From NCBI GenBank assembly GCA_963737265.1, contig CAVTRY010000012.1:128001-192000 (forward strand): a stretch of DNA of 64,000 nucleotides, written 5' to 3'. A program made the translations under genes and the position numbers. This document shows positions 1 through 64,000 of the stretch, in pieces (within the stretch, counting starts at the first letter, position 1; each line of letters begins with the position of its first letter). The stretch comes from an uncultured delta proteobacterium (GTDB lineage: Bacteria > Myxococcota_A > Polyangia > Fen-1088). The notes below the pieces were generated by a model. That model was not told the DNA's origin and searched no databases. It was given only the letters and a program-made list of their open reading frames with translations.

Positions 1-7
1 CGGAAAC

Positions 8-170
8 CTAGAGCACCGAACGGGTTGCCGGACCGAGTGAAATTGCGCAGTTGCGAGCGGCCCGAGGCGCGAGGAGGGAAGATACTCGACGTATCTGACC
101 GACGAGCAACGAAGGGACGCGACGCAAATGAGCGATTTCACGACGGGAGTCAACCCGTTCGGTGCTCTAG
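8..170. mobile_element. Hairpin/MITE-like element, copy A of the shared-core family
   Basis: Perfect 20-bp inverted repeat CTAGAGCACCGAACGGGTTG (8-27) / CAACCCGTTCGGTGCTCTAG (151-170), with CTAG at both ends. The core at 63-114 is shared with the elements at 39215 and 54745. Confidence 0.8.
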
Positions 171-1090
171 AACCTTCCCCGCGCCGCCAGGCCGCCGCCA
201 CTCGGAAGCCAGAGGAAGCTGACCGAGGAATCGTCGTTGCTCGACGAGGAAGAGCCACCCGAGCGAAGGATGAGAAATGTGTCGACCGCAGCGCCCACGA
301 GGGCTACGCCAAACATCGCATAGGACGTGTAGGCCAAGGGCGGCGCGGCGTTACATTCGGTGTTGGCAGTCGCCAAACGATTGTTGGACGCATCGCTGTT
401 GCACGCGTTCATTTTGCTGCGTGCGGCGACGTTGAGCGCGATGCCGACCGCGAGCGCGGCCGCGCTGGTACCGCCGATGACCCATTCCGCAACGTGGGAA
501 GCACCCTGCGCTTGGGCTTCGGGCTCCGCGGGTCGAGTGGCCTCGGCCATGGGCGCCGGCTGCGGCTCGGGCGGCGGCGTCAGCTCCTCTTGCGCCGGTT
601 GCGCCGGCTCGGCGGGTTCGGCCGGCTTCTCTGCGGTCGTCTCGGCCGCGGGCGTTTCCGTCGCCGGCGCCGTTGCGGCCTCTTTTGCGGCGGCGATCTT
701 CTCTTCAAGGGTCGCGACCTTGGTTTTGACGTCTTCCTTATCGGTCGCGTCCGGCTTGAGCGTAAGATAGGCCTTGTACATCTTGAGCGACAGGTCGTAG
801 TCGCCGCTGCGCTCGGCCACGCGCCCGAGGTTGTAGGCGGTGAAGGGGTGCGCAAGCATCTTGTACGAACAGGCATATGCACGGGTTGCCTCGGCGTCGT
901 TGCCGGCGTTCTCCGCGGCCTCGGCGGTACCGAACCATTCCTTGGCCAATCTTCGGCGCTCCTGCGGATCTTCGGGGGACGACGCTGGGCACTCCGCGGC
1001 GCGCGCGGCAGTGGGGCCGAACAGCAAGATCCCGAACGAGATTGCTGCGAGAGCTCGAGGAAGTCGATGTGCGATGCGCGTGTTTTTCAT
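167..1090 (-). CDS. Secreted TPR-containing protein with Pro/Ala/Glu-rich linker and C-terminal hydrophobic segments
   Basis: 307-aa ORF with signal peptide and TPR-like helices (AYNLGRVAERSGDYDLSLKMYKAYL). The stop codon lies in the CTAG end of element A. Confidence 0.75.
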   Translation of the reverse strand: MKNTRIAHRLPRALAAISFGILLFGPTAARAAECPASSPEDPQERRRLAKEWFGTAEAAENAGNDAEATRAYACSYKMLAHPFTAYNLGRVAERSGDYDLSLKMYKAYLTLKPDATDKEDVKTKVATLEEKIAAAKEAATAPATETPAAETTAEKPAEPAEPAQPAQEELTPPPEPQPAPMAEATRPAEPEAQAQGASHVAEWVIGGTSAAALAVGIALNVAARSKMNACNSDASNNRLATANTECNAAPPLAYTSYAMFGVALVGAAVDTFLILRSGGSSSSSNDDSSVSFLWLPSGGGLAARGRF

Positions 1091-1355
1091 GACAGTGCTA
1101 CGGGGTTAAAAGGGGGTTAGGTCGTATCTCTTTGTTCTTTTCCACCAGTCGACCCATCGTTGTTCGGAGTGTCACCCAGGCTGGTGCTGGCTGACGGCTC
1201 AGCTTCATCCTGGCGACGTAGTATCGCGCGTTTTTGCGCTGACGTCGTTCTGTTTTTTTTCCTTGCGACTCGGGAGCTGAAACCTGAAGCCTCATGACGG
1301 GACTGCTTAATCGTCGCGCCACGCGAAAAAGCTCGGGGCTGTGGCTCAGGCGATC

Positions 1356-3255
1356 TCAGGGCGTGTTGGCAACACGAGAGGCAGCCCACGATCCAGGGAC
1401 CACGAAGCTGGCGGTACGCGATCGAATCTCGGCCGACCACAGACCTGGGCCGGCCGCGGATCCGCCGACGCCACTTGCCAGCCCGAGGGCATCGACTTGG
1501 CCATTTCCGTCGAGGTCGACCACGGGGGCTAGGCCGGAGAGGAAAAAGTCGAGACCGTCGCCATCCAGGTTGGCAAAAGCCCCCGACAGGCTTGTCCCCA
1601 GGGCAGCGAGCCCCGACTTACAAGCGACCACCAAACAGCCTCGCGGTTGCTGAATCTCGTCACAGACCGCGGCGTTCGAGCGCGCTGCAACCGGTCAGGA
1701 GCGTGCCGCGATTGCTCAGCTGGGCCAGGCCAAAGATGAAGGTGACCAGGCTGCCGGCATCGGACGCACCCCGCGGCGCGAGACTGCTGTCTTCGAACGC
1801 GTAGCGCGCGGACGTGCCAAGCCGCAGCGTGAAGCCGTGCTCGGGGATCGTGATCTGATCCTTCTTGAGGGTGGCGAGAATCCAGGAGGCGGTCGTCTCG
1901 GTCAGGCCGAGCACGGAGGTCGGGAACGAGTTGGGGGCGGGCGCATCGGGAAAGGTCAAGCCGCCAAGGGCGTGACTCACAAAGTAGCTGTTGGTGGGAC
2001 TTGCTTGCGTCACGGTCAGCACCGAATCGAGGCGAACACGGTCAAGGAGCGTGGCGATTTCCGTGGGGAATGCGCCGAGGTTGGCGCTGATAAGCCGAGC
2101 TCGTGCTCCGGAAAACAGGGCATCGACGGTGACCTCGAGGCTGGTTCGGCCAGCGCTGTCGGTACTGTCGTGACACGGGGTATCGGTTGCGCTGGCGACC
2201 GTTCCCGAAAGCGGTGCCACCGTCTTGCCCCGGTGAGCAAGGATCAGGGCGCCCAAGGTCCCTCCGGCGCCCGGCACGGGAATGCAATCGTTGGGAGCCG
2301 TGGCCGCATCCGACGCCAGCGCGGCGATCGTGCAATCGAGCCACAGCCGGGCGGGGTCGAGCGGGCAGCGCGCCCATTGCTGCCACGCGGATTGAATCAG
2401 GACCGTGGCCGAAAGCGGCGACGCGAACCCGAAGCTAGAAACCGCCTGGTAGGTTCCAAGCGGCACCGGAAACAGGTGATCCATGTAGAGGGTGGCCTGA
2501 ATGGTTTGCGATTCGAGCAACGAGGGGCCCGGCACGTCGACGCAGCCGCCAATGCGCACGATGTTGCTACTGTCCGTTGCCTGGCCCACCACGGCGCTGT
2601 TGCCCTGGGCCGCAACGCCGAAAAATACCAGCGACGAACCGATGGCGATGGGGACGTGCGGTGGGCGCGGCCGATTGGGAGCGACGTTCAGGTTGTTGAG
2701 GTCGAGCAGGGAACACGTCGTGTTGTCGAAGAAAAGCAAACGTGTGGCGGTCAGGGTTTCCGATCCAAGAAGAGCGTAGGCAGGCACGGGAAGGATGGCC
2801 ACGGAATAGGCGTTCGTGGTTACCAAGATATCGGCCACGGCCGACGCGCATTCCTGGCAGGAAGCACGAAGGACGAGAGTCACGGGGCTATTGTCGCTGG
2901 CGAGGTTGCCGGCGATGACTTCGAGCTCCACGCCGCCGTTGCTGTCGGTCAGGGCCTGGTCCGTCGAAAGCTGCGCTCCCGTCACCCCGCCATCGCTGGC
3001 GGCGCTGGCGATGGAAAAATCGACGAGGTAATCGGGAATCGGCAAATTCTGACCGTCGCGCAGGACAAATTGAAGACGACCGCTGCCTGCGGGGCGGATG
3101 ACCAGCGAGTCGGGGGTGGCGCTCAAGGAAAGGCCGCTCGGAGGCGCGCCATCGGCAAGCTGCACCGGCGAGTTGGATCGGCAGCTGGTTGCGCCAACGG
3201 CAACCAGAAGGCAGACGCCACTCGTGGCAGCCCAAACGTGCATGACACGGCTCAT
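1356..3255 (-). pseudogene. Cys-rich lipoprotein with Ig-like N-terminal region, split by a 1-nt frameshift (or sequencing error)
   Basis: ORFs 1660..3339 and 1356..1634 join in frame if one T at 1675/1676 is removed (CSALDAAVCDEIQQPRGCLVVACKSG). Lipobox-like GATSC. Likely ATG at 3255. Confidence 0.65.
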
Positions 3256-3337
3256 CGGCTCACCGACGGAGTTTACGCTATCACGAGTTGCCCACGTTGA
3301 CCTTCGTTCGTCGCGCGAGTAAACCCCTGGGACAAGC

Positions 3338-6925
<3,588 letters not shown>

Positions 6926-6938
6926 GAAGATATCCAGC

Positions 6939-7337
6939 ATGTTTCGCTCTATCGCTGTCGCGACGTTGTTTGCCGCACTGTTCGCATCCCAAGTCTTTTC
7001 AGCCGACGGGCTGGCACCACCCCCGGGCTACAAGCCCGACAAGAAAACCATCCGACTGTTCGAGGCGAAGTGCGCGACTTGCCACGGCGAGGATGGTCGC
7101 GCGAAGACCGAGCTCGGCCAAGAAATGGCCGTCGCGGACATGACCCGGGTGGCGTACTGGAAAAATCTGACGCTCGAAAGCGCGCGCAAATCGGTGATGG
7201 ACGGCATTAAGCGTACCTCCAAAGGTCTGGACGGCAAGGAGGCCGGAAAGGAACAAGAAATGAAGCCTTTCCGCGACCGGCTCGCGCCCGAGCAGATCGA
7301 CGCTCTCAATCTTTACGCATCTTCCTTCAAGAAGTAG
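6939..7337 (+). CDS. Monoheme c-type cytochrome
   Basis: Signal peptide, CATCH heme-binding motif and distal Met (EMKPF). Confidence 0.85.
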   Translation: MFRSIAVATLFAALFASQVFSADGLAPPPGYKPDKKTIRLFEAKCATCHGEDGRAKTELGQEMAVADMTRVAYWKNLTLESARKSVMDGIKRTSKGLDGKEAGKEQEMKPFRDRLAPEQIDALNLYASSFKK

Positions 7338-7405
7338 CCGCGGCCAGGCCGGATGCCTGTTACACTGGGACTCAGGACTTACGAGGAGGCCGCGAGTAGC
7401 ACATC

Positions 7406-7912
7406 ATGGCGACCCCAGGGGTAGGCGAGGACATTGAGGACATTTGCACACGTTGTGGCGACACCTGGCACGTCGTCATGGCCAAGCTCGGCGATCGGGT
7501 CGCCAAAGTTGTATGCAAACTTTGCGGCAGCCAGCACAACTACCGCGGCGAGAAAAATGCGAAGGCGCCCACATCGGGGCCAAGCTCATGGGGACGGCCG
7601 CGCCGACGCAAGCCGGGCCGCGGTTCCGAAACGGCCGCGGCACCGACCCCCGACTTCGACCCCAGCAAACCACCGCGCGGCTACTCGCCTAAGGACACCT
7701 ATTTCCCGGGCGAACGCGTGATCCACGCGACCTTCGGCATCGGCGTGGTGGCGGCAGTACCCGGCCCCGGTAAGGTTGACGTGCAATTTCCCGCCGGCGC
7801 GCGAACCCTGGCCTGCGCCAAGGCAGCTTCCGCACTTGAGCGACCGATCGCGGTGGTCAACCTCGCGGTTCCCGACAGCCCCGGACCCAAGGCTGGATCC
7901 AGCGGCGCCTAG
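7406..7912 (+). CDS. Hypothetical protein with N-terminal zinc ribbon
   Basis: CTRC...CKLC pairs. C-terminal GERVIHATFGIGVV resembles a Tudor/SH3-like motif. GAGGAGG upstream. Confidence 0.75.
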   Translation: MATPGVGEDIEDICTRCGDTWHVVMAKLGDRVAKVVCKLCGSQHNYRGEKNAKAPTSGPSSWGRPRRRKPGRGSETAAAPTPDFDPSKPPRGYSPKDTYFPGERVIHATFGIGVVAAVPGPGKVDVQFPAGARTLACAKAASALERPIAVVNLAVPDSPGPKAGSSGA

Positions 7913-7923
7913 CCGCAGTCGTC

Positions 7924-9315
7924 GTGGCAACCGCCAAGCTTCCGCGTCCCGGCGACGAGCTCGAAGCCACTTGCGCCAGTCTCGACGAGGATGGTGCCGG
8001 CGTGGCAGATGTCCCGGCCGGCCCGGAAACCTTGCGCGTGCATGTGCAAGGCGCCCTGCCCGGCGAGCGAGTGCGCGCGCGCATCGACCATGTGTCCGTG
8101 CACCTGCGCGCCGGAGTGCGCGAGGCGTGGGCCGAAACGCGCGAAGTGCTGATTTCGTCGCCCCACCGCGTGGCACCGTTCTGTCCGAAGCAAGGGCCGT
8201 GCGGGAGTTGCCCGCTCATCCTCGCCTATCCGGCACAGCTTGCGTGGAAACGCGAGCGCGTGCGGGAGTCGCTGGCCGAGTATCCTGGGCTAGCCGAGGT
8301 TGCGGTCGAGCCCTGCGTCCCGTCGCCGCGCACCACCGGCTACCGCAATCAAGCCAAGTATGTCTACGGCCGCGCCCAGCATTCGGGCCGGCCGATTCTT
8401 GGCGCGTACGCCCCGCGATCTCACGCCATCGTCGATTTGTCGGGCTGCCACGTGGTCGAACCGGTGCTCGATGAAGTTCGAAAGACGTTGCTCGAAATTC
8501 TCCTCGCCAAGGTCGTCGAGCCGTTCGACGAGGTTCGACGAACTGGTGTCCTCCGTTACGTCGTCATGCGAGCGACGCTTTCGCATCAGGCGCTGGTCAC
8601 ACTCGTGGCAGCGCGCTCCGACTGGAAGGACGCCGACGCTGTCGCGACCGCGCTGGCCGAGCAGTGCCACGCGCTGGCCGGCGTCGTCCTCAATGTGAAC
8701 CCCACCGCCGGCAACAAGCTCTTCGGCGACGACGAGCGCCTTCTCTTCGGCCAAGCCACCGTGGACGACGAAATCGGCGACGTGCGCGTGCGACTGTCTT
8801 CCCGTTCTTTCTTCCAAGCCAACCGCGAGCTCGCGTCCCGGATCTACCGCGATCTCGTAGCCGCCGTCCCCGTGTCCGTCGGCCGCGCCGTCGACGTCTA
8901 CGCTGGCGCAGGCGGCATTGCCCTTTCGCTCGCGCCCATCGCACACGAAGTCGTGGCCATCGAGGAGAATATGGCGGCTACCGATGTCGCTCGGACCTTC
9001 ATCGCCGAACAAACGGCACTGGGCGAGCGCGTGCGCATCGTGACCGGAGATGCCGCCGCTTGCCTCGCACAGGTCAGCACCGCCGATCTGGTCGTGCTCA
9101 ATCCCCCGCGCAAAGGCTGCTCCGCCCAGGTCCTCGCGGCCGTGCAGCGCCTTCGCCCCAAGCATCTGTTCTATCTCAGTTGCGATCCGCGCACCCTCTC
9201 CCGCGATCTCGCCGCGCTCGTGCGCGCGGGCGCGACGGTGACACGAGTAACCCCCTACGACATGATGCCGCACACACCACACGTGGAGACGTTGGCGGTG
9301 TTGCGAATCAATTGA
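7924..9315 (+). CDS. rlmD: 23S rRNA (uracil-5)-methyltransferase RlmD/RumA family
   Basis: TRAM-like N-terminus, Fe-S cysteines (CPKQGPCGSC), SFFQAN, VDVYAGAG, LNPPRKG, YLSCDP and DMMPHTPHVE. Confidence 0.93.
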   Translation: MATAKLPRPGDELEATCASLDEDGAGVADVPAGPETLRVHVQGALPGERVRARIDHVSVHLRAGVREAWAETREVLISSPHRVAPFCPKQGPCGSCPLILAYPAQLAWKRERVRESLAEYPGLAEVAVEPCVPSPRTTGYRNQAKYVYGRAQHSGRPILGAYAPRSHAIVDLSGCHVVEPVLDEVRKTLLEILLAKVVEPFDEVRRTGVLRYVVMRATLSHQALVTLVAARSDWKDADAVATALAEQCHALAGVVLNVNPTAGNKLFGDDERLLFGQATVDDEIGDVRVRLSSRSFFQANRELASRIYRDLVAAVPVSVGRAVDVYAGAGGIALSLAPIAHEVVAIEENMAATDVARTFIAEQTALGERVRIVTGDAAACLAQVSTADLVVLNPPRKGCSAQVLAAVQRLRPKHLFYLSCDPRTLSRDLAALVRAGATVTRVTPYDMMPHTPHVETLAVLRIN

Positions 9316-9347
9316 GCGCCGTCAGCCGGACAGCGCGGAAGCCACCG

Positions 9348-9572
9348 CTAAGGCGCGCACGTTCCCTGGGTGCAATTCTGGGTTCCCATCCCGGCGTCGT
9401 CCAGGGGGCCGATGACCTTGGAGAGCCAGCAAGCGGCGTCGATGGTGGTCGGAGCACCGCCGGTGCAAGTCATGGTGACCTTCGAGCTTCCAACGCCGAT
9501 GGTCGAGCTGGCGATCTCATTTCCCGTGGAGTCGCGGGGTTGCAGGCAAGGGTAGGGTCGAAAACCGGACAT
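9348..9572 (-). pseudogene. Possible C-terminal remnant of a Cys-rich secreted protein
   Basis: Short ORF ending TCTGG...AACW...DDAGMGTQNCTQGTCAP, with no signal peptide or clear start. Confidence 0.3.
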
Positions 9573-9622
9573 CCGCCTCGTCCCGCGGTAGTCTTACGGG
9601 CTCGCCGATCCAAAGGAACCTA

Positions 9623-10207
9623 ATGGACACTACGAGCTTGCTTGCGAAAGTGGATGCCGGAATTTCGAACCACGAAGCGACATTCCGGTTTGCCAAGGGC
9701 CGGGCACTGACCCATGCGGTTCTCTATGGACTCTTGGGAGTGACCATCGTCGCCTTCGCGATTGTGCTCGCCCCCAGCGTAGATCGGAAGGCGGGCGGTG
9801 TCCTGTACGGTGCCATGGCAGTGGCCGGTCTGATTGTGCTGTCGGCGCTCTGGCGCAGCCTCGGTCGCTTTCTGGACTATCGGTGGGCTGATACGAACGT
9901 CTTGGTCGTCACGGCCGAGGGAGTCGTTCGGCGGCTGCGCGGCCACGTGCGTGCGTGGCCGTTCTCGGAATATCCGGAGCTCCAGGTCGTGGCGATAGGC
10001 CGCCACACGGGCACGAAGATTTATCACGTGCCGTTGCGACCGCTCGGCTTCTCCGGCGACGCCTACCCATTTGCTGGCGGCTTCGAATCCATCTACCTCA
10101 ACCAGGAAGGCGGTAGCTTCCAGCATGAGATCGTCGACGATGACTCGTTCGGGCCCATGCAGGACATCGCCCTCGCCATCGTCGAGCGCGCACGGACATC
10201 CCAGTAA
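9623..10207 (+). CDS. Hypothetical membrane protein (2 TM segments plus soluble C-terminal domain)
   Basis: 194-aa ORF with AAGGA SD and two hydrophobic helices. Confidence 0.7.
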   Translation: MDTTSLLAKVDAGISNHEATFRFAKGRALTHAVLYGLLGVTIVAFAIVLAPSVDRKAGGVLYGAMAVAGLIVLSALWRSLGRFLDYRWADTNVLVVTAEGVVRRLRGHVRAWPFSEYPELQVVAIGRHTGTKIYHVPLRPLGFSGDAYPFAGGFESIYLNQEGGSFQHEIVDDDSFGPMQDIALAIVERARTSQ

Positions 10208-10244
10208 GGCTCCAGCGACTGGCTCCCACGGTCCGGGCCGCTCG

Positions 10245-10365
10245 GACTCTTCCATCGGCCTCTTCCCGCCCGAGAAGCCGCGTGCTTCGATTAGAGCAAG
10301 GGCTTGCTGAGCCAGAGCAAGGTCAGCCGCGGTCGCCACACCGGAAAGCGCCCGCAGGTCTGCTG
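10245..10365 (-). pseudogene. Possible remnant of a nucleotidyltransferase (AbiEii-like) C-terminus
   Basis: The minus-strand peptide ADLRALSGVATAADLALAQQALALIEARGFSGGK resembles, from memory, C-termini of such proteins. There is no N-terminal part. Confidence 0.3.
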
Positions 10366-10415
10366 GCGCCGTGCTTTTCGCCCTGATGCGTGCGCGAATC
10401 ATTCGTCGCAGGGGT

Positions 10416-10491
10416 GGCCGTGCGGGAGTCGCCCGCTCATCCTCGCCTATCCCTCCTATCCGGCACAGCCTGCGTGGAAACGCGAGCGCGT
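10416..10491 (+). repeat. Intergenic copy of an internal rlmD segment (8195-8261)
   Basis: 67-bp match with 2 substitutions plus a 9-bp insertion (CCTCCTATC) that nearly duplicates the adjacent sequence. Confidence 0.9.
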
Positions 10492-10508
10492 CAGAATAGA
10501 CTATTACC

Positions 10509-11300
10509 CTAGCCGCCGGCCGCAGCCGCGGCTTGCGCGCTCTTGAGCCGCTCGGCGCGCTGCGGCGCTTGGCGGAGGATCACGGCGCCCACCACGACCA
10601 GTAGTACGGAACCATACTGGCCGGGTGTGAAGCCGAAGTAGCGCGCGTCGTCCCAGCGTAGGAAATCGAGCAGGAACCGCACGGGCGCGTAGGCGACGGC
10701 GAGCAGGCCCACGTAGAACCCCGGCGGGCGCGGCTTGCCGCGGCCGAGCCACTGGAAGAGGAGCACCAAGGGCACGGTGTAGAGAGCTTCGTCGAGGCCG
10801 AGGTTGTGGCGAACGACGTGGTCGGTGTAGCGCTCGGCGAGGAAAAAGCTGGTGGAAAAGCCCGGGTGATCGAAGGCCACGGCACAGCCCATGCGGCCGA
10901 AGAGCCAGGCGGGCGGAAAGGCGTAGGCGATGAGATCGAGATAGCGCCAGCCGAGGACGCCGGTGCGCTGCTGGTGCACGAACCACACCGCGACCGCGGT
11001 GCCGCCGATGAAACCGCCGAACGAGCTGATGCTCTCCCAGATGTAGAGCAGGCTCAGCGGGTTCTCGACGACGTCGCGCGGGAAGTAGGCGATGCGATCG
11101 AACACGTGGGCGACGATAAAGCCAATGACGACCATGCGCATGGCCAGGCGCTCGGCCAGCACCGGATCCAGTCCCAACATCGGCGCGCGCCGGCGAATGA
11201 TACGGAACGCGAGCAGGATGCCGGTGGCCACCAGCGCGCCGAAGGCGTGGATGGTGATGGGGCCGAGATGAAGACTGGGTTGGGCGAAGTAGGGAATCAC
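10509..11300 (-). CDS. lgt: Prolipoprotein diacylglyceryl transferase family protein
   Basis: GTG start at 11300 overlaps the upstream stop (GTGA). Motifs LHLGPITIHAFG, ISSFGG, FGRMGC...DHPG and RFLLDFLR. Confidence 0.85.
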   Translation of the reverse strand: MIPYFAQPSLHLGPITIHAFGALVATGILLAFRIIRRRAPMLGLDPVLAERLAMRMVVIGFIVAHVFDRIAYFPRDVVENPLSLLYIWESISSFGGFIGGTAVAVWFVHQQRTGVLGWRYLDLIAYAFPPAWLFGRMGCAVAFDHPGFSTSFFLAERYTDHVVRHNLGLDEALYTVPLVLLFQWLGRGKPRPPGFYVGLLAVAYAPVRFLLDFLRWDDARYFGFTPGQYGSVLLVVVGAVILRQAPQRAERLKSAQAAAAAGG

Positions 11301-11827
11301 GGAGAACCTCCGCCGGCGTGGGCGACGTAGTGCCGGCGCGTCCATTCTGCCATGGCAATCCCGGCCGCCACGGTGACAGGAAAGGAATTGTTGATGCCGT
11401 ACATGGGAATACCGACGACGACGCTGGCGGCTGCGATGAGCGAATCGGGCACACCAGTGGATTCGCTGCCGAACACCATCAGGGATTGCTCGGGCAGATC
11501 CGCGTGCCACAGATCCACGCGCGCGTGCTCGCGCTCGAACACCAGCATGGGCAGGTCGCGTTCGCGCGCCCACGCCAACAGGGCTTCTTCGTCGGGCAGG
11601 TAGACCAGATTCTCGTAGCGCTGCATGCCCATGGCGGCGCGCTGGTAGAAGCGCTCGTCGCCCACCAGGACGATGTCTTGCACCAAGAACGAATGCGCCA
11701 CGCGGATGATGGCGCCCACGTTGAACGGGTTGCCCGCGCGCAGAATGGCGATACGCAGCGGGCGGCGCAGCGGTTCGAGGCTGGCCTTGACCTCGTCCAG
11801 CGACATGTCGAAACTGGGTACCTTCAT
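11297..11827 (-). CDS. TrmH/SpoU family RNA methyltransferase
   Basis: NPFNVGAIIR, VFGSESTG and IPMYGINNSFPV SPOUT motifs. Confidence 0.88.
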   Translation of the reverse strand: MKVPSFDMSLDEVKASLEPLRRPLRIAILRAGNPFNVGAIIRVAHSFLVQDIVLVGDERFYQRAAMGMQRYENLVYLPDEEALLAWARERDLPMLVFEREHARVDLWHADLPEQSLMVFGSESTGVPDSLIAAASVVVGIPMYGINNSFPVTVAAGIAMAEWTRRHYVAHAGGGSP

Positions 11828-11878
11828 GAAGGGCCGGAAGTGTAGCGGTCGCGTAGCTTGGGAGCTAGCGAGTTCTGC

Positions 11879-12358
11879 CTAGCGGAACCAGCGCAATTTG
11901 CGCCAGAAGAGACCGCCCGCGATCCCGACCGCCATGGCGACCAGAATGACGACCCAGAACCAGCGGCTGCGCGTGATGGCCTCGCGCGGCTGCATCTTGT
12001 GAATGCTGAGGGCAAGCGCGGCCTTGGACAGAATCTGAGTCTGCATTTGCGCCGCCACCGCGTCCTTGGGATTCTCGTCGAGGCGCTCGCGGTAGAGCCG
12101 TCCGCCAGCGGCCAAGGTGTCGGTTTGCAAACAATGCTTGAGGAACTCCTCGTGCCGGGCGGAATCGCTCCAGTGTTCTTGAACCCGTCGCCACAGATCC
12201 TCGCCGGCCGAGTCGAGCTTGGCCATCGCGACGGAGCCGTCCTCTTTCCAAAAGGCGAAAACCAGTCCGCAACGCGGACACGACTCGGCTTCGTCCCCAG
12301 GCTTCTTGCCGCACTTTGGGCAAGGCAGCGCCGAGTGAAGAGAAGGCGAGACGGTCAT
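11879..12358 (-). CDS. Hypothetical double zinc-ribbon protein with C-terminal TM anchor
   Basis: CPKC...CPRC and a hydrophobic C-terminus. Start placed at ATG 12358, 6 nt after TATCAT. Confidence 0.7.
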   Translation of the reverse strand: MTVSPSLHSALPCPKCGKKPGDEAESCPRCGLVFAFWKEDGSVAMAKLDSAGEDLWRRVQEHWSDSARHEEFLKHCLQTDTLAAGGRLYRERLDENPKDAVAAQMQTQILSKAALALSIHKMQPREAITRSRWFWVVILVAMAVGIAGGLFWRKLRWFR

Positions 12359-12431
12359 GCCACCATGATAGACACAAAACGCCCGACCATCCACAAGCGC
12401 CAGTGCAACCGCGTGGACGCCATCTTAAAGT

Positions 12432-13532
12432 CTACGATGCATTCGCCACGCGGTCACGGCCGGCTTGCTTGGCGGAATAGAGACACTGGTCAGCTCGGTC
12501 GAGCCAGGTCTTTTCATCGTCGCCGGTCTCGATCTGGGCCAGCCCGATCGAAACGGTGACGCCAATGGTCTGTTCCGTTGGGGTGGGGACGAGCAGCGCG
12601 CGGATTCTGCCCAGCACGCGTTCGGCCAGCGTGCCCGCGTCCTCGACGCTGGTTTCGCGCAGGATGACGGCGAACTCGTCGCCGCCGATGCGCGAGACGA
12701 AATCGTTCTTGCGCAAGAACACCTTGACCACGGCGTTGGCCACGTGCCGCAAGACCTCGTCGCCGGTCACGTGGCCGTTCGAATCGTTGACCGTCTTGAA
12801 ATGGTCGACGTCGACGATGAGCATGGACATGGGATGGCCGAAGGCCTTGAACATCTCCACGCTGCGGGCGAGGTAGTCATCGAACGCCTTGCGGTTCGAA
12901 ATACGCGTGAGCGGATCGGTTTCGCCTTCCCGGCGCGCGGATTCAAGCTCGTCGCCGAGCGAGCGGACTTGCGCGCCCAGCGCCTGCATCTGTTTGTGCT
13001 GACGCTGACTGCGCTCTTCCAGGATCACCTTGAGGGTTCCCACCGCGTCGAGCACCTCGCGTTTCAGCTCGGCCGTGGCGTTGGCCTCCACCAATTTTGC
13101 CAGACGCTCCATCTGCGCGAGCAGGCGTTCGTCGGTCTGCTCGTCCTGCGAAAAGGCTTGGCTGATGTTGCGGATGAAAACCCAAATGACCTGGCGCAGA
13201 TCCGTCGTGACGTCGACCACGCGCTTGGAGCTGGCCTGACAGTAGTCGCGCACGAAGCGCCGCACGCCTTCCCACTCGCGACGTCCCTTGCGTGTCTTGG
13301 CGTCGTCGTCGGGCATGCCCGGCGGCGCCGTGGCCAAGGTGACGTGCTTGGCCCACGCCTCGGCGGCGGCGCGGAACGACGGGATGTCGGTGCCTTCCTG
13401 CTCGAGCGCGAACTCGGCCATGCTGCGCAACATGCCCGCCAGGGTATCCAGCGCCATGTCGCCGGCAAGCCGATCCTCCGGCGTCCCTGGGGGAGGCTGG
13501 TTCTCGGATGGTCGCTGTGATCTCCCGAACAT
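12432..13532 (-). CDS. Diguanylate cyclase (GGDEF) with coiled-coil N-terminus
   Basis: TDPLT..NR, DVDHFKTVND..GH..GD, intact GGDEF and an RxxD I-site (RKND). Confidence 0.92.
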   Translation of the reverse strand: MFGRSQRPSENQPPPGTPEDRLAGDMALDTLAGMLRSMAEFALEQEGTDIPSFRAAAEAWAKHVTLATAPPGMPDDDAKTRKGRREWEGVRRFVRDYCQASSKRVVDVTTDLRQVIWVFIRNISQAFSQDEQTDERLLAQMERLAKLVEANATAELKREVLDAVGTLKVILEERSQRQHKQMQALGAQVRSLGDELESARREGETDPLTRISNRKAFDDYLARSVEMFKAFGHPMSMLIVDVDHFKTVNDSNGHVTGDEVLRHVANAVVKVFLRKNDFVSRIGGDEFAVILRETSVEDAGTLAERVLGRIRALLVPTPTEQTIGVTVSIGLAQIETGDDEKTWLDRADQCLYSAKQAGRDRVANAS

Positions 13533-13553
13533 GGCCGCGCGTTGCAACCAGGA

Positions 13554-13581
13554 TCATCGGCGGGTCGGGGAGCGAAATTGA
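13554..13581 (-). promoter_or_regulatory. Sigma-28 (FliA/SigD)-like promoter
   Basis: TCAA-N16-GCCGATGA ending 21 nt upstream of the GGDEF start. Confidence 0.5.
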
Positions 13582-13629
13582 GTGGCGGACCACGGGAAAT
13601 TCCGCAGCGCAAATCGGCCCCGGGGACAC

Positions 13630-14763
13630 CTACAGCATTCCGGAAAGCAGCACGGCTCCGAGCGTGACCACGCGCTCTCCGGCGGCGATGCCACGAATCA
13701 CGGGTAAGTAGTCGCCGCCCAGCTCTTCATTGACCGAGACCGGCCGACGTTCCAGGCGCAACCTGCCGTCGGACGACTTGCCCAAATCGACAAACACCAT
13801 GGTCTGGTCCCCGAGGTGCAAAATGGCACTGCGGGGAAGGGCGAGCGCCCGCTGCTGCTCAACCGACAGGGCGACGGTGGCGTACATCTCGGGCTTGAGA
13901 TCGCGGTCGTCGTTGGGCAACTTACAGCGAACCTTCGCCGTTCTCGTCGTCGGATCGAGCGTGTCGGAAACCCAATCCGCGCTGCCCTTGAATACGCGAT
14001 TGGGATAGGCCACGACCTTGACCAGGCACTCGGTGCCTTGCTTGACTCGGCCGAGATCCATTTCGAACACGTCCGCCATCACCCACACCGTGTCGAGCTC
14101 GCCCACGGTGAACAGCTCCACCACGCTGCCTCCCGAGTATTGCCCCTGGACTTCGGTGCCGGGATTCACGTTGCGCGCGACCACTTCGCCGGCGATGGGC
14201 GCGCGCAAGGTGTAGCTCTGGCCGCCCAAGCCCGCCTTTCCGTTGCCCAGCAATTGCGCCTTCTTCGTCGCGCGCTCGAGCTCGGCTTTGCTCTTGGAAT
14301 AGTTGCCCTGGGCCGCCTCCAAGTCGCGTTGCGATCCCGCGTGAATATCGAACAGTTCCCTTTGGCGCTTGAAGTCCTTCTCGGCCGCCAGGCGATCGGC
14401 GCTGGCCTTTTGCAGGTCCGAAAACGCGCTGCCCATGTCCGGCGATTCGATCACCGCCAAGCCATCGCCCTTTTCCAGGCGCTGACCGAGCTCGGCCGCG
14501 ATGCGAACGACACGGCCAGTAACGGGAGAAATCACATGCGCCACCTTCAGGTCGTCGAACGTCACCCGCCCGGTCGCCACCACCAAGCCGCCCACCGGCT
14601 GTGGCGCCAGGGGTTCGATGACGAGCTTCGCAGCCGAGACCTGATCCTGCCACAGCCAGATTTCGGACAAGGGCGGCTCAACCGCGCGGCGACCGCTCCG
14701 CGGTTCGCCACGACATGCGCCGAGCAGTACGAGAAAGGCCCCAAGAGTCTTCAACCGACTCAT
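13630..14763 (-). CDS. RND efflux periplasmic adaptor (CzcB/CusB-like), paralog 2
   Basis: Real start MSRLKTLG at 14763 overlaps the RND stop (ATGA). Lipobox LGAC, LRAPIAG and LKPEMYA. Confidence 0.9.
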   Translation of the reverse strand: MSRLKTLGAFLVLLGACRGEPRSGRRAVEPPLSEIWLWQDQVSAAKLVIEPLAPQPVGGLVVATGRVTFDDLKVAHVISPVTGRVVRIAAELGQRLEKGDGLAVIESPDMGSAFSDLQKASADRLAAEKDFKRQRELFDIHAGSQRDLEAAQGNYSKSKAELERATKKAQLLGNGKAGLGGQSYTLRAPIAGEVVARNVNPGTEVQGQYSGGSVVELFTVGELDTVWVMADVFEMDLGRVKQGTECLVKVVAYPNRVFKGSADWVSDTLDPTTRTAKVRCKLPNDDRDLKPEMYATVALSVEQQRALALPRSAILHLGDQTMVFVDLGKSSDGRLRLERRPVSVNEELGGDYLPVIRGIAAGERVVTLGAVLLSGML

Positions 14764-17700
14764 GCAGGTGTCCCCTCGCTCTGGCGCTTTCGGTGCGCGA
14801 GCATGACCAGGGCAGGCTGAAGCAGGCGGGGCAGAATGACCAGGGCAAGCGCGCCGCCGATGACAACGATGGCGAGCGGCTTCTGAGTTTCCGAGCCGAT
14901 GCCACGCGAGATGGCGGCGGGAAATAGCCCCAGCATGGCGACAAAGGTCGACATCAGCACGGGGCGCAAGCGGCGTTCGGCGGCGAAACGCGCGCTCTCC
15001 TCCGCGGTGTGCCCGCTTTCGCGCAACTGGCGCGCGTAGGTGACGACCAGCAAGGCATCCTGCACCGCCACGCCTAGGATGGAGATGAAGCCCATGGCGG
15101 CCGAAATCGAGAAATCGGTCTTCGTCACATAGAGCGCCATCAACCCTCCGCTGCACGCCACCGGAACCCCGAGCAGCACGATGAGGGTATCGCGCCAATT
15201 CTTGGCCGAGGTGTAGGCGAGAAAGGCGATGATGAGCAGCGTGACGGGGACGACAATCAGGAGCCGCTCGGTCGTGTCGCGCAGCTGATTCATCTCGCCG
15301 TCCCATTCCAGATGCGTGTCGTAAGGCAAGTTGACCGCCTCCTTGATGCGGGCCTGTGCCTCCGAGATGGTCGAACCGAGATCGCGCCCGCGCACCGAGA
15401 ACTTCACCGGCACATAGCGCTTGAGATCCTCGCGAAAAACCACGATCGGGCCCTCCTCCTCGACCACCTCCGCCAGTTGGCCGAGCGGCACCTGCGAGCC
15501 ATCCGGGGTGGATACCAGAATGTTGCGAATCGAGCGCATGTCCCGTCGGTACTGCTCTGCCCAGCGCAGGATGAGATCGAAGCGCTTCTCGCCCTCGAAC
15601 ACCTGGGTTATGACCTGGCCGCCGATCGCCGCCTGTACGACCCCCGCGACATCGCCGGTGTTGAGGCCGTAGCGTCCGATCTGCGTGCGGTAGGGCGTGA
15701 TGCGAATCGCAGGCTGGCCGAGGGAGCGAAAGATGCCAAGATCCTCGACGCCGCGAACCTTCTTGAGCACATCCTTGATCTCCTCCGCCTTGGCTTCGTT
15801 GACGTGCAGGTCGGGCCCCATCACCTTCACCGTGTTCTCGCCTTTGACGCCCGACATGGCCTCTTCCACGTTGTCGGAAATAACCTGCGAGAAGTTGAAC
15901 ACCACGCCGGGAAAAGCATTCGCGAGATCGTTCTGAATCTCTTGTGTCATCAAGTCTTTGGTCAAGCCCTTGCGCCATTCTTTGGTCGGGCGAAGCGGGG
16001 CGAGCAGCTCGATGTTGTAGAAACCAGCCGTGTCGGTGCCGTCGTCGGGCCGGCCGAGCTGGGAGATAACGGTCTGGACTTCGGGCCGGGTCTGCTGTTC
16101 CTTCGTACAAATGGCGCCTTCGTCGGTCGGACAGCCGCGCACGATGGCGCGCATGCGCCCGACGTAGCGAGCCGACTGTTTCAGTGAGATCGAAATGGGC
16201 AGGGTCGCGCGGATCCAGAAGTTGCCCTCTTCCAGCTTGGGCATGAATTCCCGGCCGAGAAAAACCGAGGCCGACAGGGCAATGACCACGGGAACGACCC
16301 CGACGAAGATCGCCAACGCCGGGCGGCGCAGCGAGAATGAAAACACCGGACGGTAGAGCCGGTAGAGAAAGCGCATGACGAGGCTTTCCTTTTCCGCGAT
16401 CTCCTCGTTGCCCATGGTCAGCGCGCGCGAGGCAAGCATCGGCGTGAAGGTGAGCGCGAGCAGGATGGCGCCGCCAATGGCCAGAGCGTAGGTGTGCGCC
16501 ATCGGCGACATGATGACGCCCGCCACGCCGGTCAGGGTGAAAAGCGGAATGAAGGCCACCGCGATGATCAGGGTGGAAGCGAACATGGGCGGCCCGACCT
16601 CGCGCGCCGCAGCGACCACCCGATCAAAGGCGCTGCCACCCTTGCGGACAAAGTTGACGAAGATGCTTTCCATCACAATCACCGTCGAATCGACAACGAT
16701 GCCGAAGTCGACGGCGCCCAGCGAGATGAGGTTGGCGGCGGTCCCGCTAGCCACCATGCCCGAGAAAGCAAAAAGCAGCGCCAAGGGAATGTTGATCGCC
16801 GTGATGAGCGCGGCGCGGACGTTGCCGAGAAACAGAAAGAGCACGATGGAAACGAGAATCATCCCGACCAGGAGATTCTCCATCACGGTGTGCGTGGTCA
16901 GCTTGACGAGGTCGGCACGGTCGTAGACCGGCTCGATGTCGATACCCGGCGGCAATACGCGGTTCTCATGGATGTAGTCCACGCGATCGTGGATGCCCCG
17001 GATGGTTTTGAGCGAATCCCCGCCGTAGCGCATGAGCACGATGCCCTCGACCACGTCGGGCTCGTCATCCTGCCCCACAATGCCCAGGCGGGGCGCGGCG
17101 CCCGCGCTCACCATCGCCACGTCGCGAACCCGAACCGGGACGCCTTTGGTCGCGTTCACGGTGATGTCGCCAATGTCCTGTACGGAGCGGATGAGCCCGA
17201 CCCCGCGCACGTCGAAGGACTGCTCGCCGAGGGTGATACGCTGGCCACCCACATTTTGATTGGCGTTGGCGATCGCGGCCTGAACTTGCGATAGGGCCAC
17301 GCCGCGTCCACGGAGCCGGTAGGGATCGACCTCGACCTGGTACTGCTTGGTCTGGCCGCCGAAGCCGACCACATCGATGACCCCAGGCACCTGGCGAAAT
17401 TGCTTTTCCAGGATCCAGTCCTGGACGGTTTTCAAATCGGAAAGCGAGTAGCCCTTACCCACCACCTTGTAGCGGTAGAGCTCACCGATGGCGCTCCAGG
17501 GTGACAGCTCAGGCGATACGCCAGGCGGCAACGTGACGAAGTTGAGCTGGTTGAGCACCCGCTGCTGAGCCATGGCGTATGAGGTATCCCAGCCGAAGTA
17601 GCATTTCACATCGGCGAGGCCGAACAAGGACTGCGACCGGATGTGTTCGAGGCCCAGCATCCCCACCAATCCGGTTTCCAGGGGAACGGAGACGTAGCGC

Positions 17701-17885
17701 TCGACTTCCTCGGCACTCCAACCAGGTGGCTGGGCGATGATCTCGATCATGGGCGCCACCGGGTTGGGATAGGCCTCAATGGCCAGAACCTTGTATGAAT
17801 GGAGTCCGATCCCGATGAGGGCCAACACCAGTACCGCCACCAGCACAGGTGCGCGAACGGCCGCAGCAACCAGCTTGGCAATCAT
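14760..17885 (-). CDS. CusA/CzcA family heavy-metal RND permease
   Basis: 1041 aa. GAVDFGIVVD...VME heavy-metal TM4 motif, RLRPVLM and GIGSETQKPLA. Confidence 0.95.
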   Translation of the reverse strand: MIAKLVAAAVRAPVLVAVLVLALIGIGLHSYKVLAIEAYPNPVAPMIEIIAQPPGWSAEEVERYVSVPLETGLVGMLGLEHIRSQSLFGLADVKCYFGWDTSYAMAQQRVLNQLNFVTLPPGVSPELSPWSAIGELYRYKVVGKGYSLSDLKTVQDWILEKQFRQVPGVIDVVGFGGQTKQYQVEVDPYRLRGRGVALSQVQAAIANANQNVGGQRITLGEQSFDVRGVGLIRSVQDIGDITVNATKGVPVRVRDVAMVSAGAAPRLGIVGQDDEPDVVEGIVLMRYGGDSLKTIRGIHDRVDYIHENRVLPPGIDIEPVYDRADLVKLTTHTVMENLLVGMILVSIVLFLFLGNVRAALITAINIPLALLFAFSGMVASGTAANLISLGAVDFGIVVDSTVIVMESIFVNFVRKGGSAFDRVVAAAREVGPPMFASTLIIAVAFIPLFTLTGVAGVIMSPMAHTYALAIGGAILLALTFTPMLASRALTMGNEEIAEKESLVMRFLYRLYRPVFSFSLRRPALAIFVGVVPVVIALSASVFLGREFMPKLEEGNFWIRATLPISISLKQSARYVGRMRAIVRGCPTDEGAICTKEQQTRPEVQTVISQLGRPDDGTDTAGFYNIELLAPLRPTKEWRKGLTKDLMTQEIQNDLANAFPGVVFNFSQVISDNVEEAMSGVKGENTVKVMGPDLHVNEAKAEEIKDVLKKVRGVEDLGIFRSLGQPAIRITPYRTQIGRYGLNTGDVAGVVQAAIGGQVITQVFEGEKRFDLILRWAEQYRRDMRSIRNILVSTPDGSQVPLGQLAEVVEEEGPIVVFREDLKRYVPVKFSVRGRDLGSTISEAQARIKEAVNLPYDTHLEWDGEMNQLRDTTERLLIVVPVTLLIIAFLAYTSAKNWRDTLIVLLGVPVACSGGLMALYVTKTDFSISAAMGFISILGVAVQDALLVVTYARQLRESGHTAEESARFAAERRLRPVLMSTFVAMLGLFPAAISRGIGSETQKPLAIVVIGGALALVILPRLLQPALVMLAHRKRQSEGTPA

Positions 17886-17887
17886 GG

Positions 17888-19045
17888 CTAGAGCATCCCG
17901 GACAGCAAGATCGCCCCGGAGATTACCACGCGCTCACCGGCCGAAATGCCGCAAACCACTGGCAGATAGTCCCCGCCCAGTTCTTCGTTGACCGACACCG
18001 GCCGCCGCTCGAAGCGCAGGCGGCCGTCCGCCGCCTTGCCTAGATCGATGAAGGCAATGGTTTGATCGCCCAAGTGCAAGATCGCACTGCGCGGAAGCGC
18101 AAGAGCCCGCTGCTGATCCACCGCCAGCGCGGCAGTCGCATACATCTCGGGCTTTAGCGCGCGGTCGGCGTTGTCGAGCTTGCAGCGAACCTTGGCGGTG
18201 CGCGTGGCTGGATCGAGCGTGTCCGAAACCCAATCCGCCACGCCCTTGAACACGCGGCCCGGATAGGCGACGACCTTGACGAGGCACTCCGTCCCTTGCT
18301 TGACCCGGCCGAGATCCATCTCGAACAAATCGGCCATCACCCACACGGTGTCGAGCTCGCCGACGGTGAACAGCTCGACCACGGTGCCGCCGGTGTACTG
18401 CCCCTGAACCTCGGTGCCGGGATTCACGTTGCGCGCGATGACCTCGCCGCCGATGGCGGCACGCAAGGTGTAGCTCTGGCTCCCGTGATTGGCGCCGCCA
18501 GCGCGCAGCAGCGACGCTTTCTTCTTGGCCCGTTCGAGCTCAGCGCTTGCCTTCGAGTAGTTGCCCTGCGCGGCCTCCAGATCGCGCTGCGATCCCGCGT
18601 GGACGTCGTACAGCTCCTTCTGCCGCCTGAAGTCTTTCTCGGCCGAGGTGAAATCGGCTTGTGCCTTCTCGACGTCCGAAAATGCGCTGCCCATGTCTGG
18701 CGACTCGATGACGGCCAAGGTATCGCCCTTCTTCACCCGCTGTCCCGGCTGGGCCTCGATGCGCACCACGCGGCCGGTGACGGGGCTCATCAGGTGCGCC
18801 ACCTTCAAATCGTCGAAGGTCACCCGCCCGCTCGTAACCACCAGGCCGCCCACCGGCTGAGGAGCCAAGGGCTCCACGACCAACTTCGCAGCCGCAACCT
18901 GATCCTGCCACAACCAGATCTCATTGGCCGGCGGATCCGCAGCATGGCGACTCGGGTTGCTCTCGTCACTTTGGCCGTGACACCCGCATAGCATCGCCGA
19001 GCAAAACACAGGGAACAGCAGCGAAAGAAACATTCGCTGTTTCAT
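17888..19045 (-). CDS. RND efflux periplasmic adaptor (CzcB/CusB-like), paralog 1
   Basis: 385 aa, closely similar to 13630..14763 over most of its length. Confidence 0.9.
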   Translation of the reverse strand: MKQRMFLSLLFPVFCSAMLCGCHGQSDESNPSRHAADPPANEIWLWQDQVAAAKLVVEPLAPQPVGGLVVTSGRVTFDDLKVAHLMSPVTGRVVRIEAQPGQRVKKGDTLAVIESPDMGSAFSDVEKAQADFTSAEKDFRRQKELYDVHAGSQRDLEAAQGNYSKASAELERAKKKASLLRAGGANHGSQSYTLRAAIGGEVIARNVNPGTEVQGQYTGGTVVELFTVGELDTVWVMADLFEMDLGRVKQGTECLVKVVAYPGRVFKGVADWVSDTLDPATRTAKVRCKLDNADRALKPEMYATAALAVDQQRALALPRSAILHLGDQTIAFIDLGKAADGRLRFERRPVSVNEELGGDYLPVVCGISAGERVVISGAILLSGML

Positions 19046-20436
19046 GGGCTCATCTCCACGCCCACGGCTTGACCGATGAGCACCACGGCCTGCCAGTAGT
19101 CCGACAGGTCGCTTTCGTAGTCGAGCTTCGTCGAAATCAAAATGCGCTGGGCATCCAGGTATTCGAGCAACGAGGCCGCGCCCTTCTGGTATTGCAGTTG
19201 AACGAGATCGCGGGTTCGATTGGCGTGCTCGAGCAGCTCGCGTTCGGCGCGCTCGACGCGCCCGCGGGCGGACTTGAATTGCGTGAACGCGGTCTGAACG
19301 TCGTTCAGCACCTGCGCTTCGGTCTTGGCAAGCTGCGCCTTCTGCGTGACGAGATCCGCTTTGGCTTTAACGATCTCGCCTTCGAAGCGATTGAAGATGG
19401 GCGGGGTCAACGTCAGGCCGAAGCTGAAGGTCGGGGGATTGATGGCGTTCGCATAGGTGCCCTGCCCGCTGACCCCGGCGGACATCTCGATGTCGGGAAA
19501 ACGCAGACGCTGACTCGATCGAACCGATGCTTCCGCGCGCTCGCGGCCGAGGCGCGCGCCGGCCAGATCGGGCCGCTGCTTGCGTGCCAGATCCAGCAGC
19601 GAATCCACCGAAGCGCCTTGAAGCACGGACGGAACCAGGTACCCCGGAAGCTGCGCATCGACCTCGAAGACCGGCACGCGACCGCGCGCGCCGAGGAGAA
19701 AAGCAAGTTGCGCCTTGGCCGTGTAGAGATTTTGCTCGGCCCGCTCGACGTCTTGGTCGGCCGTCAGTTTCTCTGTCTCGACCTTGAGCACTTCCACCTC
19801 GGAAATCGAGCCGTGCTGGTAGCGCGCGCGGTTCAAATCAGCCACGCGCCCCAGGGTTTCCTGCGCCTCTTTCTGCGTCGCCAGCGCCTGGCGCGCGGCG
19901 ACCGAGCTCAAATACGCTTGGCGGAGCATGCTTTCCAACGTCCGGCGCGCGTCCGCTTCTCCCTTGCGCGCAACCTCGAGTGCGATATTCGCCACGTTCA
20001 TGCGCAGCCCGCGCTTGCCGGAAAGTGAATCGAAGATGGCGGATTGGTCGGAAATTCCCGCGCTCCAGGCCAAGTCCGAGCAGCCCGAGCCCCCCGCCTG
20101 CGAGCAGGCAAACGACCGGCCAACTCCGCCCGAAAAGGCAGGGTTGGGCGCCGCGCTGGCAAGCAAGGCGTCTCCGCGCGCGCCTTCGACCGCGGCCTCG
20201 GCCAGAATGAGATCGAGGCCGTGCTCGCGGAACAGGCGCAAGGCATCCTGCAGGTGCAGCTGCGCCGGGATCTCGAAATCACCGTCGGGCTCACGCGCCG
20301 AGGCCGAGGACAGCAAGCCGAGCCCGATCGCCATCCCGGTCCACCACGAGCAGACAAGGCGACGAAGCTTCACCGAAACCACGGGCGTTCTTCCTGTTGG
20401 CATGCGCTGGGGTTCTCCGTCGAGAACCCGCACCAT
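19042..20436 (-). CDS. TolC family outer-membrane efflux protein (CzcC-like)
   Basis: RPDL, YQKGAASLLEYLDAQR and helical repeats. Start uncertain (20436 or 20403). Confidence 0.88.
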   Translation of the reverse strand: MVRVLDGEPQRMPTGRTPVVSVKLRRLVCSWWTGMAIGLGLLSSASAREPDGDFEIPAQLHLQDALRLFREHGLDLILAEAAVEGARGDALLASAAPNPAFSGGVGRSFACSQAGGSGCSDLAWSAGISDQSAIFDSLSGKRGLRMNVANIALEVARKGEADARRTLESMLRQAYLSSVAARQALATQKEAQETLGRVADLNRARYQHGSISEVEVLKVETEKLTADQDVERAEQNLYTAKAQLAFLLGARGRVPVFEVDAQLPGYLVPSVLQGASVDSLLDLARKQRPDLAGARLGRERAEASVRSSQRLRFPDIEMSAGVSGQGTYANAINPPTFSFGLTLTPPIFNRFEGEIVKAKADLVTQKAQLAKTEAQVLNDVQTAFTQFKSARGRVERAERELLEHANRTRDLVQLQYQKGAASLLEYLDAQRILISTKLDYESDLSDYWQAVVLIGQAVGVEMSP

Positions 20437-20498
20437 AGCCCATTTATTCCCCTCATAGTGCCGCTCGATCTTCGAGGACGCGCGGCTCGGCTTCACCT

Positions 20499-21512
20499 CT
20501 ATCTGTGAACGAAGTGGCGCCACAGCAGACCGAACAGGGCGACCTGCGTGACGACCGGTAACACGGCGACGATGGCGATATAGCGGGCACGACGCAGACC
20601 ACGACGCCAGCGCGTGGCGGCGCGCAGGCGGTGGCAAAGACCGGTGATCACCACGCTTTCAGGACTATCGAGATCGGCTTTCATGACGGCCGCGCTCGAA
20701 TAGCGTTCGGCCGGATCGCGGCGTAGCGCGCGCAGCACGATCTCTTCCGCCTGGCGTGACAACTTAGGGTTCAAGCGGCGCGGAGCCTCGGGATCGCCCA
20801 CCATCCGAGAGCTCGCCACGCCCAAGGCATCATCGCCTGGATAGGGCTCTCGGCCGGTCAGCATTTCGTAAAGCACGGCGCCGATGCCGTAGATGTCGAC
20901 GCTCCTGCGCCCGCGCTTGCGTCGAATTTGCTCGGGGGCGACGTAGCCAGACGAGGCAATGGCGGGCGGGGCCGCGGAAAACGAAAAACGGGCCGTCAGG
21001 GCGACGTGGGCGAGACCGAAGTCGATAAGACGGATAGTGCCATCCGGGCACAGCATGATATTCGCTGGCTTCAAGTCGTAGTGCACGATTCCTTGGTTGT
21101 GGATGTACTCGAGTGCCTCGCAAACCCGGCTGGCGATGGACAGAGCTTCGTCCTCGGGTAACGGTCTGTGGTCCATGTGGTCCGCCAAGGTTAGGCCGGG
21201 TACATATTCGGTGACGATGTAGGCGCGCCGCTTGTCATCGGCCAGCCGCAAAAATCTCAGAACAAAGGGATGGTCGAGCCGGCTGCCGATCTGCTCCTCC
21301 TGTTGAAAGATCGACCAGCCGCCCACGCCGCTGGAGAACATGGGCAGCGGGACCTTGACCACCACGGCTTGATCGCCGTCGTGTAGGTCCCGCGCCTTGT
21401 AGAGGATCGACATTCCCCCGCGCCCCAGCTCGTCACCGATCAGAAAACGGCCATCGAGGACCTGCCCGGGTGCGACTTTCAAAGTACCCACTGCCCCCCG
21501 CAGTGCAACCAT
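20499..21512 (-). CDS. Hanks-type Ser/Thr protein kinase with C-terminal TM segment
   Basis: LGRGGMS, VVVK, HYDLKPANI, DFG and YVAPEQ. Start uncertain. Confidence 0.9.
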   Translation of the reverse strand: MVALRGAVGTLKVAPGQVLDGRFLIGDELGRGGMSILYKARDLHDGDQAVVVKVPLPMFSSGVGGWSIFQQEEQIGSRLDHPFVLRFLRLADDKRRAYIVTEYVPGLTLADHMDHRPLPEDEALSIASRVCEALEYIHNQGIVHYDLKPANIMLCPDGTIRLIDFGLAHVALTARFSFSAAPPAIASSGYVAPEQIRRKRGRRSVDIYGIGAVLYEMLTGREPYPGDDALGVASSRMVGDPEAPRRLNPKLSRQAEEIVLRALRRDPAERYSSAAVMKADLDSPESVVITGLCHRLRAATRWRRGLRRARYIAIVAVLPVVTQVALFGLLWRHFVHR

Positions 21513-21723
21513 GGGACCAAACGCGAAAACCACGCAAGACGCCACCTCAAAGCTGCCTCGTCTTGCATTTCGCAATGCCGAGCATTGCAAGCGAAGGTGC
21601 GAAGTCGCAAGCAAGGGCGCAAAGGGAGTTGTCCAGTGTCTGGGTGATTAGGGTCACCCGCGTCGACCGAAACGACGATTGAATCGTTTGCGCGCATGGT
21701 GCAATCTAACCATGAGCGAGTAA

Positions 21724-22758
21724 ATGCTCGCCGGGAGGGTTTGCATGTCCCCATGTAGGTGTTTTGCCCGGACGGCTGTCTCAATCGCATTGCTGGGAAT
21801 TGCGTCCGTGGAGTGCAATCCTGGCACGACCGGCCCCGCACTCGGAGGTGCAGGCATTAGCAATCCCGGTGGCGGAACGGCCGGCGGCATAACCATCCCG
21901 GTATCAAGCTCGGGCGGAGCCTCCGCCCAAGGTGGCTCAACCGGCGCAACGGCGCCGACGTGGCCCCCAGCAGGTTACGTCAACGTGACCAGCACCTCGT
22001 ATGGCGCGTATGCACTCGGACCTCTTATCTCCGGCGGCGGCAGCTCCGCACCGGATGCGGACGCCGGGACGTCCTCTGGCCAGTGCGGCGGCCTGTTCGG
22101 CGTGGTTAGGGATTTCAAGATGAGCACCACCCCAGGTGGACACCCTGATTTTCAACACGCCGTTCAAGGCGATGATCGCGGGATCGTCGATGCCACGCTT
22201 GGAAGCGACGGGAAACCCGTCTACGCGCATCCTGGAGGTTCGACGCCCACGACGACGGGGCAATCCTATTTCGACCAATGGTACCGAGACGTGCCTGACG
22301 TGAACATGACCTACGTGGTTGGGTTGCAGTTCGTCCAGAACGGAAACGTCGTTACCTTTGCCGCCTCGATTGACAATAGGGGCGTTCCCGATTCTTCCTA
22401 TTTTCCCCTCGATAACGAGGGATTCGGGAATCAGGGCTATAATCACAACTTCAGCTTCACCACCGAGATTCACACATCGTTCACCTACAACGGCGGCGAG
22501 ATATTTACGTTCCAGGGCGACGACGACGTATTCGTGTTCATCAACAACCAACTGGCCATCGACTTGGGCGGTATCCATGTGCAGGAGAGCCTGTCCGTAA
22601 ATCTCGACAACCAGGCGGCAACGCTCGGGCTGACCAAGGGCAGCGTCTACAACCTCGATGTATTCAATGCGGAGCGCCACACAGTTCAATCCAACTTCCG
22701 CATCGACACGACCCTGGCGTTCACGAACTGCGGTGTCGTGAACGGCACGATCTATTAG
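21724..22758 (+). CDS. Fibro-slime (PA14-related) domain secreted protein
   Basis: RDF...HPDF, FDQWY, HNFSFTTE, GDDDVFVFIN, DLGGIH and AERHT motifs after a Gly/Ser/Thr linker. Confidence 0.88.
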   Translation: MLAGRVCMSPCRCFARTAVSIALLGIASVECNPGTTGPALGGAGISNPGGGTAGGITIPVSSSGGASAQGGSTGATAPTWPPAGYVNVTSTSYGAYALGPLISGGGSSAPDADAGTSSGQCGGLFGVVRDFKMSTTPGGHPDFQHAVQGDDRGIVDATLGSDGKPVYAHPGGSTPTTTGQSYFDQWYRDVPDVNMTYVVGLQFVQNGNVVTFAASIDNRGVPDSSYFPLDNEGFGNQGYNHNFSFTTEIHTSFTYNGGEIFTFQGDDDVFVFINNQLAIDLGGIHVQESLSVNLDNQAATLGLTKGSVYNLDVFNAERHTVQSNFRIDTTLAFTNCGVVNGTIY

Positions 22759-22783
22759 CCAAGCGCGGCCACCCGATCGAACC

Positions 22784-23362
22784 GGGTGCCTCCCTGAAAC
22801 GGGGGCCCCAGCCGGGGGCTCGGTGAGGTAGCAACTTTCGGCGGAGTGCCGCCGAAAACGCAGATATGGAACAGGGAGGAACGGAGAAACAGAGACAGGA
22901 TGACTTTACTGGGCAAATTATCGCCGCCTGCATCGAAGTCCACCGTCACCTCGGTCCCGGGCTGCTTGAGTCGGCCTACGAGCACTGCCTGGCGCGCGAG
23001 CTAGGCCTGCGTGGATTTCGCACTCAACACCAGGTCGCGATTCCTCTGCAGTACAAAGGACTTGACCTCGACTGCGGCTATCGCCTCGACCTCATGGTGG
23101 AAGGCCGTTTGGTCGTCGAAGTCAAGGCGGTAGAGCAGTTGCTTCCTGTCCACTTGGCACAGGTCATTACCTATCTCAAGCTCCTACGACTGCCGGTGGG
23201 CCTGCTCGTCAATTTCCACGTCCCCGTACTTCGCGAGGGTCTCCGCCGCCTCGTCAACCCAACCCGTGATCCCTCTGGTCCTCCGTTCCTCCCTGTTTTT
23301 CCCTCCGATCCCACCTGCGCGGGGCGAGGTGAAGCCCCAGCCCCCGTTTCAGGGAAGCACCC
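22784..23362 (+). mobile_element. 579-bp TIR element carrying a GxxExxY gene, copy 1
   Basis: TIR GGGTGC(C/T)TCCCTGAAACGGGGGC. 9-bp direct repeat GATCGAACC at 22775-22783 and 23363-23371. Near-identical copy at 32720. Confidence 0.92.
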
Positions 23363-23456
23363 GATCGAACCTCTGGGCTTGCGATTTGGGTGCGGATTGT
23401 CCAAGACTGCGCCTGATGTCCCCGCCCAAAACAAGTCGGCTTATGAGTGGCGATGA
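22866..23456 (+). CDS. GxxExxY protein (PD-(D/E)XK nuclease-like)
   Basis: GPGLLESAY, YRLDLMVE..VVEVKA and QVITYL..GLLVNF. The ORF runs out of the element to a flanking stop. Confidence 0.9.
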   Translation: MEQGGTEKQRQDDFTGQIIAACIEVHRHLGPGLLESAYEHCLARELGLRGFRTQHQVAIPLQYKGLDLDCGYRLDLMVEGRLVVEVKAVEQLLPVHLAQVITYLKLLRLPVGLLVNFHVPVLREGLRRLVNPTRDPSGPPFLPVFPSDPTCAGRGEAPAPVSGKHPIEPLGLRFGCGLSKTAPDVPAQNKSAYEWR

Positions 23457-25020
23457 AGCCGTGGCTCTCGCCGCCCTTCACGCGTCCGTCCAGCTAGGCA
23501 CTGGCTACCCCGGCACACCGTCGACGGAGATCCTGGAACGCTTCGAAGTCCTGGGCGGGCGCGCGCAGTGGGCGCCCAACGAAAAGGTAGCTCTGGAAGT
23601 CGGCATCGGTGTCGCGTTTGCTGGCGGACGATCCATTGTGACCATGAAGCACGTCGGCCTCAACGTGGCCGCCGACCCGCTTTTCACCGTCGCGTACACC
23701 GGCGTGGAAGGCGCGCTGGTCGTGGTGTCGGCCGACGATCCGGGTATGGCATCCAGCCAGAACGAACAGGACAACCGGCGCTTCGCCGTGGCGGCCGGCG
23801 TGCCCATGCTGGAGCCCGCAGACTCGCAGGAAGCCTACGATTTCACGCTGCTTGCCATCGAAATTTCCGAGCGCTGGCGCATTCCGGTGCTCCTGCGCAT
23901 GACCACGCGCGTCTGCCATTCCAAGACCATCGTGGCCACGCCCGGCAATGCGGTACCGCCTGCGCGCGCGCCCGCCTTCGTGCGCAGCGTGCCCGAGCGA
24001 GTAATGATCCCGGCCTACGCGCGCCCAGCCCACCTGCGCCTGCGCACCAAGCTGGCCGAAATCGAGGCGTGGAACGAACACAAGGGCCCAACGGTTCGCG
24101 TTGACGGTGAAGGTAAGCTTGGCATCATCACCTCGGGCATTTCTTACCAGCATGTGCGCGAGGCGGCGCCGGACGCGCGCGTTCTCAAAATCGGCCTCAC
24201 CTACCCCTTGCCGATGGAAGCCATGTGCAAGTTCGCCGAGAGCGTCGAGCGTTGCTTCGTGATCGAGGAAGGCGATCCCTTCCTCGTCGAGGCCGCCCGC
24301 GCGGCGGGAGCCAAAGTGCAGGGCCGGCCCGCCATGTATCGTTGTGGCGAATTGAACGTCAATCGCGTGCGGCGCATCTTGGCCGGCGACCTTTCGCCCG
24401 AAGCCAAGCCCGTACCCGGCAAGCCGCCGGAGCTATGCCCCGGCTGCCCGCACAGAATCGTGTTCGAGATCCTGCGCGACCTCGACTGCATCGTGGCGGG
24501 CGACATCGGCTGCTACACGCTGGGCGTGCTGCCGCCATTTTCAGCTATGGATACCGTGGTGTGCATGGGCGCATCGGTCGGAGTGGGCCTCGGCATGCGC
24601 CACGTCCTGCCTGAAAAGGACGCGCGCCGGGTGGTTAGCGTCATCGGCGATTCCACCTTCGTGCACAGCGGAATCACGGGCTTGGTCGAGATGGTCTACA
24701 ACCCACCCAAGACCGGACACGTACTACTCATCCTCGACAACGGGACCACTGCGATGACGGGTTTGCAGGAACATCCGGGCACGGGACGAACCCTCGGCCA
24801 CCAGCCCACGGGCAAGATTAGCTTCGAGGCGCTCGCGAGCGCTGTAGGCGTCAAGCACGTCACGGTGCTGGACCCCACCTTGCGCCCGGCCGAGCTGCGC
24901 GCCTGCATCGAAGAGGCGCTGGCGCGCCAGGAACTTTCGGTCATCATCACCCGGCGCAACTGCCTGCTGGCGGCTGGTGCCATCAAAAGCTACGAGAAGA
25001 ATCATGAAAAGGGTAATTAG
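23416..25020 (+). CDS. iorA: Indolepyruvate ferredoxin oxidoreductase alpha subunit
   Basis: GYPGTPSTE, NEKVALE, SSQNEQD, CPGCPH, GDIGCY and GDSTF.HSG, LDNGTTAMTG TPP motif. Start at ATG 23416. Confidence 0.92.
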   Translation: MSPPKTSRLMSGDEAVALAALHASVQLGTGYPGTPSTEILERFEVLGGRAQWAPNEKVALEVGIGVAFAGGRSIVTMKHVGLNVAADPLFTVAYTGVEGALVVVSADDPGMASSQNEQDNRRFAVAAGVPMLEPADSQEAYDFTLLAIEISERWRIPVLLRMTTRVCHSKTIVATPGNAVPPARAPAFVRSVPERVMIPAYARPAHLRLRTKLAEIEAWNEHKGPTVRVDGEGKLGIITSGISYQHVREAAPDARVLKIGLTYPLPMEAMCKFAESVERCFVIEEGDPFLVEAARAAGAKVQGRPAMYRCGELNVNRVRRILAGDLSPEAKPVPGKPPELCPGCPHRIVFEILRDLDCIVAGDIGCYTLGVLPPFSAMDTVVCMGASVGVGLGMRHVLPEKDARRVVSVIGDSTFVHSGITGLVEMVYNPPKTGHVLLILDNGTTAMTGLQEHPGTGRTLGHQPTGKISFEALASAVGVKHVTVLDPTLRPAELRACIEEALARQELSVIITRRNCLLAAGAIKSYEKNHEKGN

Positions 25021-25474
25021 CGTCGTCATTGCCGGCCTGGGCGGCCAGGGCGTGCTCAAGGCGTCGGACATCTTGTCGGACGTCGCATTTCGCACCGGCT
25101 TGGCAGTCAAGAAAAGCGAAATCCACGGCATGAGCCAGCGTGGTGGCTCGGTCACGAGCGACGTGCGTTTCGGCCGCGAGGTGTTCTCGCCCATGGTCCC
25201 CGAGGGCGAAGCCGATTTCCTGGTTGCCCTCGCCGCCTCGGAAATTGAGGTCAATCGCGCCGTTCTCGGACTGGCCGGCGTCGTGATCGGCCCCGACACC
25301 ATCGACGAGGACAAGCTGACCCATAAGAAGAGCCTCAACGTCGCTCTCTTGGGCGCACTCGCCCGCCATCTGGATCTTCCTCAAGAAAGCTGGCTCGCCG
25401 CCATCCTGGGCAGCTTGCCCGAAAAGCTGCACGAGGCCAACCTGCACGCTTTCGCCGTCGGCAGAGGCGGCTAG
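25004..25474 (+). CDS. iorB: Indolepyruvate ferredoxin oxidoreductase beta subunit
   Basis: AGLGGQG and SEIHGMSQRGGSV. Overlaps the iorA end. Confidence 0.9.
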   Translation: MKRVISVVIAGLGGQGVLKASDILSDVAFRTGLAVKKSEIHGMSQRGGSVTSDVRFGREVFSPMVPEGEADFLVALAASEIEVNRAVLGLAGVVIGPDTIDEDKLTHKKSLNVALLGALARHLDLPQESWLAAILGSLPEKLHEANLHAFAVGRGG

Positions 25475-25485
25475 CGAAAGAAGAA

Positions 25486-25588
25486 TTTAACCACGGAGAG
25501 CATGGAGAGCACAGGGGAGGGGCTCGGATTCGGGATCCGGAACCCCTTTCGGTTCGGCCTCCGTGCCCTCTGCGTCTCTGTGGTGAAA
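25486..25588. repeat. Intergenic imperfect palindrome (REP-like)
   Basis: Arms TTTAACCACGGAGAGCATGGAGAGCACAGGGG and CCTCCGTGCCCTCTGCGTCTCTGTGGTGAAA, between convergent iorB and hppA. Confidence 0.75.
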
Positions 25589-25601
25589 ATCCGCCGGCCC
25601 G

Positions 25602-25638
25602 AAAACAAAAACGCGGAAGAGGTTTCCCTCTCCCGCGT
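25602..25638 (-). terminator. Intrinsic terminator of hppA
   Basis: Minus strand ACGCGGGAGAGG-GAAA-CCTCTTCCGCGT followed by TTTTGTTTT. Confidence 0.8.
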
Positions 25639-25656
25639 CTTGCGATCTTGCGAGGA

Positions 25657-28077
<2,421 letters not shown>

Positions 28078-28319
28078 GGGTCTCCTTCTGATTTGGCGCG
28101 CAACCTAGACGATGCGGACGGCAATCGTCAAGGATGACTGCGCAACACAATGCGATGGTCGCCGGGAAGCACGGGCTTCCGCGACAGCGAAAAACACTGC
28201 CAACGTGGCGTAACCTTGAGGACATTGGGCAAGAGCCCCTCGGATGACCGGCGATCGATTCGGTCAAGCTTGCCCAGCGTGAACGTGGCCTCGCGCGACT
28301 TGTGCGATAGACTGCCGCG

Positions 28320-31235
28320 ATGAAATTGCGCCCCCAACTGCACGTCCTCGTCGGCGTTGCCTCTCTTCTTCCCCGTGGTTCCGCCGCGTCCGTGCCGGAA
28401 ATCGCCTTCGAACAGTACCGCCTTCCGAGTGGGCTCGACGTCCTGCTACACGTCGACCACCGCGTTCCCATCGTGCATGTCGAGGTTTGGTACAAGGTCG
28501 GGTCAAAAGACGAGGTCGCCGGAAAAACCGGATTTGCCCACCTGTTCGAGCACATGATGTTCCAGGGGACAAAGCACATCCCCGAGGACGCCTACTTCAA
28601 ATATCTGGCCCAAGCCGGAGCATCGGCCCGCAACGGTTCCACCAGCACGGATAGAACCAACTACTTCGAAACCCTGCCCGCGTCGCAGCTTGAGCTTGGT
28701 CTGTGGTTGGAAAGCTCGCGCATGGGCTTCTTGCTCGATCGAGATGGGAACCCTGAGAGGGTTCCCATACCCTCCCGCGACGCTTCGCTGCCGGCCAGGC
28801 CGGCAGGCTCCGCACGCGATCGCCCATCCTTTCGCGAAACCTTCGCCAACCAGCGCGACGTGGTCAAGAACGAGCGCCGCCAGCGCGTGGAAAACAGTCC
28901 CCTCGGTGGCGTCGCGCGCGTCGAGCTGGAAGCTCTCTTCCCCGTCGGACACCCGTACCGCCACGAAGTCGTCGGCTCGATGGAAGATTTGGATGCGGCG
29001 TCCGAGGCCGATTTGAAGGATTTTTTCAACCGCTACTACGCGCCCGGGAACGCCGTGCTCCTTATCGCGGGCGACATCGATACCGCCTTTACCAAGGGAC
29101 TCGTCGAAAAGTATTTCGGCCCCATCGCCCCCGGACTGCCCATCCAGCGCGTACCGGTGCCGCCCATTCCGCCGCAGAAGGCAGAGCGACGACGGATCGC
29201 CATGGAAGCGAAGATCAATCTGTCGCGCGGGCAAATGGCGTGGAACACGGTGCCTGCCTTCGCCGCGGGCGACGCGGAGCTCGATATGCTCGCCAACATC
29301 TTGGGCGAAGGCCGCAGCTCCCGGCTGTATCAACGCCTCGTCTACGATCTCAAGATTGCCCAGTCCGTATCGGCGAACCACATGAGTCGCGTGTATGGTG
29401 GCACCTTCGAAATCGCCTACACCGTCATGCGCGGCCATTCCCTGGCCGAGGTGGAAAAGGTCATCGATGAAGAGTTGGACAAGCTGTGCACCCAGCCTCC
29501 TGCGCAGGAAGAAGTCGAACGCGCGCGCAACCAAATCAAGACCGACCTGTTCAAGGGCATGGAAACGTTGTCGGGTCTGGCCTCGCATCTCCTCTACTAC
29601 GACGTCTTCGCGGGCGACGCCGGCTACTTGCGCCGCGATCTCGATCGTTACGACGGCGCGACGGCCGAAATTCTGGGAACCTGGGCCCGGAAGATCCTGA
29701 CCAAGAATGGCCGCGTGGTCGTCGATGTCGAGCCCAATCCGAAGGCGCCCATCATGGGCCGGTTGGTGAAGGCTGCCCCAGCGGCTGCTGACAGGCCAAC
29801 TCCTGTCGACGGTGGCCAAGCCATCGTGGCGCAGGCCAAGATCGTTCCACGTGCGACGCCCGATGCCGCTTTCCGCTCCACGCTGCCGCAGCCTGGGGAC
29901 AAACATCCCTTCAAGGTGCCGGCCGTGAAGCGCTTTCGGCTAAAAAATGGACTGTCCGTCATCTTGGCCGAATCGCACAAGCTGCCGCTCGTCAGCCTGG
30001 ACCTGATCGTAAAAACCGGCAGCAGCGCGAACGGGAAGGACAAGGCAGGTCTTGCCAGCCTGGTGGCCAACCTGCTCGACGAAGGGACAAAGAAGCGCAC
30101 CGCCACCCAAATCGCCAACGAGGTGGCACAGCTCGGCGCGAGCTTGAACACCTACGCGACGTGGGATGCGTCGGCGGTCTCGCTCAGCACGCTCAGCGAG
30201 AACCTCGACCGGGGCCTCGACGTGTGGGCCGATGTGCTGCTCAATCCAGCCTTCGCCGAAGATGATCTCGTGCGCGTCGTCGACAATCTGGCTTCATCGC
30301 TGGCCCAGCGCAAAGACTACCCACCCATCGTCGCGGGACAGGTCTTTGCGCGCGCCCTGTGGGGCGATGTGCATCCCTTCGCATGGCCCGACACCGGCAC
30401 CGAAGCATCGTTAAGGGCTCTCGATCGCGCCAGCGTCAGGCGTTTTTACGACACGTTCTACGTCCCGAGCAATGCCGTGCTGGTGGTGACGGGCGACGTG
30501 ACCGAAAAGGACGTGCATGCCAAGATCGAACCCTTGCTTGCCAAGTGGAAAGCCAAGAAGGTTCCATCGGTCAAACTGCCCAAGGTCGAAGCGCCGGAAA
30601 AGCTCCGCATCGTTCTCGTCGACAAGGCCGGCGCGCCGCAGTCGTCGATCCGCATCGGCCTGCCAGGAATCGAACGCAAGAACCCCGACTACTACCGCGC
30701 CCTGGTGACGAACCAGATCCTGGGCGGAGGTTTCAAGCGGTTGGCGCTGAACCTGCGCGAAACCAAGGGCTGGACCTACGGCGTGGGCTCGCAATTCGAC
30801 GCCCGCCGATCCGTCGGCCCGTGGACCATCAGCGGCGAGTTCGTCGCGGCGCACACCGCGGATGCGGTGGCCGAGATTCTCAAGGAAATCGAAAAGCTGC
30901 GTGCCGAGGACGTCACCGACAAAGAGCTGGCCGAAACCAAGGACGAGATCGTCGGCGCCTTCCCGGCGCGCTTCGCCACCGCCAGCCAGCTCGCCTCGCA
31001 GATGACCGCGCTTGCCGTCTACGACCTGCCCCCGACGGAGCTTGATTCGTTCGTCGGCAAGATCGCCGCCGTCGACAAACAGCAGGTACGAGCGATGGCG
31101 CGAAAATACTTCCGGCCGGACAATCTGCTCATCGTCGTGGTCGGGGATCGCGTCGGCAATGAGGCGGCACTGCGCAAAATCGCCGAGGTCGAACGCCGCG
31201 ATCTCGACGGCAACCTAATCGAGCCTGGTCGTTGA
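28320..31235 (+). CDS. M16 family zinc protease (two-half, PqqL-like)
   Basis: HLFEH inverted zinc motif, second half LRETKGWTY, 971 aa. Confidence 0.92.
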   Translation: MKLRPQLHVLVGVASLLPRGSAASVPEIAFEQYRLPSGLDVLLHVDHRVPIVHVEVWYKVGSKDEVAGKTGFAHLFEHMMFQGTKHIPEDAYFKYLAQAGASARNGSTSTDRTNYFETLPASQLELGLWLESSRMGFLLDRDGNPERVPIPSRDASLPARPAGSARDRPSFRETFANQRDVVKNERRQRVENSPLGGVARVELEALFPVGHPYRHEVVGSMEDLDAASEADLKDFFNRYYAPGNAVLLIAGDIDTAFTKGLVEKYFGPIAPGLPIQRVPVPPIPPQKAERRRIAMEAKINLSRGQMAWNTVPAFAAGDAELDMLANILGEGRSSRLYQRLVYDLKIAQSVSANHMSRVYGGTFEIAYTVMRGHSLAEVEKVIDEELDKLCTQPPAQEEVERARNQIKTDLFKGMETLSGLASHLLYYDVFAGDAGYLRRDLDRYDGATAEILGTWARKILTKNGRVVVDVEPNPKAPIMGRLVKAAPAAADRPTPVDGGQAIVAQAKIVPRATPDAAFRSTLPQPGDKHPFKVPAVKRFRLKNGLSVILAESHKLPLVSLDLIVKTGSSANGKDKAGLASLVANLLDEGTKKRTATQIANEVAQLGASLNTYATWDASAVSLSTLSENLDRGLDVWADVLLNPAFAEDDLVRVVDNLASSLAQRKDYPPIVAGQVFARALWGDVHPFAWPDTGTEASLRALDRASVRRFYDTFYVPSNAVLVVTGDVTEKDVHAKIEPLLAKWKAKKVPSVKLPKVEAPEKLRIVLVDKAGAPQSSIRIGLPGIERKNPDYYRALVTNQILGGGFKRLALNLRETKGWTYGVGSQFDARRSVGPWTISGEFVAAHTADAVAEILKEIEKLRAEDVTDKELAETKDEIVGAFPARFATASQLASQMTALAVYDLPPTELDSFVGKIAAVDKQQVRAMARKYFRPDNLLIVVVGDRVGNEAALRKIAEVERRDLDGNLIEPGR
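28742..28822. mobile_element. 81-bp in-frame palindromic insertion in the M16 protease gene
   Basis: CGATCG direct repeat at 28736-28741 and 28817-28822. Internal hairpins ATGGGAACCCT-GAG-AGGGTTCCCAT and CTGCCGGCC-A-GGCCGGCAG. Confidence 0.75.
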
Positions 31236-32689
31236 GCACCTTCCGCGAGCTGCGCGAGCTGCGGCTGGCCGACGAGAAGGGGACGCTCTACTCGCAGGCC
31301 GACATGGCCGTCGCCCTGTGCTACCCGAGCCCCTACCACGTCGGCATGTCGTCGCTCGGATTCCAAACCATCTACCGCGAGCTCAACGCCCTGAACGGCA
31401 TCGCGGCCGAGCGCGCCTTCTTACCCGACGACGTACCGGCCGCGCGCGCGCAGCACGAGGTGCTTTGCACCTACGAATCCAACCGACCCGTCGCTGATTT
31501 TCCCATCGTCGCCTTCTCGCTGGCTTACGAGCTTGAGCTGGCGGGCTTGGTCCATTGCCTGGACCTGGCCGGAATTCCGCCGCTAGCAGCCGATCGCGAT
31601 GCCCAGGATCGGCGCTGGCCACTTATCGTTGTCGGCGGGCCGCTGACCTTTTCTAATCCCGTGCCCGCCGGCCCCATGGCCGACGTCATCGCGATGGGCG
31701 AGGCGGAAGAATTGGTCAGCGCGCTGGTGCGCCACTTTCGCGACAGCAGTGACAAACGCGTCCTGCTGCAGACCCTGGCACGCTTGCCCGGTTTCTTCGT
31801 TCCCTCGATCCACGGCGAGCACCCGCCCGCCGTCGCCGCGGCCGCCAATTCGCGCTTGCCCGCTTTTTCGCAGATCATCACGCCACACACCGAGCTGTCC
31901 GACATGTTCCTCATCGAGGCCGCGCGCGGGTGCAGCCGCACCTGTACCTACTGTGTGATGCGCAGATCGACCAACGGGGGCATGCGCAAGGTCGAGCCCG
32001 ACCAGATCCTGTCCAAGATTCCCGACCATGCCCGGCGCGTGGGCCTGGTGGGCGCAGCGGTCACCGATCACCCTCGCCTGCCGGCTATTCTGCGTGCGCT
32101 CATCGACTCGGGTCGTTCCATCGGCGTGTCCAGCTTGCGCGCCGATCGCCTGAACGACGAATTGGTGGGCTTGCTCGCGGCCGGCGGCTACCGGACCCTG
32201 ACCACTGCCTCCGACGGCGCATCGCAAGCCATGCGCGACCGAATCACGCGCGGAACCAGTGAGGAGAATCTGCGCAACGCCGCCCGCCTGTGCCGCGCCC
32301 ACAAGATGGTCGCGCTCAAGCTCTACATGATGCTGGGCCTGCCCGGCGAAACCATGGTCGATGTGGAGGACCTGATCCGCTTCGCGCTGGAGTTGGCCGA
32401 CATCGCACCCCGGCTGATCGTCACCATCGCGCCCTTCGTTGCCAAGCGGAACACGCCACTTGACCGCTCGCCGTTCGAAGACATCGCCATCTTGGAGTCC
32501 AAGTTGTCTCGCCTGCGCACGGCCCTGCGCGGCCGCGTGAGGCTGGTGGGCGAATCGCCGAAATGGGCATGGATCGAATATCGCTTAGCCCAAGGCGGTT
32601 TCGCGGAAGGCCTGGCGGCGGTGGCCGCCGCGCGCGCCGGCGCCGGCTTCGCCGCCTGGAGATCCGCGTTCGCCGCCGCGCCCGCCTGA
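31232..32689 (+). CDS. Radical SAM protein with B12-binding-like N-terminal domain
   Basis: CSRTCTYC, YHVGMSSLGFQ and KLYMMLGLPGET. TTG start overlaps the M16 stop. Confidence 0.88.
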   Translation: MSTFRELRELRLADEKGTLYSQADMAVALCYPSPYHVGMSSLGFQTIYRELNALNGIAAERAFLPDDVPAARAQHEVLCTYESNRPVADFPIVAFSLAYELELAGLVHCLDLAGIPPLAADRDAQDRRWPLIVVGGPLTFSNPVPAGPMADVIAMGEAEELVSALVRHFRDSSDKRVLLQTLARLPGFFVPSIHGEHPPAVAAAANSRLPAFSQIITPHTELSDMFLIEAARGCSRTCTYCVMRRSTNGGMRKVEPDQILSKIPDHARRVGLVGAAVTDHPRLPAILRALIDSGRSIGVSSLRADRLNDELVGLLAAGGYRTLTTASDGASQAMRDRITRGTSEENLRNAARLCRAHKMVALKLYMMLGLPGETMVDVEDLIRFALELADIAPRLIVTIAPFVAKRNTPLDRSPFEDIAILESKLSRLRTALRGRVRLVGESPKWAWIEYRLAQGGFAEGLAAVAAARAGAGFAAWRSAFAAAPA

Positions 32690-32719
32690 CGCCTGACCAT
32701 GCGGCGTCACCATGGAGGC

Positions 32720-33298
32720 GGGTGCCTCCCTGAAACGGGGGCCCCAGCCGGGGGCTCGGTGAGGTAGCAACTTCTGGCGGAGTGCCGCCGAAAACGCAGA
32801 TATGGAACAGCGAGGAACGGAGAAACAGAGACAGGATGACTTTACTGGGCAAATTATCGCCGCCTGCATCGAAGTCCACCGTCACCTCGGTCCCGGGCTG
32901 CTTGAGTCGGCCTACGAGCACTGCCTGGCGCGCGAGCTAGGCCTGCGTGGATTTCGCACTCAACACCAGGTCGCGATTCCTCTGCAGTACAAAGGACTTG
33001 ACCTCGACTGCGGCTATCGCCTCGACCTCATGGTGGAAGGCCGTTTGGTCGTCGAAGTCAAGGCGGTAGAGCAGTTGCTTCCTGTCCACTTGGCACAGGT
33101 CATTACCTATCTCAAGCTCCTACGACTGCCGGTGGGCCTGCTCGTCAATTTCCACGTCCCCGTACTTCGCGAGGGTCTCCGCCGCCTCGTCAACCCAACC
33201 CGTGATTCCTCTGGTCCTCCGTTCCTCCCTGTTTTTCCCTCCGATCCCACCTGCGCGGGGCGAGGTGAAGCCACAGCCCCCATTTCAGGGAAGCACCC
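32720..33298 (+). mobile_element. 579-bp TIR element carrying a GxxExxY gene, copy 2
   Basis: Same TIRs as copy 1. 9-bp direct repeat CATGGAGGC at 32711-32719 and 33299-33307. I count 6 substitutions versus copy 1. Confidence 0.92.
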
Positions 33299-33404
33299 CA
33301 TGGAGGCGTCAGCGAGGCGCTACCGCGAAAATCGTGATACAAAGGAGCCCCACCGAGGAGGCTATCGATGCGCGCATTGGAACGAACGGTTGCTTTGTCC
33401 CTAG
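32802..33404 (+). CDS. GxxExxY protein (PD-(D/E)XK nuclease-like), copy 2
   Basis: Core identical to 22866..23456, with a different read-through tail. Confidence 0.9.
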   Translation: MEQRGTEKQRQDDFTGQIIAACIEVHRHLGPGLLESAYEHCLARELGLRGFRTQHQVAIPLQYKGLDLDCGYRLDLMVEGRLVVEVKAVEQLLPVHLAQVITYLKLLRLPVGLLVNFHVPVLREGLRRLVNPTRDSSGPPFLPVFPSDPTCAGRGEATAPISGKHPMEASARRYRENRDTKEPHRGGYRCAHWNERLLCP

Positions 33405-34312
33405 TTTTGCTTCTAGCCAGCGTTCTCGCACCGAGAGCCGAGGCGCAAACGGCCCTGGATCCGCAGTATCCAGCGCAGCAGCCCGGCTATCAGCAAGCGC
33501 CCCAGCCGGCCGCGCCGCCGCAGGGCTACACGCCCCCGCAGAGTTACCCCCAGCCGCAAGCTTACCCCCAGCAAAGCTATCCCCAGCAGCAAGCGTATCC
33601 ACAACAGGGTTACCCGCAACCGCAGCCCTACCCGCAGCAAGCCTATCCACAACAAGGCTACCCCCAACAAAGCGCGCCTCCGCCAGGGTACTACGCACCG
33701 CCGCCCGGATATGGCCCACCACCAGGCTATGCGCCACCGCCGAGCTATGCGCCGCCGCCCACGGGTCCCGCCTACCGCCGCGGATTGCTCTTCCTCCCGT
33801 ATCTCGGCTTCAACACCGTGGTGGGCAGCGGTTCGGATGGCTATTCAACCGGCCTTCGCCTGGGCGGTCTGCTTGGTTTCAACCTGGGTGCCGCTCCGAT
33901 TTCGCTCAATGGCGAAATGACCCTCGATATCATGAACCCCACTTCTAGCTCATACAGCGGCGACACGACCGAAGTTTACGTGGACTTTGCTTTCAGCCCT
34001 CTTTTCCACTTTGGAACCCCTCAAATCGAGCTCGTGATAGGACCCAAGCTGGGCTTCTTTGGCGAGTCATTCACCAACAGTTACGCCGGGTCTGACTACA
34101 AACAGAGCGGGAGTGGAGTGGCGTATGGCCTCAACGCCGGTGTGTTCGTTCCACTTGGCAGGGTGGCCATCGGCGGTATGCTCAACTTCACCGGCCACCA
34201 CTTCTCAAGCTACTGCTACACGGACCCAGGATATTCCGAAGTCTGCGGCGACGCGCCATCAGGCACACCCGAAGTCAAGATCATCGGCTTCAACGCGGCT
34301 CTGCTCTACTAG
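33368..34312 (+). CDS. Secreted protein with Pro/Gln/Tyr repeats and a probable small outer-membrane beta-barrel
   Basis: GAGGAGG SD, signal peptide, QQxYP and PPPGY repeats, amphipathic strands and a terminal aromatic residue. Confidence 0.75.
   Translation: MRALERTVALSLVLLLASVLAPRAEAQTALDPQYPAQQPGYQQAPQPAAPPQGYTPPQSYPQPQAYPQQSYPQQQAYPQQGYPQPQPYPQQAYPQQGYPQQSAPPPGYYAPPPGYGPPPGYAPPPSYAPPPTGPAYRRGLLFLPYLGFNTVVGSGSDGYSTGLRLGGLLGFNLGAAPISLNGEMTLDIMNPTSSSYSGDTTEVYVDFAFSPLFHFGTPQIELVIGPKLGFFGESFTNSYAGSDYKQSGSGVAYGLNAGVFVPLGRVAIGGMLNFTGHHFSSYCYTDPGYSEVCGDAPSGTPEVKIIGFNAALLY
33520..33760 (+). repeat. Degenerate coding repeats (QQxYP / PPPxY)
   Basis: Low-complexity 5-7 residue peptide repeats with synonymous variation. 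Confidence 0.7.
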
Positions 34313-34397
34313 CGCTGCTGGCCATACACGAGTCCCATGAGGCCGCTGCGGCGGCCTCTGTGCTTTCTGGGGCGGCTGTGCTCAACTAGCAGGGTCG

Positions 34398-35675
34398 ATG
34401 CGGCGGACGCTGTTCCAGATCAAGGCGATTCTCGAGGGTGCCATGCCGTCGGGTGAGATGGCTGCGGTCATCTCGCGGCGGGCGCGCGCCGGGGTCTACG
34501 TTTCCCGGTTGTTCCTGCGCATCATCAAGCAGTGGGTGCGCGATCGCTGTCCGCAGCAAGCGGCGGCCCTGACCTACCAGACCACGCTGTCGCTGGTGCC
34601 GCTGCTCGCCCTGGTTTTCGCGGGGCTGAACCAGGCGCACAACCTTGAAGTCCAATCGAGCCTCGTCGATTTCATCTCGACGCGGATCTTGCCCGACATG
34701 GATGGCGTGGTCGACCACCTGCAGACGTTCTCGGACAAAGTGGCGACCGGTGCGGCAGGCGGGCTGGGACTCGCCTTCACCCTCGGTACCTGCTTTTACC
34801 TCTTCTTCACCATCGAGGGCACGTTCAACACCATCTGGCGCGTGGCCGCGCCGCGCACGCTCGTGCGCAAGTTCATGATCTTCTACCCGGTGGTGACGTT
34901 ACTTCCCGTGCTGGCCGGAGCCTACCTCTACTGGTCGGGCAAGCTCATCGGCAGCCAATCTGCCGCGCGTTTCCTCGGACCACTTTCGATTCAGTTCCTG
35001 GCGCTTTTCCTCATCAACTGGCTGCTGCCGAACATCCGCGTGCGCTGGTTTGCCGCCTTGACCGGAGCGCTCACGACGGGCCTCGCCCTCGAAGCCTTGA
35101 AATGGGGATTCGTCCATTTCGCAAAACGAGCACTGCTCGCGAGTTACGGCGGCGTGTACGGCCCGCTGGCCCTGGTACCGCTCATGCTGCTGTGGATCTA
35201 CATTTCATGGTGGCTGGTGTTGCTCGGTGCCGAACTCGCCCATTCCATCCAGAACCTCAAGTTGCTCGAAGCGGAAGAGCGGCGACAAGTCGGAGAGGAG
35301 CCCATCAACGGATTGGTCGCGGCGCAGCTTCTGGCCTTGGTCGCCGCAAACTACGAGAACGGCGGACACGGCATCGACCGCGCCACCTTGAGCAGAGAAT
35401 TCGGACTGTCGATCGACGCCATCGACCGCATCGCCGCCCGCCTCAGAATGCGCGGTCTCCTGGCCCAGGTCGCCGGCGACCGCGAAGGTTTCATCCCCGG
35501 ACGTCCCGCCAGCCGCATTGCGCTCGACGATGTGTTGTCCGCCTTCCGCGCCACCGATCTGCAGGTAGCCCAAGGCACGACGTCGCTGGCTTTGGAATCG
35601 CTGATTCGCGAGCTCGAAGAAGCGCGCAGGGCCCGCATCGGCGCCACCACCATCGCGGACTTGATGCCGAGGTGA
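34398..35675 (+). CDS. YihY/BrkB family membrane protein with C-terminal wHTH (Rrf2-like) domain
   Basis: AAALTYQTTLSLVP, FNTIWRV, YGPLALVPLMLLWIYISW..VLLGAE. Confidence 0.88.
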   Translation: MRRTLFQIKAILEGAMPSGEMAAVISRRARAGVYVSRLFLRIIKQWVRDRCPQQAAALTYQTTLSLVPLLALVFAGLNQAHNLEVQSSLVDFISTRILPDMDGVVDHLQTFSDKVATGAAGGLGLAFTLGTCFYLFFTIEGTFNTIWRVAAPRTLVRKFMIFYPVVTLLPVLAGAYLYWSGKLIGSQSAARFLGPLSIQFLALFLINWLLPNIRVRWFAALTGALTTGLALEALKWGFVHFAKRALLASYGGVYGPLALVPLMLLWIYISWWLVLLGAELAHSIQNLKLLEAEERRQVGEEPINGLVAAQLLALVAANYENGGHGIDRATLSREFGLSIDAIDRIAARLRMRGLLAQVAGDREGFIPGRPASRIALDDVLSAFRATDLQVAQGTTSLALESLIRELEEARRARIGATTIADLMPR

Positions 35676-35747
35676 TGCGGCCGACTTCATCACCAGCATG
35701 ACCGATCGCTGCGGGGCGGCGGGCCGGTCGCAAGTCACGTCGCGTCG

Positions 35748-37329
35748 TTACTGTGACATCAGGATGGGGTACTTCTCCGCTATGTAGGCAAAGACATTGT
35801 TGCCCGAGTTCGTGATCTGGGAATCGGGCCACGGGCCGGTTGCGCTTGCATTGGTCGTAAAAACAGAGGACGTCTCGGTATTGGTTTCAACCGCCCAGTT
35901 ATTGGAACTGATGAGATTCTGATCCAGGTACTCCCACCACTTGTTCACTTCGCTCACGTTAAAGGTGCCATTCCCATTGGCCGAGACCCCACCGTATTCG
36001 GTCACCCAAATGAGCTGCTTTGCGTTCAAACATTTGTCGATATAGCCCTTGAAGCTTGCGAGCGGGTGGCTATTCGCGTAGAAGTGAACGACATACCCCA
36101 CGTTGGTCGTACTCGTGATCGGGTTGGCGCAGGCTTCATCGGGGCGCTGGTCCCATTGGCGGTTACCGGAAAGAAAGATGTTGTCCGGGTCGATGGGCCT
36201 TACCGCCGCGATGATCTGCTCCATATAGGACTTGATATCGGTCCAGGAATTAGTCGTCGGCTCGTTCCAAGGCTCGTAGATGATGTTGGGCGTGTTGCCG
36301 TAGTCTTTGGCGAGTTGCACATAGAAGGCCTTTGCGCTATTTACGTCGGGACTGTCGAACACGTGCCAATTGGGTATGCAGTAGATGCCGTTCGCGATGC
36401 AGGCGTCCATCACGGTCTTTATCCGACCGTACTGTGACGGATAGTTGGCGGCCAAAAGTGGCACGCGAAGCGACGGACACTTCTTCTGTCCCGTTCCTGT
36501 CCCGGCAAGGTTCTTGACTGCGTCTGCGTTGTAGAACTGCCTCCCCGCCTGCGACCAGTCATACATCGACATCGAAGCCATTTGAATGGGCCTGCCACAC
36601 TGATTGACGAGTTTGCCCCCTTCGATACGGAGTTTTCCATGCCTGGCGACTGGTGTCGTCGTTGCATCGCACTGGCCGGGGTTGATGACGATCGCACCAC
36701 CGGTCGCTGTCGCACCGCCGGCTGAGGTCGTCCCGCCCGTGCCCGTCCTGCCGCCTGAGCCTGTCGCGCCGCCGGTTGTCGCCGCGTCGCCAACGCCTGT
36801 CGCACCGCCTGCGCCTGCATCCCTGGCACCGCCACCTCCCGATCCGGTGGCACCACCGGAGGCAACCGAGCCCACGTTCGTCGTACCACCGTTCGTCGTA
36901 CCACCGGTACCGCTGGTTCCCCCAGGGCCATCGCATCATCCTACATCGACGCAGGATCCATCAGAGTCTCGGCCATTTCTGGAAGGTTTTCCCCTGGGGT
37001 CGGTGCGCGCGCCGGTGTGCAGGCAGGTTCGGCAGCGCGCACGGGCGCGGAGACCGGCATAACTATCGGCATCTCCGCAAGATCACTTACAATTTAGATG
37101 CGTTGGCCCTGCTGGTTCCCCCTAGGCTGCTCCCGCCCGACGAGCTGGTCCCGGCCGAGCTTCCACCGGACGCCCTCGCGTCTCCCGCTCCAGTCGTGCC
37201 CCCGGCCGCGATCGCGCCACCACCGCCCCCGGCCCCTCCCGAGCCTCCGATCTTTACACTGCCGACATTGTCCGTCGAGCACGCGGCATAGGCGATCCAG
37301 AGAACGGAGAGGATCCAGCATACCTTCAT
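35748..37329 (-). pseudogene. GH5 endoglucanase lipoprotein interrupted by a MITE
   Basis: Catalytic NEP (IIYEPWNEP) and VTEYG in 35748..36875. Signal peptide and linker in 37087..37329. Removing the insert and one repeat (199 bp) restores a 460-aa ORF. Confidence 0.85.
36923..37111. mobile_element. 189-bp MITE, probably ISAs1-derived
   Basis: 15-bp TIR CAGGGCCA(T/A)CGCATC. 10-bp direct repeat CTGGTTCCCC at 36913-36922 and 37112-37121. Confidence 0.85.
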
Positions 37330-37477
37330 GTTTCTTCCTTGCGTCATTGTTCTCTCAGTGGCTGTTTCTAGCAGCGCACCTGACAGACTATGTGGAAGGG
37401 TCGGCGCGAACTTCTACGTCCCATCGAAGTTGGGCGCGTGCTAAGAGTGCACAATGAGGGGCTGCCCGCTGGCGAGC

Positions 37478-37503
37478 TAAAGTCCGCCGGACATGCGGCC
37501 GAT
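37478..37503 (+). promoter_or_regulatory. Sigma-28 (FliA/SigD)-like promoter
   Basis: TAAA-N16-GCCGAT upstream of the chemoreceptor gene. Confidence 0.55.
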
Positions 37504-37581
37504 GTCCAGATCCGGCACAAATGGGCGAGACCGGCTTCGTGGGGATCAATGTCTTAACCGAATCCCCAACCCAGTCGCGCC

Positions 37582-39210
37582 ATGAAACAGGCCAGAATGG
37601 GCGTTAACCGTTCGATCTCAACCTCGATCAGCGTGGCTATTGGCCTGGTGCTGCTGGTCATCCTCGGTTCGGTCTTCGCCCTCCTTCAAATTCAGAACCA
37701 ACGGCGTGCCTTCGATGCGGCTGCGCAGTCCGCGGCCGAGACAAATGCCCTGATTTCATCGGCCATAACCTTTTCGATGAGCCAGGGCGCCCAGGATATT
37801 GGCCCCCTGGTGGCTTCCTTGAGAAGCATCCGCACGCTCAAACAGATACGACTTACGCCCGCCGATGCGGTTCATGCCGGTGGCGAGATGGAGCTGGACG
37901 CGGCCGAGAAGGCGGCGTTCGCGTCCCGGCAGGAGGCATTTCTGCACGAAGATTTCGCAGGCGAACCGGTCATCAGAGCCATTCGCCCTATCCTTTCCGA
38001 ACAGAGCTGCCAGGGCTGCCATGACTCGAGGACCGGCGCAACCCTCGGAATCCTGAGCGTCCGCTACTCGCTTGCCGCGACCACGACCGCCGTGGCACAA
38101 CAGCGCTCGATTTCGCTGACGGCGGCGGTCCTTACCATCGCCGTCATCTTCACGCTGATCTGGGTCCTCATCGACCGCAAGGTGATCCGGGGCCTCTTGA
38201 GCCTGGACCGAGTCATGCGTTTGGTAGCTGACGGCGATCTGCAAGCCGAGACGCACATCCAACGCAATGACGAGCTGGGTCGGTTGGCGAGCGCGTTTAG
38301 CAGCATGCGCGAGAACACGAGGACGCTCGTGAGAGACATCTCTGGCAAGACGGTGGCGCTTAACAAGAGCGCGCAGGGAGCCGCCGAAGTTTCCGGCGAT
38401 CTCAGCGAGAGTGCACGCCGGATGAAGGAGAAGTCGAATGCTGTCGCGGCGGCGGCCGACGCGTTGAGTGCGGGTACCACGTTGGTTGCGTCGAACATGG
38501 CCAGCGCGACGGATGAGCTTTCGTGGGTTGCCGCGGCAACCGAGCAGATGAACGCCACCGTGGGCGAGATCGCCGCGAACACGGAGAAGGCGCGCGGCGT
38601 GAGCGGGTCGGCAACCGAACAAAGTAAGCTCGTCGCCAAGTCCATGCAGGTGCTAGGTCAGGCCGCCCGCGAGATTGGCACGGTCACCGAGACCATCATG
38701 AGGATTTCGGCGCAGACCAACCTGCTCGCCCTCAACGCAACCATCGAGGCGGCGCGCGCCGGCAGCGCGGGCAAGGGCTTCGCGGTCGTTGCCAACGAGA
38801 TCAAGACGCTGGCCGAGCAAACCGCTCAGGCCACCCGTGACATCCACCAAAAGATCGATGACATTCAAACCTCGGCGACGAGCGCGGTCGCGGATATCCA
38901 GAAGATCGCCGGGGTGGTCCAGGAACTGGGCAACATCGTGGGCTCGATTGCGGCGGCCATCGGGGAACAGTCAGGCATGACCCGCGACATTTCGGAAAAC
39001 ATCGCGCGGGCTATCCACGGCGTGAAGAAAGCAAGCCATGCCGTTGGCGAAACGGCTTCGAACAGCAAGACCATCGCCACGGACATCGCAGGTGTCAACG
39101 TGACCGCGCAAGACCTCTCGTCGGCGAGCACCAAAATGAGCAGCAGCGCCGTCGAGCTCAAAGGGCTTGCCTCGCAACTCGAAGGGATGACCAAGAGATT
39201 CAAGGTGTGA
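37582..39210 (+). CDS. Methyl-accepting chemotaxis protein with c-type heme periplasmic sensor
   Basis: 2 TM segments, periplasmic CQGCH, HAMP, and [31 protein letters not shown]. Confidence 0.93.
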
Positions 39211-39214
39211 CTCA

Positions 39215-39377
39215 AGACGTGTCTATCAATCGCAGACCGAGCCCCGGCCGAGCGAGCAAGCCCGCCCGCGAGGCGCGACGAGCGCGCATAGCGCGGGCTA
39301 TGTAAGCGAGGAGCAAGCAACGAAGCGGGCGGGATGCGCAGCCGGACGGGCGACGGGAGCGATTGATGGACACGTCT
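39215..39377. mobile_element. Hairpin/MITE-like element, copy B of the shared-core family
   Basis: 19-bp TIR AGACGTGTC(T/C)ATCAATCGC. TCA direct repeat at 39212-39214 and 39378-39380. Core at 39269-39325. Confidence 0.8.
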
Positions 39378-39383
39378 TCAGGC

Positions 39384-40841
39384 CTACTGCGGCTGGGTCA
39401 TCGGCACGCCGCTCTGATCGCAGGAATAGAACGAGTTGTAAAGGCCCTGGGCCGTGAGCCCTTGACCGGTAACGTGATCCCGGAAGGCACAGCTTGGCAT
39501 GCAGCAGTCCTGCATGGTCGAGGTCCACAGCCGCGTGCCGCCGCCGGATTTCGATCGGAAGGCGGAATTCGCCGCAGCCTGAGCCGCGGTCGTCACGTTC
39601 GGGTTGACCGCGGGAAGCCCCTGGGGGGCCAGCTTGCAGCCGGTGAGATCGGTCAGGTGCGACGGGCACTCCACCTTCATCGCCCAGACGTTCCAGTTGA
39701 GGTGATAGTAGGTCTGCGGATTGTTCGACTGAATGCAGGAGCGAATCGAATCGGCCGTCGTGGTCGCCGAGGGCGCCGCGATCATGTCGCACTCGGTGGC
39801 AATCTTGCTCTGACAGGCCGGGGTCGAGAGACTTGCCGTGGTAACCCAACTGACAGAGGTCTTGCATTCGCTGTATTTTGTGGCCCCCTTGACCCCGCCG
39901 TTATCGGCGCCGTCAGGCGGGAAGCTGGTGTAGATATATTCGCCGGATACGGCTTGCGGCGAGCCCTTCGGATCGCAGGCATTGTTCGCGCCAAAGCCTC
40001 CCGCGGCCATGAAGACGTCGAAGCTGTCGGTCGTGGCGCCCATGTTGAAGCTCTGCACGACGAGCGGTGGCGGCAAGGGCTGAATCGCGGACTGATTGTT
40101 GTTCGGGTCGTCGGGATTGACCAGGGCTTGACGATCGTTTTGCGACGGAGAGTCGTACACGAGCTGATAGCATTGACAGCAGGCGCTTGAGGCGGTGCCG
40201 TCAATGCCGCCCTGATCGGCATCGTGGCCGACGATCGCGTAGTTGAAAGCCGTGTTTCCGTCTAGGTTGGCGGCCTGTTTCATAGCGTCGCTGAACAACA
40301 TCCATTGCGGGCAGATGAAGGCCACCGGCATGTTCGGCTTGCTCGCGGGGGTGTCCTGGCAAGCATTCACGAAGGATGTGCAATTGCCGCCGCAGGTGCT
40401 GCTGGCCTGTCCCGTCACGCATCCCTCGTCCTGAGTCGCGAACTTGTTTCCGCATTGCCTGGGCGGCGGCAGGGTTGTCCACGTCCCGCTCGTGGCGCCG
40501 CCTGCGCTCGTGGCGCCGCCTGCGCTCGTGGTGCCGCCTGCGGCGACGCCGCCGGTTCCGATCGTGCCGCCCTTCGAGCCGCTGCTGCCGCCTGCATTCG
40601 CTCCGCCCGCAAGGACGCTGCCCCCGGAGGCGCTTGTCGCAGTGCCGCCGGAAGCCACGATTCCACCGTTCGCCGAGGTGGCTCCCCCGGCCGGTCCCGA
40701 GCTGCCCCCCACAGAGCCGCCCGCGCCTCCTAATCCCGAGCCTCCCGACCCCATGGACGGCTCTTTGGGGCCAGCGCAGCCAAGCGTCGTGGCAACGGCC
40801 AGGGCGAGCAATCCAGTCATACGCGTGAGTCGAGACAGCAT
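39384..40841 (-). CDS. GH45-like endoglucanase lipoprotein, apparently circularly permuted
   Basis: Lipobox TLGC and Gly/Ser/Thr linker. CCQCYQL, LVVQS...FDVFMAAGGFG and CPSHLTDLTGC, followed by TSTMQDCCMPSCAF. Confidence 0.8.
   Translation of the reverse strand: MLSRLTRMTGLLALAVATTLGCAGPKEPSMGSGGSGLGGAGGSVGGSSGPAGGATSANGGIVASGGTATSASGGSVLAGGANAGGSSGSKGGTIGTGGVAAGGTTSAGGATSAGGATSGTWTTLPPPRQCGNKFATQDEGCVTGQASSTCGGNCTSFVNACQDTPASKPNMPVAFICPQWMLFSDAMKQAANLDGNTAFNYAIVGHDADQGGIDGTASSACCQCYQLVYDSPSQNDRQALVNPDDPNNNQSAIQPLPPPLVVQSFNMGATTDSFDVFMAAGGFGANNACDPKGSPQAVSGEYIYTSFPPDGADNGGVKGATKYSECKTSVSWVTTASLSTPACQSKIATECDMIAAPSATTTADSIRSCIQSNNPQTYYHLNWNVWAMKVECPSHLTDLTGCKLAPQGLPAVNPNVTTAAQAAANSAFRSKSGGGTRLWTSTMQDCCMPSCAFRDHVTGQGLTAQGLYNSFYSCDQSGVPMTQPQ
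40487..40540. repeat. Three tandem 18-bp repeats in the GH45 linker
   Basis: CGCTCGTGG(C/T)GCCGCCTG x3, encoding AGG(A/T)TS. Confidence 0.85.
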
Positions 40842-40967
40842 CCATCCACTCTACCAGCTCAGGGTGAACGCGGTCACTCTCCGAAGGGACTTCCAAGCGC
40901 GGAAAGAACGTTCATCTCCCCGTTCCTAGTGGTATGCGGTAAACTGCACCCAAAAGGGAGACGCTAA

Positions 40968-41867
40968 ATGGCAAAACAATGGTGGCCTCTCACGCTCATG
41001 GTCGCGCTGACAGCTTGCAGCGGGAATTCAGTGATAGGTGCCTCCACCGAAAACAAGGCATCCAACAATGGCGGTGGCCAGGTGACCATCACCCCCAACA
41101 CCGGCTTCGGCGGCGCGACCGGTGTGGGCACGGCCAATGGTCAGACCGGTCAGCTCACCGTCACGATCCGAGACTTCAAGTTCTACAACGCTGGCGACCC
41201 ATCGACGGTGCCCGACTTCGAGAATGTTCCCAAGACCGATCAGAACGGCAACCCAAGCCCGACCTACACCGGCCCCTGGGACGACAAGAACATCGTCGCC
41301 GACCAGCTCGGCGCGGATCACAAGCCGGTCTACAAGAACGCAACAGGGACGACCCTGACGACACACGGAAAGACCGCCTTCGACAAGTGGTATCGCACCG
41401 TCTCCGGGACCAACATCGCCCAGGCCATCCCGCTGGCCCTGACCAAGAACGCCGACGGGGCGTACGAATATGACAGTCAGGCTGCGGGACCGCTGAGCCC
41501 GGGCGGAATGTTCTTCCCCATCGACGACGGGACGCAATACAAGACCGCGTTTGGCAACCAGGGCATGACGCATAACTACTCTTTCACGAGTGAAATCCAC
41601 ACGCTTTTCACCTACCAGGGCGGTGAGACCTTTCACTTCAGTGGGGACGACGATGTGTACGTTTTCATCAACAACAGCCTCGTCATCAATCTGGGCGGGG
41701 TCCATTCCAGGGAGCCCGCGGATGTGGCGATCGATGATCTGAAACTCACCAAGGGCAGCACCTATCCGCTCAACTTCTTCCACGCCGAGCGCCACATGAC
41801 TCAAAGCAATCTGCTCATCACCACCACCCTCGAATTGGTGGTTAACACCGACATCCCGACTTACTAG
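40968..41867 (+). CDS. Fibro-slime domain lipoprotein
   Basis: Lipobox LTAC. IRDF, FDKWY, HNYSFTSE, GDDDVYVFIN and HAERH. Confidence 0.88.
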   Translation: MAKQWWPLTLMVALTACSGNSVIGASTENKASNNGGGQVTITPNTGFGGATGVGTANGQTGQLTVTIRDFKFYNAGDPSTVPDFENVPKTDQNGNPSPTYTGPWDDKNIVADQLGADHKPVYKNATGTTLTTHGKTAFDKWYRTVSGTNIAQAIPLALTKNADGAYEYDSQAAGPLSPGGMFFPIDDGTQYKTAFGNQGMTHNYSFTSEIHTLFTYQGGETFHFSGDDDVYVFINNSLVINLGGVHSREPADVAIDDLKLTKGSTYPLNFFHAERHMTQSNLLITTTLELVVNTDIPTY

Positions 41868-42418
41868 TGGCGCTTCTCGGACGAAGGGGCCGGATCCTCC
41901 GCTTTCCGCCGCGCCTTGGACCGGCGACGGCGAACGAGCGCGACCACGAGAAGCACGGCCAACAGCAGAACCAAGCCTGCTGCGAAGGGAGTGCCGCGTA
42001 GCCAGCCTGTGCCTTCGGCTCCCAATCGCACCGAGGCCACCAGCGCCCGAACCAGAAACCGCCCGAAACGAATCAGCAGCGGCAAGGTCAGGAGCAGCGC
42101 AACGATCTTGACCAAGCCGCTGTTCTTGCGCGGCCCAGCCCCAAAGCCGGGCGCGCCTGCCGGCCCAGCGGCGCCGCGAAAGCCGCTCGCCCCGCCGTCG
42201 AACGCCGCTCGCCGCTCGGCATGCGATAGGATCTCGTAGGCACGGTTGATCTCGGCCATTTTTTCAGCGGCCAGATCCTCCAAGGGATTTCCCGAATGCT
42301 TGTCGGGGTGGTAGCGCGCCACCAGCGCCCGATAGGCGGCGCGGATTTCAGCATCGGTCGCGGTGCGCGACACGCCCAAGACGGTGTAGGGATCTGGCTC
42401 GTTGGCAGCGGGTCTCAA
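41864..42418 (-). CDS. J-domain protein with C-terminal TM segments
   Basis: DPYTVLGV, YHPDK and EINRAYEIL. Confidence 0.88.
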   Translation of the reverse strand: MRPAANEPDPYTVLGVSRTATDAEIRAAYRALVARYHPDKHSGNPLEDLAAEKMAEINRAYEILSHAERRAAFDGGASGFRGAAGPAGAPGFGAGPRKNSGLVKIVALLLTLPLLIRFGRFLVRALVASVRLGAEGTGWLRGTPFAAGLVLLLAVLLVVALVRRRRSKARRKAEDPAPSSEKRH

Positions 42419-43386
42419 TGTGCGGTGGACCTCCCCGTGGCAGCGGCCGCGGCCGGCGACTGCAAGTAGCGGAAGAGATCCGCGCTGGTCGACAGCACGA
42501 GCCAGGAATCCTTGTCGATGGTACTGCGATAGGTTTCCATGGTGCGCAGGAAGCGGTAAAGCTCGCGGTTGCGATTGTATGCTTCAGCATAGATTCCCGT
42601 GGCCTCGGCGTCGCCGCGCCCCATGATTTCCTGGGTCTTGCGATAGGCCTCGGACTCGATCACCTTGAGCTCGCGCTCCTTCTTGCCGCGAATCTCGGCG
42701 CTCTTGCCCTGCCCTTCCGAACGGTAGCGGTCGGCGATGCGCTTGCGTTCCGAAATCATGCGGTCGAACACCTTGGTCTGAACGCTCTCGATGTAGTTGA
42801 CGCGCTGGATCTGCAAGTCGACGAGCTCGATGCCATAGTCCGGAACCACACGCGACGCACGCTCGAGAATAAGCCGGGTAATCTTGTCCCGCCCGAGCTC
42901 AATCTGCCGCATGGCCTCGGTGTCCATAACATCTTCGATTTCTTCGGTCTTTTCAAAGGCGCGGTTGCTGGTTCGCACCACTTCGATCAAATCGTGACTG
43001 GCGATGACGTTGCGGGTTTCTCCGTCGATGATGTCATCGAGGCGCGACTGGGCACCCCGCTCGTCACGCAAGCGCTGGAAGAAAAGCAGCGGATTGTCGA
43101 TGCGCCAGCGCGCGTAGGTTTCGACCCAGATGTATTTCTTGTCGCGGGTCGGGACCTGGTTGGGATTGCCGTTGAATTCAAGCCAGCGCTTGTCGAACAC
43201 GTTCGCTTCCTGGGCGAACGGCACCTTCACGTGCAGGCCGGGTTGGATGACGGCCTGCCCGATGGGCTGACCGAACTGTGTGATGACGACCTGCTCGGTC
43301 TCCGCCACCGTGTACAAGGCCGATGACAACGTCACGATGCCCAGCACCACCAGCCCGGCGATGATCCACCACGATCGAGTCGTCAT
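42415..43386 (-). CDS. hflC: FtsH modulator HflC
   Basis: SPFH domain, RMISER..IA..RSEG. Directly downstream of hflK. Confidence 0.93.
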   Translation of the reverse strand: MTTRSWWIIAGLVVLGIVTLSSALYTVAETEQVVITQFGQPIGQAVIQPGLHVKVPFAQEANVFDKRWLEFNGNPNQVPTRDKKYIWVETYARWRIDNPLLFFQRLRDERGAQSRLDDIIDGETRNVIASHDLIEVVRTSNRAFEKTEEIEDVMDTEAMRQIELGRDKITRLILERASRVVPDYGIELVDLQIQRVNYIESVQTKVFDRMISERKRIADRYRSEGQGKSAEIRGKKERELKVIESEAYRKTQEIMGRGDAEATGIYAEAYNRNRELYRFLRTMETYRSTIDKDSWLVLSTSADLFRYLQSPAAAAATGRSTAH

Positions 43387-44408
43387 GGCTTGACCTCCTC
43401 GGTCGGTCCTTGCGGACCGAGCGGAAACATGGGCAGGATACCCTTCGCCTTTTCATCGAAGATCAGCTTCTTGCCCGCGTTGGGAAGAACCGCCGACATG
43501 GTTTCGAGATAGAGCCGGGTGCGCGTCACCTCGGGCGACTTGCGATACTCCTGTTCGAGCGCGGTGAACCTTTGTGCATCGCCCTTGGCGCGGTTCACGC
43601 GATCCACGGCAAACCCCTCGGCAGCCTCGATCTTCTGTTCGGCCAGGCCGCGCGCGCGCGGGATCTCCTGGTTGTATTCGGCCCAGGCCTCGTTGATCGC
43701 GCGCTCGCGCTCCTGAATCGCCTGGTTGACAGCGTTGAACGACGGCTTTACCGACTCGGGCGGATCTACGTCCTGCAACACCAGCTGCTGGACCGAGATG
43801 CCGTTGTCGTAGAGCTTGCACAGATTCGACAGCAGCTCCTTCGCCTTGGCCGCGATGGATTCGCGCCCGACGGTCAGAAGCTCGGTCACGCTGTGATCGC
43901 CCACCACAGTGCGCATGGACGCTTCGGCCATCAGGCGGAAGGTCTCCTCGACGTCGCGCAGCTTGAACAGGTACTTATAAGGATCGGAAATCTTGTACTG
44001 CACGATCCACTCGACCGTCGCCACGTTGAGATCGCCGGTGAGCATGAGCGATTCGCTGGCGGTCTTTTCGTCCTTGCGAAAGGTGCTCTGAATGTCGGCG
44101 CGCGCGGTACGGAAGCCGAACTCCTGCTTGAGCTGCCGCTGCACCGGAACCTTCTGCACCCGCTCGATGCCGAACGGGATCTTGCCGTGCGGCCCGGGCT
44201 CGCAGGTGCGAACGAATCGCCCGAAACGGGTGACCAGACCGACCTCGTCAGGCTCGACCTGGTAGTACGAGCTGACCATGGCCGCGAGCGCCACCACCGC
44301 GACGACGATCGTGCCCAGCAGCCGGCGCGACGATCGCAAGCGGTCGCGCAGCTCGCGCCCCAAGCGGAAAAGATCCTCTGGACCGAAATCGACCCCGCTG
44401 TTCGCCAT
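43383..44408 (-). CDS. hflK: FtsH modulator HflK
   Basis: MLTGDLN, IPRARG and PEVTRTRLYLETM. Confidence 0.93.
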   Translation of the reverse strand: MANSGVDFGPEDLFRLGRELRDRLRSSRRLLGTIVVAVVALAAMVSSYYQVEPDEVGLVTRFGRFVRTCEPGPHGKIPFGIERVQKVPVQRQLKQEFGFRTARADIQSTFRKDEKTASESLMLTGDLNVATVEWIVQYKISDPYKYLFKLRDVEETFRLMAEASMRTVVGDHSVTELLTVGRESIAAKAKELLSNLCKLYDNGISVQQLVLQDVDPPESVKPSFNAVNQAIQERERAINEAWAEYNQEIPRARGLAEQKIEAAEGFAVDRVNRAKGDAQRFTALEQEYRKSPEVTRTRLYLETMSAVLPNAGKKLIFDEKAKGILPMFPLGPQGPTEEVKP

Positions 44409-44451
44409 GGCATCTTCTGTCAGACTCCGCCCAAAAACTCAATGCTCGCCG

Positions 44452-45006
44452 CTACATCGTACGGATGTCGACCCAGTGCATGCCCGCCCTACGCGCGGCT
44501 TCGAGGCCAAGCTCGGTGTCCTCGTACACGGTGCAGTCCGTGGGTATTGCCTTGAGGCGGCGCGCGGCTTCGAGAAAAACATCGGGGTCGGGCTTGTGCT
44601 TGGCGGTGTCCTCGGCCGTCACCAACACGGAAAACCAGTCGAGAATTCCGATCTGACGCAAAGTCAGCTCGACCAGATAGCGTTGCCCGCCGGACGCGAC
44701 CGCCATGGGCGAAACGCCCCGGCCGCGGCGAGCGACCTCGACGACTTTCTCGATGGGCCTTATCTCGCCAACCTTTTCGATGAAGGCCTGCTCCTTCTGC
44801 CGCACGAGCGTTGCCACGTCGGGGACCTTCCCCGCCTCGAAAAATAGCCGCTCGACGATTTTACCTGTCGGCATGCCGCCGAGGGCGTAAAAGCGATCCT
44901 CCGGCAAGGCGATGCCATGCGGCCGCAGAATTTCGACCCAGGCGCGGTAGTGCGCCGGCATGGTGTCGGCCAGGGTTCCGTCACAATCGAAAATGAGCGC
45001 GTTCAC
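44452..45006 (-). CDS. HAD family phosphatase (YqaB/beta-PGM-like)
   Basis: FDCDGTLADT, KPDPD and YEDTELG. GTG start at 45006. Confidence 0.9.
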   Translation of the reverse strand: MNALIFDCDGTLADTMPAHYRAWVEILRPHGIALPEDRFYALGGMPTGKIVERLFFEAGKVPDVATLVRQKEQAFIEKVGEIRPIEKVVEVARRGRGVSPMAVASGGQRYLVELTLRQIGILDWFSVLVTAEDTAKHKPDPDVFLEAARRLKAIPTDCTVYEDTELGLEAARRAGMHWVDIRTM

Positions 45007-45040
45007 GACCCGGCCTTCATAGCAGAACAAGACAGGCGAA

Positions 45041-46633
45041 TCAGCCGTCGCGTGTGCGGCGAACGAACATGACACCAGCGCCGCAGCCCACGCCGACGAG
45101 AACCATGAGCACGATCCACCCCGCCGTGCGGTGCTGGCGGGTTTCGTAAAGCCAGTGGTCGATTCGCACTCGGTCGTAAGCATTTTGGGGATCGATGTTG
45201 AGCCGGGTGTGGCGGCGCCATGGGGCATCGAGTGCTGCCCGCTTCCACTCGTGATGAAAGGGAACGTGCCGGACGAGCCACAGGTGGCCAAGAATCGGTT
45301 GGAATGGCGCCAGCCAGACCGTCGGATAGACATCTTCGAAGCAGCCTTCACAGAAGCCGCCCTTGTCGGGTGTAAGCGACGCGCTGCGGTTCGGTTGCCC
45401 GAGCCATTTGGTGCGCACCTCGAGGGCGAGGCGAAGGTAGGAATCCCAGTAAAACGCGTTGCCGAGGAGCTGGACGCAAAAGCCCGCCACCAGCACGCCA
45501 GCCGCGAACGTCCGGCCAGGCCAGCGCGCCGTTGAGAGAAATGAGATGCAGGGAAGAAGCAGCACCGGAACCGCGAATACCATGTAGCGCGGGCCCCAGG
45601 CCCAATCACCCGGCCAGAAGGGAAACCGGGCGTAGAACAGCATCATGGGCCCGATGGTGACCAGCATGGCGATGGCGGTCCTGCGCTGCGCGCGCCAGAA
45701 GCCGGGCAGTCCAAAGGCGGCCAGCACCAGCGGCGGCGTGTAGAGAAAGATGCTCTTGCCCGGCGAGAACAGGAACCCCCAGGTGCCGACGAGAACGTTC
45801 TCCATCATGACGTTCGTGACCGTCCCGTAGCCGGTGCTGGCGACGCCGCTGAAGCGCAAATGGTTGTAGAGCAGAATCGCGAGAAGCCCGGGCACGAGAC
45901 CGGCAACCACGAAACCGACGGCGGCCAACAGCGATCGCCAGGTCTTCCAGTGCGCCAGGACCACCACGGCCAGCGCCCCGGGCAGACAAAGTGCATAGAC
46001 ATACTTCGTATTGAGCAGAAGACCGGCCCACACGCCGACGGCCAGAGCCGTGCGCCGATCCAGCCGCTTCAAGAGTTGTGAGAGCTCGAGAAAGAAACCG
46101 GTAAAGCACGCAATCTGAACGATTTCGCCGAAAGGATAGCGGGCGTAGACCCAGACGATGCTTGCCAGTGCGAGGAGAATCGCCGCGAAGCGCGCCACGG
46201 GCGGCGAGGCGCCGTGTCCGAGACACAGGCGGAAGAACAGCCAGGCCACGAGCGCGCCAAGCATTCCGCCGGCGAAGTGGCAGGCAAAGACGTCCAGGAG
46301 ATGCGCGACCTCCGGCCCGAGCTTGAAATGCGACAGCAGCACTCGCACCGCCACGCCGGGAAGATGGACCAAGGACGGAAGCCACGGCTGGGCGGCGTAG
46401 AACTTGCCAGCGCGCCCCGGCGCCGCGCTGGAGGGCCAGCGCGTCTTCGCGGACACGCCATTACCGTGCACCATCGACTCGGCCACTTCGAAGACCGGCC
46501 GGGCGTCTCCCCATGGCATCTCCCGGCTCATCACCGCGAAGTAGAAACAAGCCACCGCCACAAACAGATACATCCCGGGGCCACGAAAAACGCGACCCGC
46601 GGTCCCGCGCCACACATCCGCGATGCGACTCAT
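45041..46633 (-). CDS. Polytopic membrane protein, probable GT-C glycosyltransferase
   Basis: Many TM segments, WGD after TM1, LFSPGKS and WGPRY. ATG 46633 overlaps the upstream stop. Confidence 0.7.
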   Translation of the reverse strand: MSRIADVWRGTAGRVFRGPGMYLFVAVACFYFAVMSREMPWGDARPVFEVAESMVHGNGVSAKTRWPSSAAPGRAGKFYAAQPWLPSLVHLPGVAVRVLLSHFKLGPEVAHLLDVFACHFAGGMLGALVAWLFFRLCLGHGASPPVARFAAILLALASIVWVYARYPFGEIVQIACFTGFFLELSQLLKRLDRRTALAVGVWAGLLLNTKYVYALCLPGALAVVVLAHWKTWRSLLAAVGFVVAGLVPGLLAILLYNHLRFSGVASTGYGTVTNVMMENVLVGTWGFLFSPGKSIFLYTPPLVLAAFGLPGFWRAQRRTAIAMLVTIGPMMLFYARFPFWPGDWAWGPRYMVFAVPVLLLPCISFLSTARWPGRTFAAGVLVAGFCVQLLGNAFYWDSYLRLALEVRTKWLGQPNRSASLTPDKGGFCEGCFEDVYPTVWLAPFQPILGHLWLVRHVPFHHEWKRAALDAPWRRHTRLNIDPQNAYDRVRIDHWLYETRQHRTAGWIVLMVLVGVGCGAGVMFVRRTRDG

Positions 46634-48165
46634 GTTCCAGGCACTCCGGCCGCAGACATGCGGCCGTAGCCACCACTTCCACGAAGGGGTGGAACGCAGA
46701 CCCCGTCGCGGCGGTAGAGGATGTAGGCGCCGGCTTGGGAGATCCTGCGAAAACGAGCATCGCTCATGGTTTGACCCGGGCTCATCAAAGCGTAGTTCGC
46801 GGCCGCTAGGTTGGGACCTGCAGCGGACCACAAGAGCGGTACGCGCCGATGCAGATAGGTATAGCCGCCTGTCCAGTAAGCATTCATGTTGGGTGCCACG
46901 AGCCCGCAAATATCCGCACGGGAGCCGGCCTCGCTCAGCAGCCGATTTCTCTCATCGAAGGCGCCCCAAACCAAGCCCGATGTTGGACCACCGCGCTCTC
47001 CAGGGGCCATCTCCTGCCCGATATCCGCGAAGCTCACCTGGCCGGCGCGCACAAAAAAAACCAAGGAGAGAGTCAAGGCAACCGTTCCGCCAGCAACGCT
47101 CCGGCTGGCACGCGAATAGGGTAACCTTGCAATAAGCCCGCCGAGACCGACAGCCGCGCCCAAAAGGAAGAACGGCAGCACCGGAAAAAGGAAGCGCAAC
47201 TCTTTGTGTGGGATGGTGGAGTGAACCGCCAGAAAAACCAGCGCCGGCACCGCTACCGGCCAGGCTCGCCGAAGCCCGGCGAGAAATCCCAGCGTGAGAA
47301 TCAGGATCGCCGGACCGTTGCTGTTCAGCATGGCGTGCAGAAAGAACGTCCTCGGCGCGACCCCCCACTGGTTGGCGCCGTTTTCGACCAAGTTAAAGCG
47401 CAGGTAGACGATGAGGGATTGAAATGGCTTTCCCCACGTCGCCCAGTCGAGCACGCCGCCCGCCAACATAACCAAGGTCGCGCCGACCGCGACCCAGCCA
47501 GCGGTTCGCCAACCCCGCAAAACCACGACGACGATGGCGACGACCGGCAGCAGGACCCCATTCTGGTAGCGCAAGACGGTGGCCAGCCCGAGCAGGACGC
47601 CGGCAAGAGCGGGACACCGGATCCTTCCACGCCACAACCTGCCCTCCGGTCGGTTTCGCCACGGCCAAAGCAGTGACACCCCAAAGGCGAGCGGCAGCGC
47701 GCTCGCCACCTCGGCCATGGCGCGGCTGCTGTAGATGAGACTGGCCGGCAGCCCAGCAGCGGACAAGCCGAGGAGCAAGGCCGCGGTCCTGCCGCCCAGG
47801 GCGTGGGCGATGCGAAGCATGGGGAAAAAGGTAGCTGCCGCCAGCGCGGCGAAGACGAGCTTCACGCCCGTGACCAGGCCGGCACCGCTGCCAACCCCGA
47901 CGGTAGCCAGCACTTTCATGAGACCCGCGATCAGGCCCGGCAGCAGCCAAGACCGCGCCCCGTCCTTGAATTCCCACGGGACCAGCCCATAGCCGAACGC
48001 CACGCGGTGGCCCTGTTCGAGGGTCTGGAAAATTTCGTCCGCCCAGATGACGCCGTGGTCGTGGACAGCGGGGTACGCGCGAGGCACGAAGATCGCGGCG
48101 CACAAACCCAACAGCAGCCAACTGCGTTTGCTGGCGGCGGTGGCCGCGGACTCCAGGCGATTCAC
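46630..48165 (-). CDS. Alg9/PIG-B-like (GT22) mannosyltransferase family protein
   Basis: ADEIFQTLE..H...GYGLVPWEF...RSW and PHKELRF. GTG start at 48165. Confidence 0.8.
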   Translation of the reverse strand: MNRLESAATAASKRSWLLLGLCAAIFVPRAYPAVHDHGVIWADEIFQTLEQGHRVAFGYGLVPWEFKDGARSWLLPGLIAGLMKVLATVGVGSGAGLVTGVKLVFAALAAATFFPMLRIAHALGGRTAALLLGLSAAGLPASLIYSSRAMAEVASALPLAFGVSLLWPWRNRPEGRLWRGRIRCPALAGVLLGLATVLRYQNGVLLPVVAIVVVVLRGWRTAGWVAVGATLVMLAGGVLDWATWGKPFQSLIVYLRFNLVENGANQWGVAPRTFFLHAMLNSNGPAILILTLGFLAGLRRAWPVAVPALVFLAVHSTIPHKELRFLFPVLPFFLLGAAVGLGGLIARLPYSRASRSVAGGTVALTLSLVFFVRAGQVSFADIGQEMAPGERGGPTSGLVWGAFDERNRLLSEAGSRADICGLVAPNMNAYWTGGYTYLHRRVPLLWSAAGPNLAAANYALMSPGQTMSDARFRRISQAGAYILYRRDGVCVPPLRGSGGYGRMSAAGVPGT

Positions 48166-48218
48166 CGGGCAAGAATGCCTGCTCGCCTCGCCGCGGTCTA
48201 GATCGCAGCCGGGATTCA

Positions 48219-49340
48219 CTACGCATCTACGACGGCCGACAACACCGCTCCCGGCGCGCCTACGCGCGCGAAGGATGCCGCCAGCGCCTGATTATCCTTC
48301 GTCCCGAGGACCTTCGGCAAAGCCTCGGCGGGCACGGGCATGGCAACGCTCAGTCCAGCCTTGAAACGCTCAACCCTTGCCGCGCTCTCCTCGACGCGCG
48401 CGCGAACATCCGCCCTGGTCTCGCCAGCCCGGACCAGCGCCTCGAACGCGCGCGTCTGCCGGTCGCGCGGCTCGCGAACGAGAAAATGGTCGACCCCGGC
48501 CAGCAGACTCTCGACAACCAGCTCCTCGACCGGATAGCGGTCGGCCACCGCGCGCATGCCCAGATCGTCGCTGACCAATATCCCGACAAAGCCCAGCTCG
48601 CCGCGCAGAATGTCGTGGGCGATCCGCCGCGACAGTGTCGCCGGCAGGTCGGCATCCCACGCCGGATAGAGGACGTGCGCGGTCATGATTGCCTCCATTC
48701 CTGCCCGAGCCGCGGCGGCGAACGGGGCCAGCTCGATAGAGCGCAGGCGTGTCTCGTCGTGCGCCACCAGGGGAAGCTCAACGTGGGAATCGGTGTGGGT
48801 GTCGCCGTGCCCGGGAAAGTGCTTCCCGCAACCGAGCAACCCCGCATCGTGCAGACCGCGCCAGAAAGCAAGGGCGTGGTCGATGACGTTTTCGACGCGC
48901 GTGCCAAAAGCGCGGTTGCCAATGACTGGATTCTTGGGATTGGTCCGCACATCGAGCACCGGCGCCAAATCCCAGCCGATGCCCAGCGCGGCGAGCTCCG
49001 CGCCGAGCGCACGCCCCACCGCGCGCGTGCGCTGAACGTCGCCGGCCGCGGCCACCGAATACATGTCGGGCCACTCGGTCAGCGGGCTGCGCAAACGCTG
49101 CACAAGTCCACCTTCCTGATCGACGGACACCATCAACTCCGCCGAGAGCGGGCTTGCCTTGCGCAGCGACGCCACCAGCCCCGCCACTTGGGCCGGATTT
49201 TCGATATTGGGGCGAAAAAGCATCACGCCGCCGATTTCCGATCGAGCGACGCGATCGAGGAGCTCACCGGGTGCCGAGAGGCCGTCGAAGCCGACCGAAA
49301 AGAGCTGCCCGCAGAGGCGCCTAAATTTAGATGAAGTCAC
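48219..49340 (-). CDS. nagZ: Beta-N-acetylhexosaminidase (GH3)
   Basis: VDQEGG.VQRL, KHFPGHGDTHTDSH and VSDDLGM. GTG start at 49340. Confidence 0.93.
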   Translation of the reverse strand: MTSSKFRRLCGQLFSVGFDGLSAPGELLDRVARSEIGGVMLFRPNIENPAQVAGLVASLRKASPLSAELMVSVDQEGGLVQRLRSPLTEWPDMYSVAAAGDVQRTRAVGRALGAELAALGIGWDLAPVLDVRTNPKNPVIGNRAFGTRVENVIDHALAFWRGLHDAGLLGCGKHFPGHGDTHTDSHVELPLVAHDETRLRSIELAPFAAAARAGMEAIMTAHVLYPAWDADLPATLSRRIAHDILRGELGFVGILVSDDLGMRAVADRYPVEELVVESLLAGVDHFLVREPRDRQTRAFEALVRAGETRADVRARVEESAARVERFKAGLSVAMPVPAEALPKVLGTKDNQALAASFARVGAPGAVLSAVVDA

Positions 49341-49487
49341 AGCCCTATGGTACCCGATGAAATGGGGTCTGGGACGTGACTTCCGTGAAAACTCGACCGT
49401 CCGCGCTCCTAGGGGTTCCCGCAGCGTCGGGCTCTTGCTATAAGGTCCCCTGGTTTGCGCACCCCACGAACGATCGAGGTCAAACAA

Positions 49488-51473
49488 ATGTCCGAAAAGG
49501 CAGGCACATGGCTCTCTTGGCTGGCGACTGGCCTGCCTTTCACGCTCGTCGCACTTGCCCTGGCGGGTGCGACTCCCGCATGGGCGCAGATGGGCGGCAT
49601 GAACCCAGGTATGGGCGGGCCCGGCGGCATGGGACATGCCCCCGGCGGGCCAGGAAAAGGGGGCGCGGAAGAGAAAGAAGAAGGGCCAGCCGAGCAGGCC
49701 CCTGACGCCGAGGAGAAAGCCCCGGAAAACAAAGAAAGCGAAAGCGGCTACCTCAACCAGGCGCGACGCCGAACCAAGATCGTCGAGTTCGACGGCTACT
49801 ACCGCGTACGCACCGACTACCTTTACGACATGAACCTGGGCCAGGGATACAGCAATGGATCTCCACCGGCCCTGCCGCCCTTCCCCCAGCCCAGCGAGTG
49901 CATGTCAGCGGTTATTGGCCAAGCACCGGCAACCTCGTGCAGCGACAAGGGCCTCGGCAGCGCCAACATGCGCCTTCGCATCGAGCCGACAATCAACATT
50001 TCCGATCAAGTCCGGGTGCGCAGCCAGTTCGACATCTTCGACAACCTGATCTTGGGTTCGACACCGGACTCGTTGATCAATCCGAACGTGGCCAACCCGA
50101 CCCTCAACTCTGCGAACCCGGTGGGACAAACGAGCGCAGCGGCACCCACGGATATCCTCTCGACTACGCAAAACAGCTATGCCTCCAGCATCCTCGCCAA
50201 ACAAGCATGGGGCGAAATTGACACCGAGCTCGGGTCGATCCGCTTTGGCCGCATGCCCTGGCACTTCGGCCGCGGCATGTACTTCAACCGCGGCGACTGC
50301 GCCGACTGCGATGGCGGCACGGTCGTGGATCGCTTGATGGTGCTCACCACGCTCTACGGCCACCAGCTTTCGCTGGCCTGGGACTTCGGCGCCCAAGGCT
50401 ACGACATCGGCTACACCAACCTAGGCCTGACAAACACGGGCGGCTTCCCTTTGGATCTCACCCAGAAAGACGACGTCACACAGCTCATGGCATCGCTTGC
50501 CCGCATCGACGACGCCAAGACCTGGCGTGAGCGAATCGCAACTGGCGATGTGGTCGTCAACTACGGCGCACAACTGGTCTATCGAAGCCAGGACTATGCG
50601 ACGTTCAACGTGAATTTGCCCGAGGGCTCGGCCCGCGGGTCAAACACCCAGGCACCGCTCACGAGCAACGATCTCGGAAATCCGAGTACCACCGCGGGCC
50701 AGGGGACGCTCACGACCAACGTCAACGCCCTGCTCTTCATCCCCAGCGTTTGGTTCAAACTTGGGTGGAAGGCGCTAACGCTGGAGTTCGAAGGAGACGC
50801 GCTGCTGGGAAAGATGGGCAATGCCGGACCGCTGCGCCTGGATACGACTCAGACCGATCAAGGTCTCAGGATCTTGCAGGCCGGTTGGGTTCTAGCCGCC
50901 GATCTCAAACTATACAACGACTCGCTTTTCATCGGGCTCGAAACCGGTGGGGCCACCGGGGATCAGGCCGAGCTTGCATACAGCCCGACCTACGGCCTTT
51001 ACTACCCTTACCTCAACTACCGCTGGAAATTCGTGCCCCAGCCAGCTGGCGACCGCAGTCTCAACGACTTCCATTTCTCGCCCGAGTATCACGTGGACGA
51101 GATCCTCTTCCGCCGTATCCTCGGCACCGTGACCAACGCCATCTACGTCAAGCCGAGCATCGCGTACTGGCTGGATTTGGATTCGAGCAAGATTCGCGAG
51201 GTCGGGATTTCGGGCGGGCTCATCTACAGCTTCGCGCCGGTCCCGGTGTCCACGCCGGGAAACTCCATGAACTACGGCATCGAAATGGATCTCGGACTTC
51301 AGTACCGCAACCGGCGCGAGAATTTCTACGCCGGCTTGACCTGGGGTGTGTTCTGGCCCATGGCAGCGCTCAGCCGTCCGGCGGGCGACGCTGGGGATCA
51401 GCTGTGGGGAGCGCAGGCCGTGGACGCCAGCGCCGCGCAGGTCCTGCGCACCTTCATGGGCATCCGTTTCTAG
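49488..51473 (+). CDS. Myxobacterial outer-membrane beta-barrel protein (TIGR04551-like)
   Basis: SANMRLRIEP, QFDIFDNLILGSTP, FGRMPWHFG and FHFSPEYHVDEILFR, with terminal Phe. ATG 49488 follows GAGGT. Confidence 0.75.
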   Translation: MSEKAGTWLSWLATGLPFTLVALALAGATPAWAQMGGMNPGMGGPGGMGHAPGGPGKGGAEEKEEGPAEQAPDAEEKAPENKESESGYLNQARRRTKIVEFDGYYRVRTDYLYDMNLGQGYSNGSPPALPPFPQPSECMSAVIGQAPATSCSDKGLGSANMRLRIEPTINISDQVRVRSQFDIFDNLILGSTPDSLINPNVANPTLNSANPVGQTSAAAPTDILSTTQNSYASSILAKQAWGEIDTELGSIRFGRMPWHFGRGMYFNRGDCADCDGGTVVDRLMVLTTLYGHQLSLAWDFGAQGYDIGYTNLGLTNTGGFPLDLTQKDDVTQLMASLARIDDAKTWRERIATGDVVVNYGAQLVYRSQDYATFNVNLPEGSARGSNTQAPLTSNDLGNPSTTAGQGTLTTNVNALLFIPSVWFKLGWKALTLEFEGDALLGKMGNAGPLRLDTTQTDQGLRILQAGWVLAADLKLYNDSLFIGLETGGATGDQAELAYSPTYGLYYPYLNYRWKFVPQPAGDRSLNDFHFSPEYHVDEILFRRILGTVTNAIYVKPSIAYWLDLDSSKIREVGISGGLIYSFAPVPVSTPGNSMNYGIEMDLGLQYRNRRENFYAGLTWGVFWPMAALSRPAGDAGDQLWGAQAVDASAAQVLRTFMGIRF

Positions 51474-52337
51474 CTACTTCTTGTTCTTGCCCACCGCCGG
51501 CTCGAGCGACTTGATGCGCTCCTGCGCGTCCCGCTCCGAGGAAGGATCGGTCTTGTCGTTGGTGGCCAGGTACTTCTTGAAAGCGTCGAGCGCCTCTTCA
51601 TAGCGGCGATCCTGCGAGTAGAGCAGCCCGAGATCGTAGTAGGCGCCCGACTGCAAGGGGTCGAGCTGGATCGCCGCTTGATATTCACCGATGGCGTCGT
51701 CGACGTGCTTCTGCTGGCGATAGACCACGGCCAAGTTGAAGTGGGTCTGGCCGTTTCTGGGATCGAGGTCGATGGCTTTCTTGAATGCCTTGACCGCACC
51801 CTCCTTGTCGGACGTCTTCGCAAGCGCGACGCCCAGGTTCGACCAGCCGAGTGCTTCCGTGGGTCTAAGCTCGGTCGCCTTGCGTAGGTTGGTGATGGCC
51901 TTCGGGTAGTCGCCCTTCTGGCGGTACGCGGTGCCCAACGTGACCCGCGCATCGTAGTCGTCGTCCTTGAGCGACACGGCGGTTTCCAATTCCTTGATGC
52001 CTTCATCGACGCGCTTCATGCGGATGTAGAGCGCGCCTAGATTGGCGTGGGAATCGCTGTCCTTGGGCTGCAGCGATGTGGCCTTTCGATAGGCCTCGGC
52101 CGCGTCGGTGTAGTCGCCCTGGCCGCGGTAGAGATTGCCAAGGCTGAACCAAGCCGCGGCATAATTCGGACGAGCCCCGATTGCTTGCTTCATCTCGGCG
52201 ATGGCTTCCTCGGTCCGGCCCTGGCGCTTGAGCACCAGTCCTTGATTGTAGTGAACCGCGGCTTCGTCGGCCGTGGCCGGCGTCGGCAAAGTCAGGACTG
52301 CCGCAAGCAAGCTCAATTTGAACCATGCGCTCTTCAT
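51474..52337 (-). CDS. Secreted TPR repeat protein
   Basis: About seven regular 34-aa TPR units after a signal peptide. Confidence 0.9.
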   Translation of the reverse strand: MKSAWFKLSLLAAVLTLPTPATADEAAVHYNQGLVLKRQGRTEEAIAEMKQAIGARPNYAAAWFSLGNLYRGQGDYTDAAEAYRKATSLQPKDSDSHANLGALYIRMKRVDEGIKELETAVSLKDDDYDARVTLGTAYRQKGDYPKAITNLRKATELRPTEALGWSNLGVALAKTSDKEGAVKAFKKAIDLDPRNGQTHFNLAVVYRQQKHVDDAIGEYQAAIQLDPLQSGAYYDLGLLYSQDRRYEEALDAFKKYLATNDKTDPSSERDAQERIKSLEPAVGKNKK

Positions 52338-52412
52338 GGTTGACGAGCTTCAACCTAGCGCGGGCCGCAGTCAACCCGCGCGTTTTTCTCTGTCTTCGAT
52401 TGGACGCGACCG

Positions 52413-54743
52413 CTACCACTCGACGTGAATGCCGGCGGAGGGCAACACCAGCCGATAGTAACTTTCGTCGATGGCTCCCGACGAGTTGCGCTTGATGTCG
52501 AAGACCTCGCGGCTGAGAGTCGAATTGACGAGCTCCAGGTACACATCGAGCACGTAGCTGTCGAAGATGAAGCGTTTGTCGCCACGCAGGTCGAGCTGCG
52601 GAAATCCGGGCAGATTGACGTAGCCTTCGACCTGGTTCTCATTCGCCACTTCGCTGAACAAGGGATACGGACGGCCGCTGTTGTAGTGAAAGCGCACCGA
52701 GGTCGAGTAGTTGCGCGGCCAGCGATAGCCGACCACGAGATTGAGAATATGTCGCTCGTCCCAGTCCGACGGAACGACGATGCCGTCCACCACGCGCAGC
52801 GAGCGCGAGAGGGTGTAGGCCAGCCAGCCGTAAAGCCGGTGCTTCATCGGACGGCGAATCATGACCTCAAGGCCATAGCTTTCGCCGTCGCGTGGCGCGA
52901 GCAGGTCCGATGCTTCCGGGTCTGGAATCAGCGTGTTGGTCAGGTCGGTCAGGTGCAGGCGCTGGAAGAAGATCGACGTGTCGAGATTGACGTCCAGGCC
53001 CAGGCGATCTTCGAGCGCGGACTCGATACCGAGCGATCCCTGGCGCGAGCGCTGCAATCCATAGGTGGCAAGCCCAAAGCCCTCGAAGCCGGGCACGCCG
53101 ACGGGCAGGCTCGGCATCTGCGAGAATTGTCCAACCGTGGCCTTGATCCAATCGCGCGGCCCCACGCGGTAGCGCACGAGCAAGCGCGGGCTTGGCGCAA
53201 AACGATGGGTGCCTTGTTCGTAGTAGGCGTCGTAGCGCAGGCCGGGCGTCACGACAAGTCTGTCGCCGCCGCGCAGGCTTATCCCGGCATAGGCACCCAC
53301 CGATAGAACGTCGCGATTGTGAAACAGATCGGTCTCGTAGGTGTCCGCGAGGTAGCCGCCCGTCAGCGAGACCAAGGATGTGGGACGAAAGCGCTGAATT
53401 TCGGCGTCGCTGCCGATCTCGACGTCCAGCCAGCGCAGGGCCGACCAGTGCTCGGAAATCCGCGGCGCGACCGAGTACGCACGGCTGCCCACCGGCAGGG
53501 AAAAGAGCGAGGTGAGGCTGACCGTGGAATCGTCGACGCCCGCCACGGCCGCCGCGGTCAGGCGGCCGCCCGCCACCGCGCCAACCCAGCGCAATTGCAC
53601 CCGGTGGAAAGTAAGCTGGGCGAGCCCGGGTGCGATGGCATTGGGCTGGCCCACGAATCCGTAGTCGGTGGCGTCGGGATTTTTTTGGCGAAGGTCGTCG
53701 CCCGATCCGAAGGCGAACAAGGTCAGCTTACCGGGGCCGAGGGTGTGCTCGACCCGCACCTGGTAGTCCCAGTAGTCGACCGCATAAGCGTTGGAGAAAG
53801 CTGACAACAGAAGTCCGGTATAGGAATATCGGCCAGCGACGGCCACGGTGCCTTTGCCGTTGTCCCACGGCGCGGCCACAATGCCCCCCGCATCGAACAG
53901 ACGAACGTCGGCCGAAACGTGGACCCGATCGGTGGCCGGCGACGCAGTCTGCGCGGCCACGATGCCCGACACGTATCGTCCGTACTCGACCGGATAGCCG
54001 CCCGGAAAGAATTCCAGGCCCTCGATGAAAAAGGGATGAATGACGGAAGGCCCGAGGGCGAAGTGAAAGAGCGCCGGCGCGCGCACGCCGTCGATGAAGA
54101 AGCCGGTATTTCCGGGGTTGGCGCCGCGGATCGCATAGAACGGCAAGGGCCACGTCGTCTGTGCAACACCGGGCAGCGACTCGATCACACGAAAGGGATC
54201 GCCGAAGGAGCCGGCGGTATGAATCAGCTCCTCCTTCTTGAGTGGAACGGCGGGGTCTTCCTGCCGATCGGCGGTCACGACGGTTTCGTAGCGCTCGCCA
54301 TCCGGGCGCGGCTCGAGTCGGATCACCAAATCTTGCGTCGCGAGCGAAACGACCAGCGGCAGCGTGACCGGCGCATACCCAGGGCACTGCACGCGCAATA
54401 GGTGAGTGCCGGGAAGTACCTCGAGGACAAAGGTTCCGCCCGGTCCGGTTTCGGTGCTTGTCGCGGTATCGGCGCCGACCCCGCTGTGGACCATGGCTCC
54501 GACGAGCGGCTGGCGGGTTCCGCGCGCGAGCACCTTGCCGGTGATTCTCACCAGGCCTTGCGTAGCGACCGGTCGTTCGCCAGCACCATCGGACGAAGCA
54601 AACCCGTCTTGGCCAGCGTCGGCAACGGTGGCCCCATCGCTTGCGCCGCCATCCAGTGGCGGACTGGCCGGCGCCTGCTCCGGCCCAACCGTACCGTCGA
54701 CGGCCATGGCCGACAGGAGCACAACGAGAAGAACGGAAGTCAC
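52413..54743 (-). CDS. TonB-dependent receptor with carboxypeptidase-regulatory-like N-domain
   Basis: Plug GDPFRVIESLPGV...IRGANPG, PGLRYD, GWLAYTLSRS and terminal Trp. GTG 54743 is the likely start because the longer ORF start lies inside element C. Confidence 0.88.
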   Translation of the reverse strand: MTSVLLVVLLSAMAVDGTVGPEQAPASPPLDGGASDGATVADAGQDGFASSDGAGERPVATQGLVRITGKVLARGTRQPLVGAMVHSGVGADTATSTETGPGGTFVLEVLPGTHLLRVQCPGYAPVTLPLVVSLATQDLVIRLEPRPDGERYETVVTADRQEDPAVPLKKEELIHTAGSFGDPFRVIESLPGVAQTTWPLPFYAIRGANPGNTGFFIDGVRAPALFHFALGPSVIHPFFIEGLEFFPGGYPVEYGRYVSGIVAAQTASPATDRVHVSADVRLFDAGGIVAAPWDNGKGTVAVAGRYSYTGLLLSAFSNAYAVDYWDYQVRVEHTLGPGKLTLFAFGSGDDLRQKNPDATDYGFVGQPNAIAPGLAQLTFHRVQLRWVGAVAGGRLTAAAVAGVDDSTVSLTSLFSLPVGSRAYSVAPRISEHWSALRWLDVEIGSDAEIQRFRPTSLVSLTGGYLADTYETDLFHNRDVLSVGAYAGISLRGGDRLVVTPGLRYDAYYEQGTHRFAPSPRLLVRYRVGPRDWIKATVGQFSQMPSLPVGVPGFEGFGLATYGLQRSRQGSLGIESALEDRLGLDVNLDTSIFFQRLHLTDLTNTLIPDPEASDLLAPRDGESYGLEVMIRRPMKHRLYGWLAYTLSRSLRVVDGIVVPSDWDERHILNLVVGYRWPRNYSTSVRFHYNSGRPYPLFSEVANENQVEGYVNLPGFPQLDLRGDKRFIFDSYVLDVYLELVNSTLSREVFDIKRNSSGAIDESYYRLVLPSAGIHVEW

Positions 54744-54744
54744 G

Positions 54745-54909
54745 CTAGTTCCGCCCGTCAGAAGAGCAACCATGTTTCGGCCGCCGAGGCGCCCGGCCAG
54801 CGAGGCGCGACGAGGGCGCATACTGGACGTATGTAACCGAGGAGCAACAAAGCTGGACGGGATGCATCGGCGACCTAAACATGGTTGAAATTCTGACGGG
54901 CGGAACTAG
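54745..54909. mobile_element. Hairpin/MITE-like element, copy C of the shared-core family
   Basis: Perfect 19-bp IR CTAGTTCCGCCCGTCAGAA (54745-54763) / 54891-54909, second stem CAACCATGTTT/AAACATGGTTG, core at 54801-54852. Confidence 0.85.
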
Positions 54910-56603
54910 TCGGTTCCCCCGTCGGGAGAAACCGGTGGCGCGAGGGTGGTCAACCACAGGCCGGAACGATCGGACGACGCCCGCCCGCGCACGATGTAGG
55001 CGGTCCACGACGTCGACAGATCCCCTCCTGGGAGCAGCGCCTCCCAGGCGACGGATTGGGCGTAAAGAGTGTCCACACCGCTGTCGAGATTTCGGTAGAA
55101 AAAATCTCCGACGTCGTCCTGTTGTGAGCCGTTGATGATGCCGAGGAGACTGTGCGCCGACACGGTCACCGACAGAATCTCCTTCGCCACCTGCCGCACA
55201 TCGCCGGTCTCATAGTCGCCGAAAAAAAGATCGGAAGTCGCACGTCCCAAGTGCGCCCAGAAGACCAAAATCTGCCCGCTTGGACCCGGCGTGAAGAAAT
55301 AGCCGCTGTTGCCGCCACCGACGGGGACCTGCAAACCCGCCGGCGAGATGGTGCGCGCAGGTAGCGCCAGCGCCACGTCCTGAACCATCAAAGCACCATG
55401 GACACTCGGATCGTAGAGCGTCGGCAGCGCCGGAGAAATGTAGACCAGGTATTTCCCGTCCGGCGTCAACCCGGGCGCAACCATGTTGGTGGCGGGCACG
55501 ACTCGAAGGGCCACAAAGGAATTCTGAAGGGCAAAAACCCCATGCCCCTGGCTGTCGAGGAGAAGCCACTCGTTGCTGTTGCCGACTTGAGGCGCTGCAA
55601 CCAGGTTCACGAGCGGGCTCGGCAGCAGGGTTGTCGTATCGTTGCCGGTCACGAGGTCGAGCGAGTGCAGCTCGGCCGGCGCCGCCCCGATCGCATTCTG
55701 CGAGTAGGAAAATGTGTTGCCGTTAAAGCCACCCCAGCTTGACGGATTGGGCCGAGCCAAGGGAATCTCCGCTCCGGTGGTCAGATCGCGCACGACGGTC
55801 TTGGACACGTTGTTGTCGGTGACGGCGATCGCGGCGTAATGCTCATCGCCGCTGACTGTGAAGCGCGAGACACCTTGGCGCAGGAGCTCCAGCGTGTCGC
55901 TCGGACGATCGAGTCGGGTGAACTTCAAATCGGCATCGCGGATGAAGTAGATGGCGCCACTGCCTCCAATCTGAAACTGAAAGGAACCGGAATCAGGGCC
56001 GAGCAGCAGGCTGTAGACGCCGTCCCAGAGAAACAGACTCGGATAGATCTGCCCCGGCGCCGCCGGTCGTTCGTAAAGGAGCTGCGGGCAATTGTTCTGC
56101 AAGCCGGGAGCCCCCGGACAGGTCTGACCAGCTTGCGGCTGATCGACAAGTACCTGCGGAGCAACCGCGAATGGAGCATAGGTAGAGATACCTTCGAAGC
56201 GCGTCTGTTCTTCCAGCGTGGGACCGAGCAGCACCAGCGACGCGACGGGGACGGTGCTGGCGCCGCTGGCGACGCGCGTCTCGTCGACCATGAAGTAGCG
56301 CACGCCCGCGCTGTCGGGCCCCTGTTCCCCCCAGCTATCCGAGCAGTTGGCGATCACCTTGCGCTGCCGACTGCCATCGAACGAAGAGATCCAGACGTCC
56401 AGCACGCCGCCCTGGGTAGGGGTGGCGTAGGCTTTGCGATCGCTGAAACGAACCATGGTTTCGCCGCCGACAGCAATGAACCCCGGCGCCTCGATGGTCT
56501 GGCTGAGAAAAAGGTGGCTCCCGGTCGGAGCCGGCCCCTCGTCGTGCAGACAGCCCGCGAGGAGAAGCAGCCCAAACGGAATGATCAGCTGTCGACAAGC
56601 CAT
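54906..56603 (-). CDS. Hypothetical lipoprotein, probable beta-propeller
   Basis: Lipobox LAGC, TPDGKYLVY-type blade motifs. The stop codon lies in the CTAG end of element C. Confidence 0.7.
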   Translation of the reverse strand: MACRQLIIPFGLLLLAGCLHDEGPAPTGSHLFLSQTIEAPGFIAVGGETMVRFSDRKAYATPTQGGVLDVWISSFDGSRQRKVIANCSDSWGEQGPDSAGVRYFMVDETRVASGASTVPVASLVLLGPTLEEQTRFEGISTYAPFAVAPQVLVDQPQAGQTCPGAPGLQNNCPQLLYERPAAPGQIYPSLFLWDGVYSLLLGPDSGSFQFQIGGSGAIYFIRDADLKFTRLDRPSDTLELLRQGVSRFTVSGDEHYAAIAVTDNNVSKTVVRDLTTGAEIPLARPNPSSWGGFNGNTFSYSQNAIGAAPAELHSLDLVTGNDTTTLLPSPLVNLVAAPQVGNSNEWLLLDSQGHGVFALQNSFVALRVVPATNMVAPGLTPDGKYLVYISPALPTLYDPSVHGALMVQDVALALPARTISPAGLQVPVGGGNSGYFFTPGPSGQILVFWAHLGRATSDLFFGDYETGDVRQVAKEILSVTVSAHSLLGIINGSQQDDVGDFFYRNLDSGVDTLYAQSVAWEALLPGGDLSTSWTAYIVRGRASSDRSGLWLTTLAPPVSPDGGTD

Positions 56604-56704
56604 GAGCGCCCAGGGCGGTACTCTAACCTAATGCGCGCCAATGTTCGAGACTGTGCGCGCCCCCCGCGCCCCCCACACCTCCGCTTCCGCCCTGGCCAGA
56701 TCCG

Positions 56705-58456
56705 CTACGCTTCCTCGTTGAACTCCAGCGGAAAGCGCTGCTTCATGGCGTGGTTCACCACTTCTTCAATCTCGTCCTCGGTGCGCAGGGACATGATCTC
56801 TTCCGCAAGCTTCTCGGCCTCGTTCAATCGAGTCGACCGGATGATGGACTTGACCATCGGGATCTGGCGCGGCGCCATCGACAAGGATCGAAGGCCGAGT
56901 CCGAGCAGAACCCAGCAGAAGCGCGGATCGCCCGCCATGTCGCCACACATGGCCACCGGCTTTCCGCATTGGTTCGCTGCCTGGACCACGCCGCGGATGG
57001 CACGCAGGATGGCGGGATGAAGCGGATGGTAGAGGTAGCCGACGTGCTCGTCCTGACGGTCGGCGGCGAGCGCGTACTGGATGAGGTCGTTGGTTCCGAT
57101 GGAAAGAAACTCGCTCTCGGCGCACAGCAGATCCGCGATGAGGGCCGCGCTCGGCGTTTCAATCATAGCCCCGAGCGGCGCCTTCGAGTTATGTTCCAAT
57201 CCCTCGCGGGCAAGCTCGTCGCACACGCTGGCGCAGATCTCGCGCACGATGCGCATCTCGGCGACGCCGGAAATCAGGGGAAACATGATGCTGAGCGGAC
57301 CCGTCGCTGCTGCCCGGTAGAAGGCGCGCAACTGAGACCGGAACAGATCCCGCCGCCACAGCGAGTAGCGAATGGAACGCAACCCCAGCGCCGGGTTGTT
57401 ACCGGCGGGAATGCGCACCGACATGGGCAGCTTGTCCCCGCCGAGATCGAGGGTTCGGAACACCACGGCTCGGCCTTCCATCGCGCGCAAGGCAGCCACC
57501 GCGTGTTGATACTGCTCTTCCTCGGTGGGAAGGGTCGAGCGTTCCAAGTAAAGAAACTCGGTACGAAACAGCCCTACCGCATCGGCGCCGAGCTGCACCG
57601 AAATGGGCAGCTCTTCCAGCAGCTCGACGTTGGCCGCGAGCTGCACCCGCACGTTGTCGAGCGTGGTCGCCGGCGCCTCGCGCGCCTTGGCCAGACGTTC
57701 CGCCTGCACGAGGTCGCGCGCGGCCCGGTCGGCGAAGCGTTCTTGAATGCCAAAATCCGGCTCGAGAATGACTTCGCCACGGCCGCCGTCGACGATGACG
57801 GTCATGCCGGTGCGGATGTGCTTGATGAAGTCCTGTACGCCGGCGACCAGCGGCAGACCAAGTGCACGCGCCACCAACGCGGCGTGCGAGGTCTTGCCCC
57901 CGCCCTCGGTGAAGAAGCCGCTGACCCCGGCGCGACCGAGCTGGGTGATGTCGGCGGGCGAAAGATCGTGGGCAAACACCACGGCGCCCTTGGGCACGCC
58001 CTCGTGGCCGGGCGGCGTCATGCCGAGCAGGTTGCGCAGAATGCGCTCGCCGATCATGTCGATGTCGCTGCGGCGTTCGCGAAAGTAGGGATCCTCGATG
58101 CTGGCGAAAACGACCTGAATCTGGTCGAGGGCGCGGCGCAAGGCCCATTCCGCCGAGACCTGATCGTGGCGAATGATCTTGCTCGTCTCCTCGACGAGAT
58201 GAACATCGGCCAGCATCATGCGGTGGGCTTCCAGGATGCGGTATTCCTGGCCGTCGCCCACCTGATCGGCGATCTGCTGCTGGATGCGGCGAAGCTGGGC
58301 ATCGCTGCGCGCCAGGGCGTCCTCGAAACGGCGCAACTCCTGGTCGACCTCGTCGGTGAAGATGCGCCGCTCTTGCACCTCGACACGTCCGCCGAGAAAA
58401 TGCGCCACGCCCATGGCGATGCCGGGCGACGCGCCCACGCCGGCCAACCTAATCAT
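56705..58456 (-). CDS. ptsI: PTS enzyme I
   Basis: GGKTSHAA, GLFRTEFLY, NPALGLRSIR, SIGTNDLIQY and MCGDMAGD. ATG 58456. Confidence 0.95.
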   Translation of the reverse strand: MIRLAGVGASPGIAMGVAHFLGGRVEVQERRIFTDEVDQELRRFEDALARSDAQLRRIQQQIADQVGDGQEYRILEAHRMMLADVHLVEETSKIIRHDQVSAEWALRRALDQIQVVFASIEDPYFRERRSDIDMIGERILRNLLGMTPPGHEGVPKGAVVFAHDLSPADITQLGRAGVSGFFTEGGGKTSHAALVARALGLPLVAGVQDFIKHIRTGMTVIVDGGRGEVILEPDFGIQERFADRAARDLVQAERLAKAREAPATTLDNVRVQLAANVELLEELPISVQLGADAVGLFRTEFLYLERSTLPTEEEQYQHAVAALRAMEGRAVVFRTLDLGGDKLPMSVRIPAGNNPALGLRSIRYSLWRRDLFRSQLRAFYRAAATGPLSIMFPLISGVAEMRIVREICASVCDELAREGLEHNSKAPLGAMIETPSAALIADLLCAESEFLSIGTNDLIQYALAADRQDEHVGYLYHPLHPAILRAIRGVVQAANQCGKPVAMCGDMAGDPRFCWVLLGLGLRSLSMAPRQIPMVKSIIRSTRLNEAEKLAEEIMSLRTEDEIEEVVNHAMKQRFPLEFNEEA

Positions 58457-58748
58457 CGACCACCCCTTCGCCGAAGCCATTGTCGACCAGTGCGGCCAGC
58501 GCCTTCGCCGCATCGTCGGCGTCCGGCCCAACCGCCTGAACCACGATGGTCACGCCCAGCGCTGCCACCAGGGTCAAGAGCCCCATGATGCTCTTTCCGT
58601 TGACCCCGGTGCCGTCCTTGATGACCGTGATCTCGGACCTGAAGTGGGCGGCGAGCTGGACGAACTTCACCGCAGCCCGCGCGTGCATGCCGGCGCGATT
58701 GCGGATCTTCCTCTCCTGACGAGCGACTTGCTGCGCCGGCTCCACCAT
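58449..58748 (-). CDS. ptsH: Phosphocarrier HPr
   Basis: GMHARAA and NGKSIMGLL. Confidence 0.95.
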   Translation of the reverse strand: MVEPAQQVARQERKIRNRAGMHARAAVKFVQLAAHFRSEITVIKDGTGVNGKSIMGLLTLVAALGVTIVVQAVGPDADDAAKALAALVDNGFGEGVVDD

Positions 58749-58749
58749 G

Positions 58750-59175
58750 TCAGCCCCTGCCTCCCATCGTCACCTTGCCGGTCAGTTCCGATCCGATGCG
58801 AATCGAACGCTTGCCACAATCTCGCACCTCCTCGGCCAGGGTAAGCAGCGAGAGCTTGCAACGGTCGAGGGTGGCGAGCTTGAGCAACATGGGAAGATTC
58901 ACCCCGCACACCACTTCGGCGGCGCGCGTTCCGTCGGCCATGGTCATGGACATGTTAAACGGCGTCGAACCGTAGACATCCACCAGAAGCAGGACACCTG
59001 CACCGTCGTCGACCTGCCCGCATGCCTGGGCCACCTTGTGCATGATCGAGGCGCTGTCTTCGCCTGCCGAAACGCATGCCGCTGCGATGTTGGGTATGGT
59101 ACCCACCACCCGGCGGGCCGCCTCGATGAGCGCAAACGCGACTTGCTCATGAGACACCACAACGACGCCCACCAT
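58750..59175 (-). CDS. PTS EIIA component, mannose/fructose type
   Basis: VVVSH, LVDVYGSTPFN and GVNLPML. Confidence 0.9.
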   Translation of the reverse strand: MVGVVVVSHEQVAFALIEAARRVVGTIPNIAAACVSAGEDSASIMHKVAQACGQVDDGAGVLLLVDVYGSTPFNMSMTMADGTRAAEVVCGVNLPMLLKLATLDRCKLSLLTLAEEVRDCGKRSIRIGSELTGKVTMGGRG

Positions 59176-59294
59176 GGGCTCAATCGTCCTGTTTCCGAGC
59201 GGAGACATCATATTTCAATCGACCTGTCCGAACGATTCAGCCTGAAGCTTACATCTTCCGGTCGAGATAGCGAAGGCTGTTGCAGCTTGGATCT

Positions 59295-60164
59295 TCACTT
59301 CTGTCCTTCCGGTCCCGGCAGCTGGCGACCACGTGCGATGTCCCGGTGTTTGACTTCAACCTGGAACGCTACCAGGCGCTTGGCCAGCTCGTTGGCGATG
59401 ACGACCGAACGATGGCGGCCGCCCGTGCAGCCAATGGCGATCGTCGCGTAGGTTTTGCCCTCGCGTTCAAAGGCAGCCACGCAAAGAGTCAGCAGCTCTT
59501 CGGCCTTTTCCAAGAACAATTGGGTTTCCTGGCTTTCCATCACGTAGTCGCGAACGCCTTCCGCTTCGCCGGACAAGGCGGACAGGGAATTGACGAAGAA
59601 CGGGTTGGGCAGGAAGCGAACGTCGAGCACGATGTCGGCCTCTGTCGGCAGTCCGTACTTGAACCCAAACGACATCATGGTCACGGAAAGATTGCCCTCG
59701 GCTCGACCGTAGCGACCGAGCACGATGGCGCGCAGGCCGTGTACGTTGAGCTCGCCAGTGTCGATGATCGCGGTGGCTTCCAGGCGCAAGGTGGCGAGAC
59801 GCGCCCGTTCGGTCTCGATGTCGCCCCGGATGTCCTTGCCGTGCAGGGGATGCCGGCGCCTCGTTTCGGAGAAGCGGCGAAGCAAGATCTCGTCGGGCGC
59901 ATCGAGAAAAAGCACGTCGATGGAGTGGCCGGCGACACGCAGGTCGTTGAGAACGCGCGCGGTGTCGGTCAGAAAGTCGCCGCTGCGGGCATCCACCACC
60001 AACCCCGCGCGCATGACTTCCTCGCGTCCGGCCAGAAGCTCGATGAACTTCGGCAAGAGCGCCATGGGCAGATTGTCGACACAGTAGAATCCGAGATCTT
60101 CGAGCGCGCTCTTGACGGTTGTCTTGCCCGCTCCCGAGACGCCCGTGATGACGACCAACTTCAT
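59295..60164 (-). CDS. rapZ: RNase adapter RapZ
   Basis: ITGVSGAGKT, SFGFKYG, DVRFLPNP and GCTGGRHRSV. Confidence 0.95.
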   Translation of the reverse strand: MKLVVITGVSGAGKTTVKSALEDLGFYCVDNLPMALLPKFIELLAGREEVMRAGLVVDARSGDFLTDTARVLNDLRVAGHSIDVLFLDAPDEILLRRFSETRRRHPLHGKDIRGDIETERARLATLRLEATAIIDTGELNVHGLRAIVLGRYGRAEGNLSVTMMSFGFKYGLPTEADIVLDVRFLPNPFFVNSLSALSGEAEGVRDYVMESQETQLFLEKAEELLTLCVAAFEREGKTYATIAIGCTGGRHRSVVIANELAKRLVAFQVEVKHRDIARGRQLPGPEGQK

Positions 60165-60177
60165 GGCTACCCTACAG

Positions 60178-61158
60178 CTACTCTACGTCGCCGCGGAAGC
60201 GACGCTGTCGAGCATCGGCCAGCGCCTGATCGAGGCGTTCTTGGAATTCGCGGGCGGCGTGGTGGCCGCGCACCTGCAAAAGCCGGTTACGCGCCGCCAC
60301 CTCGACCAGCGAGCTGACGTTGCGGCCCGGGCTGACGGGAATGCGCAGCATGGGTACAGGCACGTCGAGAATCGGATAGGTCTGGTCGTCGAGGCCGACC
60401 CGGTCGGCGGCTTCGGATTCCTCCCACCGCACAAGCTCCATGACCAGCTCGATGCGCTTTTCGTCGCGCACCGAAGCCACGCCGAACATGTCCTTGATGT
60501 TGATGATGCCGATCCCACGCACCTCCATGTGGTGCTTGATGAGCTCGGCCGACCAGCCCACGAGCAAGTCGTGAGCGCTGCGACGAACCTCGACCAGATC
60601 GTCGGCGACCATGCGATGGCCGCGCATGACCAATTCCAGTGCCGCTTCGGACTTGCCGATCCCGCTCTTGCCGAGGAGCAAGATGCCGACGCCGAGAACA
60701 TCCATGAGCACGCCGTGGATGCTGGCGGTGGGCGAAAGCTCGCGCTCGATGTAGGTCTGGATCGATTGAATCGCCACCGAAGACCGCAGCGGCGTGCGCA
60801 GGAGTGGCACGCCCAGGCGATCCGCGGCTTCGAACAGCTCCGTCGGGACGTCGAGCCCCTTGGTCACCACGATACACGCCGGCTCAAGCGCCATGAAGGT
60901 CTCGATCCCGTGGCGCGCCTCCTCGACCGGCAGGCTGGCGAGATAGGCGAGCTCCGTGGCACCCAGGATCTGCACGCGTTCCGGCTGCACCTGGCGAACG
61001 AAACCGGCCAGGGCCAAGCCGGGCTTCTGCACGCGATGAAAGGTGATGCGACGGCTGAGCCCGGACTCGCCCGCCAGCAGAACGAGCCTTAGGCCCGCGG
61101 CTTCGCTCAAAAGTGAACGAACCGTCAGGGTGACCGCCAGGCCGGCGCTCTCACTCAA
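60178..61158 (-). CDS. hprK: HPr kinase/phosphorylase
   Basis: HGVLMDV.GVG, GKSGIGKSE, VADD and HHMEVRGIGII. Confidence 0.95.
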   Translation of the reverse strand: MSESAGLAVTLTVRSLLSEAAGLRLVLLAGESGLSRRITFHRVQKPGLALAGFVRQVQPERVQILGATELAYLASLPVEEARHGIETFMALEPACIVVTKGLDVPTELFEAADRLGVPLLRTPLRSSVAIQSIQTYIERELSPTASIHGVLMDVLGVGILLLGKSGIGKSEAALELVMRGHRMVADDLVEVRRSAHDLLVGWSAELIKHHMEVRGIGIINIKDMFGVASVRDEKRIELVMELVRWEESEAADRVGLDDQTYPILDVPVPMLRIPVSPGRNVSSLVEVAARNRLLQVRGHHAAREFQERLDQALADARQRRFRGDVE

Positions 61159-61625
61159 TACTTGGCATCCTCCTCGTCGATGATCCTGTACATAGTGGCG
61201 CCATCCGCCGCTTCTAGCAATCGTTGACGAAGGTTACCGTCGCGAAACAGGCGCGACAGGCGCGCGAGGGCCTTGAGATGGACACCGGCCGAATTGGATG
61301 GTGCCACCAACATGAACACGAGATGGGTTGGCTTGCCGTCGATGGAATCGAACGCAAGTCCTGCCACCGAGCGCCCCAGCGCCCCGACCAGGTGATCGAT
61401 GGTGTCGAGCTTCCCATGCGGAATCGCGATGCCGTCGCCGATCGCCGTGGACGCCAGCAGCTCACGCTCTTCGAGAACCCGATGCAGGACCTGCGGATCG
61501 ATGGCACTTTGGCCACTCTGCCGACCGGCAAGATAAACCGACATCTCGAGCAAGACCTCGCTCTTGGTCGTACCCGAGAGCGCGGGGATGATGGAGTCGG
61601 CGGAAAGAAAATCGACAACCTTCAT
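61155..61625 (-). CDS. ptsN: PTS EIIA(Ntr)
   Basis: ERE..STAIGDGIAIPH, FDSID and location in the rpoN operon. Confidence 0.9.
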   Translation of the reverse strand: MKVVDFLSADSIIPALSGTTKSEVLLEMSVYLAGRQSGQSAIDPQVLHRVLEERELLASTAIGDGIAIPHGKLDTIDHLVGALGRSVAGLAFDSIDGKPTHLVFMLVAPSNSAGVHLKALARLSRLFRDGNLRQRLLEAADGATMYRIIDEEDAKY

Positions 61626-61664
61626 GGTGGGACCTGGTACTTCTCTGCGCGTGATTGGTTCGGT

Positions 61665-62261
61665 CTAGGCGGAAGGGGCGCTGACCCCGGTTTCGAGTAG
61701 ACCGTAGTTTCCGTCCTTGCGGCGATAGATCACTGAAATCGTGTTTCGGTCGGCGTCGACGAAAACCAGCACGTCCCGCTCGACCAGGTTGAGCTGCATG
61801 GCGGCGTCGCGCACTTGCAGCGTGCGAACCTCTTCGGTGGCATCGCGGATGACCGGAATCTCGGCGCCGGCCAGCTTGGCGTCCGGCTGCGCGCCAGGCT
61901 GAGGCTCAAGGCTCTCGGCCGCCACCACCGTCTGTCGCACCTGCAAGCGAGGCCCACCGTGCGGCTTGTGGGTGCGAATCTTCTCCTTCCACTTGCGCAC
62001 CTGGCGCTCGATGCGCGCCACCGACAGATCGATGGACGAATACATGTCCTCGGTGGTGTCGCGCGCCTGGATAACGAGTCCGTTGGGCAAGGTCAGGGAG
62101 AACTCTGCCGTGTGGTTGTGGTTACGTTCCACGGAGAAGGTCCCGTGCGCGGCGATGGGATCGCGACTGAAGTATTTCTTGATCTTCTCCAGTCGCTCCT
62201 CGGCGTAATCCTTGACGGCAGGAGAAGCTTCCATGTGACGAAAGGTAATCGAAAGCTGCAT
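61665..62261 (-). CDS. hpf: Ribosome hibernation promoting factor (long HPF)
   Basis: ITFRHM, DMYSSID and VIYRRKDGNYGL. GGAGG SD before ATG 62261. Confidence 0.92.
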   Translation of the reverse strand: MQLSITFRHMEASPAVKDYAEERLEKIKKYFSRDPIAAHGTFSVERNHNHTAEFSLTLPNGLVIQARDTTEDMYSSIDLSVARIERQVRKWKEKIRTHKPHGGPRLQVRQTVVAAESLEPQPGAQPDAKLAGAEIPVIRDATEEVRTLQVRDAAMQLNLVERDVLVFVDADRNTISVIYRRKDGNYGLLETGVSAPSA

Positions 62262-62308
62262 CGAAATGGCCTCCACGGCGGGACGTTTTGGGGTCGCGGT
62301 TGATGGGT

Positions 62309-63820
62309 CTAGAACACTTGCTTGCGTTTGCTACTCGGTTGAATTCTGAGCTGTTCCCGATACTTGGCGACGGTACGCCGGGCGATCTCGATGTTCTGTT
62401 CGAGAAGTAGCTCGACAATCTTTTGATCGGAATGGGGGTGCTTGGGATCTTCGCTGGCGACGATCTGCTTGATCTTCAGCTTCACCGCTTCGGATGCCAA
62501 ATCGTCGCCGTCGCTGCGGGTGATGCCCGAATTGAAGAAATACTTGAGCTCGAAGATGCCCTGGGGCGTGTGCACGTATTTGTTGGTCGTAACCCGCGAG
62601 ACGGTCGATTCGTGCATACCAATGTCGTCGGCGACATCGCGCAGGATGAGCGGCTTCAAGTACGCCGACCCTTTTTCGAAAAACTCGCGCTGAAAGCGAA
62701 GAATAGATTCGGTCACGCGCACGATGGTACGCTGTCGCTGCTGGATGGAGCGGATGAGCCACTGGGCGCTACGCAGGCGCTCTTGGATGTATTCGCGCGC
62801 CTTCGGTCCTTTCGAGAGAGCAACCCGGTAGAAATCGGAAATCTTCAGCTTGGGCAAGCCGTCGTCGTTGGCCACCACGAAGTACTTGTCGCCAACTTTT
62901 TGGATGTGTACATCCGGCGTGATGTAGTTGGATTCTTCGTCGCTGTAGGCGCGCCCCGGTTTGGGATCGAAAGCCAGCACCACCTTGGTCGCTTCGTAGA
63001 CCTCTTCGAGCGGCTGGCCAAGATCCTTGGCGATGGCGGCGTAACTGTGCTTCTCCAGATTCGACAGGTGCTTGGTGATGATGCCAAGCACGAGCTCGTC
63101 GTCCGCACCCACGTGGCGCGCCTGAAGCAGAAGACATTCCTGCAGATTTCGCGCGGCGATGCCGGGCGGGTCGAATTCCTGCACATGCGCCAGCACGGCC
63201 TCGACGAACTCGACCGAGACGCCGGCCTCGTCCGCGATTTCCTCCAGCGGCACGTCCAAATAGCCGTCCGGCGTCAGATTGCCGAGAATCAGCAACGCCA
63301 CGCCTTCCTCTTGATCGGAAAAACCGCGATTGAGCTTGAGCTGCCATTCCAGGTGATCGAACAGCGACGTTCCACGCGTCAGGGTCGATTCGATGGAGGG
63401 CATTTCGTCCGAGTTCGGCCGGAACGACGGCATGGGCGCCGCGTTGGACTGAGTTTCAAGGTAGGTATCCCAGTCGAAATCCGCCACGGCCTCATCCGAG
63501 CGAGCATCCGCCTTCACCTCGGCGGTGGTCTCAACCCTGTCTCCAGAAACCTGCGTCACCGGGGTTTCGGTCTCGCCGATGCGCTCGGTTTCCGCTTCCC
63601 GGCCCGCCTCCACCACTTGCCCCTCGTCGCTTCCTGGCTTCGCCTGCTCCGCCGACAGCTCGACCGCGTCCTCAAGGACGGGATTCTCCAACAGCTCGTC
63701 GCGCACCATGTCCACTAGCTCGACCCGCGAGAGCTGCAACAACTTGATCGCCTGTTGCAGCTGCGGCGTCATGACGAGCTGCTGCGAGAGTTTCAGATGC
63801 TGCTTGATCTCCATGGACAT
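62309..63820 (-). CDS. rpoN: RNA polymerase sigma-54 factor
   Basis: MTPQLQQAIKLLQL, HESTVSR and RpoN box ARRTVAKYRE. Confidence 0.98.
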   Translation of the reverse strand: MSMEIKQHLKLSQQLVMTPQLQQAIKLLQLSRVELVDMVRDELLENPVLEDAVELSAEQAKPGSDEGQVVEAGREAETERIGETETPVTQVSGDRVETTAEVKADARSDEAVADFDWDTYLETQSNAAPMPSFRPNSDEMPSIESTLTRGTSLFDHLEWQLKLNRGFSDQEEGVALLILGNLTPDGYLDVPLEEIADEAGVSVEFVEAVLAHVQEFDPPGIAARNLQECLLLQARHVGADDELVLGIITKHLSNLEKHSYAAIAKDLGQPLEEVYEATKVVLAFDPKPGRAYSDEESNYITPDVHIQKVGDKYFVVANDDGLPKLKISDFYRVALSKGPKAREYIQERLRSAQWLIRSIQQRQRTIVRVTESILRFQREFFEKGSAYLKPLILRDVADDIGMHESTVSRVTTNKYVHTPQGIFELKYFFNSGITRSDGDDLASEAVKLKIKQIVASEDPKHPHSDQKIVELLLEQNIEIARRTVAKYREQLRIQPSSKRKQVF

Positions 63821-63910
63821 TGCGTCACCGTTCGCCGTTGCTTAGATCATCGGTTGTTTCCTAATTCTTTGATAGCACTGGGCACCGCTTTGGAAAAGCA
63901 AAAGCCTCGT

Positions 63911-63927
63911 CTGGTACACAGATTGCT
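63911..63927 (+). promoter_or_regulatory. Sigma-54 -24/-12 site oriented away from rpoN
   Basis: CTGGTACACAGATTGCT fits TGGYAC-N5-TTGCW (GG-N10-GC). Confidence 0.6.
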
Positions 63928-64000
63928 AGGGTCAGGCGCAAAAAGCTCCACACCGGACGGACGACTCGATGTCGCCTCCGGGTCGCCTCAACCCGGAAAC

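Follow-up and report, generated by a model that had tools for sequence, protein, structure and literature searches.

Gene-less hairpin elements with differing arms share a strand-specific, G·A-rich unit found in about eleven bacterial phyla

Three short hairpin elements lie in the window (the whole 64,000-nt stretch of DNA analysed here), and a preliminary description had them alike inside and different at their ends. What keeps such an interior while the ends change, and what moves the elements? Their coordinates were found as described. Element A, with class I arms, occupies positions 8–170 of the + strand (163 nt, including a CTAG at each end, 8–11 and 167–170) and has the terminal stem GAGCACCGAACGGGTTG. 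Element B, also with class I arms, occupies 39215–39377 (+, 163 nt) between two copies of a TCA target duplication (39212–39214 and 39378–39380, +). Element C, with class II arms, extends from 54745 to 54909 (+, 165 nt, again counting a CTAG at each end). The ~19-20-nt terminal arms are near-perfectly complementary in all three, as had been claimed. The elements fold as long imperfect hairpins of -55.2 (A), -58.0 (B) and -58.8 (C) kcal/mol with DNA parameters; the corresponding z values are -9.6, -7.3 and -10.5, none of 200 shuffled sequences being as stable. The complementarity of the arms could in part stem from a palindromic origin and not from selection on folding.

The core units lie at 50–126 in A, 39256–39337 in B and 54788–54864 in C, all on the + strand. 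They match the covariance model (CM) R1 at G000:C12:128050-128126 (71.1 bits), G000:C12:167256-167337 (62.5 bits) and G000:C12:182788-182864 (76.1 bits), respectively. The pattern GAGGCGCGASGAG-N18-40-CGASGAGCAA occurs three times in the window (64–109, 39270–39316 and 54802–54847), always on the + strand, and is absent from 100 shuffled versions, which bears out the claim of three cores facing one way. The extra GCAA reported for B is present, as a duplication in its 3′ block. Likewise, A and B share a conserved outer internal loop, GACCGAG/CGACGGGAG, flanked by different stems (31–37 and 141–149 in A, on the + strand; 39235–39241 and 39351–39359 in B); this motif pair recurs in copies from other Myxococcota MAGs. 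The compensatory changes among the three cores are real and number four in alignment A2, not three: in the order A, B, C, columns 26/67 read G-C, C-G, C-G; columns 31/63, G-C, C-G, G-C; columns 36/59, G-C, C-G, C-G; and columns 40/55, C-G, G-C, C-G. Arm identity among A, B and C (0.50-0.59) is that of shuffled sequence (mean 0.54), in agreement with the view that the arms are unrelated; the arms of C, however, resemble those of a further family, D (identities 0.72 and 0.64, against a shuffled maximum of 0.63). The cores are 0.69-0.82 identical, and up to 0.88 with families D and E added. The described pattern of a conserved interior between variable TIRs thus holds for A, B and C, but elements in other phyla conserve their terminal repeats too.

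The core is a continuous irregular helix: between its Watson-Crick pairs stand tandem appositions of the types G·A, A·G or G·A, C·A. In an alignment of 69 sequences, 85.7% of the cells of 22 pairs are paired, against 60.7% in shuffles (0/500), and covariation scores 0.572, where shuffles give 0.156 (0/500) and slid controls at most 0.151; these p-values, and the invariance of the conserved blocks, are overstated because the sets were collected by pattern or CM and the copies are related. The stems vary freely in sequence yet stay paired. In units found independently of the pattern, tandem-GA triplets are swapped for Watson-Crick triplets (ACC/GGT, GCC/GGC, GGC/GCC, TCC/GGA), and G and C are co-inserted on opposite strands; the pairing register is therefore fixed. 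With RNA parameters, 116 of the 123 units are more stable on the + strand; with DNA parameters, 114 are. In the arms, G·A or A·G appositions outnumber C·T or T·C ones by 326 to 52, and G·T outnumbers A·C by 170 to 116. The strand-specific, covarying single-strand fold of the preliminary description is thus upheld, and the data fit a folded DNA as well as a folded RNA. The core is absent from Rfam 15: at the gathering score no family matched in the window, only rRNA and tRNA turned up in seven loci taken from seven lineages, and a permissive scan of B gave nothing real. Tandem G·A is seen in the unit at the level of base appositions; the kink-turn, a named G·A motif, is defined in three dimensions, by tandem G·A after a bulge of three nucleotides and by a set geometry of its C and NC stems.

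The host genome holds about 36 copies (36 nhmmer matches at E<0.05 and 36 CM matches at E<=0.01). They fall into at least five arm families, all in a one-unit form of near-constant length (162-165 nt), with a conserved ~78-nt unit between ~42-nt inverted terminal arms. All five local families have 54-57 nt on the left side of the core and 57-60 nt on the right side. B is the most abundant family, and 13 of its intact copies could be aligned. Deviation from their consensus is 0.044 per site in the core, 0.033 in the left arm and 0.019 in the right arm, which points to selection acting on elements rather than on each inserted copy. One copy joins the left arm of D to the right arm of E, and another consists of two 3′ halves back to back. 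Such chimeric copies show that arms have been exchanged by recombination at the core. The elements have neither an ORF of their own nor a conserved neighbour gene; the ORF clusters that recur near 120 loci are ordinary genes or frames through the repeat.

By exact pattern, the same unit is present at 120 or more loci in about eleven phyla, which include Verrucomicrobiota, Acidobacteriota, Myxococcota, Planctomycetota, Patescibacteria, Pseudomonadota and Bacteroidota. Within the phylum of the host it is scattered unevenly, being present in 26 of 151 genomes and in 24 of 119 genera, at 1-30 copies each. Most other phyla usually have a two-unit form, a TIR-bounded element of ~275 nt in the order arm, unit, small central hairpin, inverted unit, arm. 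The complete chromosome of Pseudohongiella has 102 CM matches, 52 on the + and 50 on the - strand, with no replichore bias. Among Pseudohongiella elements chosen by their terminal repeat alone, 20 of 20 carry the unit, so that it behaves as an integral part and not as optional cargo. The usual view of bacterial MITEs is that they are debris restricted to single lineages, with the terminal repeats as their defining feature. In the present elements, what stays invariant is an internal helix, strand-specific and rich in non-Watson-Crick pairs, that persists while the arms and even the architecture change. Its persistence across phyla implies a conserved partner, be it a protein or a process. The unit is a compact motif that lends itself to testing, since one carrier, Thiohalobacter thiocyanaticus Hrh1, is in culture. 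With its covariance model, hundreds of intergenic repeats per genome that otherwise lack an explanation can be annotated, and insertion polymorphisms at gene ends can be flagged.

The flanks show how the elements insert. The empty sites reconstructed earlier, CTAG for A, CTCAG for B and CTAG for C, agree with the sequence, and an empty orthologous site was found for C. A metagenome contig of run X2 (3414 nt, ~92% identical, with 5 ambiguous letters) joins 54744 to 54906, skipping 161 nt and leaving one CTAG. The flank duplications are TA within CTAG or TNA within CTNAG. Most intact B copies have TCA at both ends; one copy has TTA on either side, so the trinucleotide is a true direct duplication. 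Duplications of TA or TNA are what a cut staggered by 2-3 nt leaves behind. The elements are mobile.

These sites bear on the HUH/RAYT-like route put forward in the preliminary description, in which an HUH enzyme (RAYT, IS200/IS605 or IS91-like) would recognise the hairpin and move it through a single-stranded DNA intermediate, as for REPINs. A strand-specific hairpin with conserved mismatches would suit such an enzyme. Y1-type genes are present in this genome (weakly, at 21.8 bits) and in all five of the other carriers tested, 28 Y2_Tnp matches were found here, and variation among B copies is far lower over the right terminal 30 nt than over the left (0.008 versus 0.045 per site). HUH Y1 elements, however, make no target duplication, whereas here direct duplications co-vary between the two ends and the empty site of C is clean. 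The core unit is missing from the Y1 loci of this genome and of four to five others; with filters off, no unit above 13 bits appeared at any of the Y1, IS110 or IS5-like loci searched. The repeat on either side of the sole Y1 gene in Thiohalobacter is another one, a perfect inverted repeat of 21 nt, and the IS91-type genes do not coincide with the hairpin elements. Orientation shows no bias with respect to replichore either (10 versus 14 in this genome). We regard this route as very improbable. REPINs and PATEs resemble the present elements in being interspersed hairpins with strand-specific mismatches, which in their case are recognised as single-stranded DNA. They differ in having no target duplication, in a conserved 5′ GTAG or two end hairpins on the same strand, and in flanking their own Y1 gene, none of which applies here. 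Assignment to the REPIN/RAYT system (REPtron) was rejected on the direct duplications, the Y1 loci and the other repeats of the Thiohalobacter gene. PATEs of the IS200/IS605 type have same-strand subterminal hairpins at both ends, lack TIRs and duplications, and are oriented with the replication fork; the units here are mutually inverted, TIRs and duplications are present and replichore bias is absent.

The elements have the features of MITEs: they are shorter than ~300 bp, lack coding capacity, are multicopy, possess TIRs and target-site duplications, and are polymorphic for presence. Searches of this genome, Thiohalobacter and Pseudohongiella for a mobilising enzyme identified none. None of the resident IS found in this genome shares the elements' arms or ends. 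The isolate T. thiocyanaticus likewise yielded no IS with such ends, and Pseudohongiella no autonomous IS between two candidate unit pairs; no split unit enclosing an ORF was found. The host genome, 99.5% complete, has 0 matches to DDE_3 (PF13358) and likewise 0 to DDE_Tnp_4 and DDE_Tnp_1_2 (PF13359, PF13586). PF01609 has 30 matches, and the four multi-copy IS have other ends. One 2054-bp IS in this genome is bounded by CTAG. The idea of a cargo passed between IS630-like and IS5-like ends consequently stands in part: TA and TNA duplications and the exchange of arms in chimeras agree with it, but neither these transposase families nor an IS sharing the arms is present, and the unit is integral. 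Origin as an IS630/Tc1-mariner-derived MITE was rejected, TA within CTAG fitting only A and C and PF13358 being without a match. Systems of the IS5 family (IS427/IS1031-type) and PIF/Harbinger produce TA or TNA duplications at CT(N)AG. The duplications at CT(N)AG-like sites are a feature in common with Tourist-type MITEs and the IS5 family, and GGGC(C/T)(C/T)GT at the start of several terminal repeats resembles the Tourist-type terminus; the missing DDE_Tnp_4 and DDE_Tnp_1_2 genes and the lack of a resident IS with these ends set the elements apart. We know of no common structured internal module in Tourist-type MITEs.

The unit might instead be the inherited subterminal sequence of an ancestral IS with long (~125-bp) TIRs, a duplex site for a transposase or nucleoid protein whose hairpin is incidental. 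In the ~275-nt elements the unit adjoins each TIR in mirror arrangement, as subterminal binding sites do, and the duplications and TIRs behave as in ordinary cut-and-paste elements. Yet at a duplex site it is sequence rather than pairing that would be conserved, and the two strands would not differ, whereas the stems are free in sequence with pairing kept, G·A triplets are replaced by Watson-Crick ones and one strand has six times as many G·A as C·T appositions. Nor was such an IS found in this genome, in Thiohalobacter or in Pseudohongiella. This origin appears quite unlikely.

As previously noted, the flanks of A, B and C contain or adjoin stop codons. The right CTAG of A holds the stop of a minus-strand ORF with GC3 support (167–1090), B sits between the convergent ORFs 37582–39210 (+) and 39384–40841 (-), and the right CTAG of C holds the stop of minus-strand ORF 54906–56603. 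A position at gene ends would suit a unit that works as RNA, a GA-rich hairpin in transcripts with a protein-binding, processing, stabilising, insulating, self-cleaving or catalytic role, which the transposon only spreads. The strand-specific covarying fold with conserved non-Watson-Crick positions is like that of structured RNAs. Two-unit elements have one inward unit on each strand, and transcription from either side would therefore give a sense hairpin. B-type sequence also occurs in contigs of one metatranscriptome library (X20), but these are contigs only, strandless, and DNA carry-over is possible. Against an RNA role, all three units in the window are antisense to the gene whose stop codon adjoins them. 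Genome-wide, by a crude GC3 ORF call, gene stops adjoin ~16 right ends and ~7 left ends, so that read-through would mostly yield the complement. The core shows no extra conservation in individual B copies, inspection by eye revealed neither a conserved promoter nor a T-run, and no Rfam family matched. We consider an RNA role unlikely.

We favour, with about an even chance of being right, the reading that A, B and C belong to a superfamily of hairpin transposons, non-autonomous and devoid of genes (structured MITEs), in which the unit is a cis-acting module under element-level selection. Selection would bear on element lineages. The module would act as a folded single strand, probably DNA exposed in transposition or replication and less likely a transcript, and could be read by a trans-acting factor encoded elsewhere, either a transposase or a ubiquitous host protein. 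Compensatory drift may diversify the arm families, as may recombination between elements at the unit they have in common. DDE transposases need duplex terminal repeats only, so a folded internal module as a requirement is without citable precedent. The terminal repeat GGGCCTGTTMACAC is conserved between Gammaproteobacteria and Acidobacteriota, and one Thiohalobacter element has it without the unit; the ends alone may thus suffice for movement. A bolder proposal, possible if doubtful, makes this GA-zipper unit the recognition handle or active part of an undescribed mobilisation or nucleic-acid processing system spanning many phyla. In one version a trans-acting protein would read the shape of the folded strand and cut where the closing stem begins, irrespective of the stem's sequence; arms of constant length but unrelated sequence would then be accounted for. 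In the other, the unit would be a new protein-binding or self-processing RNA or DNA motif hitch-hiking on transposons.

Structured MITEs, the reading we prefer, have partial parallels among known repeats. The Correia elements (NEMIS/CREE) of Neisseria are gene-less and multicopy, ~100-160 bp long, with TIRs, TA duplications, an internal functional site and long hairpins at gene ends, and to our knowledge they have no autonomous parent. The present elements are like them in size, absence of genes, TIRs, TA duplication, hairpins, gene-end sites and copies. Correia elements, however, are confined to one genus and conserve their terminal repeats and a duplex IHF site, whereas here the arms differ from family to family and a strand-specific G·A-rich helix is conserved over about eleven phyla. 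The bcr1 repeats of the Bacillus cereus group and the ERIC/IRU repeats of enterobacteria are short dispersed repeats of narrow host range with a conserved predicted single-strand fold and evidence of mobility; we know of no cognate transposase for either. They share fold and mobility with the elements described here but differ in sequence and target (TTTAT for bcr1), and do not have the modular one- or two-unit architecture.

The hairpin elements A (8-170), B (39215-39377) and C (54745-54909), all on the + strand, read as the preliminary description stated. Each folds alone into a long imperfect hairpin, with predicted energies (DNA parameters) of -55.2, -58.0 and -58.8 kcal/mol and z-scores of -9.6, -7.3 and -10.5, respectively; none of 200 shuffles was equally stable. 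The conserved G·A-rich module inside each element (~78 nt, hereafter the unit) is captured by the core pattern GAGGCGCGASGAG-N18-40-CGASGAGCAA, which matches exactly three times in the 64-kb window and not at all in 100 dinucleotide-preserving shuffles. All three matches lie on the + strand, so that the cores do face the same way. Their identity is 0.69-0.82; adding D and E, two further families from the same genome, raises the maximum to 0.88. The flanking inverted segments (arms) had been described as mutually unrelated. This holds for A, B and C, whose global arm identity (0.50-0.59) is at the level of shuffled controls (mean 0.54, maximum 0.64-0.69), but the arms of C are akin to those of the local family D (0.72 and 0.64). 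Ends vary around a shared core within the window, but in other lineages terminal repeats, too, are conserved. The compensatory changes among the three elements are real and affect four helix positions rather than three, with both sides changed at columns 26/67, 31/63, 36/59 and 40/55 of the core alignment. The extra GCAA of B is present, and the segments GACCGAG and CGACGGGAG, common to A and B, adjoin different stems.

The genome from which the window derives (G000, with the window at C12:128001-192000; 6.55 Mb in 25 contigs, ~63% G+C, 99.5% complete) was scanned with a profile of the three cores, yielding 36 copies at E<0.05, and with a covariance model of the unit, as had been proposed, yielding 36 matches at E<=0.01. 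Sorted by arms, the copies form at least five families, whose arms begin GAGCACCGAACGG (A), AGACGTGTCTATC (B, the commonest, with 13 intact copies aligned), GTTCCGCCCGTCAG (C), GGGCTCGTCAGAG (D) and GTACAGCGCC (E). Element length is 162-165 nt in all five, the core being preceded by 54-57 nt and followed by 57-60 nt. A strict motif test assigned 12 copies to a GACCGAG/CGACGGGAG loop class and 8 to a GAGGCGCCCGG/GGGATGSATC class; no copy had both loops and 16 stayed unsorted. One chimeric copy joins a D-type left arm to an E-type right arm; another consists of two 3′ halves back to back, with one A arm and the opposite arm from another family. These two copies therefore indicate that arms are exchanged by recombination at the shared unit. 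Further copies are deletion derivatives or carry a ~45-nt G-rich insertion in the 5′ half of the core. Such insertions (GGG runs, quadruplex-like) occur in the units at C11:1248035-1248156, C13:402567-402687 and C13:414255-414328; in two of the three, the conserved 5′ block pairs with an inserted complementary segment. Separately, near-identical B copies at C6:52491-52649 (+) and C6:63249-63407 (-), both scoring 75.3 bits with the covariance model, lie inverted and 10.7 kb apart, which could reflect a composite unit or a segmental inversion.

A core-pattern scan of one genome per species identified at least 120 loci, 66 representatives of which were combined with A, B and C for analysis of the fold. 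In a 22-pair structure, 85.7% of the cells are paired versus 60.7% in column shuffles (0 of 500 as high). The covariation first noticed in three copies persists in these 69 sequences: it affects both the closing and the apical helix, and its score is 0.572 as compared to 0.156 in shuffles (0 of 500) and to at most 0.151 when partners are slid by 1-3 columns. The seemingly unpaired blocks can be written as a continuous helix: C-G; G·A A·A; G-C; G·A C·A; G-C C-G; G·A A·G; S-S; G·A A·G; G-C, and onward. As these blocks are fixed by the search pattern, the pattern-picked set cannot test the pairing register. Screening the same loci with the covariance model gave 31 further units (25 distinct) outside the pattern. 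Watson-Crick triplets (ACC/GGT, GCC/GGC, GGC/GCC or TCC/GGA) take the place of GAG/CGA in these units, and where the 5′ side has gained a G, the 3′ side has gained a C, T or G opposite it. On this comparative evidence, the non-pattern units independently support the predicted helix register. A dif/XerCD-like site was also considered for the apical hairpin and rejected, the apical helix being free to vary from one lineage to another.

The fold is strand-specific, as had been suggested. Of 123 distinct units, 116 are predicted to fold more stably as the + strand than as the complement when RNA parameters are used (mean -36.2 versus -29.9 kcal/mol), and 114 when DNA parameters are used. In 112 non-redundant elements, the 60-nt arms flanking the core show the same kind of asymmetry, with 326 G·A/A·G versus 52 C·T/T·C appositions and 170 G·T versus 116 A·C. 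Relatedness of the copies makes nominal p-values for these strand tests overstated; the direction is the same in the own-genome and other-genome sets. We favor, with about even confidence, the reading that the unit is a cis-acting folded module. That it might be a mere duplex relic, a reading to be set against both the covariation and the strand asymmetry, appears quite improbable.

By record titles, the loci (at least 120) are spread over Verrucomicrobiota, Acidobacteriota, Elusimicrobiota, Eremiobacterota, Myxococcota, Planctomycetota, Patescibacteria (Parcubacteria, Saccharibacteria), Nitrospinota, Bdellovibrionota, Bacteroidota (Lewinellaceae) and Pseudomonadota (Pseudohongiella, Lysobacterales and the isolate Thiohalobacter thiocyanaticus Hrh1). 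Within the window's own phylum, model matches were found in 26 of 151 sampled genomes and 24 of 119 genera, at 1-30 copies each; such patchy spread is typical of mobile DNA.

A detailed comparison of four lineages revealed a repeat of ~275 nt that extends well past the core hairpin; in it, inverted terminal repeats form an outer stem enclosing the core hairpin, a small CCC-NNNN-GGG hairpin and a second long hairpin. This second long hairpin is itself a unit, diverged in sequence and read on the other strand (22-44 bits with the covariance model versus 47-83 for the first); the ~275-nt elements therefore have the organization arm, unit, centre, inverted unit, arm. The terminal repeat TAGGGCCTGTTMACAC is common to Pseudohongiella, Thiohalobacter and Terracidiphilus. 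On the complete Pseudohongiella chromosome, it matches 116 times forward and 126 times reverse, alongside 102 unit matches. All 20 Pseudohongiella elements picked only by exact terminal repeat contain the unit. One of them is a 163-nt form with a single unit, and thus the 162-165-nt elements of the window represent the one-unit version of the same design. Diversity profiles of the sample chosen by terminal repeat gave no clear contrast between units; a first Pseudohongiella sample was biased to top model scores. In T. thiocyanaticus, which has about 14 copies, locus L145 (positions 151-~290) contains a ~140-nt element with the same GGGCCTGTTAACAC terminal repeats and a different interior, in which the model finds no unit at E<=1.

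A, B and C belong to a real repeat family, not a chance resemblance, and the family is mobile. A 3414-nt contig of the public sequencing run X2, from a relative differing at ~7-10% of aligned positions, covers 53291-54744 and 54906-56000 unbroken, skipping 161 nt; five letters at the junction fit either side. The contig skips element C and so represents the orthologous site without it, retaining one CTAG, exactly the empty site that had been reconstructed. For B, which was compared with 30 relatives in search of an orthologous empty site, synteny is broken on the left side. Across the genome, flanks are direct repeats: CTAG for A and C, TTA for D and, for B, TCA at both ends of most intact copies and TTA at both ends of one. 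Since the B trinucleotide varies, and does so jointly at the two ends, it is duplicated target DNA and does not belong to the element. The targets can be reconstructed as CTAG, with TA duplicated, and CTNAG, with TNA duplicated, which corresponds to a 2- or 3-nt staggered cut after C. Such cuts are the convention of IS5-family subgroups and PIF/Harbinger elements.

The targets contain A/T and coincide with stop codons. The right CTAG of A contains the stop of the minus-strand ORF 167..1090, and that of C the stop of the minus-strand ORF 54906..56603; B lies between two convergent ORFs, with the TGA of 37582..39210 on one side and the stop of 39384..40841 on the other. Read in core orientation, most of the tabulated B flanks are TCA and none is TGA, an orientation rule. 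In the chemoreceptor-like ORF 37582..39210, many unrelated metagenome contigs stack on 38595-38767 and 38712-38763, and one contig omits 171 nt; this segment is a conserved or repeated domain outside element B.

Relative to the gene whose stop codon it adjoins, each of the three units in the window lies in antisense orientation, and in the whole genome ~16 right ends versus ~7 left ends abut a gene stop (by a crude, GC3-filtered ORF call). Most read-through transcripts would thus contain the complement of the unit rather than the unit itself. Contigs of the B type (151 and 233 nt) are present in the metatranscriptome X20, a strandless data set possibly containing DNA, and hence do not constitute evidence of transcription. 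An RNA function for the unit, with which the greater + strand stability under RNA parameters would agree, seems unlikely with this placement. In the alignment of the 13 intact B copies, the core deviates from the consensus more often (0.044 per site) than the left arm (0.033) or the right arm (0.019); inserted copies are therefore not individually protected in the core. Selection on propagating lineages, that is, a selfish requirement in cis, fits better than a host function at each locus. In the same 13 copies (the window's at 39215-39377 included), the right terminal 30 nt deviate at 0.008 per site (3 cells) and the left at 0.045 (17 cells).

The preliminary description envisaged mobilization by an HUH/RAYT-like enzyme. 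The genome does contain a weak Y1-like family (3-4 copies): a 202-aa Y1-like (HUH) ORF is clustered within 18 kb at C16:124584-142749, once in full and four times in part, and further full copies are on C23 and C22. However, no unit above 13 bits was found, with filters off, in 21 transposase loci of six genomes, and the defining features of REPIN/RAYT and IS200/IS605-type elements are absent from the window family. Orientation relative to the replichores is 10 versus 14 in the own genome (a weak skew in a 25-contig assembly) and 52 + versus 50 -, interleaved, on the Pseudohongiella chromosome. The strand bias that was to be looked for is thus lacking, which speaks against IS200/IS605-like lagging-strand dependence. 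Mobilization by an HUH enzyme is accordingly very improbable. The sole Y1 transposase gene of T. thiocyanaticus (L164:1455-1906) sits inside a perfect 21-nt inverted repeat, GGGGTCAGGTCTTGCAATCCA, an arrangement that is RAYT-like and unrelated to the unit.

Other enzymes were sought as well. DDE_3, DDE_Tnp_4 and DDE_Tnp_1_2 have no matches in the 99.5% complete genome, which has 30 DDE_Tnp_1, 7 IS110-type and 28 IS91-type matches, the last at positions that do not coincide with the repeats. The ends of its four multi-copy IS differ from those of the elements, and one 2054-bp IS is bounded by CTAG with unrelated repeats. Neither arm searches for a parent IS nor a search for cores split by an ORF gave a candidate in this genome. 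In Thiohalobacter, 8 short pairs of 253-320 bp and 12 solo repeats account for the 28 terminal-repeat matches; the solo repeats, considered as IS ends, are truncated ends adjoining ordinary genes such as clpX. Two Pseudohongiella unit pairs considered as a parent IS enclose Gcw_chp, glyoxalase, MFS and amidase genes. The gene family expected to be flanked by the core did not emerge either: clustering of ORFs from the 120 or more loci gave only frames crossing the repeat or ordinary genes (histidine kinase, tricorn-like protease, ABC ATPase, aldo-keto reductase, acyl-CoA ligase, enoyl-CoA hydratase). The core pattern has no match in 2.9 million viral contigs, nor element C in plasmids by blastn.

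In size, copy number, terminal repeats, target duplication and empty site the elements behave as MITEs, although no cognate IS was found in the genomes searched; they are MITEs in working principle. Correia, ERIC and bcr1 are structured, gene-end-associated, orphaned repeats. The window family resembles them in all three respects but differs in conserving an internal G·A-rich helix that is strand-specific and common to several phyla. Rfam 15 has no family for the unit or the elements. Searches of the literature, supplements excluded, returned only unrelated primers and constructs for the motif strings (one in PMC10106347) and nothing on the motif with MITE, structure and phylum terms; the portion consulted of a 2024 MITE review (PMC10969869) does not mention such a core. 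The family is a variant of the structured MITE with an unusually conserved, covarying, strand-specific module.

The B terminus, TCAAGACGTGTC, also begins a different repeat of the same genome, present in ~35-45 copies as a chain of small hairpins (for example, outside the window, at C12:63031, C12:77574, C12:284167 and C12:318902). This repeat has a TCA flank as in B, opens with the mini-hairpin AAGACGTGTCCATAAATGGACCCGTCTT and continues as three or four small GC-rich hairpins. At several loci (C13:176199, C15:160819, C12:63030, C21:79844), two different IS, with ends CATAGGCATTAACCC and CAGGGTCATCGCATC, are inserted at the identical point of its second hairpin, GGGAGGGCCGCTGCC, which suggests hairpin-targeted insertion.
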